IMG/VR virus record: IMGVR_UViG_3300014205_006828
Coordinates: 64,001 to 128,000 of that record
Direction: 5' to 3' (one strand)
From: a virus
Lineage: Duplodnaviria; Heunggongvirae; Uroviricota; Caudoviricetes
Length of the DNA stretch: 64,000 nucleotides
Shown: piece by piece, positions 1-64,000 of the stretch
How positions within the stretch are numbered: position 1 is the first letter of the stretch
Layout of the letters: the number at the start of each line of letters is the position of its first letter
Made by a program: the position numbers and the translations under genes
The notes under the pieces: generated by a model
The model's database searches: none
What the model was told of the DNA's origin: nothing
Seen by the model: only the letters and a program-made list of their open reading frames with translations

Positions 1-716
1 AGGACGTTGTATCCACGCACCATCGACGTACTGGCAATCGACTCAATGGTATTGCCTTGCAACCAAATCTGCTTAGCGGTATTATTGAGCAGCTGGGATT
101 TCCCAGCATTTGATTCGCCGCCGATCATAACCAACTCTCCAGGAGACATCCCTCCAGAGACGGCATCTATCATGCTATAGCCAGTCTTGATCTCAATAGA
201 GGCCTCTGGATTGAGCTTCCGAGCCTCATACGAATCGGTAAATTCCTGAAGGTAGTCCCCAACAGGCTTCTGGGTATAGGTACGCTCCAGCTCAATAGAG
301 GTGATCCTATTGATGGCCAGCGATAGGTTGTTGAAATACTCCTCTGGATTTTGGGCAGAATCCGGATCATCCGCGGCTGCACGCGCCCGAATGTCCTCAA
401 CCGCCTGCATTTGGAAGCGCTTCTTCAACTGCGCGAGATCATAGGGGTATTCCTTGGTATCGTAATCCAGTTCCTCTAATTCGCGCCAGGAATCCTCGAT
501 AGTGGTGGCGAGAAGTTGATTGTTGCCGTGCTGTTCGAGCAGGGTTCGTTTGGTAGGCGGGGAGCGGTAATGTTTTGTGTAGTCAAGAACGAGCTTGGCA
601 AAGCGCTGAATATCCTGATCGAACAATAAATGGTCGTACCTTGAGGTAAACGTCAGAGCGCTTACCTTGTCTTTTACTAGGGATTTTAGGACGCGAAGAT
701 CTAGCTCTTCTATCAT
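1..716 (-). CDS. dnaB: DnaB-like replicative helicase, N-terminal part; 3' end runs off the window; not in the supplied ORF track
   Basis: Manual translation from the ATG at 716, which overlaps the upstream TGA (ATGA), is open to base 1: MIEELDLRVLK...IKTGYSMIDAVSGGMSPGELVMIGGESNAGKSQLLNN. This has the DnaB 'TG..lD...GG..pGeL..igG' motif and Walker A GESNAGKS. Confidence 0.9.
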   Translation of the reverse strand, partial: MIEELDLRVLKSLVKDKVSALTFTSRYDHLLFDQDIQRFAKLVLDYTKHYRSPPTKRTLLEQHGNNQLLATTIEDSWRELEELDYDTKEYPYDLAQLKKRFQMQAVEDIRARAAADDPDSAQNPEEYFNNLSLAINRITSIELERTYTQKPVGDYLQEFTDSYEARKLNPEASIEIKTGYSMIDAVSGGMSPGELVMIGGESNAGKSQLLNNTAKQIWLQGNTIESIASTSMVRGYNV

Positions 717-1432
717 AATTCCCCCTTCTTAATCATATCTCTCATATCTTGGCCACCAATTATCGGCACCAATTTAACCACCTTCATCAAACTTTCAATA
801 CTCGCACGCAAAGGACCTGAAAAACTTTCCTCAACCTTCACACTGTTGGTACAGAAGAAGAGTGGCATCCTATTCTGGATTCTCGTTCGCATGATGGGTT
901 CTAGAATACGGCCAAATAGATCTGCGGCATTCTCGCTACCCATGAAACGAGCATCAAACTCATCTATTACCAAAAAATCTACATTTAATAATATTTCTCT
1001 TGCATCAGATTTTACCTGAGGTGAAGAGTTCAACATGATATGAATGATGTCCGTCAAGTTGACATACAAGGCACTATATTGTTTCTCAACTGCACGCTTA
1101 AGAATACAACACGAAATATAAGTTTTCCCAATTCCGTGCTTCCCAGCAAAGAAAGCCTTTTCTCCACTTTTATAGGAGGCTTTTATATCTTTAGTGATGT
1201 CTAAATAAATACGTGTTAATTTATCTGGCCCAGACCAACCATCCATTTCACGCCACCAATAATCAACCGGAATATTAGCTTCGTAATAACGAGTGAAGGC
1301 TGTAGTGAGAGCTGCCCCACCAGGAGTTAAGATGCCATTGTTCGATTGAGCTTCGAGAATATCATCAAGCGCATCATCGAGCTTTTTTCTTGGGATGTTT
1401 AAGAATGGACTTTGTGAAAAATGGGGATCCAA
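713..1432 (-). CDS. DnaC/IstB-family AAA+ ATPase, probable helicase loader
   Basis: Walker A AGKHGIGKT, Walker B FLVIDEFD, LFFCTN motif; translationally coupled to dnaB. Confidence 0.85.
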   Translation of the reverse strand: MDPHFSQSPFLNIPRKKLDDALDDILEAQSNNGILTPGGAALTTAFTRYYEANIPVDYWWREMDGWSGPDKLTRIYLDITKDIKASYKSGEKAFFAGKHGIGKTYISCCILKRAVEKQYSALYVNLTDIIHIMLNSSPQVKSDAREILLNVDFLVIDEFDARFMGSENAADLFGRILEPIMRTRIQNRMPLFFCTNSVKVEESFSGPLRASIESLMKVVKLVPIIGGQDMRDMIKKGEL

Positions 1433-1799
1433 AATCTACCTCGGGAAGGGTTTCGATATTCTTAGATCTTTGCAGTAGCTCACGAGCTCTTTTCCGTTCC
1501 TCAGCGGCCTTTAGCTTATGCAGCTCCGCCAAATTTTTTGCCCTCAAATCCTCTTGGCGATAGTAGTGAGCAGGTTCGGGCTCCAATTCTACAAAAACCT
1601 CCCCCTGCTCACTCGACTCCGTTGTTTGTGGGGTGAGCCTAATACACATCACATTCTTGAACGGGTCTTGTACAATAAACAAAGATCTATCAAACAATTC
1701 AAGTACCATCTGCTCATCAGTATACTCGACAAGCTTTCCGGCTTCGATAACATTGTTGATACAAATGATCTTTATAATAGAGCCTATTTTAATTTCCAT
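1374..1799 (-). CDS. Hypothetical protein (141 aa)
   Basis: Co-oriented ORF overlapping both neighbours; no recognisable motif. Confidence 0.6.
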   Translation of the reverse strand: MEIKIGSIIKIICINNVIEAGKLVEYTDEQMVLELFDRSLFIVQDPFKNVMCIRLTPQTTESSEQGEVFVELEPEPAHYYRQEDLRAKNLAELHKLKAAEERKRARELLQRSKNIETLPEVDFGSPFFTKSILKHPKKKAR

Positions 1800-2436
1800 C
1801 TAGTCTTCCTAATACACCATCATCGAACCCAATGTTCTTTAATTCATCAAACATCCTAATATATATCGCAACCTCACTGCCATTAGGATCATTTTCAATA
1901 GCTAGCTTAGCAAACGCCAAATCGCCATATGTACAAACATCTATGTTTAGACTACTCACAACAGACTTGTAATCGGCTGGTAATTGAGTTGACCTACTAA
2001 TCCTAGAATCCTTGCTAAACATCTTCTTGAACTGGAAGATAAACTCGGTAGTAAAGAAGTACCCAATAGATGTTACAGATACCTTCTTGGGAATTATATA
2101 CTGATCGAATACGAAATCTATATAATCCTTGATGGTTTGCTTATCCTCAACACCCAGGAACGCAATCATTCGCTTTATACAGAACATCTCAGAACATTTG
2201 GCGGGCGCTCTTGAGTATGATAATGTAAACTCAATACCCATGTGATCTTTATATCTCTTGAGTATGTGTCCCAGAAAGTGATACTCCTGCCATTGTGAAA
2301 TATCATCAGATGCATACAAAGCCAGCTTGGCTTTGAACTTCTGCCAAAAAGCATTTGGAGTGCCATCAGCCTTCAACCCACTAATCTTCTGGACCTTAGT
2401 TACCTTGGGCTCTACTGCTTTTTTTCTTGGGGCCAT
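1789..2436 (-). CDS. Hypothetical protein (215 aa), possible replication initiator or loader partner
   Basis: Sits between the SF2 helicase and the DnaC/DnaB pair and is predicted helical by eye; function inferred from context only. Confidence 0.55.
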   Translation of the reverse strand: MAPRKKAVEPKVTKVQKISGLKADGTPNAFWQKFKAKLALYASDDISQWQEYHFLGHILKRYKDHMGIEFTLSYSRAPAKCSEMFCIKRMIAFLGVEDKQTIKDYIDFVFDQYIIPKKVSVTSIGYFFTTEFIFQFKKMFSKDSRISRSTQLPADYKSVVSSLNIDVCTYGDLAFAKLAIENDPNGSEVAIYIRMFDELKNIGFDDGVLGRLDGN

Positions 2437-3893
2437 GTTACATCAAACTCCGACTCGTATATCTCTCGCCTAATTTCAGAATGTTTATTCAGATATGGGG
2501 CCTGATCTGCAAAGTCAATAATCGCAGACATCTTCTTTCCCTTGTAAGGACGGATGACTCGACCTATCCGTTGCAAAGCTCTAACAGACGATTTACCAGC
2601 GCCAGCAATAACCAGCCCGGAAAGTATCGGTAGGTCAACCCCAATATCGAAAATCTTACTCGCCACCAAGCATTTGATCTTGCCACTTTCCAGCTCATCC
2701 TTAATCTTCTCGCGTTGTGTTGCACTGTCCTTTCCACTCAGAAGTCCAGTTGGTACCGTCTTCTTCATGTGATCGAACAGAACATCGCCATGCTTGATGG
2801 TGTGGAACAGTACGAGCGGCACAAAGCCTTGCTCGACCATACTTTTTGTGGCCTTCACAACCATCGAGTTGCGCTGTTCGTTCTCGACAATATATCTGGA
2901 GTAAATGCTTGGGTACTTTCCGCTCTTGAACTGATACGGCATGGGGGCAATGAACCTGATACTTGGCGGAACCAAATACCCCTGCTTAATTAGCTCTCTA
3001 GCAGAAACATCAACGATCTTTCGTCCAAGGAAAGCTTCGATGAGCATATCCGCTCCATCATCACGCCATGGACTAGCAGACATTCCGTATACATATTCAG
3101 CTTTGATATTTCGAGCAATAACTTGTACAGTATCGCAAGCTGCCAAATGACATTCGTCGAGTATTATCGTACCAGAATTCAACAACATGCCCTTGATCTT
3201 AGAAAATTTCTCTGGATCTGTTTTCTTTTCTACCAAACCATCATCATCCAGTGTCACTGTACCAGTCAGGCCTAACGCCTGGCCGACACTCCAAATAGTA
3301 GCTATATTAATGTCTCTAATTTCGCATTTGCCATCTCCAATAATGCCAATTTCTTGTCTAAATACTTCTTTGAAAAAAGATTGTGTTTGATATAACAAAT
3401 CCTTACCGATTACTAAAATTGTCGAAGATTTACCAATCTTAGCAGTAATTAAAGCCGACACTAAAGTTTTTCCAGATCCCGTGGCAAGCCGAATGATGCC
3501 ACGGTCTGTTTCCACAGCAGCGTTGGCGGCGCTCTCTTGATAGGGTCGAGCTTCCTTACCGATAGCCCGTAAGTTATTGGTAATATCAAGTGGCGTTGAC
3601 CTTTCAATTTGCGGACGTTCATCTATTATCATTGGGCGGCACCCCTTTGAAGCATAGAAATCCATCACACGCGGCAGCAAACCAACTGGGAACTTTCCGC
3701 TCGCTGATAATAGATGGCGCTTACCGTCCCAGGTTACAAATTCACCTAGATCGTTGGTGTAGCCTTTGTAAGCTTGGGAAAATTCGGCACCAAGAAGCTT
3801 AAAGGACAGCTCATTGTCCAATGCTCCTAAAATTTCCTCATCATCTTCTTCAGCGATCCTGCAGGAGTTCTGGTACCGAATAATTGCTGTCAT
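2412..3893 (-). CDS. Superfamily 2 DExH helicase (UvsW/ResIII-like)
   Basis: Q motif RPYQ, motif I ATGSGKT, motif II ILDECH, motif III SAS, motif V GVDLP, motif VI QRIGRVIR. Confidence 0.92.
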   Translation of the reverse strand: MTAIIRYQNSCRIAEEDDEEILGALDNELSFKLLGAEFSQAYKGYTNDLGEFVTWDGKRHLLSASGKFPVGLLPRVMDFYASKGCRPMIIDERPQIERSTPLDITNNLRAIGKEARPYQESAANAAVETDRGIIRLATGSGKTLVSALITAKIGKSSTILVIGKDLLYQTQSFFKEVFRQEIGIIGDGKCEIRDINIATIWSVGQALGLTGTVTLDDDGLVEKKTDPEKFSKIKGMLLNSGTIILDECHLAACDTVQVIARNIKAEYVYGMSASPWRDDGADMLIEAFLGRKIVDVSARELIKQGYLVPPSIRFIAPMPYQFKSGKYPSIYSRYIVENEQRNSMVVKATKSMVEQGFVPLVLFHTIKHGDVLFDHMKKTVPTGLLSGKDSATQREKIKDELESGKIKCLVASKIFDIGVDLPILSGLVIAGAGKSSVRALQRIGRVIRPYKGKKMSAIIDFADQAPYLNKHSEIRREIYESEFDVTWPQEKKQ

Positions 3894-4447
3894 TGAATCC
3901 TAAATACTTCAATGCCGCTTCCGCCCCAACAGAAAATACCATAGCCACCCATTTTGTTTCCATCTGTAATAAATGGCAAACACCCAAATAACTCTGGATC
4001 TGGAAAAATAACGGCAATATCCTCATCAATACCATCTATTGGGAAAACCAATTTAGACCCAGCAACCCTTAACCTTTCACAAACCGCAGGCTTTTCAGAA
4101 CTTACAATTTTTTTCAACACCTCATCAAACGATACACATCTAAGGTTATTTTCAATATGATCATTGATAACAAACTTTAAAAATCTAGCAATGGTTTTTT
4201 CAGGATCATATTTCAACGGATTTAGCAAATCAACAGTAATTGTTTTGAAAAACCCCTTCTTAACAGTCCCTCTTTTACTAACAGTCCCTCTTTTACTAAC
4301 AAAATAACTAGTATCAGTCTTATCTGCTTCGTATTTGGGGTATAAGTGATGCTCTAATGAACCCAATGGATCGATCACAAACATCCGCTGATAATATCCA
4401 GCTTCAGGCCGTAGGAAATAATTGGAGGCTACGTATTTATCTGTCAT
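3890..4447 (-). CDS. Hypothetical protein (185 aa)
   Basis: Co-oriented ORF with a 4-nt stop/start overlap with the helicase; contains an SKRGTV duplication. Confidence 0.6.
   Translation of the reverse strand: MTDKYVASNYFLRPEAGYYQRMFVIDPLGSLEHHLYPKYEADKTDTSYFVSKRGTVSKRGTVKKGFFKTITVDLLNPLKYDPEKTIARFLKFVINDHIENNLRCVSFDEVLKKIVSSEKPAVCERLRVAGSKLVFPIDGIDEDIAVIFPDPELFGCLPFITDGNKMGGYGIFCWGGSGIEVFRIQ
4261..4301. repeat. 18-bp in-frame tandem duplication (taacagtccctcttttac x2.3)
   Basis: Read directly from the sequence; encodes SKRGTV twice. Confidence 0.9.
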
Positions 4448-4511
4448 TCATCCACCCATCTTTTGGACAACTCCATGACCTCAATGGTTCCGTCTTCGTC
4501 AATGGAAAGCT

Positions 4512-7304
4512 TCACTTCTTTCTCCTGTCTTGTACGGCCGCATTGTGAAGCTTGGTGAAGGATGAGGCTTTCTGCTGAATCTTCTTCTTGATTTCCTCAA
4601 CCTGATTGACGGTCTCTTCGCCAACGTCAACCTTCATTGTGAGATTGCGCGCCTCGTCCTTGCGCTGCGCCACTCCAATCTTCAACTGTGCTTCGGTCTT
4701 CAGTTGATCAATTCTTTCCTCTGGTAACCCAAGCCCAGAGAACATCGAATAGACCTTGATACAATCGTCATCAGATTCTTCCTTGTAAATACCATGGAAG
4801 ATGACAGCTCCATCACAGGCATCAAGAATCATAGACTGTGCGAAGTGGAGACTGGAGCTTGGAATCTTGTTCCAGATTTTCTCCGGAGCTACGAGCATGA
4901 AACCGGCATATCGAGCCTGCCGAATGTTGAACCCAGAAGCAAGCAGATTGCCCTTGAGAGAGTCTACGATAGCGGTGGCGATTGCCATCTCATCTTCGTA
5001 GTCTGGGACGCTGGTGACGCCGTATACAGTGAATCCACGGCCGTCCATGAACAGCTTGCCGAACTCGCTGGAGTCCAGAACCTTGACGCCTTCATCTGGC
5101 CGGCGGCTGAGCGTATTGAAGACGTTCAGAGGCTCTACGATGGCCTTATTTGATACGTTGAAGAAATTGAATGGCCCAACCTCACTGTACAACGATTCGA
5201 TCTTCGCGTTATCAACGGTAATGATATTGTGAATCTTGCCATCAGCGAAAAGCTTCGTGAACTTACTCAAGGTTTGCCATGCGTTGTGCTTGAGCTGAGC
5301 ATCTTCGCTGGCCTTTGGAAGAACCGTGAGCACCGCAACTGGCTTCCCAATTTGTGCCAGGATATCAACTACAACAGGAACAGATCCTGCGCCAGATCCG
5401 CCTCCAAGTGACGTGCAGAAGATGAACATCTCTGCGTCACTGAGATGACGCTGAATCAGTTGGTTGATGGCGGCACGATAGGCGTCTGCAGCATCATGGC
5501 CGATAGACAGATCTTTGGCAGCACCACCCAAACCAAAGTCCAAGAGCAGTTTTTGCTGTTCAGGGATCTTGATATTCTCCAAGTCCTGAGGGGCTGTATT
5601 CATACAAACCGAAGGATATCCAAGTGCGAAAAATTGCTCAGCAAGACGGCTATTATGAGTAAAAATAAATCCAAAATTACCAGCTAAATAATTTTCATGT
5701 TCTTCAACGGTTAAGTCATAAAAAATATCATCAGATTCAATATCTTCAAACACCTCCTTGACCACATCCAACTTTGGACAAATTGATTTGATATATTCAG
5801 CTTGTTCTGAGGGTTCTAAAACATCAAGCATTTTCTCAAATGCTGGAATAGATAACTTCCTTTCACCACGACTCCAGCCCTTTAAACACACACCAGAACG
5901 TTCTGATAAATTATTAACAGTTGTCATCCCTCCTTCATCTTTTAACCAATAAGACAACTCTTCAAACGATAAAGGTACAGAAGAAGAGATAAAGCTTTTT
6001 TGATTTGCACTTAACCAATAATTAAGTTTATCTTTCTTGTCTGAATGTGCAAGACACTCAACTATTTTATCTAACAGTGGTCCATGATTTATTTTACCAC
6101 TAATCCTAACTCTATAACAAGTTTTCTCGTTATCCCTTCCGTTTCTAGGAAGTACCACTTCAACATGAGCCCTACCACCAATAGAGGCAATTAAGCAGCA
6201 TAACTTATCTGCTAATAACCCAGAGACAGTAGAGATACTCGACTCACACCAATCTTTGCAAATTGTTCCATCAGAATCTAATAAACCGGCAATAAACGAG
6301 GCTCTGATATTAGAGCTAGCCGAAGATATACAAGAAGGAATATCTATTGTAAAAGTTTTAGATCCAAACCCGCCATATGTCTTTCCATTAAATATATTAA
6401 AAGCAGATTCAAAGAAATACCTAATTTTAAACCCAAAAGCAGATAATTTTTTACAACCCGGCTGATCGCTAATAGAAATCGAACTGGCAAATAAACCATT
6501 TAAAATCCCAGATGCTTTTTCTAATGTACCAGAATCGCTAAGATAAAATGCTATCTCATTTCCACTCTTTGTTGTGGATCCATCCCCGGCAAATAAACCC
6601 AAAACCCAAGCAATATCCTCAGTAATAGTTATACCCCCAACAGAAGTTTCTGAAGATAATTGATCAATAACACTAGATCTAATACCAACAAAACGATCAC
6701 TGCTTGAAATTGATTTAAAAGATTTAAAATGAGCACGCTTCCTTACGCTTGGACTGAATACTAAACTAGGATGAACCTTTGAACAAATTAATTCAGTGCC
6801 AGATTCTGTTATAATCTTATTTTTAGATTGTTTTTTCAACTTCCAAACAGCCATTACTTTGCGTTTACAAAGTTCTCCTGTTTCTGGATTTATTGATACT
6901 GTAAAGATATTTTTATCAGAAGGTAATTTAACACATATTTCCCCTGATTTTGCATCAATATCTTGTACAGTAGAAGATTTTAATTGTTTATTAAAAAACT
7001 CTTCTATAGAAATGATACCATCATTGGAAATAAATACATTTGTTTTACCATCAATACAACCGGCCTGTCCTGAACCGATAATACCAAAGCGAAGGCTTCT
7101 CTGTTGCTCCTCTATAATGCGCAGCGGCATAGGCTCCTCCTGTTCTGTTTTCACCGCATTCTGAGCAGCCTCTTCCTCAGCTCTTTTTTGAGCGGCTCGG
7201 GCCTTTAGTGCAGCTAACTTTTCCAAATCCACTTGTGGTGTTTCCTCTATGTCGTTCACGATTTCCTCTTGATTTAAAATTTCAACTTTTGATTGAGTTA
7301 CCAT
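4512..7304 (-). CDS. Tubulin/FtsZ-family GTPase (PhuZ/TubZ/CetZ-like) precursor containing an intein; spliced product ~461 aa
   Basis: After intein removal the N-terminal loop reads GIIGSGQAG|SRLAEQF; VCMNT..QDL, tubulin signature SLGGGSGAG, TVLP..SE, IITVDN; acidic N-terminal extension and charged C-terminal tail. Confidence 0.9.
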   Translation of the reverse strand: MVTQSKVEILNQEEIVNDIEETPQVDLEKLAALKARAAQKRAEEEAAQNAVKTEQEEPMPLRIIEEQQRSLRFGIIGSGQAGCIDGKTNVFISNDGIISIEEFFNKQLKSSTVQDIDAKSGEICVKLPSDKNIFTVSINPETGELCKRKVMAVWKLKKQSKNKIITESGTELICSKVHPSLVFSPSVRKRAHFKSFKSISSSDRFVGIRSSVIDQLSSETSVGGITITEDIAWVLGLFAGDGSTTKSGNEIAFYLSDSGTLEKASGILNGLFASSISISDQPGCKKLSAFGFKIRYFFESAFNIFNGKTYGGFGSKTFTIDIPSCISSASSNIRASFIAGLLDSDGTICKDWCESSISTVSGLLADKLCCLIASIGGRAHVEVVLPRNGRDNEKTCYRVRISGKINHGPLLDKIVECLAHSDKKDKLNYWLSANQKSFISSSVPLSFEELSYWLKDEGGMTTVNNLSERSGVCLKGWSRGERKLSIPAFEKMLDVLEPSEQAEYIKSICPKLDVVKEVFEDIESDDIFYDLTVEEHENYLAGNFGFIFTHNSRLAEQFFALGYPSVCMNTAPQDLENIKIPEQQKLLLDFGLGGAAKDLSIGHDAADAYRAAINQLIQRHLSDAEMFIFCTSLGGGSGAGSVPVVVDILAQIGKPVAVLTVLPKASEDAQLKHNAWQTLSKFTKLFADGKIHNIITVDNAKIESLYSEVGPFNFFNVSNKAIVEPLNVFNTLSRRPDEGVKVLDSSEFGKLFMDGRGFTVYGVTSVPDYEDEMAIATAIVDSLKGNLLASGFNIRQARYAGFMLVAPEKIWNKIPSSSLHFAQSMILDACDGAVIFHGIYKEESDDDCIKVYSMFSGLGLPEERIDQLKTEAQLKIGVAQRKDEARNLTMKVDVGEETVNQVEEIKKKIQQKASSFTKLHNAAVQDRRKK
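5652..7058 (-). mobile_element. Intein with LAGLIDADG homing endonuclease (469 aa)
   Basis: Block A CIDGKTNV, block B CSKVHP, LAGLIDADG helices VLGLFAGDGS and FIAGLLDSDGT, block F FYDLTVEEHENYLAG, block G FTHN followed by extein Ser; visibly more AT-rich than the C-extein. Confidence 0.93.
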
Positions 7305-7318
7305 TATTTACCTAAATA

Positions 7319-8248
7319 TTACATCTTTAGCACATATTTATTATTCAGATACCATTGGCAAGTCTGAGCAATTCCATCTCTGAACTTGAATTGTGGAGAC
7401 CACCCTAGTGCTTTGATTTTATCATTAGCCATAGCATATCTAGAATCAAAATCTCTCTCGACATGTTTTACTAACTCATGCCCTTTACTAAGGGCATTAC
7501 AAACTATTTGAACAACCTCAAGATTGCTAAATTCCTGTTTGGAAGTTATGTTATATATCTCTCCGCCAACCCAATTTTCGATAATAGCAAATATCGCAGA
7601 ACAAGTATCAAAGACATGAGTCCAATCTCTTGTTTGAGATCCAGTCCCATATATCTCAACTGGTTTCTCATCAAATATTCCATCAATAATATGAGGAATG
7701 AGACCCGAAACCGTCTGCCATGGCCCGTAATTATTGCTCAGGCGAATAATGTTGTAATCCAAACCAGAAGCGCCCTTGACGAACGCCTCGCCGCTGGCCT
7801 TGGTTGTTGCAAGAACTCCATGTGGATTGACTGGATCAGCCTCCTTCCGAAGCGGAACCTCCTCGGATCCAAGATCTCCATAAACTCGATCTGTGCTCAC
7901 GTAAATCAGCTTCGACTCCATCTTCAAGCATTCATTGACGACAGCCTTGGTGCCAAAAATGTTGCGGCTGTTCATCGACTGTTCATCTATAGTTTCAGCC
8001 GCACCATGTATTACAATATCTGGGCGTTCCTTCTCAAAGATTACATGTAGAATATGAGCATCCGTAATATCCGCAATATGGAACGAATGATCGGCGTTCA
8101 CATAGATATTATGAATGATATGGGAGTCTCTTACCCTGTCAATACTAGAAATGGTGTAGGGCAGCTTAGAATAGAAAACTTGTCGAATGAAGTTTCCGAA
8201 AATAAACCCTCCTGAACCAGTGACCATTACCTTCTTTCTTTTAGCCAT
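7319..8248 (-). CDS. Extended SDR, RmlB-like NDP-sugar 4,6-dehydratase homologue with degenerate catalytic motifs
   Basis: RmlB-like motifs HGAAE, YVSTDRVYG, RLSNNYGP, GSQTRDWTHVFD, YNI, HDxRY-like DSRYA. The third Gly of GxxGxxG, the active-site Glu and the YxxxK Tyr are substituted. Confidence 0.82.
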   Translation of the reverse strand: MAKRKKVMVTGSGGFIFGNFIRQVFYSKLPYTISSIDRVRDSHIIHNIYVNADHSFHIADITDAHILHVIFEKERPDIVIHGAAETIDEQSMNSRNIFGTKAVVNECLKMESKLIYVSTDRVYGDLGSEEVPLRKEADPVNPHGVLATTKASGEAFVKGASGLDYNIIRLSNNYGPWQTVSGLIPHIIDGIFDEKPVEIYGTGSQTRDWTHVFDTCSAIFAIIENWVGGEIYNITSKQEFSNLEVVQIVCNALSKGHELVKHVERDFDSRYAMANDKIKALGWSPQFKFRDGIAQTCQWYLNNKYVLKM

Positions 8249-9128
8249 GAAATAATCCCTTTTTGTATTGTTCTCTTAAAACATCTATACTTTTCCCAAA
8301 ATGACTCAGACACATATTTCTGACATCCTCATATGTCACAATACTACAACCAAACCCATGTTCTTTACAGTATGCCCGCAGAGCTGAAAATTTCGCTTCC
8401 TTCTTTTTTTTATTCTCATAACCCTTCACTTCCTCTATAACCTCGCCATCAATTTTAGCAACTAAAAAATCTGGTATATAGTTCTTCTGTTCACCATCGA
8501 ATTCATACTGGATTCTTATTTTATGTCTTTTTGTCCACGTTGTAACATTATCATCCGTATCAAGAACAATCATCCTAATATATTCTGTAAAGGAATCGAA
8601 CCTAAACACCTCTCCTGTTTTTTTTGATGTATAATATCCTTTAAGTCCATAATGACTAGGCTTGATATCAATTTGGCCACTTGATATTAGATTAGATCTT
8701 GTTATTGATATCTTTGCTCTGGTAGCTGAGGAATGCACCTTTCCAAAGAATGGATTTTTGGCACCAATAAATTTACTGCAGTATTCACTCCAGTAAATAT
8801 CAAACTCATCAGCTGATAGTTTGGCTTTCATCATATGGTATAGACCACCAAGATCGCTGTGAGTTTCTGACATTTTTTCCTTTGATGTCTTAGAATGGCG
8901 CTTCCCAAAGAAGTGATTCTTTTCTCCAAGACTTACATCGGATAAATGCTTTTTTTGTTCTTCTGATTTATGTCGCCCAAGATTAATGCACTTCTTTGAA
9001 CAATACCTTCTGCCACCAAACTTACATTTCTTACCAGGCAACCATTCTTCAGTTCCACACGATTCACACCTAATCAAAAACTCCCTAGTTCTTTTACCTA
9101 AAGGTCTCTCCGAAATCAACATATACAA
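8241..9128 (-). CDS. Putative free-standing homing endonuclease: Zn finger, NUMOD3 repeats and a TnsA-N-like PD-(D/E)XK domain; start may be the ATG at 9122
   Basis: CESC...C...YCSKKC; NUMOD3-like GEKNHFFGKRHSKTSKEKMS and GAKNPFFGKVHSSATRAKIS; YIPDFLV...IEEVKG. Confidence 0.8.
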   Translation of the reverse strand: MYMLISERPLGKRTREFLIRCESCGTEEWLPGKKCKFGGRRYCSKKCINLGRHKSEEQKKHLSDVSLGEKNHFFGKRHSKTSKEKMSETHSDLGGLYHMMKAKLSADEFDIYWSEYCSKFIGAKNPFFGKVHSSATRAKISITRSNLISSGQIDIKPSHYGLKGYYTSKKTGEVFRFDSFTEYIRMIVLDTDDNVTTWTKRHKIRIQYEFDGEQKNYIPDFLVAKIDGEVIEEVKGYENKKKKEAKFSALRAYCKEHGFGCSIVTYEDVRNMCLSHFGKSIDVLREQYKKGLFHG

Positions 9129-9189
9129 ATATCTAAATATTGATAGAGGCCACCACTACCTGTTACTAGAACTTTCTTCCTCTTAGCCA

Positions 9190-10347
9190 TTACTTCCTTA
9201 GTATTTCGTTCTTGATTGATCTTAGATGGAACATTATTCTATTGAGCTTGGTTTGAGGTGGCAGCTTGACTTCGATAGCTTTCAGGTCATCAAGCAACGA
9301 AGGCGAATCTGTTAATTTTGCCATCTTCTCATTGGCCATGAACATAACTTCAACATCAGTAACCTTCCTATCCCGATGTGAGAAAGGTAGGGCATGAGAC
9401 GTGAGAGCAGCAACACCACGCTTGCCTTTATCATTGGCATTCGGCTTTGGTGCGAGAGGCGACCTAACATTCGCAAAGCGCTTATCGTACGCCTCAACGG
9501 CCTTCTTGTACTCGGCAACTACCTCAAAAGCATTTTTGACATTGCGCGGCTTCTGGTAACCATCAATCACCTTTGGTTTACCATCAACAATGATTGTAGT
9601 GTAACCGTCTGGTTCTGCACGCCGAAAGACTCCTGGATAAATCTTCCTACGAAATTCAGCTTCTGCCTTGGTATTTGGGCTAGGAACTTTCAACTCTCGC
9701 AAGGGTAGATCAATTGGAGTTACCAACTTTCCTTCTACGGTTATCTTTAGTTGCTTTTTTGGTGGCAATGGCTTTTTTGGTGGCAATGGTTCAGCCATGT
9801 CTTTAGCTATTAACGGATCTATTCCTGCACGAATCAGAGCCTTTTCATATTGGTCAGTACCCTTGGCAACCACAGTCACATCTTTCGGAAGGCTGATTCG
9901 ATTCACCTTTCTACCTTCTGGCGTTCGCACTTCTCGCACATCAGCTGTGGGCTTTGTTACCGCATCTGGACCAGTAGCTTTCTTGATTAACTCTTCCAAA
10001 ATACGAGCATCTTCTGCCTCTCTAATAGATTCAGCATTCGACTTATCAATCTCTTCTGCCCGAAGCTTGTTGGCCTCTTGAAGGGCCTCTGGTAAATCCA
10101 GTTTACCAATAGGTATCCGTTGATCGAAGTCTATAATGGGTGGGTGGGTAGGTATGCGGACATATCCATCACACCAATTATTATCACTACCGAATTCCAA
10201 ATCCAATCTGGGCGCGCTATCCGTAAAAACTGCCCAGCTAATCTGTATGGATAGCTTTCCATTGTCCTCTTTGATATCTACATTAGAAACATGTACATTC
10301 TTCGGAATTACGGCATAGATAGCTCTTTTGATAATTTCAATATTCAT
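9190..10347 (-). CDS. Hypothetical Lys/Pro-rich protein (385 aa)
   Basis: Long ORF with SD-like AAAGGA; PLPPKK duplication; three DGY motifs; no recognised domain. Confidence 0.7.
   Translation of the reverse strand: MNIEIIKRAIYAVIPKNVHVSNVDIKEDNGKLSIQISWAVFTDSAPRLDLEFGSDNNWCDGYVRIPTHPPIIDFDQRIPIGKLDLPEALQEANKLRAEEIDKSNAESIREAEDARILEELIKKATGPDAVTKPTADVREVRTPEGRKVNRISLPKDVTVVAKGTDQYEKALIRAGIDPLIAKDMAEPLPPKKPLPPKKQLKITVEGKLVTPIDLPLRELKVPSPNTKAEAEFRRKIYPGVFRRAEPDGYTTIIVDGKPKVIDGYQKPRNVKNAFEVVAEYKKAVEAYDKRFANVRSPLAPKPNANDKGKRGVAALTSHALPFSHRDRKVTDVEVMFMANEKMAKLTDSPSLLDDLKAIEVKLPPQTKLNRIMFHLRSIKNEILRK
9753..9788. repeat. 18-bp in-frame tandem duplication (gcttttttggtggcaatg x2)
   Basis: Read directly from the sequence; encodes LPPKK(P/Q) twice. 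Confidence 0.85.
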
Positions 10348-10491
10348 CTTATCCTTTTGTCAGCAATCATGACCTCATTGGCAAATTATTTACTAAGCCA
10401 GAGTTAGATCTCTTATCTCTTAAATACCCTAAACATTTAGTTTTAAATTCCATCAATTCATCTACACAGTTGTCATAAATGCTTCGAGAAA

Positions 10492-11589
10492 TTAATAATG
10501 ACACAAAAACTCATTCACGGAAGATATCACTATTGATTGCTCTTCCCTAGTTATATCTGGGAAACTCGGTAGCATTATCGAACTTTGAGATATTAAATCT
10601 CCAACTTCATCATTACAAATCCAGACATTACGATTTTCTTTTAGATGAGCATGATACCTCATAGGATAAAACATTGGCCTAATGTCAAACCCTCGACTAT
10701 TAAAGAATGCTTGCTTAACCTCAAATGATTCATTCCTATTAGGGAGTCTAATTCCATACATCCACTTTGAATGGGAACTATCCTTCTCTGTCATTTGTAT
10801 AAGAACATCTTCTCTATTAGAAAAAGCCTCATCATAATAATTCCATATATCAGCTTTTCTATCTAATATTTCATCGGCATACTCTAATTGTCCCCTTAAT
10901 ATCGCCGCTTGAATATTAGTCATCCGATAATTGTATCCCAAGACATCGTGAATATACCTTTGACTTGTTTGCCCTTGACCGCGTAGTCTTTTGGCATAGT
11001 CAGCTAATTCATCATCATTTGTTACAAAAGCGCCACCCTCTCCTGATGTAACTGTTTTGTTACCAAAGAATGATAAAGCTGAGGCCAAGCCTAGGGACGG
11101 AACCTTCTGGCCACCGTAGCTGCCAAATAGCGCTTCACAGGCATCTTCCACCACAGGAATTCCAAATTTAAGAAGTTCTTGGACTGGTAGTGGATTACCA
11201 AGATTATGAACAGCAAGAATGGCCGAATTCTTAAAGTCAACCAGCTTAGCAACATGTTCCACATCGAAGTTCCATGTATTCAGATTTGTTCGAGCCATAT
11301 GCAGGCCGAAATTTTCTTGTAGGAATGCATTCCAGGCAGCAACATAGACCAGATTAGGCACGATAAGTTGGGTAACTTCTGGATGCTTATATTGTAGGCA
11401 TTTAGCTACCAAATGAATAGCGGCCGTTCCATTACATGTAAGAATAACATGTTTTGCACCAGTCCTTTCTGCAAGCTGTTCTTCCACGATAGTATTGTTG
11501 TCGTGCATAATGAGCCAACAATCCTCCAGCGCCTTCAGTGCATAGTTCTTGGAGTTTTTTGGCCAAAACGGTTTGTAGATAGGAATCAT
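10492..11589 (-). CDS. DegT/DnrJ/EryC1/StrS PLP-dependent sugar aminotransferase, perosamine-synthase-like
   Basis: NGTAAIHL, VVEDACEA, SFFGNKTVTSGEGG (PLP lysine loop), GYNYRMTNIQAAIL, DIRPMFYP. Confidence 0.92.
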   Translation of the reverse strand: MIPIYKPFWPKNSKNYALKALEDCWLIMHDNNTIVEEQLAERTGAKHVILTCNGTAAIHLVAKCLQYKHPEVTQLIVPNLVYVAAWNAFLQENFGLHMARTNLNTWNFDVEHVAKLVDFKNSAILAVHNLGNPLPVQELLKFGIPVVEDACEALFGSYGGQKVPSLGLASALSFFGNKTVTSGEGGAFVTNDDELADYAKRLRGQGQTSQRYIHDVLGYNYRMTNIQAAILRGQLEYADEILDRKADIWNYYDEAFSNREDVLIQMTEKDSSHSKWMYGIRLPNRNESFEVKQAFFNSRGFDIRPMFYPMRYHAHLKENRNVWICNDEVGDLISQSSIMLPSFPDITREEQSIVISSVNEFLCHY

Positions 11590-11615
11590 AGTTCAATATA
11601 TAACGTGTACTAGTC

Positions 11616-12569
11616 TCAAAATTTTGATGGTAGATGCTCTCTAATCAAATCAATCACCCTATGATCAGATACGTCATGCGATATGATTTTTGCCAGAACA
11701 GGAGGGGTGAATTGATGAGTCCAAATTGCTTCACTAGGCTTCAGAGTAGTGAAGGCCAAAAATGTCTTCGGATTATCCCAATAGTTTTGGCGATTTACCG
11801 CGAAACTGTAAGCTCCAGAACAGCGCCCTAAAATCAATGAGCAATGACCAGCCAAATACGCATTTTCATTTAGATCACACCCAACCTTCTGGATAATATC
11901 TGATGTCATGAATGTATTCGGCATTGGTTTGTAATTTGCCTCGGTATTAGAAATTAAAAAATCAATATAATCATACTCTTGTGCCAGTTTATGTATGATT
12001 TCAGAAAAGGAGAAATTTGTAGCCTGCCCAGATAAAGCACTTCCATTCGAGACGAAGACTAATGGACGAGAGCGGCTTCCCAACCATTCTTTTGCCTTAC
12101 CAATCGCAAAATGTTCAAAATTAATGTTCGGGAATAGTTCAATTCCGGAAATGGTATCCAGATCAATATCTAACCATTTAGCCGACTCCTTGAAATTCAT
12201 GTATAAACAATCAAATGTAAGATTGTACTTTTGAAAGTTATTCATATCTGCACAATACCAAGTATTGATGAATAAAACATTACCAACTATTGAACTTGGA
12301 AAATGAGCATGTAGACCGTAACGATTTGGTACATGAGTAAGATTTTTTATATCTGCTAATAGAGAAGAACCATTCCCATGACAATATTCACATGGTATAT
12401 TTCTCTTGGCACAAATATCAGATATAGCTCCGACCAAGCTCCTACTCACATGTATATCTCCATTGTGATATGTATTAAAGAAGATAACCTTTTTTATCAT
12501 ATAACAATCCACCCTGGAGGAATAAGATCTGTTATGGGATTTGATTTTTTTAATTTTGAACCAAACCAA
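11616..12569 (-). CDS. Putative GT-B fold (GT9-like) glycosyltransferase; start probably the internal MIKKVIFF
   Basis: N-terminal FFNTYHNGDIHVSR and C-terminal LILGRCSGAYSFA resemble the GD and 'ig.dSG..h.A' motifs of GT9-like proteins; lies in the glycosylation cluster. Confidence 0.5.
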   Translation of the reverse strand: MVWFKIKKIKSHNRSYSSRVDCYMIKKVIFFNTYHNGDIHVSRSLVGAISDICAKRNIPCEYCHGNGSSLLADIKNLTHVPNRYGLHAHFPSSIVGNVLFINTWYCADMNNFQKYNLTFDCLYMNFKESAKWLDIDLDTISGIELFPNINFEHFAIGKAKEWLGSRSRPLVFVSNGSALSGQATNFSFSEIIHKLAQEYDYIDFLISNTEANYKPMPNTFMTSDIIQKVGCDLNENAYLAGHCSLILGRCSGAYSFAVNRQNYWDNPKTFLAFTTLKPSEAIWTHQFTPPVLAKIISHDVSDHRVIDLIREHLPSKF

Positions 12570-13195
12570 TTACTAGGCGCTACAACTACTTTACCAACTC
12601 TTGAACTAAGCCAGGCTGGCCACCAAGAGAACGAACTATTGGCAATGATGAAATGAGAACAATTAACCATTCTTCGAAAATCAGAGGTTACAGAAGAAGT
12701 TTCATTTACAGTAAATTCATTACCAGTAAAGTTCTGTTTGCACCAAGCAACATCATCTGAAAATACCATGAATTTCTTCACAGGAATCTTTTCGACAGCA
12801 CTCATATAATACTGCATTGTTTGAATTGGGTGATGTTCTGGATACCTCAAATAATCTCCGCGTCTAACGTGAATACAGCAATATTCTTTTAAATCTTCTT
12901 CTGGAATTGGGGAAAGCATTTTCCTTATGTAATCCTGACAATTCTCAAAATATTTCCAGCTTTGAAAGTACCCAGATAGAGAACAACTATCTTGAAATGG
13001 TATGTTTGAATAGACGTATCGAGGTTCTTTGAAATAAGTTGACACTCGGATGGATGACTTGTCTACGAAACAATCTTCTGGTATATTTGTGAGAGATTGA
13101 TATTCCCATTTAGGGAAACAAAATGGTACGTTGTACTTCTTTGCATATCCGATAGTGGTAGCTATCTGAAATAATGCATTGCCCAGCACGACCAT
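12497..13195 (-). CDS. GT11 alpha-1,2-fucosyltransferase-family protein; true N-terminus appears to lie in another frame from 13226
   Basis: LGNALFQ, LSGYFQSWKYF, CIHVRRGDY, FSDDVAWCK, HFIIANSSFSWW, VVVAPSNWF. Confidence 0.9.
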   Translation of the reverse strand: MVVLGNALFQIATTIGYAKKYNVPFCFPKWEYQSLTNIPEDCFVDKSSIRVSTYFKEPRYVYSNIPFQDSCSLSGYFQSWKYFENCQDYIRKMLSPIPEEDLKEYCCIHVRRGDYLRYPEHHPIQTMQYYMSAVEKIPVKKFMVFSDDVAWCKQNFTGNEFTVNETSSVTSDFRRMVNCSHFIIANSSFSWWPAWLSSRVGKVVVAPSNWFGSKLKKSNPITDLIPPGWIVI

Positions 13196-13206
13196 GATTT
13201 CCTAAT

Positions 13207-14178
13207 TCATAAAACGTTGCGCACATTCATACTCCTAATTTCCTGGTATTTATCATATTTTCTTTTGAGAAATAACTTGGCATCATAATACATCCAATTA
13301 CATACAGCCACTACATCTATATATCTTCTAATTCTGATACGAAAAATATTTCGATCTTTTGAAATTTGCGTACAAACTCCAATGGAATTTTTCAGTACAA
13401 ATTCCAAATCAGAGCACATGTTATATGTGCCACATATATCAAAAGACGCATTATTTCTATTCCGATCAATATAAAGACAGCCATCTCCATCAAAATAACC
13501 TCTAACAAAGTGACTTCTCAAGTTTTGAGGTAACCAGAATGGAAAACTTAATCTCCATGTTTTTCTTGGAATTACGCCGTGTCTTATAAAATTATCTTTT
13601 GTGCGTTTATTGATTATTTTTAGGGCCAGTTGATTTTCTGCCCTTGGATTTTTTGGTCTATCTTTGTATAATGGTCCATTTATTCCAAATTCGTATTTTA
13701 TATCATTTAAAATATGAACATCAGAGGCTTTTAATTTTAAAGTAATTTGATTAAGTTTACGGTTTACATTTCCATCAGCATACAATAAACCAAGAAAATA
13801 AGCTTTATTTGGAGTGTCTATAGTATCAAAATATTCATTAATCTCGTACTTATTAAATTTATTTACGTAATTATATTGTTCGGTAGCCTTAATGTTATTT
13901 GATTTTAAAACTCGCCATACTTGAGTAACTGGAATTGATAAAGTTAAAGAAATATCCTGTATTGAATTATTTGAAATATACAAACGTATTATATTCTCAG
14001 ATTGAGCATTATATAAAGACATTTTAGTCTTAGTTTTAAGGCCAAGGCTTTTGAATCTTCTAAATAATGTTTCTCTTGAAACTGAATATTTTTTCGACAA
14101 ATAACTGACAGATACTCCACGACAATGTTCTGAATATATTGTGTAAATATCTAGCTCTATTTTAGCGCCCATTCTCAC
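13207..14178 (-). CDS. Free-standing double-motif LAGLIDADG homing endonuclease with N-terminal HTH-like repeats
   Basis: KAYFLGLLYADGNV and HFVRGYFDGDGCL; AT-rich; GTGA start/stop overlap with the upstream GT2 gene. Confidence 0.88.
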   Translation of the reverse strand: MRMGAKIELDIYTIYSEHCRGVSVSYLSKKYSVSRETLFRRFKSLGLKTKTKMSLYNAQSENIIRLYISNNSIQDISLTLSIPVTQVWRVLKSNNIKATEQYNYVNKFNKYEINEYFDTIDTPNKAYFLGLLYADGNVNRKLNQITLKLKASDVHILNDIKYEFGINGPLYKDRPKNPRAENQLALKIINKRTKDNFIRHGVIPRKTWRLSFPFWLPQNLRSHFVRGYFDGDGCLYIDRNRNNASFDICGTYNMCSDLEFVLKNSIGVCTQISKDRNIFRIRIRRYIDVVAVCNWMYYDAKLFLKRKYDKYQEIRSMNVRNVL

Positions 14179-14939
14179 CTCTCTAATATTCTCTGATATG
14201 GATGCATTGACCGTATTTTCCTTTCCAATTCAATCTGTAAGTTTCTATTTATCTTACCGTCATTGATTGGAGATGTGTAATTATACTCATACAGAATATC
14301 TGGAATGAACGATTGTTTCGGACCAGCCATCTCCAGCATCGGGAACATAGCTGCCAAATCACCAGACATCTTTAGCCATTGACCATTGTGCATCAAATCC
14401 TCTGGACGAATTTTCTTGTATAACCAAGCATAAAATGTTCGCAGGTGAGAAGAGCACCACCTGTAGCGCCTAAACGCCCCTGCCTCGATAATTTCCCTGG
14501 GGATCTGGTAAGAACAACCGATCTCTCGATCATGGTGAGAGATATATTGCCCGTAGGTCATCCATATCCCTTTGTCGTACTCCTCACTAAGCCTGGATAG
14601 GACATTCGTATTTTCCAGCCAATCATCACCATCCAACATCACAATGATTTCATCATCATCGCAGCTATGAACCATGTTGTAGATGTTATGCACCGCGTAC
14701 AAACGCTCTGTATTACGAACCAAGGTGACACGCTTATCTTTGTCCTTCTCGGCTAACAATCTATCAACTTCATCGGCAGTTCCATCGGTAGAGCAATCAT
14801 CAGAATAAATTGCTCTGAAATGAGGATACTCCTGGGTCAAAACTGACATCAAGGTCTTTTCACACCAAATACGATTTTGATAGCTTGGGATTACAATTAC
14901 AAAATGATTCATATCATCCTTTAATATACAATGCATCAC
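14175..14939 (-). CDS. GT2-family glycosyltransferase
   Basis: FVIVIPSYQN, SDDCSTDGT, DxD in MLDGDDWL, GDLAAMFPMLEMAG. Confidence 0.9.
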   Translation of the reverse strand: MMHCILKDDMNHFVIVIPSYQNRIWCEKTLMSVLTQEYPHFRAIYSDDCSTDGTADEVDRLLAEKDKDKRVTLVRNTERLYAVHNIYNMVHSCDDDEIIVMLDGDDWLENTNVLSRLSEEYDKGIWMTYGQYISHHDREIGCSYQIPREIIEAGAFRRYRWCSSHLRTFYAWLYKKIRPEDLMHNGQWLKMSGDLAAMFPMLEMAGPKQSFIPDILYEYNYTSPINDGKINRNLQIELERKIRSMHPYQRILER

Positions 14940-15525
14940 CCCAAGTTACACCATCCCACCACGTATCAACGCGCTTAAACTTATACTCGCCTAAGAAGTT
15001 ATCTATATCTTCCACCATAGCGCAGCCTTTATACAACTCGGCCCTATTAACCTCTGCATAGACATAATCTATATTTTTTAGTGTCTCAACTCCCCCTTTG
15101 AAAACTTCCAGTTCGTATCCTTGAACATCAATATTGATGAAGTTATATAGCTGGAAATCAAGTGGTAGCAAATCTAACTTAGTAACATCCACTTCAACTT
15201 TACTATTGAATATGATATTTGGATACTGATTTAGATGTTTTTTAGGTTGCAATAATGAAGATGATTGCCCCTGATTAGCTTCTTCTGTAAACATCTCTGT
15301 TTTCCCTTCAAAGTTACCAAGCGCGGTATTGAATAGCAAACATTCCACACCAACATTTTGAGAAAGGATTCCAAAGACTTTTGGTTGAGGCTCTACAAAT
15401 ACTATATTGGTAAGCCCAAAGTTTTTATAAGAAGAGTATTCTTGACCATAATGACCGCCGATATGAATTACGCCACGAATCTTCAAATCAAACTCATAAA
15501 CAAGAGCACGAATAGGCTTGAGCAT
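14914..15525 (-). CDS. FkbM-family SAM-dependent methyltransferase (start trimmed to MLKPIRAL)
   Basis: GVIHIGGHYGQE, FVEP, INIDVQGYELEVFKG, VYAEVN, WGDALY. The longer track start at 15681 overlaps the divergent GT10 gene. Confidence 0.9.
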   Translation of the reverse strand: MLKPIRALVYEFDLKIRGVIHIGGHYGQEYSSYKNFGLTNIVFVEPQPKVFGILSQNVGVECLLFNTALGNFEGKTEMFTEEANQGQSSSLLQPKKHLNQYPNIIFNSKVEVDVTKLDLLPLDFQLYNFINIDVQGYELEVFKGGVETLKNIDYVYAEVNRAELYKGCAMVEDIDNFLGEYKFKRVDTWWDGVTWGDALYIKG

Positions 15526-15533
15526 AAACTCTT

Positions 15534-15541
15534 GATATATC
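15534..15541. promoter_or_regulatory. Palindromic GATATATC between divergent starts; candidate bidirectional phage promoter element
   Basis: The only sequence between the ATGs at 15525 (-) and 15549 (+) is 23 bp. It gives GATATAT on both strands, 9 and 8 nt before the two start codons. Confidence 0.5.
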
Positions 15542-15548
15542 CACGAAT

Positions 15549-16466
15549 ATGTGCAAAGAAGTAAATATTGTATACTACGCCAGGCAAAGTAGAACTCTTG
15601 AATACGAAGGCGAAGAAGGTAAAGTATGGATGTCAAATTGCCGCGATCCATCGATGCCAAACATATTTTTTGGAGATGCAAAAGATCCTCAATCAGAAGA
15701 CAGTATTGTTGTTTTAGAACCGATAGTTACCACTCCATCACACTACGATCTAAACTACCTTTCGAAATTCAAAACGGTATTTAGCTGGGCGAATAAATTC
15801 TTTGAAACCTCGGCGATCAAGGATAAATTTGTACCAATCAACTGCGGTTCCGAACTATGTGATTCTAGGGTGACTAATGTAAAACTGACATGGCCAACAT
15901 GGGAAGAACGTATTAATGGTGTAGTTATTATATCTTGTAATAAAACCTCTACACATCAAGCGTCTATATATTGTCTTAGGGAAATGTTAGCAGATCTATT
16001 TTATGAAAATGGATTTGTAGTTGATTGGTTTGGCCATAGCAATCCAGGTAATAGATATTACCGTGGGTCTATTCCTGAAAAGATAAGAGTTCTATCTAGG
16101 TATAGGTTTGGTATATGTACCGAAAATACCTATGACCCAATATATTCGCACAACTATTTTACAGAAAAACCATTACACGTAATGTATAGTGGTACAGTCC
16201 CTTTATATCTGGGGGCATATAACGTTGATGATATACTTCCCAAAGATACGTTCTTTGATCTAAGAAACTTTGTCATCAAAAAACCAAACCAATCCCCAAT
16301 ACTACTTAAAGAACCACTAATGGAAGCAATACGAACATTCTCAAATGAAAAATTTAATCAATTCACCATTGCAGCAACTAAATGCTTGAATGATCCAATG
16401 GGAATCTTCTACCAGACAAGTATGCCGAGATGCTATAAAACTATACTTGAAACTCTATGTCGCTAA
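15549..16466 (+). CDS. GT10 alpha-1,3/4-fucosyltransferase-family protein
   Basis: GT10 motif YRFGICTENT...NYFTEK...SGTVPLYLGA; only plus-strand gene in the cluster. Confidence 0.85.
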   Translation: MCKEVNIVYYARQSRTLEYEGEEGKVWMSNCRDPSMPNIFFGDAKDPQSEDSIVVLEPIVTTPSHYDLNYLSKFKTVFSWANKFFETSAIKDKFVPINCGSELCDSRVTNVKLTWPTWEERINGVVIISCNKTSTHQASIYCLREMLADLFYENGFVVDWFGHSNPGNRYYRGSIPEKIRVLSRYRFGICTENTYDPIYSHNYFTEKPLHVMYSGTVPLYLGAYNVDDILPKDTFFDLRNFVIKKPNQSPILLKEPLMEAIRTFSNEKFNQFTIAATKCLNDPMGIFYQTSMPRCYKTILETLCR

Positions 16467-17123
16467 GATATTTGTTGTAGAGGTATCTATTTGATCATAC
16501 AAAAACAAATCATTATCACCAGATAAGCTTTGTATTTTATACCCATATCCTGTAAGTATTTCTAAAATATCCGATACATCATATCCAGAATCATTTGCTG
16601 TAGTTATTCCGTATTCTAATAATAATACAGGTTTGTGAGTTAGGGTATTAGAGGCTCCTTGTAGGATATGCTTCTCAACTCCCTCAACGTCCATTTTGAT
16701 TATAGTAGGTGGAAGTAAGTTTAAGTAATCAATCACATGATCTAGAGTATCTAATTGAATATTTTCAACTCCAACATATCTTAAAACATTCACATTTCTT
16801 CTAAACAGAGAATTACAACCAGAAACATTATAGAGGTTTATTTCATGTTCACCAAACTCATTAAATAGGCCTAATTTAATCGGTTTCACGTTTGGAAAAT
16901 TTGATGTATTTTCACACAATACTGAAAAAGTTTTCGTGACAGGTTCAAATGAATATATCTGCTTACACACACCAGCTAACCTAACGGAATAATATCCATA
17001 ATTTGCTCCAATATCATAAAATACAGAATTACAATCAACCAATCTTTGTAAATGGTAATATACATTTTTCTCGCAATATTCTCCATTAGAAAAAAACTGC
17101 TTCATATCGTCTGGTATTTCCAT
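16455..17123 (-). CDS. FkbM-family methyltransferase
   Basis: FYDIGANYGYYS, SFEP, TLDH, IKMDVEGVEKHILQGA. Confidence 0.92.
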   Translation of the reverse strand: MEIPDDMKQFFSNGEYCEKNVYYHLQRLVDCNSVFYDIGANYGYYSVRLAGVCKQIYSFEPVTKTFSVLCENTSNFPNVKPIKLGLFNEFGEHEINLYNVSGCNSLFRRNVNVLRYVGVENIQLDTLDHVIDYLNLLPPTIIKMDVEGVEKHILQGASNTLTHKPVLLLEYGITTANDSGYDVSDILEILTGYGYKIQSLSGDNDLFLYDQIDTSTTNILAT

Positions 17124-17124
17124 A

Positions 17125-17784
17125 TTATTCCTTTGTTATTGTTACATAGATAAGATTTGAGTGATATTTAAAATCATCAACCATACCAATTCTAAGATAG
17201 CTTCCTTTAACCCACTCATCTCCATAATCCCTAATTACAGAACCATGAACATGATAAGATCGTATTTTTTTAGATGGATTAATTACCTTCAATCCTGAGC
17301 GGTGAAGTTCATATGCAAATTTTCCATCACAGCCAAGAATTCCAAGATAGAAATTTATATCACTTACTATTATTGGAGGATGAAAAATCCAAGCATCGAA
17401 CGACATGCCGTCACTCTCAATCCATGGACGAACATGCCATGGACCATTGCCACTTACAGCAGGAAACCATCGAGTAAGGCAAAAAGCCACCCCTGGTTCC
17501 GGTATTGCCAATGAATCATCAAAAAAGATATCTGAATTAGCAATCGCAACTGGACCAGATAATGTATTTGCGTAATCAACAAGTACCTTAAAAGTAGGCC
17601 GCGAATCTACTTTAAAAACACACACATTACCTATATTCTTTACAAAATCAACAACAGATTCATCCTCTGTTACCACATGAATGGAGTCAATTAATACATT
17701 TGCTGAGTTTTTGGTTAGGGCAAATAAAAATTCCTTATTACGCTCGTTGCGTTTGGATAATACGAATGATGTTACGATGATCAT
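17125..17784 (-). CDS. Putative GT-A-like protein (DxD type)
   Basis: AIANSDIFFD, CLTRW, SFDAWIF, LGILGCDGKFAYEL, HVH; lies in the glycosylation cluster; family not assigned. Confidence 0.5.
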   Translation of the reverse strand: MIIVTSFVLSKRNERNKEFLFALTKNSANVLIDSIHVVTEDESVVDFVKNIGNVCVFKVDSRPTFKVLVDYANTLSGPVAIANSDIFFDDSLAIPEPGVAFCLTRWFPAVSGNGPWHVRPWIESDGMSFDAWIFHPPIIVSDINFYLGILGCDGKFAYELHRSGLKVINPSKKIRSYHVHGSVIRDYGDEWVKGSYLRIGMVDDFKYHSNLIYVTITKE

Positions 17785-18537
17785 TTAATCCTTAAATGGA
17801 ATATAAATTGGCTTGCGTTTCTGCATATACAAGCCGCAGTTTCTTTGAAATACTCCTACAAGGTCATTATGCTGCTGGGTTTTGAATTTACGATACTCAT
17901 TGACCTCATTATTGTCTTCGCCCAAGTGAATGCCCATCTGCTTGACATAGCCTAATTTGAAACCGGCAACTCTGGCACGTATTCCAAAATCACTATCTTC
18001 TAACCCATATTTATTATACTCGGTATTGAAGAATCCGATCATTTGATGTAATTGCTTTCGAAATACCATACAGGCCGTTCCTAGATTTCCAGCTGGCTTA
18101 TCTTGGAACGTGCAATCATTCAATGTTACCAAAGGATATGGTTTTGGTTCGAAGTTCACTCCTATAGCTCCGTAGCTTTTGTTAGCCTGGAGAATTTTGA
18201 TACTATCTTCCAACCAACTTTTCGGCATCTGTACATCATTATCAATTGAACAGTACCAAATTGGTTTCATCTCATCAGCCTTCTTGAGTGCCAGATTGCG
18301 CCCGATGGCAATTCCTTTATTCTCTGGAAGAAAAATCTTATGAAACTCTTGAAGAGGGGCACTGTTGTAGACACCCACAATATTTTCAAGGTATTCCACA
18401 GTCCCATCCTTGGACCCATTATCCACTACAACCAAAGAAAACGGATGCTCGGTACTGGTTAGTAAAGCTTCTATAGTCTTCTTGGTAAGATCAAGTCGAT
18501 CATATGTTACCATCATTAAAACAGTGTCAGTTTTCAT
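17785..18537 (-). CDS. GT2-family glycosyltransferase (start trimmed to MKTDTVL)
   Basis: VVVDNGSKDGT, ENKGIAIGRN, SIDNDV, YGLEDSDFGIR; AAAGGA upstream of the ATG at 18537. Confidence 0.88.
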   Translation of the reverse strand: MKTDTVLMMVTYDRLDLTKKTIEALLTSTEHPFSLVVVDNGSKDGTVEYLENIVGVYNSAPLQEFHKIFLPENKGIAIGRNLALKKADEMKPIWYCSIDNDVQMPKSWLEDSIKILQANKSYGAIGVNFEPKPYPLVTLNDCTFQDKPAGNLGTACMVFRKQLHQMIGFFNTEYNKYGLEDSDFGIRARVAGFKLGYVKQMGIHLGEDNNEVNEYRKFKTQQHNDLVGVFQRNCGLYMQKRKPIYIPFKD

Positions 18538-18668
18538 TATTTTTCCTTTCATTTGGGCAATAACCATAAGAGCCGGTAATGTGATTCGCCACAACTCTGG
18601 TGAATAATTCTACGATTCTGAGAACTGTATTTTTTGCTTAGAAAATATTCCCTATACAGAGGCATCGT

Positions 18669-19628
18669 TCATAAGCCCTCGCAAATCCCAAAAACATCTA
18701 TCGGATAAAGGTTTCGATCTGTGAATATATCGTTGTTCGCGCCTAAGAACTCGGCATTTTTGAATAGGCTATATTGGTTATCTATAGGCTTGGATATCAA
18801 CTTGGCTTCTGATATCATCAAGGCCATCAATGACCAATTAATATCATTGGACATTATTACCCATGATTTTTTGATGACTTGAAGTATGTGTCTTGGATTA
18901 TATTCAACTGCTAATATATTAGACCCATGAAATAGATTTGTGTTGTTTGTGAAGACAATAACTTTCCATCCTTTATGAGAAGCTAGTTGTGAGAACTCCT
19001 TGAAGTTCTGCAGACTCCACTTTAACAGATCTTTATTAGTCTCGTTCAGAATGATAGAGATAATCTTGGATATTTGGCGTATTCGACCTGTTTTTTGGAG
19101 CTCATCTATGAACTCAGTCCCCAAATTTCTAAGCTTTGGAGCATAACTTTCCCAAGGGATCATGATGTTTCTAGATATCTGTTCTACAACTGGCGCTGTT
19201 ACTTCCTCTGGATACTTTCCCCAATAGCTTGTGCGCTGCATGTAATTGTTCAAAACATTAAGGTAGGCGTTTCCCTTGCCATCCAAAAATAACGGAACCG
19301 GATACTGCTTTAGGGTTTCTTTTGTGAGATTGATGAGACTGATCTTACACAAGCCTTGCAGCCGTACCAAGAAGGAATACTCTTGATTACCAAGCCAATA
19401 GACCTTGTGCGCAGAGTCAATAGATAAAATAGCTTCAACTGCGCTTAAAGACAAAAATGACTCTAATAAGCCGCCGAACGCAGTAATGATGATATTGCGG
19501 CCATCAAGAATCTTATGCCAGGTTTCAAAATCAATTTCTGGAATGACATATTTTCCCCGCTCAATTTTCCATGGGATTCCAGGAGAAAATGGAAAGTACC
19601 TGGCTTTGTATTTGCGCTTGGGTTTCAT
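18669..19628 (-). CDS. Divergent GT9-like (GT-B) protein
   Basis: AFGGLLESFLSLSAVEAI resembles the GT9 N-terminal 'GGlGD..l..p.l.al' motif; KWSLQNFKEF resembles the 'kW....f' motif; VIMSNDINWSLMA sits at the 'gnDSG..HlA' position. Confidence 0.45.
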   Translation of the reverse strand: MKPKRKYKARYFPFSPGIPWKIERGKYVIPEIDFETWHKILDGRNIIITAFGGLLESFLSLSAVEAILSIDSAHKVYWLGNQEYSFLVRLQGLCKISLINLTKETLKQYPVPLFLDGKGNAYLNVLNNYMQRTSYWGKYPEEVTAPVVEQISRNIMIPWESYAPKLRNLGTEFIDELQKTGRIRQISKIISIILNETNKDLLKWSLQNFKEFSQLASHKGWKVIVFTNNTNLFHGSNILAVEYNPRHILQVIKKSWVIMSNDINWSLMALMISEAKLISKPIDNQYSLFKNAEFLGANNDIFTDRNLYPIDVFGICEGL

Positions 19629-20413
19629 TAGTCATCATGCTTATAGACGCCCTCCCACTTTTTGCGAAATAGCGTGCAATTAGTGTTCATCATCAGTTTG
19701 TGCATGGGGTTCTTTTTTAGGGAGGCACTCTCCTCATGAAAGATGTTGGTCTTACCGCAATACATAATCTTCTTATTCAGGCGATACTTAACTGTCAAGC
19801 AAAGATCAATATCCTCAAAAGACCAGAAATACCCTTCGCACATTCCAACACGCCCACTCTTGTTGGTGGTACATGCCCTTCGATAATCACCTGCCCGAAT
19901 GAGAACTACAGCCGCCGTGACAGCTTGGAATTCTCTATTTTTTTGTGATGCCGAATCACCAACCTCTTGATGTCGATAGTGGTACGGAAAGTAGTTATAC
20001 TTCTTAGAGAAGTAAACTCCCGCATGTTGCAACCGTTGGCCATCAGGATACAAAATCCTAGCGCCCACCATTCCAACTTCATCAGTAAGCAGTTTGTGCA
20101 TCTCAACAACCGAAGCCTTGTCCCCAAACCAAAGATCGTTGTTGAGCAGCATAATCACATCGTCATCGGCGGGCTTGGCTCGCTCGAACAGGATATTCAT
20201 ACCACTAGCGAAAGAGTCAGTATTATGGCCACAAAAGAACGGTTCTATCCTGCCATTTTGGATGGATGTCAAATATTCGGCGGAGCCATCCTTGGAACCA
20301 TTGTCCTTTATCCACCACTTGTAATCAAACATCTCCACAGCTGGAATTAGAGACTTATGTAGCTTCTCAATTTTATCTTTAGCATTCCAGTGCAAAGTTA
20401 GTATATGGATCAT
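19628..20413 (-). CDS. GT2-family glycosyltransferase
   Basis: KDNGSKDGS, MLLNND, LQHAGV, AVTAAVVLIR, FEDIDLCL, HEESAS. Confidence 0.9.
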   Translation of the reverse strand: MIHILTLHWNAKDKIEKLHKSLIPAVEMFDYKWWIKDNGSKDGSAEYLTSIQNGRIEPFFCGHNTDSFASGMNILFERAKPADDDVIMLLNNDLWFGDKASVVEMHKLLTDEVGMVGARILYPDGQRLQHAGVYFSKKYNYFPYHYRHQEVGDSASQKNREFQAVTAAVVLIRAGDYRRACTTNKSGRVGMCEGYFWSFEDIDLCLTVKYRLNKKIMYCGKTNIFHEESASLKKNPMHKLMMNTNCTLFRKKWEGVYKHDD

Positions 20414-20635
20414 AAAGAAATCCTCTCAGTAATTTTGCGAGGGGTCTCGCGACAATGAGGACGCCAAGTTCCAAGATTTATAACACTATTTATTATAGCC
20501 TTCCATTCATGACCCATTTTGCATCTCCATAGTTATTAGCCGATATGAATAAACATCACTAAGACATTCGCCATTTATAGATTTTGCAAACCTTTGGCAA
20601 TCACTCAATGTTATCTTTTTACTCTGATTAAACAT
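20410..20635 (-). pseudogene. Frameshifted relic of a zinc-ribbon, homing-endonuclease-type gene; not in the ORF track
   Basis: MFNQSKKITLSDCQRFAKSINGECLSDVY in one frame continues as LWRCKMGHEWKAIINSVINLGTWRPHC in the adjacent frame, matching the 'G.clS..Y....l.W.C..GH.W.a......WCP.C' pattern; AAGGA upstream; final TGA overlaps the next ATG. Confidence 0.7.
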
Positions 20636-20662
20636 ACGTTCCTTGCCTGTAAAAATATGCAA

Positions 20663-21367
20663 TTATACATATTTCTTACTCCATAGTTCAATAAACGTTT
20701 TCCGAGACTGTGTATATAACGCTGAAAGCCCAGCCTTCTTGCCGGTAACTTTACCGATGTGCCGAACAGGAACTTCTATAATCTTCAATTCAATACCCAT
20801 CTTCTGCGCTCGAAGAGATAGGTCAGTATCCTCGAAGTAGGAAATGAATCTGGTATTAAACGGCCCAGTATCACCATCTAAAATCAACCTCTGCCACGTC
20901 TTGGTGGAAGCCGTGATGTTCCAGCCGCTCAGGTACCCATACCCGCGCGTGGGGAGCTTGGAAGCCTCGCAAATGAAGTTGAATTGCTCATCCAAATACC
21001 CAGCAGTTGGACCGGCGATGTAGCCATCTTGTGCGGCCTGAAGCAATGGCTCTGTCCACGTTTCAACGTCCTTACCCTCGGCGAATACCCGGATGTCATT
21101 GTTGAGGAACATGACATTCTCATAGCCAAGCTCTACGGCGCGTTTAAATCCGCTATTGCAACCTTTAGAAAACCCCTGGTTAGAGGAATGACGGACTATC
21201 TCAAGCCTATTGGAGTTTCTTAGCTGGGAGTTGCCATCAGTACTTCCGTTATCAACAATCACCAATAAATGATTGTCTGGAAGAGCAGCTAAATCGATAA
21301 TGGCTCTCTTAGTATAGGCCCATTGATTCCAAACCGGGATTACGATAGCTAGTTTTTTTTCAATCAT
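20663..21367 (-). CDS. GT2-family glycosyltransferase (start trimmed to MIEKKL)
   Basis: LAIVIPVWNQ, IVDNGSTDG, NQGFSKGCN, MFLNNDI, YFEDTDLSLR. Confidence 0.9.
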   Translation of the reverse strand: MIEKKLAIVIPVWNQWAYTKRAIIDLAALPDNHLLVIVDNGSTDGNSQLRNSNRLEIVRHSSNQGFSKGCNSGFKRAVELGYENVMFLNNDIRVFAEGKDVETWTEPLLQAAQDGYIAGPTAGYLDEQFNFICEASKLPTRGYGYLSGWNITASTKTWQRLILDGDTGPFNTRFISYFEDTDLSLRAQKMGIELKIIEVPVRHIGKVTGKKAGLSALYTQSRKTFIELWSKKYV

Positions 21368-22481
21368 GGCACAACTCCAAAATCTGATTAGCTGCATTCT
21401 CCCAGGTAAACTTCTTGGCCGTCTCCGTCATGTTTGGTGAAAATTTAGCCTTCAAAGTATCAAACTCAGAAACTGCTCTCTGTAGTTTACGAGCTGCATC
21501 ATTTGTATCTATTTCAAAATGCACGGCGTGAGGGGTTGACTCCCAATACTGGTGATCTCTGGGAGCTCTGACAATATTTCCATCGATAAGAAGTGAGTTA
21601 TCATCATTGCAGAAATCAAGTTGTCCACCATATCTTGGAACCACATTAATAATACCAGAGGCAAGAGCTTCCAAAGACGGTAAGTGCCAACATTCAGCAA
21701 ATGTAGCTGAGAAATTTATATCACAGGATTTATACAAGTCTGCGATATTAGGGATGTATGAATAGACAAACTCAACCTCAGCGTGCAGAGGAAACTTCGT
21801 CTGAAACGTCTTAAATAACCCAGTAAAGTCAATGTCAAACGGATGATCCTTCTTGTTCTGCTTGAAAACCTTAGCTATCAAACATACATCATCTTCTTTG
21901 GTAAAAGCCTGCCCAAAAGCCTTCAATGCAAGATGCAAAGCCTTTCTACGATGTGGTTGTGCAATGTTGAGAAGTATCTTTTTTGTCTTTTTTGTATTTA
22001 GTTTGAAAGTATTATCACTCTCAAAATCTTGAAGGTTAATTCCATGAGGAACAACTACCATATTCTCATTAGGAATTCCCATATTAATGAATACTTCTTT
22101 TGAGAAATTAGAGGATGGAAGAACAAGGTCAGTTGATTTATAGAACTTAGCAAATCCTTTCAGCAATGATTGGTTCTTATCAACTGACCTTTTATTGTTG
22201 TACTCGTAATTCCAAATACCAAATCTGTTCTTGGTACCATGACTTAGATAGTTGGGCCAGTTATGAGGAGCTGTATAACTAATCTGACAGTCGTATTGAC
22301 CAGTAGGATTTTGTCTAACAAAAGGAAGTAAGTCACTTGGAGCAAATCTCTGTTCAAATCCGTCTGTTGAAACAAATTCTACATCATGACCTAATTTTAT
22401 AAGTGCTCTACCTAAATTCTGTCCTACAATTTGCCATGAATGATTTTGGCCAAATAGAAATTGTTGAAACTTTATCCTCAT
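21360..22481 (-). CDS. GT4-family (GT-B, retaining) glycosyltransferase
   Basis: VLPSSNFSKE, VVPHGI, PHRRKA, ExxxLPSLEA motif (AECWHLPSLEALASG), GGQLDF. Confidence 0.88.
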   Translation of the reverse strand: MRIKFQQFLFGQNHSWQIVGQNLGRALIKLGHDVEFVSTDGFEQRFAPSDLLPFVRQNPTGQYDCQISYTAPHNWPNYLSHGTKNRFGIWNYEYNNKRSVDKNQSLLKGFAKFYKSTDLVLPSSNFSKEVFINMGIPNENMVVVPHGINLQDFESDNTFKLNTKKTKKILLNIAQPHRRKALHLALKAFGQAFTKEDDVCLIAKVFKQNKKDHPFDIDFTGLFKTFQTKFPLHAEVEFVYSYIPNIADLYKSCDINFSATFAECWHLPSLEALASGIINVVPRYGGQLDFCNDDNSLLIDGNIVRAPRDHQYWESTPHAVHFEIDTNDAARKLQRAVSEFDTLKAKFSPNMTETAKKFTWENAANQILELCHD

Positions 22482-22519
22482 ATGAATTGAAAAGGCTATA
22501 AATTACATCTTCTCGACTA

Positions 22520-22723
22520 TTACTTACCACCAACTCCAGCAATTCCGCCAGCTCCAGCATCGCTTTCAGATACATCACAGGTACCAGCAGCGCTGAAACC
22601 ACCACCAATACCAACCGCTCCAGCTGCTCCAACGTCAACCTGCGGGATAGGATTGGTTTTGTTTGTGGTACATGATAGCAACAAAGCCGACAATAAGAAT
22701 GATAACGTTATGAATTTTTTCAT
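22520..22723 (-). CDS. Small Gly/Ala-rich lipoprotein (67 aa)
   Basis: MKK plus hydrophobic signal plus LLLS-C lipobox-like site; GGAGA upstream; tail GAAGAVGIGGG...DAGAGG. Confidence 0.7.
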   Translation of the reverse strand: MKKFITLSFLLSALLLSCTTNKTNPIPQVDVGAAGAVGIGGGFSAAGTCDVSESDAGAGGIAGVGGK

Positions 22724-22739
22724 TTTTCTCCGATTAAAT

Positions 22740-25724
22740 CTATGCTACGCCAGACATGAACAGACCAGCTATTTGGTTGTAAGGTATTACTAGCGGAACA
22801 TTGCTCCACCCAGCTTTCTTGAGATATACAGTGATTAGTACCTTGGTTCTCAAATCTGGGTATTGCGCACTGCTAGATATATCATTAATTGTTAGTGTCA
22901 TCAATCCAGTTGACTGATCCATATGAACACCAAAGACATTATCAATGATAATTCCATAGCCATCTATATCCGTTCCATCCTGATTTGGGAATATTGATTG
23001 AATCGACACGCCAAATCGAAGTTGATTACTTTCCAATGCACCTGATTTTACCGTAGTGCAATCAGCAAATTTCGCCGCAGGATATCCAGTGGAAGTGAAA
23101 CCATCACCACTATCCAAAACCAGCTTTTGATAAACATCAATCACCGCTTGGTTAAATTTAATCCCCTGAGGTAGCTCTAAGACAATGGTATGAACCTCAA
23201 AATCTTGTTTGAAATAGTTTCCGGACCGATCAAGAATTTGCCCTTTTCCAATAATAAGATTGTCAGGAACAAAGAAGTCGTTCCTTCCAGGATTGCATGC
23301 ACCTCCGAACTCGAAAGGATCGATGCACACAATAGCTTCATCAGCGATACAGACCCCGGTATTCTGATCTATTAGAGTTCTGGTATCGTTAGCAAAGGTG
23401 AACGTGGCTGGTACCAACCTAGCCTCGCTGCTGACTTGTAGCATGTAATCTTTCCAAAACGGTATTGGAGCAACCACGAACGGCACTGGAACAAATGGTA
23501 CTAGGATAAAGGCAGGATCCTCTGCGGTAATGTTTGGTACGCTATTAAATCCATAATACTTCAAATCAATAGCTGACAGATCGGCTGGATTTACTTTATT
23601 GGTGCTGTCACCATGGACTCGGATATACCCATCACAATCGTAATATCCATCATATCTCCCAGTTGAATTTTGAACTTCTATCTCAATATGAGTGAAGCTA
23701 GAGCCTACCGGGAATGAATGATAACCATCCTTTGATATGTAGGCAGAAATTAAATCAATATCATTATGCGAAACGTATCCATCACCATCTACGTCAGCAC
23801 GAATAATCTCAAGCGTATCGTATACACCAGCATTAATTAATGCCTGCGTAGACTCAAGTGATAGAGATTGCCCTAACAACTGAGTAACTCGATCATAATC
23901 AAAATGATCGATAATACCATCTCCATTCACATCTCCATAACCATCAGTGCAAAGACGAACCGCAGAAATACTATAGCCAATTCCTGCACAATTATTGTTT
24001 GGAATCAGTTTACTACCAACTAACTGCTGGGAAATTAGGTCTGCATTTGGGTTAATAATAATGAAAGTATTCCCTTTAGCTAAACCTGGGAATATTTGAG
24101 TTCCAGAAATTACATTATTGACCTTGGCATTAACATCTCGTGAGCAACCAATAATCACTGGATCGGTATTTTCCCTAATGATAGATAACGTTGCACTTGT
24201 GGCAAAGCTGAAACTAGGCTCAAATTGCTGACGAGAAAATACTGGGTTACCTGTACGTTCATCTTGAGCTTGCTGAAACTGCCTCTCTACAGCTTCTACA
24301 ACACCAGTGTTTAGGGTATTTTGCCCTGTATCTGCAAATGAATTTTGGTCAAATGCATAATCCACAACTGCCCCAAAATCATTGATAGTTGTCTTGGGAA
24401 TTTGGATACCATTGCCAGCATCATAGGCCATTCCATCCGCTACCTTTGCAGTATCGGACCAAACCTGATACCAAAGATCTGCCTCTGGAATATCAGTCCA
24501 CTCAGTAGTAAAAATAGATAGGCGATCATCCGTTACCTGACTATTTCCAATACCAGTAAAAATAGTTCCTGTACTGCTATCACCGGCACGCCCAATTGAA
24601 ATAGCATAGTACTTTCCAGGCACAATAACCGGATTGGCTGAGTTGCCCAAGATAGAATTGTTATATATCAAATCAATAGGTTGAAGAACATCGGTTAGAA
24701 CATATCCACGATTTTCTAAACTAACTTTATCTATACTGAATTGGGTAAGTGGAATTGGATTAGGATCAAACTCAATAGCTAGACCAGGAACTAGTTCGGT
24801 TGGTGACGTCACTGTGCTTTGAAGTTCGAACACACTGACTACTAATTCACCACTCCAATCATAATAATGTTCAATATCTGTATTGTTTTTGCGCACACCC
24901 AGAAGAACTGTAATCTTTTGGATATTGTTATTTTTTGCCAAGAATTTCTCAGATATCCTTGTGGTCACATCTCCTGGAACAAACTCAAAATCACTTTTGA
25001 CGGTGGTATTGATATGGAGGGCGTCTACATTATACTGAAGTCCAATACCAGCTTGAATAGTCTGGTATAGAGTGGCTGCTGGGTTTGGAGTCTTAAAGTC
25101 TCGAAAGAATAGATTTGGCTGCACATCTTGCGCAATCATGATGCCGTCACGCGATAACTGGAATGCGCTGGTTTCTCTAATAACTACACGCCCACCTAAC
25201 AAACGTGAGCAATTGTCATTCCCAAGAAAGTCATTGGTAAATATGGCAAGTATCTTAGCGTAATGCTTTTTTGTGGCCTGCTTCTCTTTCTTGTAAAAGT
25301 AGAACCTATCATATTGTAAATTACCCTGGAAATCCAAACCGATAATTAATACTTTAATGCTTAAACGGCCTCCAACTTTAGTTATTCTTTTGTGAATTTC
25401 CTGCGTTTCTGAATCTAATAATTCAACTTCAAGTTGATTACCTAGAATAGCATCTGATGGCTGTACCAAAGGTCTAAGCCCTGTTCCATCAAAGTCATTC
25501 GAAGCAATCAGTGCCGCCTGATCAGAGAACAAATAATCAGTATCAAAAATTACAATTTGCGATGAGGAAGATGGAAGCACACCTGAACCAAAATGATTCT
25601 GGACAATTGAAGCATCAATCTTGACGTTACGATCTGACTCAGTAGTCATATCGTCCTGATCAATTTGCTGTCCGTCGTACCACTTGACTTGAGTTTGAGA
25701 TACTGATAGATTTATCATATTCAC
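22740..25724 (-). CDS. Virion structural protein (baseplate/fibre-attachment position) containing a dockerin-like Ca-binding repeat pair
   Basis: Follows the wedge genes with a GTGA/ATGA-type overlap; N-terminus WYDGQQIDQDDM..E...HFGSGV resembles contractile-system baseplate/fibre N-termini; GDVNGDGIIDHFD and ADVDGDGYVSHND repeats. Confidence 0.65.
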   Translation of the reverse strand: MNMINLSVSQTQVKWYDGQQIDQDDMTTESDRNVKIDASIVQNHFGSGVLPSSSSQIVIFDTDYLFSDQAALIASNDFDGTGLRPLVQPSDAILGNQLEVELLDSETQEIHKRITKVGGRLSIKVLIIGLDFQGNLQYDRFYFYKKEKQATKKHYAKILAIFTNDFLGNDNCSRLLGGRVVIRETSAFQLSRDGIMIAQDVQPNLFFRDFKTPNPAATLYQTIQAGIGLQYNVDALHINTTVKSDFEFVPGDVTTRISEKFLAKNNNIQKITVLLGVRKNNTDIEHYYDWSGELVVSVFELQSTVTSPTELVPGLAIEFDPNPIPLTQFSIDKVSLENRGYVLTDVLQPIDLIYNNSILGNSANPVIVPGKYYAISIGRAGDSSTGTIFTGIGNSQVTDDRLSIFTTEWTDIPEADLWYQVWSDTAKVADGMAYDAGNGIQIPKTTINDFGAVVDYAFDQNSFADTGQNTLNTGVVEAVERQFQQAQDERTGNPVFSRQQFEPSFSFATSATLSIIRENTDPVIIGCSRDVNAKVNNVISGTQIFPGLAKGNTFIIINPNADLISQQLVGSKLIPNNNCAGIGYSISAVRLCTDGYGDVNGDGIIDHFDYDRVTQLLGQSLSLESTQALINAGVYDTLEIIRADVDGDGYVSHNDIDLISAYISKDGYHSFPVGSSFTHIEIEVQNSTGRYDGYYDCDGYIRVHGDSTNKVNPADLSAIDLKYYGFNSVPNITAEDPAFILVPFVPVPFVVAPIPFWKDYMLQVSSEARLVPATFTFANDTRTLIDQNTGVCIADEAIVCIDPFEFGGACNPGRNDFFVPDNLIIGKGQILDRSGNYFKQDFEVHTIVLELPQGIKFNQAVIDVYQKLVLDSGDGFTSTGYPAAKFADCTTVKSGALESNQLRFGVSIQSIFPNQDGTDIDGYGIIIDNVFGVHMDQSTGLMTLTINDISSSAQYPDLRTKVLITVYLKKAGWSNVPLVIPYNQIAGLFMSGVA

Positions 25725-28700
25725 TTCACATATTGAATACCAACCTTAGAGATGGCTGGCTTGAGAGCATTGATCAGGGCCTCCAACACAGTTTGGACGC
25801 GCAGATCTCCTGTAACTATGTTAAAAGAATCAATGATGTTGATGCCAAAATTGAAAAGACCAAATGTTGGGTCATGGATTACCGAGAAATCTTCCGTTTT
25901 TTCTACAGACTTATCAAAGTCCAGCAAGAATGTTGTAAAAGCATCCACGATAGATGGATAGATGAAATCGATATTTGTATTGTAATAAATGTCCCTGGGC
26001 TGTCCAGCAATAATGAGCGGATCAATAGATCGGTTCGAAATCTTCAAATTATCAAACCTAGCCTGTGCTCCGAAATTACCAGCAAAGTCCTGACCTACAG
26101 AGAATTGTTGTACCGTATCAGTGAAATTTATATCAGCTCGATAGATTTGGTTTCCTACTCCTCCTATCGCGGCCTGACCCCAGATTAAATCCTGGCCAAA
26201 TAAAATACCATTTTGCCCAAAAAGCAAAGTCCCACGTTCTTCACCATCCACGAACAATCGAATCTCATCTTTATTGTCCTGGCGATTGAACTTGAAAGAA
26301 GCCCTAACTCTGTGCCACGAATCACGCGGCCAGAATATAGGTTGTCGAGTTTGATACTCTTGACCGTTAGCATTGACAGTTAAGCAAATGAATCCTTCTC
26401 CATCCTTCGAAATAGTCAGCCGATCACCACGTACTCCAGATGGTACATAAGCTACTTTTACGGGCGTGTTCTGGTATGGAAGAGGTGAGTTTAGAAGAAG
26501 AGTCTTCCCGTCACTATCGATAATTCCACCATTGAAGTAATTAGTGCCCTGTAGCTTTGTATCCGTAACCAAACGTACATATAATATACGATTAGTTCGT
26601 GTTGAAAGCTTTAATCTACCCTTAGTGATGCTTACGGTTTCTTCGATAACGTTCGCAGCAGCATCAAAGTAAACCCGAATGCCAGGATCGTTATAAGTAT
26701 CATACCTTGGGCTAACCCAAAACTCAATTAGGCCCTCATTAGACGTGTCCAACAAACCACCGTTATCAAATACCAACCCCTTATCCTTGATGACAATACT
26801 GTGTCCAAACCTAGAATTGACACTACTACCAGACTGTATATATTCTTTATTAGCGAACTGGTAAAAATCGCTGTCATTTACTAATGGCAACTTGTCGAAA
26901 TGGAACAAGGCTAATGTATCTATATTCTTGATGAACGGAGAAACTTTAGTTGCGCCTGTAGTAATAGATTCCTCATTTAATCCAATCGTCTCACCAATAC
27001 GAGTATCTGTCAATTGTCTACTGAGAATTCGGAACTCATCCAGGATAGACTTTGCTGGCTTACTAAACGTAATATCATTTCCGATAATACCAATCTCTGA
27101 TGTCAGAGGATTGAACGGAACCTCAAGATACGAAGCGTAATCTACATCGTACCATCCAGGTGGTAAAGTATATGGATCGTTTGTAAATCCTGCCTTCTCA
27201 AGGAAAATGAATCCATTCTGGAAACCACTGCGCCCAATACTTATATTGTACGTAACATAGGATCCATTTTCAAAGTACCCACCAACACTTCGATCAAGCC
27301 GAATAGTTGTATTATCAATTCTCTCAACAATAGTATAGATACCAATAGCAGATATTGGATATGTAATTTTGAGTAATTGACCAACCTCTGAGGCTGGAAA
27401 ATAACCAAAAGGATCGCTGACGATAGTGAAATCGCCATAACCATCACTACGAAGAGATCCTCCAGCTTGAGTTTTGTAAGCAAACCTAATAACAGGATAC
27501 AGGCTATTCCCATCCGGCTCTGTCACTGAATATGCTTCTTTAACTTCAATAGCAACACTATCATCAGTTGAATCTATCGGAACGACTTTTACAAAAATAG
27601 ATTCAACACGCTTCCATTTTGATATAGTTTTCTGTTTCCCTGGTTTTGTAAATGTCAAAGTCTCACTAGGGCTAATAGTAGATGTTCCACTAATGATCAC
27701 AATAGCTGGTGTTGTGAAGTCAACATTATCACCTGTTATCCTAATCTCCAACTGCCTCCCCTCAATGTAATTGCTTGGTTGTGTAAAACTAATTTCAATA
27801 ATGCTTGTTTCAGCGCCGCCTATAGATATAAAATTCCCAAATGAATCTATTATAAAGTTACCAAAAGCATCAACAAGATTTATTCCCTGCTCTGACACAA
27901 AGAAGTTTCCAAAATCATCAATTAGGTAATTACCTAAGTCATCAACCAAATAACTAAGTTCAACTCCACCAAAAGTTGTAGTGAAATATCCATCAATAAA
28001 ATCTGCATTACCCGGCCCAACTGAACTTAATGGTAGAATCACTGTCTTAATTGACACATCATCCAGGTTTATTGGCGGAGGCAATCCTGTCTTTAGAATT
28101 GAACTACCACTCCAAGTAAAAACTCTGTCCTTTGATCGTCTGTGATTCAAACCAAAGGTCTTGATAAGCACGATATCTCCGGCATTGACATTATCGAAGA
28201 TAGTAATAATTCTCTGGTTGAGTGTATTACGATCAATAGAATAGGATGGAATCTCTGCTCTGGTTCCTGGAATTTCGCGTTCCACACCATAACCATCGCG
28301 AACAAAGACACCAATATTCTTGTAGATATCAATTTCTGTACCTACAACAAACTGCGGAGGATTGATAATGAAGCGGGCATTATTCAAAGAAGCAGGCATT
28401 GGAGCATTCAGCGTCATCTGAGTTCCAGAAGCCATAGAGATAACATATGTCAAAAAGTTTTGCTCTAAAATATCGATCTTATAGCCATCATCCAGAGATG
28501 ATAGGTTTACAGATGGAGACATTACCAAATTCGAGCCTTGGATCGTGACCAAATCGTTTCCAATAATAGAGTTATTGAACGCAACTCCTACAATTTGCTC
28601 TGGTACTACAGTTCTGAATCTATTGTATGATGCAACATCCGGAACGTTTCCATAACGTGCCAAGTTTGGAGTCTCCTGCCCATCCACATACAGATGCATT

Positions 28701-31700
28701 TCATCTCTACGATCAGATGAATTTAGAATCCAAGAAATTCCGATAGAGTGTTTTTGTCCAGCTGCCCAATTCTGAATATCAGCGCTGATTTGATATACAT
28801 TCCTTCGATCAGGCTGTATTAAACCAAATCCGCCGCGATCCCACACTTCAAATATCAGATACCCTCTGCCATCCTTGTATAAAGAGAAGCGGTTCTGTGT
28901 TTCATTCTTCCCGAAATCGAAGAAATAATGCTGATCGTCTGACATGAACTGAATTCCATCAAACGAAGTGCCAGGTATAACCGCACTATATCCATCGTAA
29001 CCATCTGGGCTTGCCATATCATAGCCGTCCAAACGAAATTCGAATTCTACTTTATCTAGGCCTGAACGTACGAAATCAGTCTCTTCATTAATGCTTTGAA
29101 TCAAATTCACATCATAAAATGAACCAGACGTAGTAATCGTTCCGGTATAAACATACCCATCAGGAGCATCCTTGGCCAAAACCTTCCAATGCTTAATATC
29201 TGTGTCGTAGTAAATGAATATACCAGTACATACAAAAATCAATGCCGGCAAACCCTCTGGGCTATGCTCATCTGTTCTATTTATTGAAAATTTTCCTGCG
29301 GAAGTCAATGTTGGATGATAGCACTTTGATCCAATGTAGATATTCTCGGCCGGTACCACATATCCATCTTTTAATAGCTCAAAAGTAATAGTGGCATCGT
29401 TATCAATACCATCCCAATCTGTCATAACGGACAACTCTAGAGTTCCCTCCTCCAGCCTTAGATTGTTGGAGATTGGAAGGGTCGCACCATCGCCAGCTTT
29501 CGTAACAGCAAAGCCTTGATCAAAGAATCCAGATGCCAAGTAAGGCGTCCCAAGAACACCAGACGGAACCTTGGCAAGATAGCTGACTCCCAGTGACCAG
29601 AATGCCGCTTCGACAATCTCTGGATCAATTTGGGTTACCCTAGCAATCAATTCCTTCATGGCAGGGATAGTTGGCCCAAGCGGGAAGGTCTGCAGGGCTC
29701 CCTGTAGAATATCTCGATAAATTTCGCGGTCTAAATCTTCATCAAAGACCTGTAGTTCTGGGATTTGTACTAGGGTTCCAAAGTTTTGCAGCAACGAATT
29801 TCGAAGAGCTCCAATTGAATACGTTACGTAATATGTATCGCCTTCATTAAGGATATTGCTGGTTCTATGATCGATAACATTGTCGCCCCACTCATATGAT
29901 ATTAAAATCTCATCAGTAACACTGGAATAATTGATAAAGAAATCTCCACGATTGTAATCTATGATTGGAGTAGCTTCTCCATTCATTACAACGGTATATT
30001 GCACATCAACTGCATCTCCTGGTACTGCAATATCTCCATTGAGATAGATTACGTTACCAAGAAAGTTGGTATATCCATCAACCAACTGCGCGCCATCACT
30101 GGTACGAATAATACTAGTGACACTGCCAATTTCAATGCCCGCCGAAACAAATGGGACAGTTATTGTGAGTGAGCCGCTGATTATTGTGCTGCATGTTTGA
30201 TCAACACTTCCTAGAGTGATTACGTTGGCAGAAAAGGTTGAATGTTCAGCGAAATTAAGCGGATCAGTATGATTGTTTAGATCGTAGCCGTCAAAGATGC
30301 CTCGAATCGTTTTGATATCATCAGTGACTGTGATTGTTCCGCTATAAACGAAGTAGGAGTTAAGCGAATCCTTGTTCGTGAAGCGCTCATCCGAAAAATC
30401 CATCAAACTTGGAGTTGGAGTAATGAATGCCTCGCCAAAACCAGTATAATCTAAGGTTTTTGAAGGGCCAAAGTTTGGATTAATGCTGTTATAAACCTCA
30501 GAAACCGAAATTACATGAGGATTGATTGGAGCAACCACAGGAATCTTGTACGAAACCGTTCCGATGCTCAAACTTTGAGAATTCGTAACACCAACATAGA
30601 TAAGTCCGGCGCGATAGTTGATTTGATACTGCCCAATCAACAACCGATTGATATTTACAGCTTCAGATAGCTCTTGCGCATCGTAATACAATTCTTTGAT
30701 AAAGATATCTGTCTGACTAAACCCAACGCTAGTGTTAAAACTAGATCCAATCACATCATCGGTGTTACCCATGATGTTTTGGTTTTCAATTCGTATTTTT
30801 AGAACGCGAGTACCTAGAATATTTGTAGATTCAGATTCTAGAATCAACGTTTCGTTCAAAACAGGAGTAAAAGAAGCTCTTTCGAAATTAATATCAGTAA
30901 TTCGTGGCGGAGTTCGGGAATCAAAGAATATTTTTTGGTCAGAAAATCTTCTAAGAGAATATATTTCTCCGGTTGTCTCGTTGTAGATCCTGAAAACATC
31001 AGTAACCGGAGAATGTAAGGTGTACAACGAATCAAGTGTAGCCAATCTGTTTTGGATACGCTCATTCAAGCTCTCAACATGTACATTTGCTACATAATCG
31101 ATATCCGGAACATAGGTTTGCTCAAATAGGTAGTTAATTTTTGCAGTTTTGGTTACCAGTTCGCGCAAAGGAGAGGCTACTATATCTATAAACTCAGGAA
31201 CATACGTGTAATCTAAACGTGGTATGTATGTTTTTCGATAGTAGTAATTCATTGCTGGAGGAAAATCTCCGGTACCATCATTCTTCACCGCTCCATAGAC
31301 GAAAATTCGGCCAGTTGCGTAATCTATCGAATATTCACCAGGATAATTTGGCAAACCGCCTTCACGATACGGAATTTCTCGCAAAAATGCCGGATGAGTG
31401 TTACGAAATGGGGTTTCAGAGTATGGATCTAGAAATTGAACACCACCAGATATAGGATTCTTATCACCTGAAGTCACTATAGGTGCATTTTTCAGAGAAA
31501 ACATCGTGATAATGGCCGGAGATGCCTCTCTTACAACCTCTACAACTTCTACAACCTCAATACTGGTTTCATCAACGACGCGCCCGAGAGACTTGAACTC
31601 ATACGATACTACAATCTTATCATTTCCGCTCGGAAGAACGAAACTAGGATCTTCTTTAAGTATGTCATTCAACTTTATTTGGTTATCAGCTAAAGTAATT

Positions 31701-32566
31701 AGACGACGACCAAACATAGTATCGTATTTTTGGTCCTTGATCTGATATCCAAGTGAACGAATGTCATATACAAACGTTCCGCCAGCAAAATATTGGATCG
31801 TTATACCTGTAAGTTTAGTAACTGGAGTTCGATTAAGCGTTAATATCAAATCATTATATGTTCCATTTCCAATTCCAAGTACCAACTGCTCATCCGTCAC
31901 AACATCGCGCTGAAGAGTTATAGGGTCTGATGGAAAACTATCAAATGTAATAACTCCATTTATCGTTTCATTAGTAGGACCAGCTCCAACTCGCCATATT
32001 TTGAAAGCTCCCTCTTGATTCAAGCGATCCCAAGGTCCAAAACTTCTGGTTTTCACCTCGTCTTTGATAAGAATCTCAAGATAGTTTGAGGATTTAACTT
32101 GACGAACATCTGATTGTGCTTTGTTTAGCAGATCGGCGGTCTGATTTAAAATGGAACGAATTATCGTTTCACGCGAAAGATCGTAGACGCTCTGTTGTCC
32201 ACCCAAAAATGTTACCAAATTATCGCGAATTGGGTTGTAATCATTCTCAGCTCCCAACACTTTAGCTATGTTAGTTCTTCCATCTTCAAGTAAGAACTGT
32301 CGCTCATCCAAACTTCTGAATTTGACAGCATTGGTAGATTGAAAAACTATCCTGTATCGTGCAAGAGGCGTCTGCGGAAGGGTAGTAATAATCAAAATAT
32401 CGTCAGAAACCTCTACTAGAAGAACCTCAACATCAGGAATATTCACAACCTCAGACAAAATCTGTATGTTCGACTGCCCGATGTCAGCTGCCAGTGCAGC
32501 CGAAAACCTTACCTTGACAGTTCTGCTATCCGCTGCATTTATGTCCAATATTCTGAGATTTGCCAT
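25721..32566 (-). CDS. Giant baseplate wedge protein (P2 gpI / T4 gp7 position) with Ig-like N-terminus and LamG-like domains
   Basis: Directly downstream of baseplate J; DREIYRDILQGALQTFPLGPTIPAMKELIA wedge-type segment; LamG-like GTLELSV..DW, KHSIGISW..MHLYVDG, GLIEFWVSP, WHRVRASF..IRLFVDG, FDNLKIS. Confidence 0.65.
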   Translation of the reverse strand: MANLRILDINAADSRTVKVRFSAALAADIGQSNIQILSEVVNIPDVEVLLVEVSDDILIITTLPQTPLARYRIVFQSTNAVKFRSLDERQFLLEDGRTNIAKVLGAENDYNPIRDNLVTFLGGQQSVYDLSRETIIRSILNQTADLLNKAQSDVRQVKSSNYLEILIKDEVKTRSFGPWDRLNQEGAFKIWRVGAGPTNETINGVITFDSFPSDPITLQRDVVTDEQLVLGIGNGTYNDLILTLNRTPVTKLTGITIQYFAGGTFVYDIRSLGYQIKDQKYDTMFGRRLITLADNQIKLNDILKEDPSFVLPSGNDKIVVSYEFKSLGRVVDETSIEVVEVVEVVREASPAIITMFSLKNAPIVTSGDKNPISGGVQFLDPYSETPFRNTHPAFLREIPYREGGLPNYPGEYSIDYATGRIFVYGAVKNDGTGDFPPAMNYYYRKTYIPRLDYTYVPEFIDIVASPLRELVTKTAKINYLFEQTYVPDIDYVANVHVESLNERIQNRLATLDSLYTLHSPVTDVFRIYNETTGEIYSLRRFSDQKIFFDSRTPPRITDINFERASFTPVLNETLILESESTNILGTRVLKIRIENQNIMGNTDDVIGSSFNTSVGFSQTDIFIKELYYDAQELSEAVNINRLLIGQYQINYRAGLIYVGVTNSQSLSIGTVSYKIPVVAPINPHVISVSEVYNSINPNFGPSKTLDYTGFGEAFITPTPSLMDFSDERFTNKDSLNSYFVYSGTITVTDDIKTIRGIFDGYDLNNHTDPLNFAEHSTFSANVITLGSVDQTCSTIISGSLTITVPFVSAGIEIGSVTSIIRTSDGAQLVDGYTNFLGNVIYLNGDIAVPGDAVDVQYTVVMNGEATPIIDYNRGDFFINYSSVTDEILISYEWGDNVIDHRTSNILNEGDTYYVTYSIGALRNSLLQNFGTLVQIPELQVFDEDLDREIYRDILQGALQTFPLGPTIPAMKELIARVTQIDPEIVEAAFWSLGVSYLAKVPSGVLGTPYLASGFFDQGFAVTKAGDGATLPISNNLRLEEGTLELSVMTDWDGIDNDATITFELLKDGYVVPAENIYIGSKCYHPTLTSAGKFSINRTDEHSPEGLPALIFVCTGIFIYYDTDIKHWKVLAKDAPDGYVYTGTITTSGSFYDVNLIQSINEETDFVRSGLDKVEFEFRLDGYDMASPDGYDGYSAVIPGTSFDGIQFMSDDQHYFFDFGKNETQNRFSLYKDGRGYLIFEVWDRGGFGLIQPDRRNVYQISADIQNWAAGQKHSIGISWILNSSDRRDEMHLYVDGQETPNLARYGNVPDVASYNRFRTVVPEQIVGVAFNNSIIGNDLVTIQGSNLVMSPSVNLSSLDDGYKIDILEQNFLTYVISMASGTQMTLNAPMPASLNNARFIINPPQFVVGTEIDIYKNIGVFVRDGYGVEREIPGTRAEIPSYSIDRNTLNQRIITIFDNVNAGDIVLIKTFGLNHRRSKDRVFTWSGSSILKTGLPPPINLDDVSIKTVILPLSSVGPGNADFIDGYFTTTFGGVELSYLVDDLGNYLIDDFGNFFVSEQGINLVDAFGNFIIDSFGNFISIGGAETSIIEISFTQPSNYIEGRQLEIRITGDNVDFTTPAIVIISGTSTISPSETLTFTKPGKQKTISKWKRVESIFVKVVPIDSTDDSVAIEVKEAYSVTEPDGNSLYPVIRFAYKTQAGGSLRSDGYGDFTIVSDPFGYFPASEVGQLLKITYPISAIGIYTIVERIDNTTIRLDRSVGGYFENGSYVTYNISIGRSGFQNGFIFLEKAGFTNDPYTLPPGWYDVDYASYLEVPFNPLTSEIGIIGNDITFSKPAKSILDEFRILSRQLTDTRIGETIGLNEESITTGATKVSPFIKNIDTLALFHFDKLPLVNDSDFYQFANKEYIQSGSSVNSRFGHSIVIKDKGLVFDNGGLLDTSNEGLIEFWVSPRYDTYNDPGIRVYFDAAANVIEETVSITKGRLKLSTRTNRILYVRLVTDTKLQGTNYFNGGIIDSDGKTLLLNSPLPYQNTPVKVAYVPSGVRGDRLTISKDGEGFICLTVNANGQEYQTRQPIFWPRDSWHRVRASFKFNRQDNKDEIRLFVDGEERGTLLFGQNGILFGQDLIWGQAAIGGVGNQIYRADINFTDTVQQFSVGQDFAGNFGAQARFDNLKISNRSIDPLIIAGQPRDIYYNTNIDFIYPSIVDAFTTFLLDFDKSVEKTEDFSVIHDPTFGLFNFGINIIDSFNIVTGDLRVQTVLEALINALKPAISKVGIQYVK

Positions 32567-32575
32567 TGCTACCTA

Positions 32576-35500
32576 TTATCTAGTCTCAATCTGTACCAAA
32601 ACCTTATTTGCTTGTATATATTGATTGCTCTGTGCTGTAATACTTAATACTTGTCCTACAACTCCATCTTTGTTGAAAGCCAAAATTCTAGCACGGTCTA
32701 CACCACTAACTGTATAAGCCACATTGATAAAGTCTGAGGCGTCTACCGTTGTTGCTAAGGCAGTAGAGTTCAGCGCATTGGTAATTGCATCTTTAACATT
32801 CTGTACTACTACAGCACTTGAAGTCTCAAACCCTCTAGATACAACAATTGCAATGGTTAGATTTACAAGAATCGGCACGGCAGCCTTGACCAAAACATCA
32901 GCTCCAATTGATCTGGTCTGTTCAATCGCAAATGTATTGTCAGTAATTACCTGATTGGCGTTGTAGCGTATTGTGATTCTTTCGTTTGGTTTTGGAGCTA
33001 AGTAATCGTAATATGCCGAATATCTAGTGCCTTGTATCGGCTGGTTTTGCGGAGCAATTGAAAGTGTAGCGGCTTGAGATGTGTTTGATGTAAATCCACT
33101 AGACACCGATACAACATCTACAAATGCAAAGATCTTTTGAGTATATAGATTTCCACTCTTGCTAAACGACACATTTTCTATATCACTGGTTTTGCTAATG
33201 TAGAATGTAACTCTTACCTTATCCCCAATCTTTGGTGAGTTGATATTATTACCAACTGTACTTGGAAGCTTGATTTGAGTTGTGCTAAGCGAAGTGTCGG
33301 TAGTAGCTTCAAATTTGGAAAATATATTGTCGCGAATTCCATACCCAAATACATCATAAACATGATCTACTGAAATTACCTCAGTTCCAGACATTTCAAC
33401 TTTTTCAAACCCAACCAAACTAATAATACTAACATTGTTTGGAATTGATTGGTTGCTGTTCAAACCTAAAGCAGATCGAATTAGTGGCGACAGATCTTGA
33501 GCCAACCCATTTGCCGTAGCCGTAAAGACACCATCAAAAATTCCACTAATGGTTGTACCAGAGACTGTGATAACTCCAGGCGAAATCGTACCGGCAATCG
33601 TAAGCTTCAATCGACTTGGAGCCTTTCGTAAGTTCATATTAACTGGCGGGGCTGGATCTGGAATCAAAGAAATTGGAATATCATATATATGTGTCGTAGG
33701 CTGGACACCAAATGTATTTCCGGTTCCAAAATAGAAACCGTTCTGGTTGCGATAAATCGGTAATTGAGATAATATAACTGATGGAACAAGTTGAGTAATG
33801 TTCGCCAGGTAATTTACCTCTACAATCTCCCCGGCAACACCAGCAGATTTAAGAAGGGTAATCTTGTTGTCACTAAAACTACCATTAATACCATCTTTAA
33901 TAAACAGATCTGAAGCATTGTATCTTACATCTACAATATCATCTATCTGAGCTGTTGTGTCAGTCGGAAAGAAAACAACAGATCCGCTAAAACTTCCGTC
34001 ATTTGCACCAGTATTATAAATTTCAGCACCGTTCGAATTAAGAACAACAGAAACAACGTTTGATACAACGGCATCAACAGCTACCCCTAATCGACCGTTG
34101 TACTGCTGCACCATTCCGTCCCCATCTATTCCAGTACCGATCTTCTCAATAAACGAATTGACAGACACAACGGCATTAATTGGATGAGTAACCAACACAA
34201 CATATCCGTCTAGTTCATAACTAACAATTGACTCCTCTCTCCGAACTTCATTTGAATATCCCCAATCAATACTATTTACAACTGAACGTATGTTGTTAGA
34301 TGTTATCTTGTTGTCAAAATCCCAATTCGGATCGTAGTCAAACAACCAAATATAATCTACTTGTAAGATATCACTGACAGCCGGAAGCGTCGATCCTGAG
34401 ATTGTAATCCTGCCGGTCGTATTGATGCTTCCACCATCAGGGTTTTGATTGGTAACCAGATAGCGCTCTCCGGTCGTTTGATTGAATACGCGAGTTACAG
34501 AAGTTAGTGGGTAATGAGATAATTGAATAGATGAGCGATCTGATGGAGTTATACTACTATTCTCATTGACAATTTGGATATTCTGCTTTATTCTGCTAAT
34601 AAAAGTCACATCAGAATAGTTAGTAGAATCCTGGCTATTGAACTTCCCTTTGGTAATATCTTCTACTAAGTCACGAATGCGGTCATCAATCCAATGCAGA
34701 CGATCAAACCCCCAGGGACTACCTGCATATACTCCAGTGTCTCGCAATAGTTCATAGTTTCCAGAAATAACTCCGGAAGCATCTACAGATTTTGGTATGA
34801 AATTTGAACCACTAGACGAGCCTGTAATTGAGATAATGTTTGTAGCAGGCTGGTTTGGGAGAGTTTGATTATTAATGTCATCAATTCTTTTGCGAGATAC
34901 TGTTTTATTTGTGTCTGCTTCAATTTGCCCAAGTACAAAATCATTAGAGGAATCTGTAGGGTCGTTCTTGTTGCTATGATCGAAGTATACAAACCCATCG
35001 ACAATCTCTGTTAGACGAAAACCATAAGCATATAAATCAACCTTACCTCCAGTACCCTCGGAGACAATAGTTTGAGTACCATCCTCTGCGGTGTGTACCT
35101 GAGTTCCGTCACGAGTCATTAACGAATCACCTGGCCCAACTATTAAAACATCAATAACATCAGGATCAGATAGAACGGTGTTCTTGTAACCTGTAGCGGT
35201 TCCTGTATTCGAGCCATTGAATACACCGAAAATTCTGCGCTTGAATGCCGAATCACTCTCGGCAGCTGACCCTCCCTGGAATGGAGCTGCATTAATAACG
35301 TGAGAAACTCCAGGAATTGTAGTGCGGTTTAATGCATAGGCCGAAATATTCCCTCCATTACCATTAGAAGTAGCCTGAACATTCACCTCTACAGCATACT
35401 GATCTGAAATTCCAACAAAGGACAGGGCGGCAGAATACTTAGAAGCGGTTGCTCGATAGGTATTCTTATTGATTACAGCCACGGTCATAGAGCTAATCAC

Positions 35501-35854
35501 TGTGAAAGAAGCTCCATTACTAGCCGTAACAATACTACCCTTAGTAATAGGTATATCAGCTTCAATGTTATTGAAAGTTAACACAGCTATGCCGCTAGAG
35601 GCAGTGCCCTGCTTACGAGAAACTCCAAAATTTGAACCAAGCGCATCCAGCTCAGATCCCATAGACAAGAACAGAGATTGAGCAGATTGAACGCTCTGCA
35701 ACTCTTCGTACAAACTGGCTAACTGAACAGCAGGGCCATCCACCAGAAGGTCACGAGCTACCTGCCCTGGTTTTAGGTCAAGTTGTTGCTGCGAAGTTCT
35801 GTAATAATCTATAATTGATAGAACGATATCATTTGCAGTCCTAACCCGTACCAT
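32576..35854 (-). CDS. Baseplate J-like wedge protein (T4 gp6 / Mu gp47 family) with a large internal insertion
   Basis: GSELDALGSNFGVSRK, IPITKGSIV, VQATSNGNGGNI, GGSAAESDSAFKRRI, and C-terminal ADVLVKAAVPILVNLTI...NVKDAI. Confidence 0.9.
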   Translation of the reverse strand: MVRVRTANDIVLSIIDYYRTSQQQLDLKPGQVARDLLVDGPAVQLASLYEELQSVQSAQSLFLSMGSELDALGSNFGVSRKQGTASSGIAVLTFNNIEADIPITKGSIVTASNGASFTVISSMTVAVINKNTYRATASKYSAALSFVGISDQYAVEVNVQATSNGNGGNISAYALNRTTIPGVSHVINAAPFQGGSAAESDSAFKRRIFGVFNGSNTGTATGYKNTVLSDPDVIDVLIVGPGDSLMTRDGTQVHTAEDGTQTIVSEGTGGKVDLYAYGFRLTEIVDGFVYFDHSNKNDPTDSSNDFVLGQIEADTNKTVSRKRIDDINNQTLPNQPATNIISITGSSSGSNFIPKSVDASGVISGNYELLRDTGVYAGSPWGFDRLHWIDDRIRDLVEDITKGKFNSQDSTNYSDVTFISRIKQNIQIVNENSSITPSDRSSIQLSHYPLTSVTRVFNQTTGERYLVTNQNPDGGSINTTGRITISGSTLPAVSDILQVDYIWLFDYDPNWDFDNKITSNNIRSVVNSIDWGYSNEVRREESIVSYELDGYVVLVTHPINAVVSVNSFIEKIGTGIDGDGMVQQYNGRLGVAVDAVVSNVVSVVLNSNGAEIYNTGANDGSFSGSVVFFPTDTTAQIDDIVDVRYNASDLFIKDGINGSFSDNKITLLKSAGVAGEIVEVNYLANITQLVPSVILSQLPIYRNQNGFYFGTGNTFGVQPTTHIYDIPISLIPDPAPPVNMNLRKAPSRLKLTIAGTISPGVITVSGTTISGIFDGVFTATANGLAQDLSPLIRSALGLNSNQSIPNNVSIISLVGFEKVEMSGTEVISVDHVYDVFGYGIRDNIFSKFEATTDTSLSTTQIKLPSTVGNNINSPKIGDKVRVTFYISKTSDIENVSFSKSGNLYTQKIFAFVDVVSVSSGFTSNTSQAATLSIAPQNQPIQGTRYSAYYDYLAPKPNERITIRYNANQVITDNTFAIEQTRSIGADVLVKAAVPILVNLTIAIVVSRGFETSSAVVVQNVKDAITNALNSTALATTVDASDFINVAYTVSGVDRARILAFNKDGVVGQVLSITAQSNQYIQANKVLVQIETR

Positions 35855-35909
35855 GTTACCTCAAAGATACAAAATAGCATATATCCACTGCTCCCAGAAT
35901 ACCGGATTA

Positions 35910-36338
35910 TTAGCTAGTTACTACAGCAAAGGAAATAGGTACGCTTTGAAAAGCTTTATTGATAACTGTCAAATTCACATAGTAATATCTAGGATCATCT
36001 TTGGCTTGGTTGACGTATACGTCTCGGATGATGGCAATCTGCTCTTGAGGAGTTACAATCTGGTTGTTCCTCATCTGATCTTGCTGAAGATCCTTTAGCC
36101 GCTCAATGCTTGCCTTGAGTTGTTGGGTGGCCACCTCCTGCGCAAAACTCAACTCGCTAGTACCAATCAAAGCCTGGCTAATGGGGGACCCATAAGAGGG
36201 AAAGAATGGGTTTGAGCCAAGTTGAGTGCTAACCAATTTAAGTATATCTTGAGTTAGCTTATCAGCATCTTCCACAATGGCAAAATCACCATTGGATATC
36301 TCTAGATCACCCCCAAAAAGTTTCAAGTCAAAGGACAT
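35910..36338 (-). CDS. gp25/GPW-like baseplate wedge subunit
   Basis: GDFAIVEDADKLTQDILKLVSTQLGSNPFFPSYGS, typical of the gp25 family; immediately upstream of baseplate J. Confidence 0.88.
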   Translation of the reverse strand: MSFDLKLFGGDLEISNGDFAIVEDADKLTQDILKLVSTQLGSNPFFPSYGSPISQALIGTSELSFAQEVATQQLKASIERLKDLQQDQMRNNQIVTPQEQIAIIRDVYVNQAKDDPRYYYVNLTVINKAFQSVPISFAVVTS

Positions 36339-36352
36339 AGTATTATGCGCAA

Positions 36353-38008
36353 TTATCCCTTACGTTGATTAGCCGCCACATTCCCAAAACCACTCTTTTT
36401 TGGGGATCCTCTCAAATCAGCTAATATTTTATCCCCCTGTGACAGAACATCAGAAATACGAGTAGCCAATTCATTATATGCAGCGGTGGCATTACCTATC
36501 TTTTCAGCTCGTTCCTTCGTGTCTTTGTTGCGTAATTCTGGAATAGAATCAAGTCTTTTAGCAGCAGCATCATCAATCAAATTCAAAAGATCTGATGTTT
36601 TCATTGACCAAAGAGATACATAAACAGCAATAATATCGATAAGTCCCAAGCCACTCACATCACCGCTCATCAATTCAATGGTCTTTAGAGCACTACTTCC
36701 TCTGGCCTCTAAGTTGTTTCTCTGTGACTCTTGCTCTGAAAGATCTTTTGAAAATTCGGCTGATACATTTTGGAACTCAGAAATGGTGAAGTCACTATAA
36801 TTCAAGGTAGAGTCATCATCATTCTTTCCAATATCTACTTGATAGTCAGCTAATAGGGATTTGACTTTTAGGCCTGAAATCCTTTTTTCAATTTCCCACA
36901 TATCCAAAAACTTTATTGGCTTTATATAGCTTGTTGAAACCTCAGTTCCAGACTCTGGCCCTCCAATTCCTGGTAATGGGGCCCACATTATTTTACTGCT
37001 AACCTCTTCCATTTCCTTTAGAGCTTGGTAATACAGCTTTATGATACCTTTGAATGTCTGCAATAATTCAAACACAGTACGTCTATCCACTAAACCAGTT
37101 TCAAACAATGCCTTGGCGTCTTGCTCAGTAACACCAAGTTCTATTAATCCGGTCTCTGTCTTAGCAAATTCAGGAGTTACACTGCCAACCGCACTTGCGC
37201 GCAAAAGATTATCATAAAGATTCTGTTCTCGAAGTCTAATGCGCAGAATAAATTCCAGACCTGGACGCGACACATATTTTCCGGACTCAAATTCAAGATC
37301 TTTCTTGTTCAAAAATGGCTTACCTACAAGAACACTATTTGATCCAGATTTTGGTTCAACATTATTCGCAATCACCAGATCTGTTATAAACGGAGCGAGA
37401 ATATGTGACACGGCTTCAAACTTATTCTCAATCACAGACCCGTCGGTATTAGAGTATATCTTATTGATGTATTGCGTGCGGGCAGGAATTGGTTTTGGTG
37501 TCGCATCCACAGTCACTAAATCCCCCGGTGTTATCGCAAACGATCGTTGCCCACCAGGTATAGCCATCGAAAGACTGAATATGGTAGTATCAGCACTAGG
37601 TGAAGAAAATACAGCTAACCTAGATTGTGCATCAAATTCTCGCCTTGCAATCACCTCTTTCAATGATTGGCTGATGTTTTTATTTATATCAGCTTGTTGA
37701 TCTTGATCCCTCAACGGAAAACCTGGACTAAATAGATTCCCATCAGCATCAATTGACGGAAGTCCAAGCATACGATAAAACGCATGACATCGGCTTTCTT
37801 GTGGCAGCTTAGCTGGGACTAACTGATTTTGAACCAAGTCTCCAACAACATTTGGTGTGGTAAAGCTGCGAAACATATCAATTGGATTTATGAATTTAGC
37901 TACCAAATTACCAATATCTAAATCAACAGAATTGGTGTCTTCCAAAGGATCTTTTGGAAGATAGTCTTTTATATGACTGCTCATCAAATCTTTAATAGTC
38001 ACATCCAT
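36353..38008 (-). CDS. Hypothetical virion protein (551 aa)
   Basis: Long ORF inside the baseplate operon; no recognised motif. Confidence 0.6.
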   Translation of the reverse strand: MDVTIKDLMSSHIKDYLPKDPLEDTNSVDLDIGNLVAKFINPIDMFRSFTTPNVVGDLVQNQLVPAKLPQESRCHAFYRMLGLPSIDADGNLFSPGFPLRDQDQQADINKNISQSLKEVIARREFDAQSRLAVFSSPSADTTIFSLSMAIPGGQRSFAITPGDLVTVDATPKPIPARTQYINKIYSNTDGSVIENKFEAVSHILAPFITDLVIANNVEPKSGSNSVLVGKPFLNKKDLEFESGKYVSRPGLEFILRIRLREQNLYDNLLRASAVGSVTPEFAKTETGLIELGVTEQDAKALFETGLVDRRTVFELLQTFKGIIKLYYQALKEMEEVSSKIMWAPLPGIGGPESGTEVSTSYIKPIKFLDMWEIEKRISGLKVKSLLADYQVDIGKNDDDSTLNYSDFTISEFQNVSAEFSKDLSEQESQRNNLEARGSSALKTIELMSGDVSGLGLIDIIAVYVSLWSMKTSDLLNLIDDAAAKRLDSIPELRNKDTKERAEKIGNATAAYNELATRISDVLSQGDKILADLRGSPKKSGFGNVAANQRKG

Positions 38009-40140
38009 TATGAACCATCCTCAGCTACATCAGACTCATCAAACTTCTTCTTGACATAATCCCCTGCGTCGCCACGATACGAGTAAGATATCTTGTCAAT
38101 GAATTCATATGTAATAACGCGATCAGCAATCTCACTTGGAGCATTGTCATCATCTCGATTGAGCACAGAAGCAATCACTTCATTATTAATATACGCACGA
38201 ATTTCTCCTATACCAGCATTCTTACTTTGTAACTTAGCAACAAAATCTCCATATCCATCGTAGGTAAATTCAGACACCTCTCCAAAAGTAGGAACTGCAC
38301 GTATCTTAGAACTCAAACCATCCGCCGCTTCAGCATTAATATTGGTAGCCAACTGATTCCCAGACTTATCTCGTAAACGAACCGTTACCTTGATATCATT
38401 ATTTATGAATTGTACATTTGGGTACAACTCGAAGTCACTAGAAAAACGATCTGTTGCAGCAGCCGTACCACGAGCATAGAAATCAAGAGATTGAGCCTTA
38501 AGCGCATTCAGACAGCCTACCGCCTCTTGTTGGAAGATAGCTGCCGTATCCTCATTTAAATCTCCCCTGAATTTAGCAAGGGCTTGTGTCAAACATGATA
38601 TCGTATCATTCACGGCCGGCAATGGGCCAACCTTATCCATGACGCTTCGCATATCATTATACTCAGCATTCAGAACTGCAGATTCTGAGGCAGTATCTGG
38701 TTGACACATCAATCCAATTAAACCATATTGAATCAATACTTCGTGATTTACTTTTAATTGATAATTGATATCTCGGAAATTATAACCATCATCATAATCT
38801 GGCAGCTGCTCCATATTTTGAGCTGGCTTTGATATCAGAGTCTCAAGAGAAGCTTGTACTCCATTGATTAGATATGGAACATATCCATCATTGGTAAATT
38901 CGTATACCAAACCACCAACCAAGTTTAAGCAGCCAGAAAATGTCGTACTATAATCAGCGGAATTATTCCAGGCTATTGCTGTCTGAGTTGGTTTGGTTGT
39001 TACAATAACATCCCGAATATTAAAAAGACGACTACCATTAATATCAGATGGATTTCCGAAATGTGCAGGATCAATTCGCATAGTCATATCTAATTTATAC
39101 GGAACTCGAATTAGCGCCGCATCTCTAGTAAACACGTCATTATTTGGCCAATAGATAAAACCATATTCAGGAGACGGAGTTATAATATCCAAGAACTTAT
39201 ATTCGGTTGGATGATCATCTGCAAATTGCCAACGCTGCGGCCGAATCGCCTGAACGTTCGCGCCTCTCATAAAATTAAATATAGGATCTGAAGGTATCAG
39301 GGGATCAATTTCGCTCTGGTAAATCAGACGCCCAGTAGTTTGCGTCAAACCATCTGGATTGTTACGAATGAAAGATGGGCAAAAATCTGGTGTACAACAA
39401 TCCCCAGCCCCATTTCCATGTCTATCTCCGCCACTACATACGGAGCGGCCAAGAATACCCATCAAAGGCTCAATGATAGCCAGCAGAGCCGCAATACCCA
39501 TAAGTATTGTGAATAACTGCTCGATAAGACACAGTAGAAATGATATTTTTTGAACAGCCGCCAAAATCGCCTGCTCGTCATGTACTTGTATTGCTCGCGC
39601 TAAGATTTTCAGGTTTTTAATAATCTGCTTGATGTAGGCAATAATGACAGAGATTATATATTCGATCAATGCGATGATCAAAAGTATCAATGCTAAGATC
39701 ATTATCAAAAGAGCAATCCATGGAAATAACGATAAGAATTCCGGTAGACATCTTTTAAACAATCGTCTAACAGCTCGGAGTGTAGACCAAGGATTCATTA
39801 GGGCACAGAATACATCAATGATACACAGAATCATATTTAGCAATGCCTGAAAGAATTTATATATCCCCAAAAACGGCGCTAGCTTATTGAATAAACTAGC
39901 AAGAGCATCCCAAATTCCCTTAGTCATCGAGTCTGTGTCTGGCTGAAACTTGATACCACCAGGAAGCATAGCAAAGATGGTATTGATCAACTCAATCAAA
40001 TCTTCTGGAACGCCTTCTGGAAGAGAGAGGTCAGGAAAAGGAATCTTAGGCACAGAGAATGGTAACCCCAAACCAGGAATGGAAGGGCCTGGTCCTGGCG
40101 GTCTCATCGTAATGTTAGTATCAGCTGGATTGCAAACCAT
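38008..40140 (-). CDS. Baseplate-operon protein with two long hydrophobic helices, Cys-rich segments and a C-terminal Big-1-like Ig domain
   Basis: LFPWIALLIMILALILLIIALIEYIISVIIAY; DIKVTVRLRDKSGNQL...GDFVAKLQSKNAGIGEIRAYIN. Confidence 0.6.
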   Translation of the reverse strand: MVCNPADTNITMRPPGPGPSIPGLGLPFSVPKIPFPDLSLPEGVPEDLIELINTIFAMLPGGIKFQPDTDSMTKGIWDALASLFNKLAPFLGIYKFFQALLNMILCIIDVFCALMNPWSTLRAVRRLFKRCLPEFLSLFPWIALLIMILALILLIIALIEYIISVIIAYIKQIIKNLKILARAIQVHDEQAILAAVQKISFLLCLIEQLFTILMGIAALLAIIEPLMGILGRSVCSGGDRHGNGAGDCCTPDFCPSFIRNNPDGLTQTTGRLIYQSEIDPLIPSDPIFNFMRGANVQAIRPQRWQFADDHPTEYKFLDIITPSPEYGFIYWPNNDVFTRDAALIRVPYKLDMTMRIDPAHFGNPSDINGSRLFNIRDVIVTTKPTQTAIAWNNSADYSTTFSGCLNLVGGLVYEFTNDGYVPYLINGVQASLETLISKPAQNMEQLPDYDDGYNFRDINYQLKVNHEVLIQYGLIGLMCQPDTASESAVLNAEYNDMRSVMDKVGPLPAVNDTISCLTQALAKFRGDLNEDTAAIFQQEAVGCLNALKAQSLDFYARGTAAATDRFSSDFELYPNVQFINNDIKVTVRLRDKSGNQLATNINAEAADGLSSKIRAVPTFGEVSEFTYDGYGDFVAKLQSKNAGIGEIRAYINNEVIASVLNRDDDNAPSEIADRVITYEFIDKISYSYRGDAGDYVKKKFDESDVAEDGS

Positions 40141-40148
40141 GATTCACC

Positions 40149-42152
40149 TTAGATAGTCCTTCCGACTGCGCCTTCAGTGGACCTCAATACTAATCTGCCA
40201 GTAGCCCCATCTGATGGATAGAAATAAATACCTTCAGCATCGAAATATATATTGCTATTTACGGATTTGAATCTCATATCTCCTTCGCTTACTATATCAA
40301 TCCTTTGAGGAGTATGGATTTTTATTCCCTGAGGATCAATCCTGATGGTATGAAAACTGCCAGAGTTCCACACCCTAATATCGATAATTCCATCTCTAGC
40401 CTCATTATTAAAGTTCCCTGAGGGGAATCTAGAATCGTCATTTACCGTTGGGCCACCCACCTGCATCAACAAATCACCATCCAAAGTTGCCGCCACAGAA
40501 CGATCATAAATATCACGTCCAATGGCTGACACAATGCCACCGGCACAATCCAACCATAAACTCTGACGGTCTATCGTATTCGCACCAATGCTCACAGAAA
40601 GCATTCCGTCCAAAGACAATGTTCCGCTTCGTCCGCCGGCATTCGCCCCCTGACCGGAAACAATAATTTCACCAGATACAACATCGATAACTGGTGAAAC
40701 AAAATTTAGTAAACTTGAGTCATATCCACCAGTGCCCTTACTGCTTGAATATGGTTTGTCTAACTTATGTAAAAATAGAGTATTTGAAATGTCATGGAAG
40801 CCAGTTCCAAGCTTAATTACATTACCATCTAATCTGCTTACCGGAGCTGCAAAAGTCTTGAGATCATCCTCAGTGCTTGTTAGCGCAATAACCCCTTTAC
40901 CATGTGGCTCAAGCTGTACATCGGTATGATCGGTAACGTTGTATAAGAATTTTCCACGATCATCCTTTTCTATAAAACCAATGATATTAGAAAAATTCTC
41001 GTGCCTTACCAAAACAGGAATGTTGCCAGTCTCGCTAGACGCCGGAACATTCATCTTGAATTGACCTTCTTTATCGATATCAAAGAAGAATCGACTGCGT
41101 TTTCTGGCGTAATCACTCACATCAGAATAATCTGGTAAATCCAGTCCATCTTTGCGTGCATTAATCTCGAAGTGATACGCAATGCTCTTACGAAGCTGTC
41201 CTTTGAGTTTTGCAAATGAAATATTTTGATCGTCAGCCGAATTCCTAAGTGACAAGGCATCTTCACCACTAGGTAAAACATTTCTATTTAGGTCTAGAAT
41301 ATTCCCAAAGATATCTACCACAGTGCCAACAATCATTTCGGCAAGATAGTTTGGTTGATCTAAACTCAAGCTCATAGTATCGGTACGGCTCTTCTTGCGC
41401 TGAAAGGCTTTTGATTTTTGTAAGTCTTCTCCAGCAAACAATCGCTCTTCCGTTGTGTCATCTGTATAACCAAAACTATCTGCAAACTCGTAAAACATCT
41501 TTCGACTTTCAGCGAGCGCTGGGTTTCGGTTTACCGAATCTGATACAGATGGATGTGTACTTGGGTCCAACCCAATTGGTAGTAGGGTGGAATTATATGG
41601 ATGATCGGTCAGGGAAGAACCAACTAGATTCCTAATATGATTGGAATCAATATCTCGTAATACAATTCCGGTAATTTCCCGGTGAGCCTCAGTAAAGTGC
41701 ATCTGTTGAGGAAACCTAGAACTCCAAATCCCGTGCACAGAATCGGCTTGAGTAAAGGCAGTAGACCCTCCTTGAATTACTCCGCTTTTCGGGTCTACAA
41801 TGAGGGCAACATCATTTTCTACCAAGGTAAGCCAACGTCCTTCACGCAGCTTACTCATAGAAATACGGCGAACACCATCAGCATCATAAGTAGAAATGGT
41901 ATCTGGTTGGTCATAGCTAACAAAAATCCATTCGTTACCTTGACCCATAACTACAAATAAATTGGTTCCTTTCTGAGGATAACCACAAGAAATTTGCCCG
42001 CGAGGACCTATCCATCCAACTGGTAATTTGATGGGTTGAAGAGTTGAAGAAGATGTAAGAGGCAATTTAATCATTGCCAATCCTCTCTCCAGATCAACGC
42101 TTTGGATTACTCCACGAATTGGAAGCCCATGTACTGATCCTACCCTTGTCAT
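40149..42152 (-). CDS. Baseplate central spike (gp5/gpV-like OB fold with beta-rich C-terminus)
   Basis: N-terminal RGVIQSVDLERGLAMIKL...GYPQKGTNLFV OB-fold pattern; C-terminal IRIDPQGIKIHTPQRIDIVSEGDM repeats; follows the hub gene. Confidence 0.7.
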   Translation of the reverse strand: MTRVGSVHGLPIRGVIQSVDLERGLAMIKLPLTSSSTLQPIKLPVGWIGPRGQISCGYPQKGTNLFVVMGQGNEWIFVSYDQPDTISTYDADGVRRISMSKLREGRWLTLVENDVALIVDPKSGVIQGGSTAFTQADSVHGIWSSRFPQQMHFTEAHREITGIVLRDIDSNHIRNLVGSSLTDHPYNSTLLPIGLDPSTHPSVSDSVNRNPALAESRKMFYEFADSFGYTDDTTEERLFAGEDLQKSKAFQRKKSRTDTMSLSLDQPNYLAEMIVGTVVDIFGNILDLNRNVLPSGEDALSLRNSADDQNISFAKLKGQLRKSIAYHFEINARKDGLDLPDYSDVSDYARKRSRFFFDIDKEGQFKMNVPASSETGNIPVLVRHENFSNIIGFIEKDDRGKFLYNVTDHTDVQLEPHGKGVIALTSTEDDLKTFAAPVSRLDGNVIKLGTGFHDISNTLFLHKLDKPYSSSKGTGGYDSSLLNFVSPVIDVVSGEIIVSGQGANAGGRSGTLSLDGMLSVSIGANTIDRQSLWLDCAGGIVSAIGRDIYDRSVAATLDGDLLMQVGGPTVNDDSRFPSGNFNNEARDGIIDIRVWNSGSFHTIRIDPQGIKIHTPQRIDIVSEGDMRFKSVNSNIYFDAEGIYFYPSDGATGRLVLRSTEGAVGRTI

Positions 42153-45100
42153 TATTTGCTCCCAGCGGATGAGGTATTGGCAGAATTATCAGAATTTGCG
42201 GCAGCCCCACGAGCGACTTCTATTGAATCATTGGCTCTTTGCTCAGCTTGGCTGTTACCAGAAGATTTACTATTTGTTTTTGTAACAACTTCAAAATCTA
42301 CAAAAATATCTATGATTGTATTTGCTAAGAATGATCTGAAGTTCCCCGGAGATAAATCAGACAAGTTCACAGCCTTTGTGGTAGAAATAGCAGCTGATGA
42401 TGGACCTTGAGAATTTTCTACAGGTTCAGTCTCTCTTGGATACATTTTGCGCCTTGTCTGTTTTATAGGATCGCTAAAATCTACTTCTTCAATAATAATG
42501 TCTGATTCATTTATCCCGAACGTCTGTGCTTTCTGAGAGCTACTAATATTTAGCTTTATAGGGCTAAGGCTTCCGGAAACCGAACTGCTTTCTGGATGTA
42601 TAAGCCAATCTTTTACAGCCATCGCTATATTCAACATATCCACATCATATGAATTATATGTCTTGTAGTACACTAATTTGATGCGTGTTTTTTGCTTCTG
42701 AAAATTGATTCGATTCAAGCTTCCACTAACCGAAAATAGAACGTTGCTAAGAACATTCTTATTTCGCTCTCCATAATGCCCAGTAAGTAGAAGTGATAGA
42801 GGATCATCACCCTCATTCATTCTAGTCTCATTGCCTTGCGCTGAAGTTTGTGCGGCAATAGATGAGACAAATGTCAAAGCCCCAAGCGACCTAGCATCTC
42901 CATGCATATCTGTTCTTTCAGTTCTGTGTTGATCAAAGAATCCCTTAGAAGCATACAAAATCTTACCAACAATATCTAACATTGTGGGAATATACTCTCC
43001 AGGGCTATGGCCGTAAGTTAGTTCAAGAGAAGTGGCTAGATTTCCATACGAACACGAATGGCTTACCGACTTCACGTAGAACAATAGATTCCTGTCTTCG
43101 ATGTATACAACGTCACCAGGCTGATAGTATTCGTTATATCCAGCCACCCCAACTGAACCTTGTAGAATGTTTTCACGAGCCTCTAAAAGGGCCGCAACCG
43201 CATATGGAGCGCATTGGGAATCAGGATCTTTAAAGAATGGAGCTTCGATAGATTGTGGCGCTCTGAATCCATATTGATACCACATATCATAATCGACAGC
43301 GTACGCTGAAGTAACAGCATTTCCATCATTAGACGTCTTCATGCCACCAGGAGGGTCTGCAAAGCCCTGGCCAAACAATCCGTTCACAGACACCATCGTA
43401 AATGGCGGTGGGTTTTCTGAAATTGTTAGGCTTACAATCCTATCGGCAGTAAGCACGAAACGACGCCCAGAGCCTGGCCCCAAGTCATCTTCGTCTTCAT
43501 ACTCTATCATATGCTCGATAATTTGAGGAATGGCAGTCTTGCGGTTTAAGAATGGGGCCACTGCCGCCTTGACCGTTTTGTTGCTTAGGCCATTTTTGTT
43601 CAAATCTAGTGAGTTGACGCTGACGCCTTCTTCTAGATTCTTGATGGAATTGATTGCAGACTTAAGCAACGATTGACGCTGGGATACGAATTGAGCTATT
43701 TGTCCAATGATCGCAATTTTGTCCAATTGGCTTCGGCTACCAATACGCGCGAATTGCTTACTGGAAAATAACTGATCAATGGTTGGAGGCTCGGATCCAG
43801 TGGCAATTTTCAACCTCTCTCTCACCACATCCAGCGCAGCCTTTTGTGTATCTGGATTAGGCGCTAGTTTGGAAAAATACGCACCTGCCTGAGTGCTCAC
43901 AGTAAATAGCTTTGAATTCTTTACCTGAGTGGAAATTACCTTTTGGTCATGAGACAGACTCTTCAATAAAGCCGTCGTTGGATCTTGGTCTCTATCTGGA
44001 TTTGATTGATTGAAAAACTGTAACAAGTTTAGAGTAGACCCATCTTCTCTATTGGTTAAGAAACTGAAGTTACCAGACCTAGTTGGCGGCCCAATCAAAT
44101 TCACCATATCTACTTCAGTTACGGCTCCTAACGCAACTGCTCTCAAACGAATATTATCCTCAACGACAGCTATCTGATTTACTATGTCTTTTACTTGGTT
44201 GTGAAATAGGCTCTCTAGAAAGTCTGGGAAAACTTTCACACCACTAGTATCTCTGTCCTTAAACATCTTGTAAAAGACTGAGCTTGGAACCTTATTGTAA
44301 CCAGGTGGGCGAACCATAATGTGCCCCTGGGTATTCGCAAAACACTCAAGACTCAAAAGTTTCTTTACCTGTGAAATCTGCTCCCCGATATTAGAATACT
44401 GACTATTAAAAATCTCAATAGAGTTACCAATCTTTCTCTCGAACGCCATGATATCGAAATTCTTATCGTATTGGTCATCTACAATGAATAGATTCCGATC
44501 TTGATTGGCGCGAACCTGCCAGTATCGGCGCGCAGTCATAGCGAACAATCTCTGCCTCAATTGCAAATCATCTCTTTGCTGTTGATTTAAATTGGTGCCA
44601 GAATTACTATCCGTAACAGAGGCATCTGTATTTACATCATTACCAATAATCGTCAATCCAATATCTGGGTTGCTGAGCAGCGGGTCTGTAAGCTGCATAA
44701 AGTTTTTCTGCTCTGTACTTATTTGATCTTGTAGAGATTTTATTTTAGTTGAGTAGACGACGTCTTGAACCGTAGAGTGATTGGTTACCCCTTGAACCAC
44801 ATCATCCTTTTGCGAGAGAGCTAATTGATCTTGTGTTCTAGCAAGTTCGTTTAGTAGCTGATTCAATTTGGAGTTTTGCGTCACAACTTCCAGACGTTGC
44901 TGCGCAATAAATTGCTCCGCTGACTGATTGACTACCAACTGCTTGTGAGGAGTAAAGTTTCCCCAAATGAGATTGTTTCGATCAATTTCCGCCAGCAATC
45001 CTTGAATATATGTCGATGCAGCCGGAATGTTGTTCAACCCATCCCTAACCCCTAGCGAATTTCCGTTTTCGATAGCCGCTCTCAAGAACGTACTGTAGTT

Positions 45101-47248
45101 GTAAGGCATGCCAGTAATCAAAAGAGAAATGACATTCATGACATCTTGACCAGCGAATGGCTTTGCTGTTAGTAGTACCGCCCTTTCATGATCGGTATTG
45201 GTTTGAGAATTTGGCCGCTGTGTAAACGTCAGCGATTGAATTCCTTGCTTCCATCGATAGACGAGGCCCGGAGGATCGTGTAGGACTTTCCTCCAAGTAT
45301 CAAACGAAATTTCACGCGGAGCATGAGTATACAAACCAGAAGTTGCCGGAGTTCCCTTGTTCGGTCCACTACGGAAAATCAACATTCCGCTATCCAACAA
45401 GCGTTGATTCTCTGGCAGTAGTGGAGGGATACCGCCACTGTTAGGGTCTGTAATTGCCGCACCTGTTGCCGCATCAAAACTCACATCAAATGGAGTTAGA
45501 GGATCGTAGATGGAGGCGTTGAATACATCAGAGGATGGCTTGAAGTTCACCATACTCTTACTGAAATACCCAGTATGGTCTTCGCAAGTAAAGCTGATTG
45601 TCCACTTGCCATCTCCCCACTCACCGCTCACGCCCTGGTTTCCCTTTCCTACAATTCCGGAAAAGATACATGGCCCGGTTGGCTGCCCCGTAATATCCTG
45701 CCTGAACATGCGCCATAGCCAGCTTGGCATATCTGGGCCTACAACACTCAATCTCTCAAGATCATCGTAAGATTGATTTGGCTTGGCTGTAAGTGAGTTT
45801 ATGGCTCCATTGATGTTCTTGATGATAGTATCGAATTTCTGCACCAAGCCCAGACCAAGCTCATTATTTTGCTTCTGAAATCCTCCAGGCATCCGCATAT
45901 CTTCGCCGGTACGGGAGGTCATCCAAATCGAAATCGTATCCATTGGCTGGACGATATACTTGCCATTGAAAAACAGGCGCATCCGGTTTCGCGCATAGTT
46001 GACGTCCAACGTACGTCTCTTCATTTCTCGTTGCGAAGTCTCATGTTGAGCAAGCATCGTGAAAATATCAGAAATGATTTGGTTGAACTTCTTTTGCTCG
46101 GATTGCGTTAGTTGATTGTTCTCGCCAATATTTCCACTTGGGTTACCTGCTAAGAATTGCGGTTCAATGCTCACGCTTCCTGTAGAGAACACATTGGAAA
46201 CTGATGAAAACACCTGGCTAATATTCTTTGAGTTACCAATGGATGATAAGAAGTTATTCACTCCAGTGGAATATGTAAACAAAATCTCCCGACCTTCGTC
46301 ATCTAATATCGCTCGCACCCGATTCGACAATACCGTACCAGGACTTAGCTTGAACGTAATCTGGCTTGCACCACGCAGACTTCTCTCTATTGAAAGATCT
46401 GTCTTGAATTTATCAATGGTTTTCTGAAGTTCTGTTTCTACAAACTTGTAGTAGCTTCCGGTTCTCATTGGGTTGGCGACATCCGTAAGCGCTTGATCAA
46501 TATCAGATTCACGAATGGTTAGAAGATTGTATGGGTCTTCCAATGTGACGGTTGCAGATCCACCGCCCCACTCGGTGGAAACGGTAGTTCTGACGGATGC
46601 GATATTGGTTAGCTCAAAAGTACCAGGTCCCTCTCCAACATCCTTGCCAAATACAGCATCGTAATCATTCGTGGTCCAATTGCTGTATGCCCCAGGTTCC
46701 GAATACGAAATAACCTTCCTCAGCGTATCAATAGCTGACTTGGTAGCTGGACTCAACCCTCCAGCACCTAAAGCTGTGAATAACCCGGATTCATTACCAA
46801 GATCTATCAAATTTAATAACTCTGGGCCTAAGATAGTGTTGAACCTTCCAGACTCAACAGTTAGCTGTTCAATCTTTGTTAGTTTTTCATATGCAGCTAA
46901 AATGCGGCACTTGTTCTGAAATAGTCTCTTCGTAGCTTTGATTAGAGTCTTTTCTTTCTCCTCTAATACATCTAGCTTTGCATTATCAACCAGAGTTGAA
47001 AACATTCTCTTCTTAATTACTACATAGAAGTCTGGTTGCTGAAATAATATAGATCTTTTACGTGGTCTAATATCTCTAATGAAACCATCTTCTATATAAT
47101 TACGCTCAGCTGTCTGATCGAACTTGTCGGCATAATCCCCCAAACGAGCGTATGCACCACCGTCAGCTGTGCCTAGTGAATGCGAGGTATTTTCACCAAT
47201 CCCAAACTGATCATTGAGAATACCGCCAAGAGAAGATAAAAAACTCAT
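42152..47248 (-). CDS. Baseplate hub protein (gp27/gp44-like) with large insertions
   Basis: SVRTTVSTEWGGGSATVTLEDP, VQPMDTISIWM, IFSGIV, TISFTCED, and C-terminal YQPGDVVYI...FYVKSVSHS...TSLELTYG. Confidence 0.72.
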   Translation of the reverse strand: MSFLSSLGGILNDQFGIGENTSHSLGTADGGAYARLGDYADKFDQTAERNYIEDGFIRDIRPRKRSILFQQPDFYVVIKKRMFSTLVDNAKLDVLEEKEKTLIKATKRLFQNKCRILAAYEKLTKIEQLTVESGRFNTILGPELLNLIDLGNESGLFTALGAGGLSPATKSAIDTLRKVISYSEPGAYSNWTTNDYDAVFGKDVGEGPGTFELTNIASVRTTVSTEWGGGSATVTLEDPYNLLTIRESDIDQALTDVANPMRTGSYYKFVETELQKTIDKFKTDLSIERSLRGASQITFKLSPGTVLSNRVRAILDDEGREILFTYSTGVNNFLSSIGNSKNISQVFSSVSNVFSTGSVSIEPQFLAGNPSGNIGENNQLTQSEQKKFNQIISDIFTMLAQHETSQREMKRRTLDVNYARNRMRLFFNGKYIVQPMDTISIWMTSRTGEDMRMPGGFQKQNNELGLGLVQKFDTIIKNINGAINSLTAKPNQSYDDLERLSVVGPDMPSWLWRMFRQDITGQPTGPCIFSGIVGKGNQGVSGEWGDGKWTISFTCEDHTGYFSKSMVNFKPSSDVFNASIYDPLTPFDVSFDAATGAAITDPNSGGIPPLLPENQRLLDSGMLIFRSGPNKGTPATSGLYTHAPREISFDTWRKVLHDPPGLVYRWKQGIQSLTFTQRPNSQTNTDHERAVLLTAKPFAGQDVMNVISLLITGMPYNYSTFLRAAIENGNSLGVRDGLNNIPAASTYIQGLLAEIDRNNLIWGNFTPHKQLVVNQSAEQFIAQQRLEVVTQNSKLNQLLNELARTQDQLALSQKDDVVQGVTNHSTVQDVVYSTKIKSLQDQISTEQKNFMQLTDPLLSNPDIGLTIIGNDVNTDASVTDSNSGTNLNQQQRDDLQLRQRLFAMTARRYWQVRANQDRNLFIVDDQYDKNFDIMAFERKIGNSIEIFNSQYSNIGEQISQVKKLLSLECFANTQGHIMVRPPGYNKVPSSVFYKMFKDRDTSGVKVFPDFLESLFHNQVKDIVNQIAVVEDNIRLRAVALGAVTEVDMVNLIGPPTRSGNFSFLTNREDGSTLNLLQFFNQSNPDRDQDPTTALLKSLSHDQKVISTQVKNSKLFTVSTQAGAYFSKLAPNPDTQKAALDVVRERLKIATGSEPPTIDQLFSSKQFARIGSRSQLDKIAIIGQIAQFVSQRQSLLKSAINSIKNLEEGVSVNSLDLNKNGLSNKTVKAAVAPFLNRKTAIPQIIEHMIEYEDEDDLGPGSGRRFVLTADRIVSLTISENPPPFTMVSVNGLFGQGFADPPGGMKTSNDGNAVTSAYAVDYDMWYQYGFRAPQSIEAPFFKDPDSQCAPYAVAALLEARENILQGSVGVAGYNEYYQPGDVVYIEDRNLLFYVKSVSHSCSYGNLATSLELTYGHSPGEYIPTMLDIVGKILYASKGFFDQHRTERTDMHGDARSLGALTFVSSIAAQTSAQGNETRMNEGDDPLSLLLTGHYGERNKNVLSNVLFSVSGSLNRINFQKQKTRIKLVYYKTYNSYDVDMLNIAMAVKDWLIHPESSSVSGSLSPIKLNISSSQKAQTFGINESDIIIEEVDFSDPIKQTRRKMYPRETEPVENSQGPSSAAISTTKAVNLSDLSPGNFRSFLANTIIDIFVDFEVVTKTNSKSSGNSQAEQRANDSIEVARGAAANSDNSANTSSAGSK

Positions 47249-47261
47249 AATTTGCCATATA

Positions 47262-48221
47262 TCACAGTGGGCGAGAACTCTGTAAAGCCCGGTCTAAAGA
47301 ACGTAGCGTAGTAGTAAAAATTGATTGCTGCTCAACGCTTATCGCCCTCTTCGGATATGGATCTTTTAAAGTAGAGAAAGAATACGGAGCGCCAAATGAT
47401 GGATCTGAATTAGATGGGCCATTAACCGCACTGCGATGCCATGGCATGAAGTTCAAACGAAGACCGCGCTTCTGAGTAACCGTAAACTCCAATCCGTAAT
47501 CAAACTGACCAAGCTTATCCGCAGATTCGTTTACGAACATTGAAGTGAAGTATCCACGGAATACCCAACCTGACCAATATAGTTCGGTTTGAAAGGCAAT
47601 CGAAGCCAATGTTGGTTTTGGGGTTAAAGGATCAACATTTCCTGTTTTGATAACATTATTCACTTGATCAAACAAAGAATTAACACCAACACCAATTGCT
47701 TTTGTAACACCTCCAAGAATGTCTATCGACTGTAAAGGATTCATTGACTGGGTTGCTGCCTGATCCCTTGCAGCGTCTACCGCTAGAGCAATTGGATCAA
47801 GCGCCACTTGTTCGTTCCTGTAGATATCATAAATAACATTGATACCCTCTACACCCGAAGATCCAGTGGTCCCGCTAATGGAAACCTTGCCAAGCTCCTC
47901 TCCCCAATATTGAACCATGTAACCACCGCGAGTTCTAACTGGCGCTCCAATGTGCTTAGTATCGGTGTATTTGATACTCTGGGGGTTTACATACATTTCC
48001 ACCACACCAAGCTCTGGCAAGAACCAGCGCACCATATTTCGAACAGAGTTGGCAAGACGATAGTTTGGAACTTGGTTTTGACGGAGTTGATTTCCGCTAG
48101 ATGGAGGTAATGGTGCCAAGCTTGAAAAGCCAGGAGGATCTGCCAAGCTTCCGTTCACAGCCCCTTGAGCCGTATGAAAGGACTGATCAGCTAGGTCTGT
48201 AATTGAATCTAGTAATGACAT
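47262..48221 (-). CDS. Tail tube initiator / baseplate core protein
   Basis: MYVNPQSIKY...GGYMVQYWGEELGKVSISGTTG and FRGYFTSMFVNESA...FDYGLEFTV; lies between tape measure and hub. Confidence 0.7.
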   Translation of the reverse strand: MSLLDSITDLADQSFHTAQGAVNGSLADPPGFSSLAPLPPSSGNQLRQNQVPNYRLANSVRNMVRWFLPELGVVEMYVNPQSIKYTDTKHIGAPVRTRGGYMVQYWGEELGKVSISGTTGSSGVEGINVIYDIYRNEQVALDPIALAVDAARDQAATQSMNPLQSIDILGGVTKAIGVGVNSLFDQVNNVIKTGNVDPLTPKPTLASIAFQTELYWSGWVFRGYFTSMFVNESADKLGQFDYGLEFTVTQKRGLRLNFMPWHRSAVNGPSNSDPSFGAPYSFSTLKDPYPKRAISVEQQSIFTTTLRSLDRALQSSRPL

Positions 48222-50428
48222 TATCTAAGCCCTCCGTGTGCCGCCCCGCCCCTTTCTTCAGATCTCAAACTTTCAACCCTAGCATCTACAAATCTAGTGA
48301 GTTTTTTATCTCCAAGACCAGTGATGTCTATCTGTATTGGTTCAAATGAATGAGTAATATTCAATGGAGGAAGATCTCCGGTTGCAACATCATCACCACT
48401 ACCCTTAGCTGTCGGAAGTTGTAACGGCGGAAGATCTGGAATTCCTAAATTAGGTTTGACTCCATGTGCTACAGTGGAAATTCCAGCTTCGTGGCCAGGT
48501 GGTGGCCGATGCATTGGTTGAATATTATACTGGCCTTCCCGATGAGCCCCGGTTGTCAACGGAACATTTGCACTAGACCCAAGATCTTGTGACTCATTTT
48601 TTGTAAGCCTATGCATAGCGGTTCCAATACTACCTCCAGCAGTAGTAAGCATTTTACCTACGCCCTCAGTTGGATTTAGACTCCCATACATTCTTGCATG
48701 CGACCAAGTTTTATTTTCTTGTTCAGCCTGCCGATCTGTTGTTCCAAGAACATTATAACTACTCGACGCCTGCTCCGCCTGAGTTTTGGTTAGGGAATCC
48801 ACATTGATGCCCATATTAGAAGCCATTTTCTCAACCTTCTTCATAATAGTTGGGTCTTGGATTAGCATCACCTGGTAAATATCATCCTGCCTCAATTTGG
48901 TAGCTTCCATGGTTTGATGAATGCGCATCAAAGTTGTATTGGTTTTTTCCTGCTCGGTACGCCCCATTCCCAATTGTCTCGTTAGAGCATTACCTTTCTC
49001 ATCTTCTCCGGCTCCAGGCTTCAGAATATCAGTAACACCACTTTTCATGGCCTCCAAAACTCTATAAGCTTCTTTATCATCTTTAGCTATGCCAGCTACT
49101 TGTGTTAGATATTGAACCTGCTTATACAGTTCACCAGCCAGAGCTGGGTTTTGTGCAGCGTCTTTTAGAGTAACAACTTGACCCCCGAATTGACTTTGCA
49201 TTGCCAACATCGTCTTTCTAACAACCTGATCTGCATGTCCTTCCTGGATGGCATAGTCCATTTGAATTGCCCCAGCCAAGCCACCAGGACCACCAGTAGT
49301 TCCTGAAATAAAGGCTCGTTTTGCGACATCCATTTTCTGAACGCCTTCGCCAATACCAACAATAACTTGCTTCATCGCCTCTGGGCTAATGTTACTATCC
49401 CTAAACGCAGTATCAAACGACTTTACAAAATTGGTAGTTGCCGCTGTATTATCTCCCAACATTTTGAAGCTGCCAGCGATAGTCATTACGGTGTCATTGA
49501 ATGACTCCATTTGCAATTTTGAATTGCGACCCTGGTCCTGTATGTATGCAAGGTTCTTAATAGAATCTTCTATAGAGGTCCCAAGGCGCGTGTACATAAC
49601 GCTCAATTGCTTACCAACCTCAGTCTCCTCTCTCATTCCAGCAGTAGCTAGTTGAGATATCTTAACAAGATTTTCCTTATCTCCCCAAGCGTTAGGGATT
49701 AGCTTTACAGATCTTTCAAGATCCATTACAGCCCCAACTGTTTGGCCAGTAGCGCGTGCTGTTTCAAATGCAGCAATCGTATTGTTTCTGTATGCTTCAC
49801 GCATATTCTTGAAGCTATTAGAAGCTGTATCGGTCACATCCGCAGCCCTACCTTGAGCTATGGAAACTCCAAGTAATTCTCTTTGCAATCCAACGGCATT
49901 AGAGGCTCCCTCACTCATAGCTGAGAACATCTTCATCGCAGCGCCGCTACCATCAAATACGCGCTCCAATAAAGGCTTAACTGCACTAAATCCAGTTGAA
50001 ATTTTGGAGCCAGCTTCATATCCGGCATCACCTAATTTTCCCATTCCGGTGATGCTTTTATCAATCAAACCAATCGCTGGCTCAAAAGCTATGGCAACGT
50101 CAGTCCCAACCAAACCATGCTTTTTCATGATTTGATCCATGGAATTGATTGAATCGGAAACAAAGTTTTTTACAGTATTAGTTGCTTCCTCAGCCTCTTT
50201 TACAAACCCACCAAAAATAGATGCGTAACCCTTAATTGAATCAAGGGCAGTTGTTAGAGCTTTACTAACATCATCTCCAAGTACTTTAGTAACATCTGAT
50301 AAGTTTAAGGTGGTAAGGTGGGCCTCCTTCAACTTTTCAATATATGGCTGTAACTTTTCTTGGATGCCGCTACCAAGCTTCTCTAAAACGGCCTCTATCT
50401 TTTCCAGATCAATGATTTCATCAGCCAT
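48221..50428 (-). CDS. Tape measure protein
   Basis: Ala/Gly-rich helical protein directly after the tail chaperone genes. Confidence 0.78.
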   Translation of the reverse strand: MADEIIDLEKIEAVLEKLGSGIQEKLQPYIEKLKEAHLTTLNLSDVTKVLGDDVSKALTTALDSIKGYASIFGGFVKEAEEATNTVKNFVSDSINSMDQIMKKHGLVGTDVAIAFEPAIGLIDKSITGMGKLGDAGYEAGSKISTGFSAVKPLLERVFDGSGAAMKMFSAMSEGASNAVGLQRELLGVSIAQGRAADVTDTASNSFKNMREAYRNNTIAAFETARATGQTVGAVMDLERSVKLIPNAWGDKENLVKISQLATAGMREETEVGKQLSVMYTRLGTSIEDSIKNLAYIQDQGRNSKLQMESFNDTVMTIAGSFKMLGDNTAATTNFVKSFDTAFRDSNISPEAMKQVIVGIGEGVQKMDVAKRAFISGTTGGPGGLAGAIQMDYAIQEGHADQVVRKTMLAMQSQFGGQVVTLKDAAQNPALAGELYKQVQYLTQVAGIAKDDKEAYRVLEAMKSGVTDILKPGAGEDEKGNALTRQLGMGRTEQEKTNTTLMRIHQTMEATKLRQDDIYQVMLIQDPTIMKKVEKMASNMGINVDSLTKTQAEQASSSYNVLGTTDRQAEQENKTWSHARMYGSLNPTEGVGKMLTTAGGSIGTAMHRLTKNESQDLGSSANVPLTTGAHREGQYNIQPMHRPPPGHEAGISTVAHGVKPNLGIPDLPPLQLPTAKGSGDDVATGDLPPLNITHSFEPIQIDITGLGDKKLTRFVDARVESLRSEERGGAAHGGLR

Positions 50429-50769
50429 TAGCTAACCACCTTGCGTTTCTTGCGCCTCTTCTTACCAACTCTATCTGCCTCCAGAATTCTCTCGCGAACC
50501 TTCTTGCTTGTTTCATCAAGATCTGTAGCCTTCACATTCGGATGTTCGTCTCGGATCATTCTTTGAGCCATTTCGAGATTGGAGAAAGATCCAATAAGAA
50601 TAGCCTGGTTTCTAAGCTTCTGAGCCTCTAGCTCTTGATCGTGAAGCCAACTTTCATACAGCCATACCTTTAGGTATGCGTTAATATTCTCATAGAACGG
50701 ATCATCTGGCAATTTGCCAAATGTTTTCATGAGATGTCGAATGAACTGACCCTCAGCCGTTCTCACCAC
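50428..50769 (-). CDS. Tail assembly chaperone second ORF (gpT-like); own start uncertain (GTG at 50769) or reached by frameshift
   Basis: Sits between chaperone and tape measure; overlaps the chaperone 3' end in the +1 frame; no good SD before any candidate start. Confidence 0.55.
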   Translation of the reverse strand: MVRTAEGQFIRHLMKTFGKLPDDPFYENINAYLKVWLYESWLHDQELEAQKLRNQAILIGSFSNLEMAQRMIRDEHPNVKATDLDETSKKVRERILEADRVGKKRRKKRKVVS

Positions 50770-51412
50770 TTTTGGAGATTGTTTCCACCACCTCCTTAAC
50801 CTCTTCGACGGTCTTCGGAGCATATCCATCATAGGTCTCTTGAGTGAGGGTCTCATAGTTGGTAAATAGATAATTGATCAGCGCATGATCCATTTCCTCA
50901 ATCAAATGCTTGCGCTCTATAACTTGGCTTTCATAGTCTGCGTTGGACGTTCCTAGAACAATATCTATAGATTGCCCATCAATCAAAAACAACGAATGAG
51001 ATAACGCCTCTAGTTTGATTTTTGCCAAACTCGTTGGGGCAAACAGCATACGGCCATCAACCGTACTTAATCTTTGAGCTTGCTCAATAACCTCTGCTAA
51101 GCAATTCTGCTCAAACGTCTTGAGAGTTCTGAGCGTGAACACAACCTTTCCCCCAGCAACCTCCACAGGCACTTCCTTGGTCATTCTACCAAGCCCTGTG
51201 ATGATGTCGATTCTCCGACGCGCCTCATTCAAGCTGCGTTGGTCAAACACTTCTTGCTGTTCCTGTGCCTGTCTACGAAGCGTAGCGGCTACAGCAGGAT
51301 TAATTTCTTGGACAGGTTGTGGAGGCGCTTGAGTCTCCTCACCTACTATAAAGCGCCTCTGCCCCTGACCTACGAAATTACTTTCCCCAATTGTGCTGCG
51401 AATTCTATTCAT
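50753..51412 (-). CDS. Tail assembly chaperone (gpG-like)
   Basis: Position between tube and tape measure; VVFTLRTLKTFEQ pattern; AGGAG upstream. Confidence 0.7.
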   Translation of the reverse strand: MNRIRSTIGESNFVGQGQRRFIVGEETQAPPQPVQEINPAVAATLRRQAQEQQEVFDQRSLNEARRRIDIITGLGRMTKEVPVEVAGGKVVFTLRTLKTFEQNCLAEVIEQAQRLSTVDGRMLFAPTSLAKIKLEALSHSLFLIDGQSIDIVLGTSNADYESQVIERKHLIEEMDHALINYLFTNYETLTQETYDGYAPKTVEEVKEVVETISKSGENG

Positions 51413-51449
51413 AGATTTCTCCTACAGCACATATATATCAGCAAAGCTA

Positions 51450-52121
51450 TTATGCTTCGCCAGGATTGACGTTTCCAACTATGTTTTCCACCACATTAAT
51501 TAAACCAGCTGCATCAAGGGCTCCGCGGCGCTTGCCAATATCAGCCTGCCTTTCAAATGCATCATTATCAATGATATTGAGCTGACGAGAACTAGAAGCC
51601 GGAACAACGTTATTACCTTGGCCTAGATATGAGTAGATATGCTCTCCTACCCAACTCATTGTTTCAGAAATCACGAAATCCGAAGCTGTATAGGTAACTC
51701 CAAGGTTACGAATCCAAACATTCTTTATCACTGTAGTAATCACATTGTCGGAACCATTGAACCCATCTGCATCATTTTCATCCGCAGCAAAAATGTCCAA
51801 GATAACGATATCAAATGGAACACGCTGAGAAGATGCATGAACAAATCCACGCGAAAAAGCTGCTGCCATTCGTAAGTTATCAAACCTAATACGAGTACAA
51901 TCGCCTGAAATATCCGTAGACTTCTGAGGCACGGAATCGATGTGACCATCGGTTCCTACTTCATCAATCATATGAATTGCTCGGTCTTCTTTGTACGAGA
52001 TGGTTTGGATAGCTCCAATCGGGTTGCCATCGACCTGAATGATAATTTCGGTGCTGACGCCAGTTCTAGTGACGTTACGACTTGCATCTGTTAACACGCT
52101 CCCAGTATGAGGATAAACCAT
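51450..52121 (-). CDS. Tail tube protein
   Basis: Follows sheath; IIIQVDGNPIGAIQTISY, NVWIRNLGVTYTASDFVISETMSW pattern; AGGAG upstream. Confidence 0.82.
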   Translation of the reverse strand: MVYPHTGSVLTDASRNVTRTGVSTEIIIQVDGNPIGAIQTISYKEDRAIHMIDEVGTDGHIDSVPQKSTDISGDCTRIRFDNLRMAAAFSRGFVHASSQRVPFDIVILDIFAADENDADGFNGSDNVITTVIKNVWIRNLGVTYTASDFVISETMSWVGEHIYSYLGQGNNVVPASSSRQLNIIDNDAFERQADIGKRRGALDAAGLINVVENIVGNVNPGEA

Positions 52122-52227
52122 AAAATCTCCTAAGGCTATATCAATTTATGCCTAATTCTATTAACGCCATCTATCAAGTTTTGCTTTAAAGAAAGCGGTC
52201 TTAAACTGTTCGCAGCACACTGATCCT

Positions 52228-54696
52228 TTAATCTAATCTACCAACGTTGACCAAAATATAAATCCAATTAGTCGGATATACTGGCTGTACCGCAACAGTA
52301 ATATTCCACTGTCTCGGCTCTACAGAATCTCTGTTTACAGTCAAACCTCCGTATGTAGTGATCAACCTCTGCTGTATGAACGTTTGCATCAGAGCCTGAG
52401 CAACTGCGAACAACGTTGCTTTGAAGGTTGGGCTCTCAGCTCGCCCGATATACGGGGCATATGCTTGACGCATTGCCTTGGAAATTCTATCACGAATAAA
52501 CACGATACTGATTTCCTCTTCCGTAGGCTCCAGTGAGGATACGGTTGTCTTGCCCCAAATGACGTTTCCTCCACCCTGAACTGGCGTTAGCAACGAGATA
52601 CCAGAGGCTACGATATTCTCAATAACCAATGGTGAGAATAGCTTGTTGCGAAGGATGCTGAAACCAGATAATCTCTTGTTGGTAAGTGGCTCTTGAATTT
52701 GCGTACTTCCAGACAAATAACCTGCCGCAGCAGCCGCGATAAAGAAGCCGTCAACTAAGATGTTGCTCGATCCAGCTTGAACCACAATCTGGTCTGGGTA
52801 GAAGTATACTACACGGTACGAATCGCCGAACGCATCCTGTACACCGTAATTGGTCAAATCCTCGATATTTCCAGCTAAAATCTCAGTAGGATCATCTCCT
52901 TGAATTCCTTCTAGAACACCAATATTCTCAACCGCAGCCGGCTTGTTTCCGATGACGTTATCCGGAGTCAATCCCTGGATAGCTCCAACGAACAGAAGTC
53001 GTTCATGCTTGTTGCGAATATCGCTCTGCGTCTCAACATGTACCTTTCCGTTCTGGAAGATTGCGCTGATGGTTTGACTTGGTAGAGGAACTACCATATC
53101 GATATTGATGGTTTCTGCCGCCTCATATGCCTCAGTCCATCCAGCATCGAAGAAGTCTGCATCCTTCGCATCAACCAATGTGCAACGAAGTGACTTGCCT
53201 AAGCTAAGGGCCATGTCTCTCGTCCAAAGAATCTGTGCACTAGAGAATGCCGAATCAGTAACCTCAAATTGAACAGACGTTTCATCCACAAATGAAGTGT
53301 CTCTCTTAAATCTCAACTTACCATTGACGATTGAAATAACCGCATATGTTCCGTCATTTCCATTGAGTGAATCGAAAATCACAACCGAACGAGTAGCTGT
53401 TACATCCTCAAGACCAAATGCCACAGTAGCACTTGCTAGTTCGGCATAATATCCGTCTACCAAATAGCCATCATCTACCAATACGCCATCGGTCCCACTC
53501 TTTTGTACTGAATCATCTTCAACCACAGTATAGGAATATACATGTGTATCCAAGAAGGTAGCCGGGTCCTCTAGATAGAAAGGCACCTTATTTGGAATGA
53601 TTTGAGTTTCTACTTTTGTAACCGGATCAGTGACGAAGAAATTGATATTTGAATCAACATCAGGAGTCACTCCAAGAGGTAGGTGGAACGTGACATCGTC
53701 AATATCATTATGGCCATCAGAAGATGTGACCAACGAATACGAAACGCGCCTTGGAATTGATGGCTTGGCTTGAATGGTATAGACACCAGGCGTACTATTA
53801 GCCCATGTTAATTGAGCACCTAACGAAATACGATTGGTGGCAGATGGCTGACCGTGCTTGGAAATAACAGCATTCAAATCAGAGAAGAACTCTGGGATAT
53901 TAAGGTCGAGCCAGGAAATATAACGTGCACTTAGCGAATCGCCGCTTACAAGAGTTCCGCTTTGAACCTTAACGATGAAATTGTCTCCCTCAATAAATGG
54001 ACTGCCTCCTTCTGAAATTGAGAAGCTCAAAACACCATTTGAAACAACTTGTCCATTTGATTGCCATGTGATTTGATTTCCGTACCCATCCAAGATAGTT
54101 CCGCTTACCGAGCCACGAGCAATGAACTTGGCATAGCCATCGACAGGCAATCCACCCGAATCTCGACGAATGCTAGAGCAACGGATAGTCCAGGTCTCAG
54201 GAGGAGCATTATCATCAACCAATGCCAAACCGGAAATTGTTCCAGTTCCAGAATTACTTGCAGATGGGAGATATTGTCTGCCTCCCTGATCTACCAACGA
54301 AGCGCCGAGCAACAGAATCTGCCCAGTTGACGGATCTACTTCGGCATCATATCCGAAAAAAGTATCACCAATAGCAACCGGATGTTCGAACACTTTTAGT
54401 TCTATTCCATTTTTAAAAAGGCGAGTTCTATTAACAACAACAGGAGCTACCGCAGACTGTCCTTTCCCCAAAAGGAAATGACGGCCATCGGAACCGTTTG
54501 TTGTGGTGTAGGTAAGATCAAATCCATCATTACCTTTACCATTTGCTGACCCAACAAGAACCTCTTCCTTCAGACCCTCACCGATAAGAACGGCTAAACG
54601 ATTACCAACTGGTACGCTAACACCACGCTGAATAGTTCTGGTTTCGGAGTATGTTCCAGGGACAACGCTGGAACCTCCAGGTATATTGGCACTCAT
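52228..54696 (-). CDS. Contractile tail sheath protein with inserted beta-domains
   Basis: N-terminal PGTYSET; C-terminal IWGKTT...EISIVFIRDRI...YIG...NITVAVQPVYPTNWIYI; insert TGTISGL...ETWTIRC...LSFSISEGGSPFIEGDNF. Confidence 0.9.
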   Translation of the reverse strand: MSANIPGGSSVVPGTYSETRTIQRGVSVPVGNRLAVLIGEGLKEEVLVGSANGKGNDGFDLTYTTTNGSDGRHFLLGKGQSAVAPVVVNRTRLFKNGIELKVFEHPVAIGDTFFGYDAEVDPSTGQILLLGASLVDQGGRQYLPSASNSGTGTISGLALVDDNAPPETWTIRCSSIRRDSGGLPVDGYAKFIARGSVSGTILDGYGNQITWQSNGQVVSNGVLSFSISEGGSPFIEGDNFIVKVQSGTLVSGDSLSARYISWLDLNIPEFFSDLNAVISKHGQPSATNRISLGAQLTWANSTPGVYTIQAKPSIPRRVSYSLVTSSDGHNDIDDVTFHLPLGVTPDVDSNINFFVTDPVTKVETQIIPNKVPFYLEDPATFLDTHVYSYTVVEDDSVQKSGTDGVLVDDGYLVDGYYAELASATVAFGLEDVTATRSVVIFDSLNGNDGTYAVISIVNGKLRFKRDTSFVDETSVQFEVTDSAFSSAQILWTRDMALSLGKSLRCTLVDAKDADFFDAGWTEAYEAAETINIDMVVPLPSQTISAIFQNGKVHVETQSDIRNKHERLLFVGAIQGLTPDNVIGNKPAAVENIGVLEGIQGDDPTEILAGNIEDLTNYGVQDAFGDSYRVVYFYPDQIVVQAGSSNILVDGFFIAAAAAGYLSGSTQIQEPLTNKRLSGFSILRNKLFSPLVIENIVASGISLLTPVQGGGNVIWGKTTVSSLEPTEEEISIVFIRDRISKAMRQAYAPYIGRAESPTFKATLFAVAQALMQTFIQQRLITTYGGLTVNRDSVEPRQWNITVAVQPVYPTNWIYILVNVGRLD

Positions 54697-54844
54697 TAGA
54701 TCACCTCATGAATAACTTTGTTTAATTTGTTAATACGCTTCATGCTCGCTCCAAAAATGACATTCTCTTTTGATCTAAGAGGTCTAAGAAGATGTGAAAT
54801 TATTACCTTCTCAGTTTTGCATTAAACTTATGCTCAGATATGCA

Positions 54845-55651
54845 TTACAAAGCCTCAATTTGATCTAGAATCGATATAGATGCACCTATTGCGATATTGG
54901 GATTTGTGATGACTTCAGATCCCCATACTCTAAAATCTACGCAGAAATTGATACGTTCTACTACATCGCTGATAGGAATCAGGCGTCTCCACTCGGTACG
55001 AATGTCTACGCTAATCGTTGCTTTGTAAAGTTTATCCTGTTGCCTATCATCCCCTTCGGAAATACCCCCAAGACTTGGCTGCCCGGATTTTACCAACACA
55101 CCGGCTTTCCTCAAACTTTCAAACCGGATATCAGTAAACAGTAACATCACTATACTTACCAAATTATCCCTATCCAAAATATCACGGCTTATTACATCAA
55201 TTGCTATCGTGCCTTCCCACGCTCCAGCGAGGTCGATGTATTTTGGTATAAAGAACTCTTTTGAGTTTCCGTAGCCGTCAATTACTAATTGCTTTTCGTA
55301 CTCAACGACATCCTTATTCCTATTCATTGAAATTGGAACAGATCTGGCTGCCGTCATTTTTACCAAAAGAGCAGGATAAAAAATTGCATCGAATCTGAAC
55401 GCTTCGCCAATAAAGATGCGCGTCGTCAGATCATCATTGAGCCCAGCCCCCAAAGGTAGATCGGTATGATCGGGAACTTTTGGGAAACCCCAAGGATCAC
55501 TAACGTAATGGTAGAAAGAATCCTTCGAGAACTCTTCCCGTAGCATTCCGATGATGAGTTCCTTCGGATATGCCATGAGGGAATTTTGGAAAATGTGGTG
55601 AATCTCGTAAAGATCAGATCTGAATAAAGATCCTGTGCCCGGCGTAGTCAT
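54845..55651 (-). CDS. Tail terminator/completion protein
   Basis: Upstream of sheath; YPALLVK, GTIAIDVISRDILDRDNLVSIV, LYKATISVDIRTEW. Confidence 0.6.
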   Translation of the reverse strand: MTTPGTGSLFRSDLYEIHHIFQNSLMAYPKELIIGMLREEFSKDSFYHYVSDPWGFPKVPDHTDLPLGAGLNDDLTTRIFIGEAFRFDAIFYPALLVKMTAARSVPISMNRNKDVVEYEKQLVIDGYGNSKEFFIPKYIDLAGAWEGTIAIDVISRDILDRDNLVSIVMLLFTDIRFESLRKAGVLVKSGQPSLGGISEGDDRQQDKLYKATISVDIRTEWRRLIPISDVVERINFCVDFRVWGSEVITNPNIAIGASISILDQIEAL

Positions 55652-55709
55652 AAATTAATATGAAAATATTGATTCATTGGCCTATGAGCCGGAACAAGAC
55701 TTCTAGTGC

Positions 55710-55733
55710 GAAGACTTTCTTAATGAAGTCTTC
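55710..55733. terminator. 8-bp inverted repeat (GAAGACTT-N8-AAGTCTTC) followed by a T-run; possible terminator or operator
   Basis: Perfect inverted repeat read directly; T7 run 5 nt downstream on the plus strand. Confidence 0.3.
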
Positions 55734-55745
55734 ATGTCTTTTTTG

Positions 55746-55774
55746 TTGACTGTCAGAACTAGCTAAGTTATAGT
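55746..55774 (+). promoter_or_regulatory. Sigma70-type promoter for the plus-strand lipoprotein gene
   Basis: TTGACT-17 nt-TATAGT, then AGGAG (55794-55798) and ATG at 55806; CTGTCAGAA repeated at 55750 and 55784. Confidence 0.75.
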
Positions 55775-55805
55775 GGTTGAGTGCTGTCAGAATAGGAGAT
55801 TTCAG

Positions 55806-56666
55806 ATGACCAAATACTTCATTTCACCGGTTCTTTTCGCAGTGATCACCATGGCTTGCAGTTCCACAACAACCACTCAATCCGGCTGTACAACCCAAGA
55901 ATGCTTTGACCAGCTGGAAGGTGTGGCTGGCAGTACATCTACTTCTACGAAAGTAAATAGTTCGACCGGTGGGTCAAGAGTTGCGAATGGTACCAGCGGC
56001 AATTCAACTGCAACCAAAACAACCGCAACGAGCACGATCGGCGGCAACTCCGGAACCACCACGAACACAGATATCGGCGGTTCAACCACAAGCACAGATA
56101 CCGGAACTGGTGGCTCCGTTGTCATCACTACGACCGGCGGAACCACGAACACAGATACCGGCGGCTCAACCACCACGAGCACAGATACTGGAACTGGTGG
56201 TAGTTACGTTGTCACTACGACCGCAACCGGCGGCAATGGAACCACGACAACGGAAGCAACCGGCGGCTCAACCACCACGAGCACGTGCGTTCCGAAGACG
56301 TGTGCTGATATTGCTACATGGGACGCGATTAGAAGCAATCTCTCAAAGCCGACCGCTTGTGGAGCGGCCACTGATGGTTGCGGCGGATTGCTCTCTTGCG
56401 GCCCGTGCGTCACCGATGGAACGGCAAATACGGATTGCGGTCAAGCTCCACAGACAGTTTCTGGAGGCGCAGATTGGAGCGGGGCGGGCGATGTCCCCAC
56501 TCCAAACGTCTGTGGCACGCGCTGCGTAAAGAACTTCGGTGGAGCATACTCAAGCGATTGCGCGGCGGGAAAAGAGGGATGGGCGTGTCCCTCCTCGATT
56601 CCTCCAACAGGATTAATTGGATGCGTTACACTCTTTAAGAATGCCTGGTGTTGCGATGCAGCTTAA
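55806..56666 (+). CDS. Lipoprotein with Thr/Gly-rich linker and Cys-rich myxobacterial-type C-terminal domain (start trimmed to MTKYF)
   Basis: Signal ending VITMA-C; mucin-like repeats; CVPKTC...CGAATDGCGGLLSCGPC and terminal WCC; 14 Cys in the C-terminal domain; GC-rich. Confidence 0.8.
   Translation: MTKYFISPVLFAVITMACSSTTTTQSGCTTQECFDQLEGVAGSTSTSTKVNSSTGGSRVANGTSGNSTATKTTATSTIGGNSGTTTNTDIGGSTTSTDTGTGGSVVITTTGGTTNTDTGGSTTTSTDTGTGGSYVVTTTATGGNGTTTTEATGGSTTTSTCVPKTCADIATWDAIRSNLSKPTACGAATDGCGGLLSCGPCVTDGTANTDCGQAPQTVSGGADWSGAGDVPTPNVCGTRCVKNFGGAYSSDCAAGKEGWACPSSIPPTGLIGCVTLFKNAWCCDAA
56050..56285 (+). repeat. Imperfect internal duplications encoding TTNTD(I/T)GGSTT(T)STDTGTGGS units
   Basis: Two ~87-bp units plus a partial third, visible in DNA and protein. 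Confidence 0.75.
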
Positions 56667-59600
56667 TACAGATACATGATCTCGACCTGGTCAATTCTCA
56701 TCGTTTGAGTTCCAGAACCAGTTGGTCCTAGCCATCTTCCAAAAACCGGAGTTCCACCTGGAAGGCCTTGCTTCATCTTCACGACCATCTCCTTTACCAA
56801 TGGAGCTGGTGGCCGAGTACCAGCAAACCCTGTAATCAATGCGTCGGATCGATATATGAGAGTGACATCGGTGTAGAATGGGCCTCCCGGATCGGTGAAT
56901 GGATTCTTGCTATCCACCATATTTCCATTAAGTTCCAAAGAGACTTGAGGGAAAACATTGATTGGGTCTGAATCTTTCGGGAGAACATCCCACGGCCCAC
57001 TGAAGTAAACGTGTATCTCGACCGATAGTAAGTAAGCGCGATCTGGTATTACAGAAGAAAGCGGAAGAATCAAACCAATAGTACCGTCATTGGTCGACAG
57101 TCCACCACCATTCCATTCCCAAACCCAACCACGATCTTCAAAGAAACGAACCGATTTCAAGCCCTTGTTAATGCTGGTGGCAGGGCTTCCATACAACAAC
57201 CGTTCATTGTTTTCAGTGTTTGTAATAGCGGTACCAGCTCCAGGATCTAGATGGAACAGAGGAATTCCAGAAGCCATATTTGGAACCGTCTTTACCACTT
57301 GATTTACGTTCCAAGCCGCGAATTTCGAACCCCGACCATAAATTCCGTTGAAGTTGGCATTTGAAAGTTCTCCGTATCCATCAGGATCTGGAGAACCGGA
57401 CCAAGAAGCTAAATTGAAATGGCTAAAAGTATTGCCGTAAATTGCAGCGGTGGCATCTGAATAGATATAGCCAGCAATTCCCACACCATCTTGCTTGCTG
57501 ATGGTATTGCCTACGATTGTACTGGATTCACCTCCATAACTCCAAATACCCCAACCGCCATTTCCAGAACCATTTGGGGTAGAATTTAAATCAACGCCAG
57601 CAATGTTGTTGATGATGTTTCCAGTAATAGACAAGCCAGGGCCTTGAGTATAGATGCCGTGTATGTAACCAGATGTCAAACCATCAAATCCGTCAATGGT
57701 ATTGTTTGCGATGGTTATATTTGCTGGATAGAGGCCATTGCTAAATACCACAAGCGCCCGACGTGCCTCCGATGCATCTGGAACAAATGCATCGTAAAGG
57801 ACATCATCCCATCGCTTGATTGTGTTACCAGTTACACTTGACTTCAATAAGTTTGCCCCAGCAGAAGCCTCTATCTTTAGGTAATAACAATCATTATCGC
57901 GTACAACAAAAGATACTGTATTTCCCGTTGAAAAATTCACGCCATATGCATATTTATTATCAAATGGGTTCATTGTGGCAGAAAACCCAGAGTATATTAG
58001 TTCGGCTTTATTATTATCAATCACGAATCTACCGGCTTCTGTAGACCCAATCCAGTTATCTACATTGAATCCGATTAGACCAAAGCGATTGTTTTTGATG
58101 ACAAAGTTCTCAATCAGAACCTTATTCATGGCCGTATATCCACTATATTCCACGGCGGGGGTTGCACGACCACCTATCAAAATTCCTTGACGTCCATTAA
58201 TCTTAGTATCAGATACCAAGATGTCTTGGAAATATGGAGATGACATAGAGACGTCTGGAGTATTGCTATTCACAAAAGCATAACACAACGCTCTATCAGC
58301 TTGCGTATCAGTGAAAGTATTATTCACAAATCTACCATTGTGGAACAGATTATAACTATTACCCGTAGCTGAATAAATGGCCACGAATGGTGCTCGCTGA
58401 GCTGATGTAGAATAGAACCGTGAGTTTTCAATTCCAAAATCAGAGATGGTAGCCGATAGTGGTATTCCATCAATTACAATACCACCCCAATTACCACCAG
58501 TACAAAACACATCATTAGCGTCTGCATACAAATGATGGACTGGTGTGTATGTAATATCCGCATCATCAATAGTCCAATTTCCGCTAGTGAAAGCTAGTCC
58601 CCGGGCTTCATAAATTACATATGAACCACCAATTAGTTTAACAGGACTGGTAAAGTTTAGTGTAAGGCCGTAATTAAGAATCACGTCCTTAACCTTAACT
58701 TCTTTAATGTGATACTCATTAACCCAGTTCATTAAGGCTTCTGGAGTTATAAAGTTGACATTACTAGGATTGCCGTCATCATAACCACTCTGAGAATTAG
58801 CATCAGAATACGCCCAACTATTAATCCCAAGATCTTGATTTACAACAAACCTTCTAGCATCAGATGGCGAAACAACTCCACCACTCACTGTAGCTTTGTA
58901 AATAATTGTAAGATCCTTTCTGTTATCTACAATTTCTTTGAACGTCAATGCCTCAATAAAGTTCAAAGGATTACTTCCGTTATCTTTACGTATCGATATC
59001 AACTGACCGGTGTCGGTAACACAAATAAAGTACTCTCCATTGGTAGTTGGAACACCAACACTTGTAGCATCCATAGGTACAAAAGAACCATTAACTAGAG
59101 CTAAACCACCTTTGAATGATAATCTGTAATTTTCTGTGCTTATGAATTTAAATCCTCTAATAATACCGTTAGCATGAAGATAACGCTCTCCAGATTCAAT
59201 GAATTTTATCGCTGAATCTCCTAAATTACTTTCGGATATGGTTCCAAAATCTCTAAGGTCAGTGATAGATTTGAAAACAAAACCATCATGACTTACACCA
59301 GCTACAGCAAAATATTCATCGTTATTTTTAAGTGTTGGGAATAATTCAATTGCAACAGTTCCCATTGGCATTGTAGTTGCATTTCCATACGTTTCCCTAA
59401 ATTCAATATCAATGAAATTTACACCTGATTTGTCGTAAACTCTGACTACATGATTTTTCTTCGCTTTAGCAGCTGGACCACTTGTAAACCCATCCAATGA
59501 TACCAGATAAAGATTAAATTCTCCAGTTGTAGCATTCCAACCCGCAATGCGTAGCTTAATGAAATTACGGAAATCGGTAACTCCAACACGCTCGCCTGTA

Positions 59601-61957
59601 AGCTTGGGAGATACTCTCCTAATTCTCCAAGACAATGAACCTATATTACCACTACCTGGTACAGGCCCACTATCGGTATGAGCCATTCTAGCGCGCTCAA
59701 CCGCCACTGATTTTCCAATATCATTTACAAAAACTTCATGATAATGATGATAATCAGTTGGATCTGATAATTCTGCCCCAACCATATTTCCAATATTAAA
59801 CATCACAGAATCATCTGAGAAGTATACACGAACACGCGATTGTAATGGAAGTGGGGCTTGAGCTGGATTTGCCGTACCATGAATGCTGTTCAACACAGTG
59901 ATATTGGTTTGGCCAGCACCAGTACACGAGAACGAAACACTATCAATGATGAATCGCCCATAATAATTAATTGTCGTATCTCCTGGTGTATCTGATTGAA
60001 CCACAATAGTCTTGCCAGGAGCTAAGTCTTCAGTTGCTAGATCAAATGGAATTGAATATGTAACAAAATTTGTATTATGAGGTATGTCTGCTGTAATGTT
60101 AGTAACAATAGCAGACCAATAACCATCGCCTTCTGTAAATCTTGGCGTAGCTAAAGAATCTCTTCTATTCCCATTTATAATTACATTACGACCACTTACT
60201 GGAGTAATGATGAGTGTGGAATAATTAGAAGCAGAAATTGTTGTTGGGTAAGGTTCGCTCACTCCCAAACGAGACATAACCGGAGTTGCGAAACCAGATC
60301 GGCTAAAGCCTAATCCTAACGCATCGTATTGATCAGTGGTATCTCCAATAATGTTATTGACATATGAACCTTGTTCAATATTTCCTGTAATGTAGTTAAT
60401 TTGACCAGAAATAATAGAGAATGAGGACCCATTATAATCATCTGCTAGCATAATGCCAAACTCACCTTTGTGAGCGAAAGCAATAAATCGGTAATTATAA
60501 CCTGACAATCTCAACATTTTATTGGTATTCTCCACCACAATATCAAGATTGTAATACCCTGGTGTAACCCCTTGATTTCCACTAACATCAATAGCTGGAA
60601 GATCATAGAACACATCTTTATTACCAGTCGGATACAGTCTAAGGTATAGATTGTAATGAAGAGCATTAATAACCCCAGGATCAAATCCAATACCTACTGC
60701 AGTAGCTCCTCTTGGGCTACCGAGAATAATGGTATCGAAAAATGATTGACTAGAATATATACTTGGTACAACACCAGCAGCTGCCAAAACACCACATGTG
60801 TTTATATCGAAATTTGGACGATCAATTCTGGCATAACCTTCGTATCCATCACCAGTATCAAACATATTGTTGGCGTTTACCCTCACTGACCAATCAGATC
60901 CTGACAAAAACCTAATAGACATGATTGGATATGAAGTCTCTATTCCATTTCCGTAGTTAAGACGAAGAATATCACCAACCCTAACATTAGTAAATAGAGA
61001 ATCAAATACAAAATTCGTATTGTCTGGTAAGAATTTAATGACATCATCACCATTATTGATATTGTCATGTGGAGCTATTTTACTAGGTTCTGCTAGATAG
61101 GCATGAATCTTAGTTGGAGGAACAACGTTTATAGTATATCCATCACGCTGTAAATTTTGAATACGAGCTGTTCTAGGAATACCATTGGCATTCATCGTAG
61201 ATCTATCCACACCTGAAGATAAAGTCTCCTGGTTATCCACAAATCCCAAGGCTTCTTGTACATTGGTCAAGTATGCCGGCAGTTGTGTGAAAGTAGATGT
61301 GTCTACAGAAATAGCTGTCGCTGGGTGAACAAGTGCGATAGTGGCATTTTCATGTCCTACCAATTCGTTGTTGATTTCAAGAAGTGCCTCAGCTACTTGA
61401 GTAGCTGGTCGTAGATTATGATCCGTATCACGTAAACCATCCCATGTATATGTATCGCGAGAATCTGTCGGAATGGCATTGATATCAATATGACTCGCAA
61501 CATGTCTTGCTGATGTTAGATTATCTAGCAGTAACAAACCACCAGAAATATGAGTCAAGAAATTGGCATTTTCCTCGGCCAGAAGGGCTTGAGCAATATC
61601 AACACTAGATTGCAGTGATACAACATTTGAGTGTAGCGAAGCCGTACTAAAATTCAAATCTAATTTTACTTCTTTGATTCCGGCATTGTTGGCAACTTGA
61701 TTATTTGTAATTGGTAGAGTCACTAACCCAATCGCTTGGAGCGCCTCCGCTTTTGGATTTCCATCTGGTCCAATAAGTACAGAGATGCGATCATTTACGC
61801 TTGATTTTGAACCTTGTGGATTCAATCCTAAAGTTTTCTCAATCGAAAAAACAGCCTCTCTCAATTGATTGATAGCGGACGAACCAAGCTCTGAGAGATT
61901 ATCATCAATCCTCACGATTGTCACATCATTATCTAATGAATTTGGATATCTTATCAT
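56663..61957 (-). CDS. Large tail spike/fibre with C-terminal parallel beta-helix (pectin-lyase-like), possible depolymerase or receptor-binding protein
   Basis: N-terminal YPNSLD...AINQLREAVFSIEKTLG virion-anchor motif; H.A..I motifs; repeated beta-helix rungs (FVIKNNRF, FVIDNNK, VTGNTI, ITIANNTI, SITGNII, TIVGNTI, IYGNTF). Confidence 0.68.
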   Translation of the reverse strand: MIRYPNSLDNDVTIVRIDDNLSELGSSAINQLREAVFSIEKTLGLNPQGSKSSVNDRISVLIGPDGNPKAEALQAIGLVTLPITNNQVANNAGIKEVKLDLNFSTASLHSNVVSLQSSVDIAQALLAEENANFLTHISGGLLLLDNLTSARHVASHIDINAIPTDSRDTYTWDGLRDTDHNLRPATQVAEALLEINNELVGHENATIALVHPATAISVDTSTFTQLPAYLTNVQEALGFVDNQETLSSGVDRSTMNANGIPRTARIQNLQRDGYTINVVPPTKIHAYLAEPSKIAPHDNINNGDDVIKFLPDNTNFVFDSLFTNVRVGDILRLNYGNGIETSYPIMSIRFLSGSDWSVRVNANNMFDTGDGYEGYARIDRPNFDINTCGVLAAAGVVPSIYSSQSFFDTIILGSPRGATAVGIGFDPGVINALHYNLYLRLYPTGNKDVFYDLPAIDVSGNQGVTPGYYNLDIVVENTNKMLRLSGYNYRFIAFAHKGEFGIMLADDYNGSSFSIISGQINYITGNIEQGSYVNNIIGDTTDQYDALGLGFSRSGFATPVMSRLGVSEPYPTTISASNYSTLIITPVSGRNVIINGNRRDSLATPRFTEGDGYWSAIVTNITADIPHNTNFVTYSIPFDLATEDLAPGKTIVVQSDTPGDTTINYYGRFIIDSVSFSCTGAGQTNITVLNSIHGTANPAQAPLPLQSRVRVYFSDDSVMFNIGNMVGAELSDPTDYHHYHEVFVNDIGKSVAVERARMAHTDSGPVPGSGNIGSLSWRIRRVSPKLTGERVGVTDFRNFIKLRIAGWNATTGEFNLYLVSLDGFTSGPAAKAKKNHVVRVYDKSGVNFIDIEFRETYGNATTMPMGTVAIELFPTLKNNDEYFAVAGVSHDGFVFKSITDLRDFGTISESNLGDSAIKFIESGERYLHANGIIRGFKFISTENYRLSFKGGLALVNGSFVPMDATSVGVPTTNGEYFICVTDTGQLISIRKDNGSNPLNFIEALTFKEIVDNRKDLTIIYKATVSGGVVSPSDARRFVVNQDLGINSWAYSDANSQSGYDDGNPSNVNFITPEALMNWVNEYHIKEVKVKDVILNYGLTLNFTSPVKLIGGSYVIYEARGLAFTSGNWTIDDADITYTPVHHLYADANDVFCTGGNWGGIVIDGIPLSATISDFGIENSRFYSTSAQRAPFVAIYSATGNSYNLFHNGRFVNNTFTDTQADRALCYAFVNSNTPDVSMSSPYFQDILVSDTKINGRQGILIGGRATPAVEYSGYTAMNKVLIENFVIKNNRFGLIGFNVDNWIGSTEAGRFVIDNNKAELIYSGFSATMNPFDNKYAYGVNFSTGNTVSFVVRDNDCYYLKIEASAGANLLKSSVTGNTIKRWDDVLYDAFVPDASEARRALVVFSNGLYPANITIANNTIDGFDGLTSGYIHGIYTQGPGLSITGNIINNIAGVDLNSTPNGSGNGGWGIWSYGGESSTIVGNTISKQDGVGIAGYIYSDATAAIYGNTFSHFNLASWSGSPDPDGYGELSNANFNGIYGRGSKFAAWNVNQVVKTVPNMASGIPLFHLDPGAGTAITNTENNERLLYGSPATSINKGLKSVRFFEDRGWVWEWNGGGLSTNDGTIGLILPLSSVIPDRAYLLSVEIHVYFSGPWDVLPKDSDPINVFPQVSLELNGNMVDSKNPFTDPGGPFYTDVTLIYRSDALITGFAGTRPPAPLVKEMVVKMKQGLPGGTPVFGRWLGPTGSGTQTMRIDQVEIMYLY

Positions 61958-61979
61958 ATAATTCTCACGTTGCCAAAGC

Positions 61980-63338
61980 TCAACTAGCTAGCGATGGGTG
62001 TGTTAATAGGAACTGAGCACCACTAGGAGTCCTGCAGTAAAGATTGTCACCATTAGCAAACACAAAAACTCCATTTATGGGGTAGGGTGTCCCTCCCGAC
62101 GATCCTGGCCCAAGACAGTTGGAGAAGAACGTTACATCCCCCAAATTTACACCACCACGACCACCATAGCACGTACCTTCAATATTAACCTGTCCAAGAC
62201 CAGAATTAATGTTTATGTAACCATCATCTCCTGGGGAATTATGAGGTCCAGCCAAAAACCCTATACCAGAATAAATGTTTAGATCTCCACCTTTCTGATA
62301 AGTTCCACATTGTGCAATGATTTCAAAATCAGTAGCTGTGTAGTCTGTCTCGTATTGACTAATAATCACACCATTGAGAGCTGGATCGAAATATACATGC
62401 CGGCTATCTATCGATATATATCCATTATTAGCATTTAAATGGAGCTGCCCAGAATGGTTATTATTTGGATTATGACCAGATTTCAACCAAAGATCTCCAG
62501 GGGTTCCAGTATTATTTACAGCCCCCCATGGAATTGATTGCGCAGTTATGTACATACTTGTAGCTATTGGCGTATCCCAATCTTCCTGCGTTAATACTGC
62601 AGGATAAGTTGAATCAAAACTCAAAGCCGAAGCTTGAACAGACACTACACCTGGATAGCTATAAAGATAAACACTTCCATGCTGGCCCAAACTATTTACA
62701 CCAGACTCCAGCCATAAGCTACTTGGTGTTGCGCTACTAGTTGTTCCTTGAGAGATTATGAAAAGATCATTTGGTGAGCCAGAAGAATCGTTTTGAGTTA
62801 TTAATGGATGTAATGATGCCGAGTTAAAGGCCAGACGAGAAGTCCACAAGCTAATCATTCCGTCATATTGTCCTGAACTAAAATTGTATCCTGCTCCTAA
62901 TATCAAATCACCACCACTGCCACCGCCAGAATTGCCTTGGCTCCAAATCTGTAAAGATTCAGCTTTTGTCGTAAGATTGGTGAATTGTTTTGAAATAATG
63001 CTACCGCCTGAACCGACTGGAAAGAATAAATCTCCCCAACTAGAATCTATGGCAGTTGGCGTACTCCTAAGAGCACGTCCAGAAGTTCCATCATAAACTG
63101 GTACGGTTCCGCTAGCAACTGGTGCTGAATTTCCAACCACAACAGATCCGAGCCCAATTATCATAGTACGAATATCGTCCAATGCCTGTTGCACATTACC
63201 TGAGTTAATCTCAGAAATTTTTGAGGCCCAATGAACCCAATCTCCACCCTCTACATGAGCGATGAAATCCTGCTTATGAGTGGCCGAATACCCAGCCTCT
63301 CGCGGGCGAGTAGATCCTATGTATCTAGTTCTTACCAT
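61980..63338 (-). CDS. Fibre-like virion protein with repeated (G)DL.I.SG beta motifs
   Basis: GNVQQALDDI coiled segment, VYDGTSGRAL, and repeats GDLILGAG, DLFIISQG, SLWLESG, GDLWLKSG, GDLNIYSG. Confidence 0.6.
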   Translation of the reverse strand: MVRTRYIGSTRPREAGYSATHKQDFIAHVEGGDWVHWASKISEINSGNVQQALDDIRTMIIGLGSVVVGNSAPVASGTVPVYDGTSGRALRSTPTAIDSSWGDLFFPVGSGGSIISKQFTNLTTKAESLQIWSQGNSGGGSGGDLILGAGYNFSSGQYDGMISLWTSRLAFNSASLHPLITQNDSSGSPNDLFIISQGTTSSATPSSLWLESGVNSLGQHGSVYLYSYPGVVSVQASALSFDSTYPAVLTQEDWDTPIATSMYITAQSIPWGAVNNTGTPGDLWLKSGHNPNNNHSGQLHLNANNGYISIDSRHVYFDPALNGVIISQYETDYTATDFEIIAQCGTYQKGGDLNIYSGIGFLAGPHNSPGDDGYININSGLGQVNIEGTCYGGRGGVNLGDVTFFSNCLGPGSSGGTPYPINGVFVFANGDNLYCRTPSGAQFLLTHPSLAS

Positions 63339-63380
63339 ATTCTAATGCCCCAATATTCGCTTTCCGTGTATAAATACTAA

Positions 63381-64000
63381 TTATGGAATGATTATATTGT
63401 GCGAATGACCTAAAACATTTCCAACAATATTATTGCTGTCCACTTGGTGATTATGCCCCTGATCTACACTGGTAAGTTGACTTAAACAAATCCCATTTAC
63501 TAGAGTTATACGATGCATATGGGCAAGAATACCACCTGGCCCAGGTACCATCCCAATCGAAGTGAGAATCTCTGACGGAAGAGTACTTGTATCTCGAATA
63601 GATCTAACTTGGCAAATAGGATCTGTCTTGCGCACACGCACTGCAGTGAACTTCTGGCGGCCGGATTCTTGAAGAGCTGTCCTATTTCTATCTACATCAA
63701 TAATCTCATAACGCCACTCTTCAGTCCCATCCTGATTAAACCGTATTATAAAATCTCCATCCTTGATTGTTGGTGTTACTAAAGTCCAGCAATTCGGTAT
63801 GCAGGAATTCTCGATACCAGGATCTTCGCGCTTGAGATCTTCTTTGGTTGGATCAAAACGAACCAAAATCTTACCATCACTTCGACGTGGATTGAAGTAT
63901 TGGTCATATCCTGTTACCAAAGAAGTTCCATATGTATCGATTCCGCGGTAGGTGGTATTTTCCCGTGTTGAACTGGTATGCTGCGATTGCTTTCCAGACC
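63381..64000 (-). CDS. Neck / head-closure-like protein; 5' end outside the window
   Basis: Frame is open from 63998 (SGKQSQHTSSTRENTTYRGIDTYGTSLVTGY...); PTIKDGDFIIRF...WRYEIIDV head-closure-like strand pattern; C-terminal HxH repeats. Confidence 0.6.
   Translation of the reverse strand, partial: SGKQSQHTSSTRENTTYRGIDTYGTSLVTGYDQYFNPRRSDGKILVRFDPTKEDLKREDPGIENSCIPNCWTLVTPTIKDGDFIIRFNQDGTEEWRYEIIDVDRNRTALQESGRQKFTAVRVRKTDPICQVRSIRDTSTLPSEILTSIGMVPGPGGILAHMHRITLVNGICLSQLTSVDQGHNHQVDSNNIVGNVLGHSHNIIIP

Follow-up and report, generated by a model that had tools for sequence, protein, structure and literature searches.

A tubulin gene carried by a huge uncultured phage (genome of about 463 kb) is interrupted in the codons for the T1 GTP-binding loop by an in-frame insert of 469 codons. 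We consider it likely that this insert is a genuine class-1 intein that lives as a parasite of the phage tubulin gene and has probably remained mobile. Homologous inteins were found at the identical position in at least 15 clusters of proteins from this tubulin family, the residues expected for protein splicing and for DNA cleavage were in place, and an intein-less allele from a related phage defined both boundaries of the insertion.

Results

The interrupted gene encodes a TubZ-like protein

The window, i.e. the whole stretch of DNA that was analysed, comprises 64,000 nucleotides of an IMG/VR virus record. It contains, on the minus strand, an open reading frame of 930 codons without stop interruption (Table 1). 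The deduced precursor matched the Pfam families Tubulin (PF00091, 5e-14, a score above the family cut-off), Intein_splicing (1e-11), Hom_end (2e-7), and LAGLIDADG_3 (3e-7), in addition to TubZ-like_C. Comparison of the precursor gene with 50,697 phage records by megablast returned no match, and tblastn of the C-extein against the same records had Bacillus phage G as its sole match (26% identity).

Removal of the intein re-forms the T1 loop GSGQAG (GxGxxG), which was aligned to GLGMGG of RepX and GVGQAG of CetZ2. The T4 signature is also present, and the T1 and T4 loops both align with those of RepX and CetZ. In the T7-like motif, D744 is invariant and E747 nearly so, the equivalence to T7 resting on position and pattern. 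A model of the intein-less allele P0015 (pLDDT 80) displayed a two-domain tubulin fold, with strand S1 at residues 73-78 and helix H1 starting at residue 79. Its TMt values were 0.70-0.81 against TubZ-Bt, TubZ-Bc (4ei7), CetZ, and FtsZ, including 0.75-0.77 for TubZ-Bt (2xka). The top structural matches were TubZ proteins, not PhuZ; the PHROG match of the host protein to PhuZ was partial (3e-7 over 79 residues) and weaker than the match to phrog_17961. The interrupted gene of this huge phage belongs to the TubZ-like branch of the tubulin/FtsZ superfamily, and its intein is inserted in the T1 loop, where helix H1 starts. The first-pass annotation, which had recognised a phage tubulin/FtsZ homologue with the insertion in its first GTP-binding loop, is borne out by the loop alignment and the P0015 model.

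The closest solved folds to the spliced protein are TubZ/RepX of Bacillus plasmids (2xka, 4ei7) and TubZ of Clostridium phage c-st (3v3t). These proteins have in common with the host protein the T1 GxGxxG motif, a GGGTGxG-type signature, and a TubZ-like C-domain, at about 20-22% sequence identity. In contrast to TubZ/RepX, members of the phage tubulin family carry long, charged extensions at the N- and C-termini, and all of the solved relatives are devoid of inteins. Public pipelines label intein-bearing proteins of 920-940 residues merely 'FtsZ' or 'CetZ'.

Table 1. Coordinates of the precursor gene and its parts in the window.
Feature	Positions	Strand	Remarks
Precursor gene, TubZ-like tubulin/FtsZ family with intein	4512..7304	(-)	930 aa (P0001); open frame, Pfam
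N-extein, 82 aa	7059..7304	(-)	Charged N-terminal extension, strand S1, first half of T1 loop; C-terminal GSGQAG
Intein, 469 aa (Cys1-Asn469)	5652..7058	(-)	HINT splicing domain, LAGLIDADG endonuclease, helical domain
Splicing block A, CIDGKTNVFIS	7026..7058	(-)	Cys1 nucleophile, kept in 15/15 tubulin T1 inteins
Splicing block B, GTELICSKVHPSLVF	6756..6800	(-)	Conserved His; His96 invariant in 31-intein alignment A3
LAGLIDADG motif 1, LGLFAGDGS	6576..6602	(-)	Catalytic Asp in GDG; AGDG invariant in nine inteins
Endonuclease block D, KTFTIDIPS	6333..6359	(-)	Conserved Lys and Pro; K234 and P241 nearly invariant in A3
LAGLIDADG motif 2, IAGLLDSDGT	6264..6293	(-)	Catalytic Asp; D261 and G264 invariant in A3
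Splicing blocks F and G, FYDLTVEEHENYLAG then FGFIFTHN	5652..5723	(-)	His-Asn end; A3 conservation
C-extein, 379 aa and stop	4512..5651	(-)	First residue +1 Ser (codon 5649-5651)
Helix H1, SRLAEQFF	start of C-extein	(-)	C-extein opens with +1 Ser and H1
T4 signature, SLGGGSGAGS	5382-5411	(-)	C-extein
T7-like motif, VLDSSEF	5061-5081	(-)	C-extein
TubZ-like C-domain, then basic tail with terminal DRRKK	within C-extein 4512..5651	(-)	

The insert has the organization of an ordinary class-1 intein

The intein spans residues 83-551 of the precursor, from the Cys1 codon (7056-7058) to the codon of the terminal Asn (5652-5654), and its junctions read GSGQAG/CIDGKT and FIFTHN/SRLAEQ. The residue following the intein, Ser552 (+1), is kept in 15/15 tubulin T1 inteins, as is Cys83 (intein residue 1); Ser is also the native residue at this position in most intein-less alleles. 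Block B, with SKVH at intein residues 93-96, aligns with LTSPWHPFFV of PI-PfuI. In the alignment of 31 inteins (A3), G158, D159, and G160 were invariant or nearly so in the first LAGLIDADG motif; D448, Y457, and H468 of blocks F and G were invariant and N469, which closes the THN triplet (467-469), nearly invariant. The Hom_end and LAGLIDADG_3 matches were above the Pfam cut-offs, and each LAGLIDADG helix contains a catalytic Asp. The probability of encountering no stop in 469 codons at the base composition of the intein is 5.6e-18, and the five other frames contain 14-65 stops. An intron or a frameshifted insertion was ruled out by the single uninterrupted frame and by the canonical protein-splicing residues.

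The model of the intein reached a pLDDT of 91 and a pTM of 0.92, and its best Foldseek matches were 1dq3, 7qss, 2cw7, and 1vde. TM values were 0.72/0.74 for PI-PfuI, the intein of the Pyrococcus furiosus ribonucleotide reductase (1dq3), and 0.77/0.83 for the TliVMA intein (7qss). Mini-inteins fitted both HINT halves of the model with an rmsd of about 2 Å. Like the tubulin intein, PI-PfuI and TliVMA have a HINT domain, an endonuclease with two LAGLIDADG motifs, and an additional helical domain; PI-PfuI also shares with the tubulin intein the SxxH form of block B and the C-terminal HN. The tubulin intein is 19-22% identical to these two inteins over the structural alignment, with a sequence match of 1e-19 to 1dq3. 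It differs from them by the Ser at +1 and by its host, which is a phage tubulin/FtsZ-family GTPase instead of an archaeal ribonucleotide reductase or V-ATPase. Beyond the tubulin copies, its nearest relatives by sequence are located in ribonucleotide reductases and subtilases. Judged from its sequence, the insert is a class-1 intein of ordinary type with two LAGLIDADG motifs. The first-pass annotation had described a full-length homing intein at exactly these boundaries, with a Cys...His-Asn/Ser framework and two LAGLIDADG helices splitting GSGQAG from SRLAE; Pfam and the fold model agree with this description, and all of the residues were found in place.

Translation of the gene would generate the 930-residue precursor, in which the 52-kDa HINT and LAGLIDADG module lies within the T1 loop and separates Gly82 from Ser83 (numbering of the mature protein). 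According to standard class-1 chemistry, splicing would proceed by an N-S acyl shift at Cys1, transesterification to the native Ser at +1, cyclisation of Asn469 aided by His468, and an O-N shift restoring the peptide bond. The expected products are a TubZ-like protein of 461 residues with an intact GSGQAG-SRLAE loop and the free endonuclease. The precursor itself is predicted to be unable to bind GTP or to polymerise, and the position of the insert in the fold suggests that splicing would be required before filament formation.

An empty allele confirms the boundaries, and the extein is under purifying selection

The search for intein-less alleles identified P0015, a syntenic gene on L006, a contig of a related phage. 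P0015 encodes 461 residues that are 97% identical to the extein of the precursor (91% at the DNA level). L006 lacks exactly the 1407 nt of the intein, the DNA alignment breaks at positions 7059 and 5652, and P0015 reads GSGQAG-SRLAEQ across the joint, confirming the boundaries of the intein. Contigs of two further runs (X3 and X4), from two further studies, spanned one or both junctions with zero differences. An assembly chimera was ruled out by the independent assemblies and by contigs across the junctions. Samples containing the phage come from landfill and groundwater, and no phage-containing RNA run was present among the listed sequencing runs.

Comparison of the exteins of the intein-bearing and empty alleles yielded a dN/dS ratio of 0.033 at a dS of 0.47, showing strong purifying selection on the extein. 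The tip branch of the intein-bearing allele was shorter than that of its intein-less sister (0.008 versus 0.020), indicating no acceleration associated with the intein. These values bear on a rival reading in which splicing fails and the tubulin gene is either inactivated or encodes a permanent two-domain fusion, the frame being open for another reason. Strong purification of the extein and the unaccelerated intein-bearing branch argue against such a loss, the splicing residues are canonical and kept across copies down to 42% identity, and a T1 insert of 469 residues would wreck the nucleotide pocket of an otherwise well-modelled fold. We found nothing specific in favor of a non-splicing insert and regard it as extremely unlikely.

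Base composition is a weak clock

The GC content is 33.0% for the intein, 46.3% for the N-extein, 49.6% for the C-extein, and 40.8% for the window. At third codon positions, it is 20.5% for the intein versus 53.5% for the exteins. Only 1.8% of 1407-nt windows were as GC-poor as the intein. The counts on which the first-pass annotation had based a recent arrival of the element (19/60 at 5701-5760 versus 35/60 at 5041-5100) were exact. AT-richness nevertheless dates the insertion poorly because a long-diverged copy of the intein, present in the phage encoding P0002 and 54% identical, is equally low in GC3 (17% versus 52%). The low GC content is real but provides weak evidence for recent arrival.

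The intein is scattered among phage tubulins, and a second site is occupied

Homologue searches identified at least 15 clusters of this tubulin family harboring a homologous intein at the T1 site, and more than 1,250 matches to intein-less family members. In an extein tree of 140 rows, the intein was scattered, requiring 9 gains or losses, of which at least 7 were forced by well-supported branches. Two clusters at 90% identity contained both intein-bearing and empty alleles. In approximately unbiased (AU) tests of clades chosen after viewing the trees, the intein data rejected the grouping (P0007, P0008) (p = 7e-5) and the extein data rejected (P0001, P0012) (p = 2e-4). The test of (P0001, P0002) on the intein gave p = 0.037 when 9 rows were used and 0.10 when 11 were used, a borderline outcome that was not relied on. 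The conflict between the intein and extein trees points to horizontal homing. The best argument that the intein may have been gained in the lineage of the query is the nesting of its tubulin among intein-less alleles in the extein tree, even though its intein-less sister is separated from it by a dS of 0.47.

Three other clusters of the tubulin family harbored an intein in the T4 signature loop (GGGG/C...HN/TGSGS). A scan of IMG/VR with the intein alignment returned 67 loci, every one at 37% identity or less, and no close copy, in a set from which the record of the window itself may have been withheld. The 131-kb record contains three inteins, in tubulin, ribonucleotide reductase, and IMPDH-like genes. 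A UvsW-like helicase of a relative harbors another intein, and the huge-phage clade is intein-rich.

In mixed infections, homing would begin with the endonuclease cutting the T1-loop codons of related phages that lack the intein; repair templated by the intein-bearing copy would then spread the element. Alternatively, the intein may splice while its endonuclease is inactive in this phage, making the element a vertically inherited passenger nearing decay, late in the homing cycle. Several observations fit such a passenger. No co-conversion tract was visible by the insertion site between the window and L006, the differences being evenly spread around the junction and giving no pointer to a donor. 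No near-identical donor or recipient intein was found among those sampled, the closest copy being 57-58% identical. An intein-skipping joint was not detected among contigs of the four runs containing this phage, although contigs drop rare variants and the absence of the joint is therefore uninformative on the absence of empty alleles. Against an inactive endonuclease, all copies retain intact both LAGLIDADG Asp residues and the Lys of block D, and the endonuclease core is conserved to the same extent as the splicing domain (54% among copies versus 52-60% for the HINT parts). In addition, no mini-intein derivative was present among the matches in the searched length range, and both the conflicting trees and the mixed clusters indicate that the intein was transferred or lost repeatedly. 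We consider a decaying passenger unlikely and favor an intein that is probably still mobile.

Discussion

No description of an intein in tubulin, FtsZ, TubZ, PhuZ, or CetZ was found in the research papers searched, in agreement with the first-pass annotation, which knew of none in the tubulin superfamily. The tubulin host family and the T1 insertion site are new to the searchable literature, and the element itself is an ordinary intein. The site had also been proposed to be new, and this holds for the literature searched but not as a peculiarity of this phage, since at least 15 clusters share it. According to a 2023 paper on inteins in dynein and kinesin of Anaeramoeba (PMC10710043), these were the first intein hosts to be reported from the cytoskeleton category. 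The latter inteins are likewise located in cytoskeleton-related NTPases, but their hosts are eukaryotic motor proteins rather than filament subunits, and no tubulin or FtsZ host is mentioned in that paper (PMC10710043).

The TerL inteins of mycobacteriophages (PMC5050341) offer a parallel, being phage-borne and located in or beside the phosphate-binding loop of an oligomerising NTPase. They occur sporadically, and their intein and extein trees disagree, as observed for the tubulin intein, and TerL complexes have been argued to be unable to form until after splicing (Kelley et al., 2016; PMC5050341). The TerL host has an ASCE ATPase fold, in contrast to the tubulin/FtsZ GTPase fold. The TerL inteins also include class 3 and mini forms, some of which are proven splicers, whereas the tubulin intein is known from sequence.

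The position of the insert, which should leave the precursor inactive, raises the possibility of an intein recruited to act as a post-translational switch, responding to redox at Cys1, temperature, or the stage of infection, and timing filament assembly. Persistence of the intein across many lineages of one tubulin family and the occupancy of a second site in the other GTP loop (T4) are in line with recruitment, and functional roles for inteins have been proposed elsewhere (PMC4760082). However, the intein is rare in the family, as shown by the cluster and match counts reported above, the closest relatives lack it, and no unusual residues hint at conditional splicing. Clustering in conserved nucleotide-binding motifs is, moreover, expected of selfish elements. 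Recruitment as a switch is accordingly, in our view, very unlikely. We see a similarly slim chance for the broader proposal that the T1 and T4 loops of phage tubulins are recurrent intein targets and that some of these inteins may be kept as a conditional switch that holds back the filament protein until a trigger during infection sets off splicing.

A class-1 intein parasitising the tubulin gene is the reading that we favor. The T1 loop is a good hiding place because any change to a glycine-rich GTP loop would destroy the function of the protein. Inteins as a rule occupy those nucleotide-binding motifs that tolerate the least mutation; the tubulin intein fits this rule and widens its reach from replication and packaging ATPases to the tubulin fold. 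A filament-forming cytoskeletal GTPase thereby joins the known intein hosts, at two independent sites that are both phosphate-binding loops. The intein also provides a new candidate LAGLIDADG enzyme, for which the target is defined and about 30-40 bp long. Finally, this phage would produce a natural tubulin homologue as a predicted inactive precursor, which could aid the study or control of polymerisation.

Anatomy of the intein and its host protein

The tubulin-family precursor is encoded by a single open frame of 930 codons, whose translation reads ...RFGIIGSGQAG/CIDGKTNV...NFGFIFTHN/SRLAEQFF... (slashes, intein boundaries). The insert of 469 aa begins at Cys83 (codon 7056-7058) and ends at Asn551 (codon 5652-5654), in exact agreement with the coordinates 5652-7058 of the first-pass annotation. 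Pfam searches of the precursor returned Tubulin (5e-14), TubZ-like_C, Intein_splicing (1e-11), Hom_end and LAGLIDADG_3. The motifs LGLFAGDGS and IAGLLDSDGT account for the two LAGLIDADG helices of the full-length intein initially proposed, and intein blocks A, B, D, F, and G are each recognisable. The probability of 469 stop-free codons arising by chance at the AT-rich composition of the intein is 5.6e-18, and the remaining five frames of the insert contain 14 to 65 stops. The intein matched PI-PfuI (1dq3) in sequence (1e-19) over the N- and C-terminal parts of the insert. A model based on 31 inteins (pLDDT 91, pTM 0.92) matched PI-PfuI, the TliVMA intein, PI-PkoII, and PI-SceI, and mini-inteins superposed on both HINT halves. 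The intein is real and precisely bounded.

Coordinates of features in the window, in the 131-kb record (G000:C1) and on related contigs
Feature	Coordinates	Strand	Remarks
Precursor gene	4512-7304	-	930 codons
NAD-dependent epimerase gene	7319-8248		Flanks tubulin gene
UvsW-like helicase gene	2412-3893		Flanks tubulin gene on other side; 493 aa, no intein
295-aa ORF	8241-9128	-	Two NUMOD3 motifs, TnsA-like endonuclease N-domain
185-aa ORF	3890-4447		No Pfam match
IMP dehydrogenase/GMP reductase-family gene	G000:C1 ~42.4-44.6 kb (L005:1015-3174)	-	LAGLIDADG intein; outside window
Ribonucleotide reductase large subunit gene	G000:C1 ~59.2-62.1 kb (L002:1-2925)	-	Intein; outside window
UvsW-like helicase gene of a related phage	L008:9890-12649	+	919 aa, own intein with LAGLIDADG matches
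TnpB/IS605 OrfB-type gene	L081:3619-4878		Near distant T1 case
P0145 gene	L082:3-2390		Intein at T4 site

The virus record is 131 kb in length and rated 31% complete. Public collections also include a 463,377-bp contig that encodes the identical precursor protein. The source is a huge phage with a genome of roughly 460 kb. The order epimerase, tubulin, helicase was kept in every relative compared. Without the intein, the mature protein has 461 aa. In sequence searches, the intein-less allele from a related phage, P0015, matched RepX/TubZ (4ei7, 1e-13), CetZ2, phage c-st TubZ, and FtsZ, its GSGQAG loop aligning with GLGMGG of RepX and GVGQAG of CetZ2. An AlphaFold model of P0015 (59 homologues, pLDDT 80) best matched TubZ-Bt protofilament structures (2xka, TMt 0.75-0.77), followed by TubZ-Bc, CetZ, and FtsZ. 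In this model, strand S1 spans residues 73-78 and helix H1 starts at residue 79; together with the loop alignment, this places the insertion point, Gly82/Ser83, at the N-cap position of H1 within the T1 loop, as the first-pass annotation had claimed in locating the insertion in the first GTP-binding loop of a phage tubulin/FtsZ homologue. The T1 loop of tubulin and FtsZ is the first phosphate-binding loop and lies beside the longitudinal interface of the filament. In the host protein, the T4 signature SLGGGSGAGS is intact, as is the T7-like VLDSSEF with its invariant Asp. The host gene is under strong purifying selection: comparison with its homologue on contig L006 of the related phage gave a dN/dS of 0.033 at a dS of 0.47, and the intein-bearing tip branch of the extein tree was not lengthened. 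Two intein-less homologues, P0004 and P0006, carry an additional, mutually conserved N-terminal domain of ca. 75 aa before the usual start (alignment columns 1-75).

Empty allele and distribution of the intein

The search for intein-less alleles was successful. P0015, with 461 aa, shares 97% identity with the exteins, and its sequence across the site is GSGQAG-SRLAEQ. Its contig, L006, is syntenic with the window; at 91% DNA identity, the alignment covers window positions 8264-7059 and passes straight to 5652-4506, so that exactly the 1407 nt of the intein are absent. In two further studies, two more sequencing runs gave contigs that cover both intein and exteins with zero differences, one spanning both intein junctions and the other the N-terminal junction. 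Another run, X1, contains the window in full and may be where this DNA came from.

This is a large tubulin family: searching for it gave more than 1,250 matches, most of them 440-470 aa in length, and the contigs that encode them reach 455 kb. A homologous intein occupies the identical site in fifteen 90%-identity clusters (G[SLT]GQAG/C...THN/S[RH]), in which extein identity to the query falls to 44%. Identity of these inteins is 42-73%, all retain the splicing and endonuclease residues, and conservation of the endonuclease core (54%) equals that of the HINT parts (52-60%). To explain the distribution of the intein, 9 gains or losses are needed on the extein tree (140 rows), and well-supported branches account for at least 7 of these. 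By extein phylogeny, the query falls inside a group of intein-less alleles. Intein-bearing and empty forms coexist within two 90% clusters, those of P0001 (the window's precursor) and P0290. Among the other carriers, P0007 and P0008 are sisters in the extein tree, a grouping rejected by the intein data (p = 7e-5); conversely, P0001 plus P0012 is favoured by the intein tree and rejected by the extein data (p = 2e-4). The clades compared in these tests were picked after the trees had been viewed. Taken together, distribution, tree conflict, and selection are as expected if a homing element moves among related phages and undergoes repeated gain and loss.

An exhaustive search with the window intein as the query showed that the same T1 site is also occupied in P0137, a far more distant tubulin (GCGQGG/C...VHN/SRLAE; intein identity 32%), whose 60-kb contig also encodes RecA and Pol III alpha. 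On this phage-like contig, a TnpB/IS605 OrfB-type gene lies ca. 1 kb upstream of P0137. A second site was found in P0145, P0158, and P0231, in which an intein splits the T4 signature (GGGG/C...HN/TG[SAG]G; for example, AIGGGGG/C...VVHN/TGSGSS). The nearest inteins outside tubulins were those of ribonucleotide reductases and subtilases.

Base composition and arrival of the intein

The GC content of the intein is 33.0% (GC3 20.5%), that of the N-extein 46.3%, that of the C-extein 49.6% (GC3 53.5% for both exteins together), and that of the whole window 40.8%; only 1.8% of stretches of the intein's length are equally GC-poor. The first-pass annotation had taken AT-richness to suggest recent arrival. 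Its counts of 19/60 in the intein and 35/60 in the C-extein were exact on recount and the contrast is real, yet it is a poor clock of arrival because the diverged intein of the phage carrying P0002 (54% identical) shows the same contrast (GC3 of 17% versus 52%) in a genome of equal GC. Since further carriers are low-GC phages (26-35% GC), the intein pool looks AT-rich overall. Parsimony favours gain of the intein on the branch to the window's phage, which spans a dS of 0.47. No close donor was present among the sampled inteins, the best being 57-58% identical.

Other candidate mobile or variable elements

The 295-aa ORF, two genes from the intein, resembles a homing endonuclease gene of the free-standing type. 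It lies in an insertion (8265-9178) relative to the otherwise collinear L006, which lacks it, and occupies the same place in related contigs L008 and L009. In the tubulin-helicase interval (3889-4505), L006 has an unrelated 75-aa ORF instead; the interval is a small variable cassette. The 131-kb record contains three inteins (tubulin, IMPDH-like, and RNR). The IMPDH-like site is in the catalytic-loop region (GVGPG/CFGAGT...IVHN/SLCTTR), and the RNR intein has an HNH-type endonuclease, not LAGLIDADG. The intein-bearing UvsW-like helicase on L008 is encoded downstream of the tubulin P0002.

Novelty and mechanism

The first-pass annotation knew of no described tubulin-superfamily intein, and none was found in the article text searched: full-text queries for inteins hosted by PhuZ, TubZ, FtsZ, tubulin-like, or CetZ proteins gave only purification tags and unrelated mentions. 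Tubulin and FtsZ are absent from the text of an intein survey (Novikova et al., PMC4760082), and no host of this type is listed for mycobacteriophages (Kelley et al., PMC5050341). A huge-phage study mentions PhuZ homologues, not inteins (PMC7162821), and according to Gallot-Lavallee et al. (PMC10710043), the cytoskeleton category was unreported as an intein host before their dynein and kinesin cases. Intein-bearing tubulin proteins are public and, where named, labelled only 'FtsZ' or 'CetZ'.

Class-1 intein splicing chemistry is established. Given its conserved residues and fold, and given that the extein is under purifying selection, it would operate in the precursor and re-form the tubulin protein. 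With a 52-kDa insert in its T1 loop, the precursor would be unable to bind GTP or polymerise. The element is a canonical intein whose host family and insertion site are new. Its mechanism is not new, and it is relevant to research on inteins and on phage cytoskeletons.

Follow-up and report, generated by a model that had tools for sequence, protein, structure and literature searches.

In an uncultured huge phage with a genome of ~460 kb, ten glycosyltransferase (GT)-like genes follow the tail-fibre genes, and in distant relatives their core is kept beside a fibre-like protein tagged with the tripeptide Asp-Gly-Tyr (DGY); from this it is probable that the phage coats its particle with sugars. 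We give about an even chance to the view that this island is a lineage-conserved cytoplasmic module which glycosylates the fibre proteins of huge myophages with host GDP-sugars. The island occupies positions 7319-22481 of the window, i.e., the whole 64,000-nucleotide stretch that was analysed, within a record of 131 kb.

Gene content of the island

The 17 genes of the island include ten GT-like genes (four GT2, one GT4, one GT10, one GT11, two GT9-like GT-B and one GT-A). Further sugar genes encode two FkbM methyltransferases, a perosamine-synthase-like aminotransferase and an RmlB-like SDR, while three genes do not encode glycan enzymes (a LAGLIDADG endonuclease, a NUMOD3/TnsA-like endonuclease and a 385-aa protein). 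The enzymes are all soluble, and membrane segments are absent from every island protein. Each gene family named in an earlier note on this DNA was recovered, at the position given there, by Pfam, NCBIfam, PDB and fold comparison. The Pfam cut-offs were 23.3 bits for GT2, 28.5 for Glyco_transf_4, 26.4 for Glycos_transf_1, and 23.9 for both GT10 and GT11; those of NCBIfam were 37.7 bits for TIGR01444 (FkbM) and 365 bits for TIGR01181 (RmlB-like SDR).

The features are as follows, in the order of the - strand:

22740..25724, -, 994-aa fibre-like protein, 6 Asp-Gly-Tyr, Ca-binding segment of the dockerin/EF-hand type (Pfam Dockerin_1 32.2 bits)
22520..22723, -, 67-aa ORF that separates the fibre-like gene from GT4; lipoprotein signal (lipobox LLLSC), tail rich in Gly/Ala
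21360..22481, -, GT4-family GT-B glycosyltransferase, core gene 1 (Glyco_transf_4 34.6 bits, Glycos_transf_1 29.3 bits)
20663..21397, -, GT2 glycosyltransferase, core (PF00535 39.4 bits)
19628..20413, -, GT2 glycosyltransferase, core (PF00535 31.4 bits)
18669..19628, -, 319-aa GT-B protein with GT9-like fold, core (AF2 pLDDT 94; Foldseek WaaC E 1.5e-9, WaaF, 3tov, TibC)
17785..18594, -, GT2 glycosyltransferase with a Glyco_transf_7C segment, core (PF00535 64.8 bits, PF02709 25.7 bits)
17125..17784, -, 219-aa GT-A-fold glycosyltransferase-like protein, the "DxD protein" of the earlier note (no Pfam match; feature and structure neighbours)
16455..17123, -, FkbM-family methyltransferase 2 (PF05050 49.2 bits; TIGR01444 84.2 bits)
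15549..16466, +, GT10, alpha-1,3/4-fucosyltransferase family (PF00852 27.5 bits)
15534..15541, no strand, palindrome GATATATC within the 23 nt that separate the divergent GT10 and FkbM genes
14914..15525, -, FkbM-family methyltransferase 1, start ATG at 15525 (PF05050 57.3 bits; TIGR01444 66.1 bits)
14175..14939, -, GT2 glycosyltransferase (PF00535 56.6 bits)
13207..14178, -, free-standing LAGLIDADG homing-endonuclease gene (PF14528 40.9 bits)
12497..13226 (ORF 12497-13195), -, GT11, alpha-1,2-fucosyltransferase family, frameshifted (PF01531 105 bits)
11616..12500, -, 294-aa GT-B protein with GT9-like fold (AF2 pLDDT 93; Foldseek 3tov E 1e-6, TibC, WaaC)
10492..11589, -, DegT-family PLP aminotransferase, perosamine-synthase-like (PF01041 245 bits; PLP lysine motif SFFGNK present)
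9190..10347, -, 385-aa Lys/Pro-rich protein with 3 Asp-Gly-Tyr (no Pfam or NCBIfam match)
8241..9128, -, NUMOD3 and TnsA-like homing-endonuclease gene (PF07460 56.1 bits, PF08722 34.3 bits)
7319..8248, -, RmlB-like extended SDR adjoining a tubulin gene (TIGR01181 230 bits, below the cut-off)

The earlier description of a co-oriented block of glycan genes applies to the families and, as regards strand, to 16 of the 17 genes, but GT10 has the opposite (+) orientation, the block is broken by two homing-endonuclease genes and the 385-aa non-enzyme lies inside it. Nor does the island directly follow the baseplate genes as had been described: it comes after two fibre-like genes (2281 and 994 aa) and the 67-aa lipoprotein ORF. 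Because the - strand run extends beyond the island into the tubulin, helicase, DnaC and DnaB genes, and so takes in replication genes, co-orientation is uninformative as to late timing.

Both endonuclease genes are absent from some relatives. The LAGLIDADG gene is inserted precisely where the GT2 stop would adjoin the GT11 start, and is missing from this junction in L002, L003 and L011; the NUMOD3/TnsA-like gene is missing in L002, L003 and L004, and is found at the same spot in L005.

The conserved core and its fibre-like neighbour

Two assemblies contain the block in identical form, and more than 20 related huge-phage contigs show synteny with it, which identifies it as phage DNA and refutes the host chimera that the earlier note had considered. 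A core of eight GTs, in the order GT4-GT2-GT2-GT9-like-GT2...GT10(inverted)-GT2-GT11, recurs even in relatives with no more than 32-34% identity in the GT9-like protein. Since the order is conserved at this level of identity, the core behaves like a component of the structural module and not like a sporadic accessory island. The position of GT4 matches in L011, L012 and L035, the inversion of GT10 is kept in L002, L003, L011 and L035, and the GT2 at 14175..14939 is 90% identical to its ortholog in L002. The distal sugar-tailoring genes differ among related phages.

The core is nearly always preceded by a ~1000-aa dockerin-like protein with 5-13 DGY (16/19 related loci; ~0.2 expected). In the present phage, the 994-aa fibre-like gene is immediately upstream of the island, and the 67-aa lipoprotein ORF has a 44-aa homolog at the equivalent place in L011. 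That virion proteins are the target, as the earlier note had proposed, is supported circumstantially by this co-inheritance with a DGY-rich neighbour across deep divergence. The adjacency may nevertheless reflect mere general synteny, because gene order is broadly conserved in the lineage.

In the tail module, 36 DGY were observed vs 2.4 expected, a 15-fold excess (P 7e-30); in the island enzymes and the remaining contig the tripeptide is at background, as are control tripeptides. Its carriers in the tail module are fibre, baseplate and sheath proteins, in which it is internal. The 994-aa protein, with six DGY vs 0.16 expected, is a candidate glycan acceptor, and the motif itself could be the attachment site. 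Two of these six fall in dockerin-like loops, and the role of DGY may be structural or lie in Ca binding.

The two GT9-like proteins and the GT-A protein

The 319-aa protein had no match in Pfam, NCBIfam or PDB sequence searches. Most of its 78 homologs are on huge-phage contigs, and the protein is a marker of the phage lineage. Homologs of the 294-aa protein occur in phage records of 636 and 735 kb, and sequence kinship between the two families was not detectable (hhalign negative). The best PDB fold matches of both proteins are the GT9 enzymes WaaC, WaaF and 3tov, with TibC next; the folds also match the natural-product glycosyltransferases CalG1, GtfA and UrdGT2. As modelled, both proteins share the GT-B fold of WaaC/WaaF (CAZy GT9) and of the autotransporter heptosyltransferases TibC and Aah, their closest solved matches. 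They differ from WaaC/WaaF/TibC in that identity is 9-14% and TM-scores are only ~0.5; neither matches the Pfam GT9 family (PF01075), nor do their family profiles match the PDB. Donor sugar and acceptor are not inferable from this likeness of fold.

The 219-aa GT-A protein belongs to mostly viral clusters; by feature and structure it neighbours viral clusters annotated as "putative glycosyltransferase" (TM 0.9), as well as GT2 and RXYLT1-type folds. A homolog with 34% identity lies within the sugar cluster of Synechococcus phage S-SKS1, a region with no DGY excess (ratio 0.7).

Fucosyltransferase-family and methyltransferase genes

The FucT motif of GT10 aligns with those of the H. pylori and plant alpha-1,3-FucT (9s6a, 2nzw). 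The palindrome GATATATC beside this gene is retained in L002 and L003, the gap in L011 has the variants AATATATC and TTATATAT, and we propose it as a candidate bidirectional promoter element. When aligned with its orthologs in L002, L003 and L011, which are intact, GT11 shows a +1 frameshift near 13181, at codon 15. From the ancestral start ATG at 13226 the gene reads MCATFYELGNHGRAG, after which the frame is lost; the internal ATG at 13195 yields 232 aa without the conserved N-terminal ELGHxGR segment. The letters at the frameshift are identical in two assemblies, at 14x and 82x, and the GT11 step has probably been lost or crippled in the present phage.

Aminotransferase, 385-aa protein and SDR

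The nearest solved structure to the DegT aminotransferase is GDP-perosamine synthase (3bn1/3dr4, E 1e-46), and its score is under every NCBIfam equivalog cut-off. The 385-aa protein is conserved upstream of the SDR; in relatives it makes up, with the inactive SDR and the tubulin gene, a conserved trio that closes the island. It has three DGY vs 0.06 expected (P 4e-5); the DGY pair survives in divergent orthologs (L002, L003, L005), unlike the flanking sequence. This protein is a candidate acceptor or virion accessory protein.

The families closest to the SDR are dTDP-glucose 4,6-dehydratases. In the alignment with 6bi4 and 2hun, the catalytic Tyr is replaced by Leu146 and the catalytic Glu by Arg121. 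The catalytic Tyr is missing in all 16 nearest homologs and canonical in 67 of 118 family members. A dN/dS of 0.077 vs L002 indicates purifying selection.

Export, priming and sugar supply

Searches of the 131-kb record and of ten related ones, among which three are 91-100% complete, recovered no Bac_transf, WecA/MraY-type, Wzx, Wzy/WaaL or ABC-2 permease gene; the reported absence of Wzx/Wzy, an ABC exporter and a priming transferase thus extends to the relatives. A cytoplasmic pathway, as first suggested, accords with a lineage devoid of genes for lipid-carrier priming or export and with enzymes that have no membrane segments. No protein-priming transferase was recognised among the ten island GTs. 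The amino-deoxysugar pathway is not autonomous, contrary to the earlier note, because the SDR has lost its catalytic residues and the 131-kb record encodes no nucleotidyltransferase.

Proposed mechanism and alternatives

In the mechanism that we propose, in which we infer acceptor, donors and timing alike, the soluble core (GT4, three GT2 and GT9-like, then GT10, GT2 and GT11) would build an oligosaccharide directly on particle proteins. The likeliest acceptors would be the ~1000-aa dockerin-like fibre protein and other DGY-carrying tail proteins, with the 385-aa protein as a possible addition. The variable distal set (two FkbM O-methyltransferases, the GT-A protein, the second GT9-like enzyme and the perosamine-synthase-like aminotransferase) would tailor the glycan. 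As the phage does not activate sugars, GDP-fucose and GDP-4-keto-6-deoxymannose, the perosamine precursor, would come from the GDP-mannose/GMD pool of the host, and the RmlB-like SDR may be retained in a non-catalytic role. TibC is a cytoplasmic protein O-heptosyltransferase, i.e., a GT-B fold able to glycosylate proteins directly, and the match of both GT9-like folds to it counts in favour of protein glycosylation. By analogy, so do the capsid and tail-tube glycans of mycobacteriophages and the capsid glycans of chloroviruses.

What counts against a virion target is that GT2, GT4, GT9-like, GT10, GT11, FkbM, perosamine synthase and RmlB-like SDRs are all typical of O-antigen or capsule loci. 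The phage GTs might instead extend an Und-linked intermediate of the host, e.g., Und-PP-GlcNAc from host WecA, and a host flippase and ligase might display the new glycan, fucosylated, methylated and with perosamine, on LPS, on capsule or on proteins of the periplasm. Receptors would then be masked from superinfecting phages, or grazer or cell recognition altered, during a long infection. We regard such remodelling of the host envelope as the chief alternative, possible if rather doubtful. It is the published interpretation of similar clusters in P-SSM2 and jumbo cyanophages (PMC7824862), pelagimyophages (PMC7029224) and S-SCSM2R (PMC12801897), and the distal part of the island varies among related phages as O-antigen loci do. 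O-antigen transferases are likewise peripheral and devoid of membrane segments, so the absence of exporter genes from all ten related records, which speaks against remodelling, is not decisive. However, an eight-GT core whose order and content persist at identities as low as 32% would be unexpected if it had to fit the host-specific acceptors of different hosts, and remodelling leaves both the DGY-rich co-inherited neighbour and the DGY-bearing island protein unexplained.

Direct assembly on particle proteins has also to be set against other cytoplasmic products, such as a glycolipid, a glycosylated small molecule, a free oligosaccharide or an intracellular non-virion phage protein, for which the 385-aa member of the conserved trio could qualify. 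The natural-product matches of the GT-B folds fit this idea, which we nonetheless judge improbable: no aglycone-building genes are present in or near the island, the top fold matches are GT9 LPS/protein heptosyltransferases and not natural-product enzymes, and the conserved partner is a fibre-like gene. It is very improbable indeed that the GTs place sugars on a modified phage base and so block host nucleases. Phage GTs akin to LPS and teichoic-acid enzymes do add mono- to trisaccharides to 5hmC, and the clusters responsible can sit near structural genes (bioRxiv 10.1101/2023.12.21.572611); the island, moreover, abuts the replication module. Known systems, however, require a cytosine methyltransferase with a 5mYOX/TET enzyme, or a hydroxymethylase. 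A thymidylate-synthase-family gene is absent from the 131-kb record, and one of ten relatives has a ThyA-like match (298 bits). A set of ten GTs with two O-methyltransferases and one amino-sugar step goes far beyond any described DNA glycan.

Comparison with known systems

The DNA hypermodification clusters (MT + 5mYOX + GT) of Pyle et al. (bioRxiv 10.1101/2023.12.21.572611) resemble the island in that their GTs stem from cell-envelope pathways and in some cases are encoded close to structural genes. Unlike in those clusters, the defining base-activating enzymes were not found for the island, although the Tet_JBP profile search, which matched no control genome, is uninformative. The number and kinds of island enzymes suggest a much larger, methylated, amino-sugar-bearing glycan.

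Large sets of GT2, GT1/4, GT10 and GT11 are shared with the clusters of the jumbo cyanophages P-SSM2, S-SCSM1, S-SCSM2R and S-SKS1 and with the host recognition cluster of pelagimyophages. P-SSM2 has a 15-gene sugar cluster (PMC7824862) and S-SCSM2R has 13 GTs, including GT10, GT11, GT1 and GT2 (PMC12801897), both interpreted as modifying the host surface. These clusters, like the island, contain NAD-dependent epimerase/dehydratase paralogs and often adjoin tail-fibre genes; their functions are predicted ones, as is that of the island (PMC7824862, PMC12801897, PMC7029224). They are described as sporadic and polymorphic between close relatives, whereas the order of the eight-GT backbone is conserved across deep divergence. 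They often have sugar kinases, nucleotidyltransferases and isomerases for a full precursor supply, in contrast to the island, which is without sugar-activation genes, has a backbone tied to a DGY-rich fibre-like gene, and contains a sole dehydratase-like gene that is catalytically degenerate.

The suggestion that the island is more elaborate than described phage virion glycosylation applies to the proven mycobacteriophage systems; it does not extend to the jumbo-cyanophage clusters, which are comparable in size and families. Glycosylation cassettes in mycobacteriophages reportedly comprise two to four genes. According to the summary in PMC12619734, phage GTs make the glycans of mycobacteriophage capsids and tail tubes. 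Che8, Corndog and Myrna, whose virion O-glycosylation was reported by Freeman et al. in 2023, resemble the present phage in having soluble GTs, with a methyltransferase in some, encoded beside structural genes; these act cytoplasmically on particle proteins, as is proposed for the island. Their acceptors are reportedly C-terminal tails of capsid and tail-tube subunits, whereas the candidate tag here is an internal DGY on fibre, baseplate and sheath proteins. Mycobacteriophage glycans are proven, while the ten GT-like genes, two methyltransferases and amino-sugar enzyme of the island are known at the level of genes.

Mimivirus has a viosamine cluster and virus-encoded glycosylation of its fibrils. 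Chlorovirus GTs and methyltransferases assemble the capsid glycans in the cytoplasm, on sequons that are non-canonical (PMC7019647). The island resembles chlorovirus PBCV-1 (A064R, A111/114R) in its proposed cytoplasmic multi-GT pathway, putative O-methyltransferase steps and enzymes without signal peptides, and giant eukaryotic viruses generally in the predicted use of 6-deoxy or 4-amino-6-deoxy sugars (PMC7019647). Giant viruses have eukaryotic hosts and make their own nucleotide sugars, whereas the present phage would rely on host GDP-sugars.

Genomic setting of the island

The record that holds the island comprises 131,325 bases (CheckV completeness 31%), of which the window covers bases 64001–128000. 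A 463-kb contig carries the same proteins, so the genome is taken to be about 460 kb. Nearly all genes of the window lie on the minus strand, and transcription runs from the tail sheath through the gp25-like and baseplate-wedge genes, a gene for a 2281-aa protein and one for a 994-aa fibre-like protein into the 17-gene island (7319–22481), and from there into genes for tubulin, a helicase and DnaC-like and DnaB-like proteins.

Genes flanking the island (window positions)
52228–54696, tail sheath
35910–36338, gp25-like protein
32576–35854, baseplate-wedge protein
Between the baseplate genes and the 994-aa gene, 2281-aa protein with a weak ConA-like lectin segment
22740–25724, minus strand, 994-aa fibre-like protein with dockerin-like features, directly upstream of the island
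4512–7304, tubulin homolog, intein-split, after the island

The earlier note had placed a co-oriented cluster directly after the baseplate genes. These genes do lie upstream, but the 2281-aa and 994-aa genes intervene; likewise the common orientation is right for nearly all genes, except that GT10 is on the plus strand, an inversion kept in the relatives. A 67-aa ORF (22520–22723, minus strand) with a lipoprotein signal peptide (lipobox LLLSC) and a Gly/Ala-rich tail is located between the fibre-like gene and GT4, and a 44-aa homolog occupies the same position in the related locus L011. A role as spanin-like or exclusion lipoprotein is conceivable.

Megablast of the island against deposited phages returned no match, and the tail sheath has only remote matches among them, to Bacillus phage G and an Eggerthella phage. 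The sequence of this uncultured phage is present in landfill and groundwater metagenomes, and a look-up for RNA covering the island or its DegT gene returned none. The 16 kb at 7000–23000 are identical letter for letter in contigs of two runs from different studies, one on landfill (2018) and one on groundwater (2022); one or both may be the source of the record. No second glycan cluster was found elsewhere on the record, which adds one GT2/Glyco_transf_7C-type transferase far from the island (G000:C1:15567–16340, plus strand, outside the window) and one weak GT2-like gene.

Enzyme families and folds

Every family that had been named from the sequence alone was recovered. By Pfam, and with NCBIfam in agreement, the island encodes four GT2, one GT4, one GT10, one GT11, two FkbM and one DegT protein, all above the curated cut-offs, and its last gene belongs to the extended-SDR epimerase/dehydratase group of Pfam. 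The GT2 genes score 56.6, 64.8, 31.4 and 39.4 bits (PF00535; cut-off 23.3), and both GT-B halves of the GT4 exceed their thresholds (34.6 versus 28.5 and 29.3 versus 26.4 bits; PF13439 / PF00534). The GT10 product (27.5 versus 23.9 bits; PF00852) contains the segment YRFGICTEN...YFTEK, which aligns to the alpha-1,3-FucT motif of 9s6a and 2nzw when the criterion F/Y-x-F-x-ENxxxxxY-TEK is used. By profile and motif it belongs to the GT10 fucosyltransferase family. The GT11 reaches 105 bits (PF01531) and has the HxRRxD motif as IHVRRGDY, while the two FkbM genes score 66.1 and 84.2 bits (TIGR01444; cut-off 37.7). The aminotransferase (PF01041; 245 bits) retains the PLP lysine motif SFFGNK. Its best PDB matches are GDP-perosamine synthases (E value 1e-46) and it falls below the cut-off of all NCBIfam equivalogs (LegC, PseC, WecE); judged by similarity, it is closest to GDP-perosamine synthase.

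Three genes of the island have no family match, namely those of two proteins previously labelled GT9-like (319 aa, 18669–19628, minus strand; 294 aa, 11616–12500, minus strand) and of a 219-aa protein. The GT9-like pair gave no match to PF01075, to any other Pfam entry or to NCBIfam, and their family profiles retrieved no PDB sequence. When folded from alignments of homologs, both adopt a GT-B fold (pLDDT 94 and 93) for which the top Foldseek matches are the GT9 enzymes WaaC, WaaF and 3tov, with TibC, a heptosyltransferase acting on protein, next (E values 1.5e-9 and 1e-6, TM about 0.5); Atlas neighbours include GT9 clusters. The label is thus appropriate at the level of the fold, which is nearest to GT9 heptosyltransferases, but not as a sequence family. 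A profile-profile comparison of both families was negative, and the two are accordingly not termed paralogs. The 219-aa protein, described earlier by its DxD motif, has a GT-A fold, and its neighbours are viral clusters annotated as putative glycosyltransferases. None of the 17 island products has a membrane segment.

Priming, export and activation functions

In the 131-kb record, which represents about 30% of the genome, there is no nucleotidyltransferase, no Bac_transf/WecA-type priming enzyme and no gene of the thymidylate synthase family, and the sole ABC_tran-like match is a sub-threshold P-loop in DnaB. Because of this partial coverage ten related records, three of them 91–100% complete, were also searched. 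They lack Bac_transf, Glycos_transf_4, Polysacc_synt (Wzx, PF01943), Wzy_C (PF04932) and ABC2_membrane (PF01061), the searches for the last three covering the ten relatives; NTP_transferase is present in two and a ThyA-like gene in one. Control genomes were positive in these searches for the priming, export and activation families. A search with Tet_JBP was silent in all control genomes and carries no weight. The absence of a priming transferase noted earlier therefore extends over the record and the ten relatives. The parallel statement on Wzx, Wzy and ABC export holds for the relatives, and in the phage's own record it stands beside the sub-threshold ABC_tran-like match. Host genes could substitute as flippase, polymerase, ligase or exporter.

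A conserved glycosyltransferase backbone

An alignment-based scan of IMG/VR revealed 22 loci with the gene of the 319-aa GT-B protein, on contigs of up to 459 kb. A single-protein locus search with the 994-aa protein returned nothing, an alignment being required. In every relative examined the island is found between the fibre genes and the SDR-tubulin-replication genes, and this constant position identifies it as phage DNA rather than the chimeric host DNA that the earlier note had considered. Loci whose 319-aa GT-B is only 32–34% identical keep the order ~1000-aa, ~370-aa, ~250-aa, ~270-aa, GT-B and ~255-aa genes, a ~700-aa gene, an inverted ~315-aa gene and then more ~245-aa genes. In the related locus L035 the Pfam order is Dockerin_1, GT4, GT2, GT2, (GT-B), GT2, unknown, GT10 (inverted), GT2, GT11 and Glyco_trans_1_2. 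From the order kept at this identity and the names in L035, about eight transferases constitute a conserved backbone. The genes that vary among relatives are those for tailoring and for precursors.

Variable genes of the island in this phage and in related huge-phage loci
This phage: two FkbM, the GT-A protein, the second GT9-like protein, DegT
L004/L012: DegT, an acetyltransferase, three SDRs
L005: an intein-bearing nucleotidyltransferase, a HAD phosphatase, three SDRs
L003/L011: a STELLO-like gene, an SDR

The 250 nt at 20413–20663, between two GT2 genes, contain no gene. At this site relatives have one to three extra genes (DUF4379 in L011; a GT2-like gene, a small ORF and an R2K ATP-grasp gene in L012), and the stretch is probably a deletion scar.

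GT10 diverges from an FkbM gene, and the 23-nt gap between them (15526–15548) contains the palindrome GATATATC, which is kept exactly in the related loci L002 and L003 and as close variants in L011. The word GATATAT also occurs upstream of three tail genes, at a distance of 9–25 nt (35879, 47257, 51433). Over the whole window it is not enriched (23 versus 16.3 expected). Scans for sigma-70-type promoters and terminators at 7000–23000 gave sites no more numerous than in shuffled sequence, and a 6-mer survey of 74 upstream regions recovered chiefly ribosome-binding-like words with a modest ATATAT/ATATGT signal.

Homing endonucleases and a frameshifted GT11

Two free-standing homing endonuclease genes are inserted in the island.
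13207–14178, LAGLIDADG homing endonuclease, precisely at the junction of the GT2 stop and the GT11 start
8241–9128, NUMOD3/TnsA-like homing endonuclease, directly upstream of the SDR

The Rfam search found no group I intron and no other RNA family, for which reason the LAGLIDADG gene is treated as free-standing. Orthologs of GT11 start with M(T)ATF(L/I)ELGH(H/A)GR(F/I)GN. In this phage the ancestral ATG (13226) reads MCATFYELGNHGRAG, after which one extra base near 13181 shifts the frame; relative to L002, L003 and L011 this is a +1 frameshift after codon 15 (13178–13226, minus strand). An internal ATG opens the longest frame, which encodes 232 aa, lacks 13 residues and no longer has the N-terminal G-R-x-G-N segment intact. 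The letters at the frameshift are identical in contigs from two studies, at 14x and 82x depth, and it is consequently not the error of one assembly. The GT11 gene is damaged, and alpha-1,2-fucosylation in this phage is probably impaired or missing.

The frameshift lies 26 bases from the LAGLIDADG stop, and the endonuclease gene extends with its 3' end over the former GT11 start. The frameshift may have arisen collaterally during homing, or it may serve to protect the target site. Alignment of four metagenome runs to the island gave no variant free of the endonucleases or of the frameshift, the listed joints being short-sided and resembling other organisms. L002, whose SDR is 86% identical, has neither endonuclease, and its tubulin is without an intein. 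Elsewhere among the relatives, inteins or LAGLIDADG domains are found in DnaB, a helicase, ribonucleotide reductase and the nucleotidyltransferase. The phage lineage is heavily colonised by homing elements.

The Asp-Gly-Tyr motif

The tripeptide Asp-Gly-Tyr (DGY) occurs 46 times on the record versus 6.5 expected. The excess resides in the tail module (36 versus 2.4; P 7e-30), with 1 versus 0.75 in the island enzymes and 6 versus 3.2 in the rest of the contig. The enrichment is specific at all three positions, and the sequence contexts are unrelated. Within the island, a Lys/Pro-rich protein of no family has three copies.
9190–10347, minus strand, 385-aa protein, 3 DGY versus 0.06 expected (P 4e-5)
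Its DGY pair is kept even in orthologs in which the flanking sequence is no longer recognisable. A non-tail protein of 369 aa outside the window (G000:C1:53981–55090, minus strand) also has 3 DGY versus 0.06 expected, and the weak GT2-like gene (G000:C1:53208–53981) adjoins it.

The ~1000-aa neighbour of the GT core contains 5–13 DGY in 16 of 19 related loci, compared with 0–4 for control tripeptides. Of the six sites that the 994-aa protein carries, two fall within Ca-binding-type loops. The sugar-cluster region of S-SKS1 has no DGY enrichment. Co-occurrence thus ties the GT core to a DGY-marked fibre-like protein across the whole lineage, with DGY as a candidate tag.

A degenerate RmlB-like SDR

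The last gene of the island (7319–8248, minus strand) can be aligned over its full length with solved dTDP-glucose 4,6-dehydratases and scores below the RmlB equivalog level (230 bits versus a cut-off of 365; TIGR01181). The catalytic Tyr of YxxxK is replaced by Leu146 and the catalytic Glu by Arg121, while Lys150 and Asp120 are kept. This Tyr is absent from all 16 of the nearest homologs (65–95% identity); 67 of 118 family members are canonical, and the L004 ortholog is a canonical relative. Against the L002 ortholog dN/dS is 0.077, the same as for DegT and a helicase, although dS is saturated and the ratio is rough. The loss of catalytic residues together with the low ratio indicates that the protein is retained, probably not as a dehydratase, and it looks like a conserved pseudoenzyme. 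It adjoins the tubulin gene in four of five genomes examined, and in L005 one small ORF lies between.

Proposed target and chemistry of the glycan

Glycosylation of virion proteins is the best fit, a putative assignment to which we give an even chance. It is favoured because the core shows the conservation of a structural module, the tagged neighbour is co-inherited and lipid-carrier machinery is absent from the lineage. Soluble phage GT genes adjoin structural genes, as they do in virion glycosylation of the mycobacteriophage type. Remodelling of the host envelope is a serious rival, possible though held with distinctly less confidence. All families of the island are of O-antigen type, transferases of that type require no membrane segment, and host WecA, Wzx and WaaL could supply the remaining steps; comparable clusters have, moreover, been interpreted in this way in the literature. 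Glycosylation of DNA, which the earlier note had wished to exclude, is very improbable. Known clusters of that kind combine GTs with a methyltransferase plus a 5mYOX/TET enzyme or with a hydroxymethylase, and so many steps would be unneeded; among base-activating enzymes, the Thymidylat_synt family is without a gene in the 131-kb record (about 30% of the genome) and has a single ThyA-like representative among the ten relatives. Some other cytoplasmic product of the pathway seems improbable.

Within the virion-protein reading, we tentatively suggest, as a possibility somewhat doubtful at present, that the eight-GT core and the DGY tag form an undescribed protein-glycosylation system. On folded proteins of the tail, baseplate and fibres, DGY would be the sequon of a soluble phage enzyme, attachment being at Tyr or Asp, and the remaining transferases would assemble a fucosylated, O-methylated, amino-sugar-bearing oligosaccharide whose outer part is phage-specific. 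GT10 and GT11 enzymes typically use GDP-fucose as donor, and the substrate of perosamine synthase is GDP-4-keto-6-deoxymannose. Both nucleotide sugars would be derived from GDP-mannose via the host GMD, and the phage would rely on the host GDP-sugar pool, since its own dehydratase-like gene appears inactive and it has no activating enzyme. The FkbM enzymes would then O-methylate the glycan product.

Should the virion reading be true, elaborate glycan coats would be a trait of phages as well as of giant eukaryotic viruses, of consequence for how stable and adhesive the particles are, for recognition of the host and for grazing in soils and groundwater; a new sequon and new protein glycosyltransferases could also be added to glyco-engineering. 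Should it be wrong, a test of the target would instead give the first direct demonstration that a lytic huge phage rebuilds the surface of its host. The dead but selected RmlB paralog, the homing endonucleases and the frameshift beside an insertion are relevant to research on selfish elements and pseudoenzymes.

Comparison with known systems

For twenty years large clusters of sugar genes have been on record in big phages, with host surface modification as the default reading, and to our knowledge nobody has shown their target. Among phages, virion glycosylation is, as far as is known, proven for mycobacteriophages only. The earlier view that the pathway is more elaborate than those described holds against the mycobacteriophage cassettes, reportedly of two to four genes, but not against the similar clusters published for P-SSM2 and S-SCSM2R. 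The former has a 15-gene cluster with 1–4 epimerase/dehydratase paralogs and several GT families (PMC7824862), the latter 13 GTs including GT10, GT11, GT1 and GT2 (PMC12801897), and in pelagimyophages GT-rich islands adjoin the tail fibres (PMC7029224). Since published clusters have similar size and family content, the gene content of the island is not new in kind. What is new is that a huge-phage lineage keeps a backbone of several GTs linked to a DGY-rich fibre gene, together with the whole-genome evidence that export functions are absent, the degenerate SDR under purifying selection, and the homing endonucleases that have invaded a glycan locus, one of their insertion sites showing a frameshift. 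For a large, methylated glycan built in the cytoplasm the closest functional analogy is the chlorovirus capsid pathway (PMC7019647). Compared with the cyanophage clusters, the lineage offers a sharper handle: a GT backbone with the conservation of a structural module, a candidate acceptor that is physically linked and has a short, countable motif, and whole genomes without lipid-linked glycan export.

Follow-up and report, generated by a model that had tools for sequence, protein, structure and literature searches.

Why does the tripeptide Asp-Gly-Tyr (DGY) recur in the tail proteins of a phage that encodes a set of glycan-building enzymes right beside them? The question is raised by a 64,000-nucleotide stretch from an uncultured, huge Caudoviricetes phage (IMG/VR record IMGVR_UViG_3300014205_006828, positions 64,001 to 128,000), hereafter the window, for which a sequence-only reading had proposed that DGY is an exposed acceptor motif for the adjacent glycosyltransferases (GTs). 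No account of the motif was found in the literature searched. Our analysis suggests a so far undescribed virion mark, best read as a site at which enzymes encoded by the phage would attach sugars, and we tentatively take DGY as a sequon for tyrosine glycosylation on tail proteins. All genes mentioned below lie on the minus strand unless stated otherwise.

DGY enrichment in the structural genes

The hand counts of the sequence-only reading were all reproduced and give a total of 32 DGY in the structural block, against 2.73 expected when the expectation is computed for each protein from its own residue composition (11.7-fold, Poisson P ∼2e-23). Shuffling the residues 5000 times produced 2.7 DGY on average and never more than 11. 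By a wide margin, DGY is the top-enriched tripeptide of the block, the runner-up TIS reaching only 3.3-fold. A short motif is over-represented here beyond composition, as a sequon-directed glycosylation system needs. The repeat had also been placed at the protein rather than the DNA level, which is borne out by an enrichment found only in frame and by varied codons: of the GAYGGNTAY matches, 32 lie in frame 0, three in the remaining frames and a single one on the antisense strand, and the codons and coordinates quoted for the tracts at 28988-29032 and 53446-53475 are exact. Since DGY codons match general usage, the signal belongs to the protein. It is moreover carried by the complete and ordered motif. 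Across the window and the relatives G001 and G002, DGY reaches 12- to 18-fold, while DG[^Y], [^D]GY, D[^G]Y and NG stay at 0.8- to 1.1-fold of expectation. None of the permutations YGD, GDY and DYG shows an excess. Neighbouring DGY lie ≤12 residues apart more often than under random placement, and among 220 non-redundant sites the flanks show only a mild preference for Gly or Trp at +1. As controls, T4 virion proteins contain 5 DGY versus 1.8 expected (2.8-fold) and phage G tail proteins 2 versus 1.65. One count had to be corrected: the enzyme block at 1-22481, credited with about one DGY, holds 4 (1.0 expected). Three of these are in an uncharacterised 385-aa protein encoded within the sugar cluster (9190-10347), for which we found no family match and a sole homologue, in the closest relative, and one is in a GT2 protein (20663-21397).

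Carriers of the motif in the window and its relatives

The richest carrier is the 2281-aa wedge protein of the peripheral baseplate (25721-32566), in which 11 of the 23 DG dipeptides belong to DGY, including the tandem tract LDGYDMASPDGYDGY, and which shows a weak Laminin_G_3 match at residues 2049-2133. Next to it, the 994-aa distal tail protein (22740-25724) has 6 DGY, and its residues 596-663 make up a dockerin type I calcium-loop domain. Three more are found in a 710-aa baseplate-region protein (38008-40140) and four in a 1764-aa spike or fibre protein (56663-61957), while single copies occur in the baseplate J-like wedge protein (32576-35854; Pfam PF04865, PHROG 6), a 219-aa tail protein (50753-51412; same column in 14 of 49 homologues), a 268-aa protein adjoining the sheath (54845-55651; kept in 45 of 56 homologues) and a Gly-rich, fibre-like protein of 452 aa (61980-63338). 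Additional to the 32, four DGY belong to a 1258-aa fibre-like protein whose gene enters the window with its 3' end (63381-64000) and extends beyond it; the homologue in the relative G001 has seven.

The tail sheath (52228-54696; PHROG 279), with 4 DGY, is supported as such by an AlphaFold model (pLDDT 80) whose best Foldseek matches are phage tail sheaths (E ∼1e-15). As had been claimed, its sites (186, 203, 409 and 414) are confined to the inserted outer domains, and the 15 DGY columns observed across 67 sheath homologues all lie outside the C-terminal core (residues 500-822). Three presumed inner proteins of 1698, 319 and 735 aa (42152-50428), the last called tape-measure-like from a weak TMP_3 match, are devoid of DGY, and their families contain 1 copy in 107 homologues against 11.4 expected. 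The 223-aa virion protein of the tube region (51450-52121) is DGY-free in 65 homologues.

The enrichment is seen in ∼140 related IMG/VR contigs, with 539 DGY versus 59 expected in 77 sheath-linked loci. It reaches 13- to 15-fold in the families of the sheath and of the 1764-, 268- and 219-aa proteins and 21-fold in that of the ORF at 63381, and is near 0 in the tape-measure-like and tube families. The tail module of the near-complete relative G001 holds 69 DGY against 3.8 expected (18-fold); outside it the excess is 1.8-fold, and a 46-kb block with portal and terminase has none. The carriers are sheath outer domains, wedge, spike and fibre, and the proteins without DGY are those of the tape-measure-like, tube, portal and terminase classes. 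In G001, we also observed His-rich and Cys/His-rich tracts beside the densest DGY tracts, which hints at metal binding.

Site turnover and structural setting

In the 1764-aa family, 36 distinct DGY columns were counted, of which 20 are occupied in one sequence only, and at the DGY columns of this family and of the sheath, a cell without DGY is a gap in about half of the cases. Among ∼930 ungapped alternatives at DGY columns there are 0 DGF or DGW, 1 NGY and 2 EGY; Phe does appear at the Tyr column, but only without a preceding D-G. In motif-less homologues this column holds a polar or charged residue in 65% of cases and is therefore a non-core position. In two AlphaFold models (the sheath and wedge residues 1040-1740), DGY is located at β-hairpin turns and loop-strand junctions of outer domains or in low-confidence loops (pLDDT <50), and none was seen in a long helix or mid-strand. 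Asp and Gly are the last two turn residues and Tyr the first strand residue at wedge positions 1067, 1136 and 1525 and at sheath position 414; DGY columns of homologues that correspond to sheath positions 151, 216 and 448 conform to this arrangement as well. The tandem tracts sit in low-confidence, low-complexity loops without a hairpin. An EF-hand or dockerin calcium loop was considered as the source of the motif and rejected: the D-x-D-x-DG context occurs at only 1-2 of the 32 window sites (in the dockerin domain of the 994-aa protein), and Asp upstream of DGY is not markedly enriched among the 220 non-redundant contexts.

A conserved glycosyltransferase beside the DGY-rich genes

The glycan-building cluster (7319-22481) comprises an SDR, a DegT aminotransferase, a GT11, four GT2, a GT4 and two FkbM methyltransferase genes, together with a GT10 on the plus strand, and is broken up by NUMOD3/TnsA-like and LAGLIDADG endonuclease genes. 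It is located between the tail and replication genes, and its target could instead be DNA, a polymer of the host surface or Ser/Thr residues. Among the ORFs of 7319-22481 that were compared with Pfam, none matched a lipid-carrier priming, flippase, polymerase, ABC exporter or O-oligosaccharyltransferase family.

Most of this set is not kept across DGY-rich relatives (GT11, GT10, two of the four GT2, the FkbM methyltransferases and DegT), and the two GT2 genes at 19628-21397 are kept in nearer relatives only (13 of 24). The SDR epimerase/dehydratase for nucleotide-sugar modification (7319-8248) is kept in 22 of 24. The GT4 (21360-22481; Pfam Glyco_transf_4 and Glycos_transf_1) has an orthologue in 24 of 26 related records, including all 24 that span the region. 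In each of these 24 genomes, with sheath identity down to 38%, wedge gene, gene for a 1000-1500-aa DGY protein and GT4 follow each other in this order and orientation. The protein encoded immediately upstream of GT4 is a homologue of the 994-aa protein in 23 of 24 relatives, and the gap between the 1000-1500-aa DGY gene and GT4 is often <70 bp, with a small ORF intervening in some genomes. As the sole GT kept beside DGY-rich genes in all relatives, GT4 is the candidate writer of the mark. Its EX7E glutamates, E263 and E271, are unchanged across 17 orthologues; a GT with an intact catalytic motif is encoded beside its putative substrates, as a sequon-directed system needs. Against solved structures, GT4 gave no sequence match at E up to 0.01.

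We found no relative devoid of GTs: a GT4-led sugar module is present in all 24 relatives that span the region, and this universality leaves the presence of GTs without discriminating power. In the sister clade A (G005-like), DGY is weaker (1- to 3.5-fold in sheath-proximal loci, 3.5- to 10-fold in wedge proteins) despite a full sugar cluster with two GT4, a further GT1-like protein, two GT2, a methyltransferase, a formyltransferase, DegT, an RmlA-like protein and SDRs. DGY strength does not scale with the size of the sugar cluster. The acceptor claim of the sequence-only reading is upheld in part. On the exposed parts of the tail, DGY acts like a unit under selection, being specific in order and residues, gained repeatedly at non-homologous positions, clustered in tandem within flexible loops and absent from inner proteins, and the cluster is a genuine glycan-building set lacking recognisable lipid-carrier or export genes. 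The proposed link between motif and cluster is weakened by the poor conservation of most window GTs and by the situation in clade A.

Alternative explanations

The motif might be purely structural, a favoured β-hairpin cap with an Asp-Gly type I' turn and a Tyr starting the next strand, unread and unmodified, which accumulated in β-sandwich-rich tail proteins for good folding and assembly or to resist Asn-Gly deamidation in long-lived virions. The turn-strand placement of several sites in both AlphaFold models, the good conservation of some of them (as in the 268-aa family) and the mild excess in T4 virion proteins agree with such a cap. Tape-measure proteins are usually helical, and if the DGY-free inner proteins are mostly so, the absence of DGY from them requires no avoidance. 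Although the sites lie at turns, the test for a generic type I' Asp-Gly turn failed: DG[^Y] at 1.0-fold and NG at 0.8- to 0.93-fold of expectation in DGY-rich tail sets indicate no general turn preference. A cap would also have to account for a Tyr that is never exchanged for Phe or Trp after D-G at homologous columns, for fast turnover with many sites private to one sequence, for tandem tracts in loops that form no hairpin, and for the lack of a comparable excess in non-virion proteins of the same genomes and in phage G tail proteins. Overall, we consider a purely structural role unlikely.

DGY tips could instead be direct binding sites that together make the tail surface adhesive, with multivalent, low-affinity contacts to host polysaccharide or metal ions; Asp could act as a hydrogen-bonding partner or carboxylate ligand, Tyr through stacking or as a phenolate ligand. 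In composition the motif resembles antibody binding loops, outer tail proteins display it on exposed hairpin tips, and the wedge region consists of strings of β-sandwiches with weak matches to glycan-binding proteins, besides the Laminin_G_3 match. Metal sites are known in tail fibres (the His-x-His iron sites of T4 gp37), and the His runs and Cys/His clusters of G001 would be in line with them. However, a strict residue order that none of the permutations can replace is ill-suited to a generic sticky surface, no common pocket or flanking context emerged among the 220 non-redundant sites, and the EF-hand or dockerin context is confined to one or two window sites; we consider this reading unlikely. 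The motif statistics in favour of a reader would also suit a non-sugar site, be it another modification or cross-link of Tyr or Asp (phosphorylation, nucleotidylation, dityrosine or isoaspartate chemistry) or the docking of an assembly chaperone or decoration protein. The need for the Tyr hydroxyl is compatible with several chemistries, and large β-rich fibre proteins commonly need dedicated chaperones, such as T4 gp57A. We see little likelihood in this proposal: across five near-complete relatives, Sulfotransfer_3, GT8 and Fic gave 0 matches and Pkinase matched in only two, and we identified no candidate reader gene with a suitable distribution, in contrast to the universal and adjacent GT4 and SDR.

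Proposed mechanism and comparison with known systems

Tyrosine O-glycosylation is rare, and we know of no GT that prefers DGY. In the glycosylation reading, DGY would be a short linear motif held by selection on the solvent-facing tail (sheath outer domains, wedge, spike and fibres), typically capping a β-hairpin tip, where Asp and Gly close the turn and Tyr opens the next strand, and also arrayed in tandem in flexible loops. From its statistics, distribution, turnover, structural context and gene linkage, we infer that a phage enzyme in the cytoplasm may read it as a sequon, either ahead of tail assembly or in its course, with Tyr as the candidate acceptor. The best candidate for this writer would be the retaining GT4, whose gene in every relative comes right behind those richest in DGY. 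It may be supplied by the conserved SDR, a nucleotide-sugar enzyme, and the variable GT2, GT10, GT11 and methyltransferase genes may extend the glycan. If true, the tail would be sugar-coated, its DGY tyrosines bearing at the hydroxyl a glycan specific to the lineage.

Cytoplasmic enzymes of comparable logic exist: HMW1C/NGT acts at Asn-X-Ser/Thr, the GT4-family GtfA (GtfA/GtfB) glycosylates serine-rich adhesins in the cytoplasm, and EarP glycosylates the β-hairpin tip of folded EF-P. The proposed system would share with them a soluble cytoplasmic GT, a short motif or hairpin tip and independence from a lipid carrier. Their acceptors are Asn, Ser/Thr or Arg, whereas the phage candidate is Tyr; GtfA and the candidate writer are both GT4, a likeness at the level of the family, and the comparison of the phage GT4 with solved structures gave no sequence link to any of these enzymes.

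Among tailed phages, mycobacteriophage virion glycans are reportedly attached to Ser/Thr and, to our knowledge, no tripeptide sequon has been described for them. According to PMC12619734, GTs encoded by mycobacteriophages act on the capsid and on the tail tube of these phages (Freeman et al. 2023, Cell Host Microbe), where the subunits bear the glycans at their C-termini. Both cases involve a tailed phage with its own cytoplasmic GTs and structural proteins as acceptors (here candidates), but in the present phage the candidate is a Tyr-containing tripeptide spread across sheath, baseplate and fibres, and portal, terminase and tube-region proteins lack it. Tyrosine O-glycosylation has been described in the S-layer glycoproteins of Paenibacillus alvei (SpaA) and Thermoanaerobacter (PMC2943079), where, as proposed for the phage, the glycan is borne by the tyrosine hydroxyl of a surface-array protein. 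That glycan is built on a lipid carrier, exported and transferred outside the membrane by an oligosaccharyltransferase; a pathway of this type (lipid-linked, with a WsfB-like oligosaccharyltransferase) was discarded here, none of these functions being recognisable by Pfam in 7319-22481. Enveloped-virus N-glycan shields and chlorovirus capsids, the latter glycosylated by virus-encoded enzymes (PMC9614988), differ by their eukaryotic hosts and Asn linkage, and in enveloped viruses the work is done by host machinery. The N-glycan shields nevertheless resemble DGY in that exposed virion proteins carry an excess of a short motif whose sites come and go fast, and chloroviruses, as the phage cluster might, combine virus-encoded GTs with methylated or rare sugars.

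Results

The tripeptide Asp-Gly-Tyr (DGY) occurs 32 times in the minus-strand structural block of the window (22740-63338), against 2.73 copies expected from each protein's own composition. This 11.7-fold excess (Poisson P about 2e-23) stands well apart from the second most enriched tripeptide of the block, which reaches only 3.3-fold. Within-protein shuffling, the test proposed by the sequence-only reading, gave a mean of 2.7 and a maximum of 11 copies in 5000 rounds. All the hand counts of that reading were reproduced, and the tandem tracts and codons that it quoted are exact. It had placed about one DGY in the enzyme block (1-22481), which actually holds four, three of them in an ORF at 9190-10347 for which family, Atlas and structure searches gave no lead. 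Four further copies are contributed by the gene starting at 63381, which extends past the window. The signal lies at the protein level, since GAYGGNTAY is found 32 times in frame, three times out of frame and once antisense, and since the DGY codons are mixed and track general usage; a DNA-level explanation is thereby ruled out.

The excess is also strictly dependent on the residues and their order. The observed/expected ratio of DGY is 12-18 in the tail modules of the window and two relatives (G001 and G002), compared with 1.0 for DG without a following Tyr, 0.9-1.0 for GY without a preceding Asp, 0.9-1.0 for D-x-Y with x other than Gly, and 0.8-0.93 for NG. Since only DGY departs from expectation in this series, neither amino acid composition nor dipeptide bias nor a turn preference of Asp-Gly in general can be its cause. 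Within the window, the permutations YGD, GDY and DYG show no enrichment, GYD and YDG are in slight excess (about 2.6-fold), DGF reaches 2.5-fold, and NGY, EGY, DAY and DSY are at or under expectation. In 220 non-redundant DGY contexts there is almost no constraint on the flanking residues, apart from a mild preference for Gly or Trp at +1.

The trait is clade-wide, as 77 IMG/VR loci found through their sheath hold 539 DGY versus 59 expected. In the near-complete relative G001 (392 kb), which was analysed whole, 92 copies are present versus 16.6 expected; its tail module alone has 69 versus 3.8 (18-fold, P about 7e-61). Outside that module the enrichment is 1.8-fold, partly due to a small cluster of fibre-like proteins, and a 46-kb block with portal and terminase genes is devoid of DGY. 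By protein family, enrichment is 13- to 15-fold for the sheath (52228-54696), the 1764-aa spike/fibre protein (56663-61957), the 268-aa protein (54845-55651) and the 219-aa protein (50753-51412), and 21-fold for the family to which the ORF at 63381 belongs. Across 107 homologues, the 1698-aa, 319-aa and tape-measure-like families jointly contain a single DGY, and the 65 homologues of the tube-region protein contain none. We do not read this depletion in inner proteins as a sign of avoidance because the homologues are non-independent and tape-measure-like proteins are presumably mostly helical. As controls, the virion proteins of T4 contain 5 DGY versus 1.8 expected, and the tail proteins of phage G 2 versus 1.65. 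A 369-aa Ser/Thr/Gly-rich protein with three DGY is encoded outside the tail module, at contig positions 53981-55090 (about 9-10 kb ahead of the window start). It is homologous to a DGY-bearing protein of a separate small cluster in G001 (20-34 kb), so there are probably more appendage genes away from the main tail operon.

DGY sites appear to be evolutionarily mobile. The sheath family displays 15 distinct DGY alignment columns, all preceding the conserved C-terminal core, which extends to the family the earlier remark that sheath copies lie outside this core. Of the 36 DGY columns in the 1764-aa family, 20 are occupied in one sequence only. Gaps fill about half of the cells without DGY in these columns, which places the sites in indel-rich regions. 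Pairs of DGY no more than 12 residues apart exceed random placement in both G001 (14 versus 6.3) and G002 (10 versus 2.1). In the extreme case, a 301-aa protein of G001 bears nine copies, six of which sit inside one low-complexity tract beside a histidine run. The inserted domain of the sheath (residues about 150-250) and an upstream fibre-like protein, which is the counterpart in G001 of the gene at 63381, share a ~100-aa domain in which two DGY are conserved (pattern DGY-AKF ... L-DGY-G ... SNGILSF).

The window belongs to a 131-kb contig from an uncultured huge phage, and its minus strand carries all the large genes. The contractile-tail module (22740-64000) includes the sheath (PHROG 279; AlphaFold model with a pLDDT of 80 and Foldseek matches to phage sheaths at E about 1e-15), a minus-strand baseplate J protein (PF04865), a gp25-like wedge subunit (PHROG matches), a 735-aa protein with a weak tape-measure match, and several very large proteins without a family match. 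The sugar cluster (7319-22481) encodes an SDR epimerase/dehydratase, a DegT aminotransferase, GT11, GT10, four GT2, one GT4 and two FkbM methyltransferases. Scanned against Pfam, its ORFs yielded no family for lipid-carrier priming or for flippase, polymerase or oligosaccharyltransferase function. The cluster is broken up by two homing-endonuclease-type genes at 8241-9128 (NUMOD3 and TnsA-like) and 13207-14178 (LAGLIDADG), the latter with relatives at other locations in related genomes.

The region downstream of the baseplate was compared in 24 genomes, reaching down to 38% sheath identity, after clustering of their proteins. In all 24, the wedge protein (2281 aa, 25721-32566 in the window) is followed on the same strand by a DGY-bearing protein of 1000-1500 aa (the 994-aa distal tail protein, 22740-25724, in the window) and then by an orthologue of the GT4 glycosyltransferase gene (21360-22481, minus strand). 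Many of the gaps are shorter than 70 bp; a small ORF intervenes in some genomes. Both EX7E glutamates are retained by all 17 GT4 orthologues compared. The GT4 sequence gave no match among solved structures and fell only in generic viral GT4 clusters in the Atlas, and a single-protein scan with the 994-aa protein returned no match. The remainder of the sugar cluster is less constant: SDR is present in 22 of the 24 genomes, two GT2 genes are kept in 13 (nearer relatives only), and the distribution of GT11, GT10, the FkbM methyltransferases and DegT is even patchier. The GT2 genes at 19628-20413 and 20663-21397 were rejected as specific writers, having no orthologues in four DGY-rich genomes (G019-G022), where GT4 takes the form of a tandem double GT4. 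In one DGY-rich subclade (L193:6902-9166, minus strand, and the G020-G022 orthologues), the first half of this ~750-aa protein matches the 'GT4-conflict' family.

A sheath tree separates two clades. In clade B, which includes the window, sheaths carry 2-4 DGY and the loci are 7- to 17-fold enriched; in clade A (G005-like), sheaths carry 0-2 and the loci are 1- to 3.5-fold enriched, with wedge proteins still at 3.5- to 10-fold. Clade A has a sugar cluster at the same position, comprising two GT4, a further GT1-like protein, two GT2, a methyltransferase, a formyltransferase, DegT, an RmlA-like enzyme and SDRs. An alternative sequon was dismissed for the DGY-poor G005, whose tail module lacks any outstanding tripeptide. 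Weak DGY beside a full cluster is compatible with a sequon of clade-variable use and is not positive evidence for it. Relatives devoid of the sugar module were sought and none was found: GT4 occurs in every record spanning the region, and two related records without a GT4 match stop short of it. The comparison of DGY with glycosyltransferase content therefore has no negative class. In G005 (80-93.5 kb; L081:1-13500), the RmlA-like nucleotidyltransferase, SDR, DegT aminotransferase and formyltransferase genes would together make up a route to an N-formylated amino-dideoxy sugar.

Discussion

DGY is very probably a selected, exposed and order-specific motif of the outer tail. Mechanistically, it is most parsimoniously explained as a sequon read by the conserved, adjacent and soluble GT4-led sugar module, with tyrosine as the candidate acceptor, a reading that we advance tentatively and short of an even chance. 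In its full form, the proposal is more doubtful: DGY would be the first sequon for tyrosine O-glycosylation by soluble enzymes, in which the phage GT4 would recognise Asp-Gly-Tyr hairpin tips of folded tail proteins in the cytoplasm, and variable further glycosyltransferases would then build clade-specific glycans on these tips, giving sugar-coated tails to a large group of huge phages found worldwide. The literature searched contains no paper mentioning a DGY motif, and work on related topics is likewise without one.

A purely structural role as a hairpin cap is unlikely, even if the predicted geometry is of the kind that it calls for. As judged from DSSP strings, pLDDT and substitution patterns, DGY 186 and 203 of the sheath model lie in loops adjoining strands, and 409 and 414 flank a hairpin turn. 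In the wedge model (residues 1040-1740, pLDDT 69), a tight turn ends with Asp-Gly and the next strand begins with Tyr at DGY 1067, 1136 and 1525; copies 1360 and 1424 are in loops abutting strands, 1180 comes after a strand where confidence is modest, and 1188, 1191 and 1708 are in loops with pLDDT below 50. No site of either model is mid-strand or in a long helix. On the other side stand the substitution patterns: among about 930 ungapped alternatives at DGY columns, there are no DGF, no DGW, one NGY and two EGY. Where Asp-Gly is lacking, Phe does appear in the Tyr column, and in motif-less homologues 65% of residues there are polar or charged, so this column is not a conserved core position.

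That DGY acts directly as an adhesive or metal-binding tip seems improbable. The densest tracts (L102:12547-13452, minus strand, and G001 324635-326728, the closest relative) adjoin histidine runs and Cys/His clusters, and HHH is 22-fold enriched in the G001 tail module, a proximity that hints at possible metal binding. The modelled wedge region resembles beta-sandwich strings, its matches to glycan-binding proteins being weak only, and the wedge protein has a sub-threshold Laminin_G_3 match. A calcium loop was rejected as a general account of DGY. Equally improbable, in our view, is a site for another modification or for docking: a protein kinase occurs in two of five near-complete relatives, in which Sulfotransfer_3, GT8 and Fic family genes were not found.

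Were DGY a modification site, it would define a new virion decoration of phages, with a tripeptide sequon on tyrosine and a soluble phage enzyme as its writer, and a large, environmentally widespread group of huge phages would coat their tails with self-made glycans. Such a coat could influence stability and the recognition of hosts, as well as how recognition by hosts or grazers is evaded. The motif is a simple handle, as DGY peptides can be searched in metaproteomes, and a three-residue sequon read on folded domains would serve glyco-engineering. Even if structural or adhesive, a tripeptide enriched 12- to 18-fold, clade-wide and restricted to the surface is an unexplained design rule of tail proteins.

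Several other features of these genomes deserve mention. Residues 596-663 of the 994-aa protein match a dockerin type I domain (PF00404, E 1e-7), which implies a putative calcium-dependent docking to a partner. In the 258-bp gap between this gene and GT4, a small ORF of ~65 aa (22526-22723, minus strand), below the listing threshold of at least 100 aa, combines a lipoprotein-type signal (Leu-Leu-Ser-Cys) with a Gly/Ala-rich tail, and may encode a lipoprotein of the superinfection-exclusion type. The gene starting at 63381 (contig 127381-131157) encodes a 1258-aa protein whose N-terminal ~700 aa are a long, degenerate Gly/Ser/Thr/Ala/Val repeat (type GVGSS-GTSTTSGVG), likely an extended fibre stalk. 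Finally, a 383-kb contig with 52% sheath identity (JAIXLO010000160.1) is binned into a Chitinophagales (Bacteroidota) MAG, a weak hint at Bacteroidota as host phylum, and a second short match sits in a Hydrogenedentes MAG.
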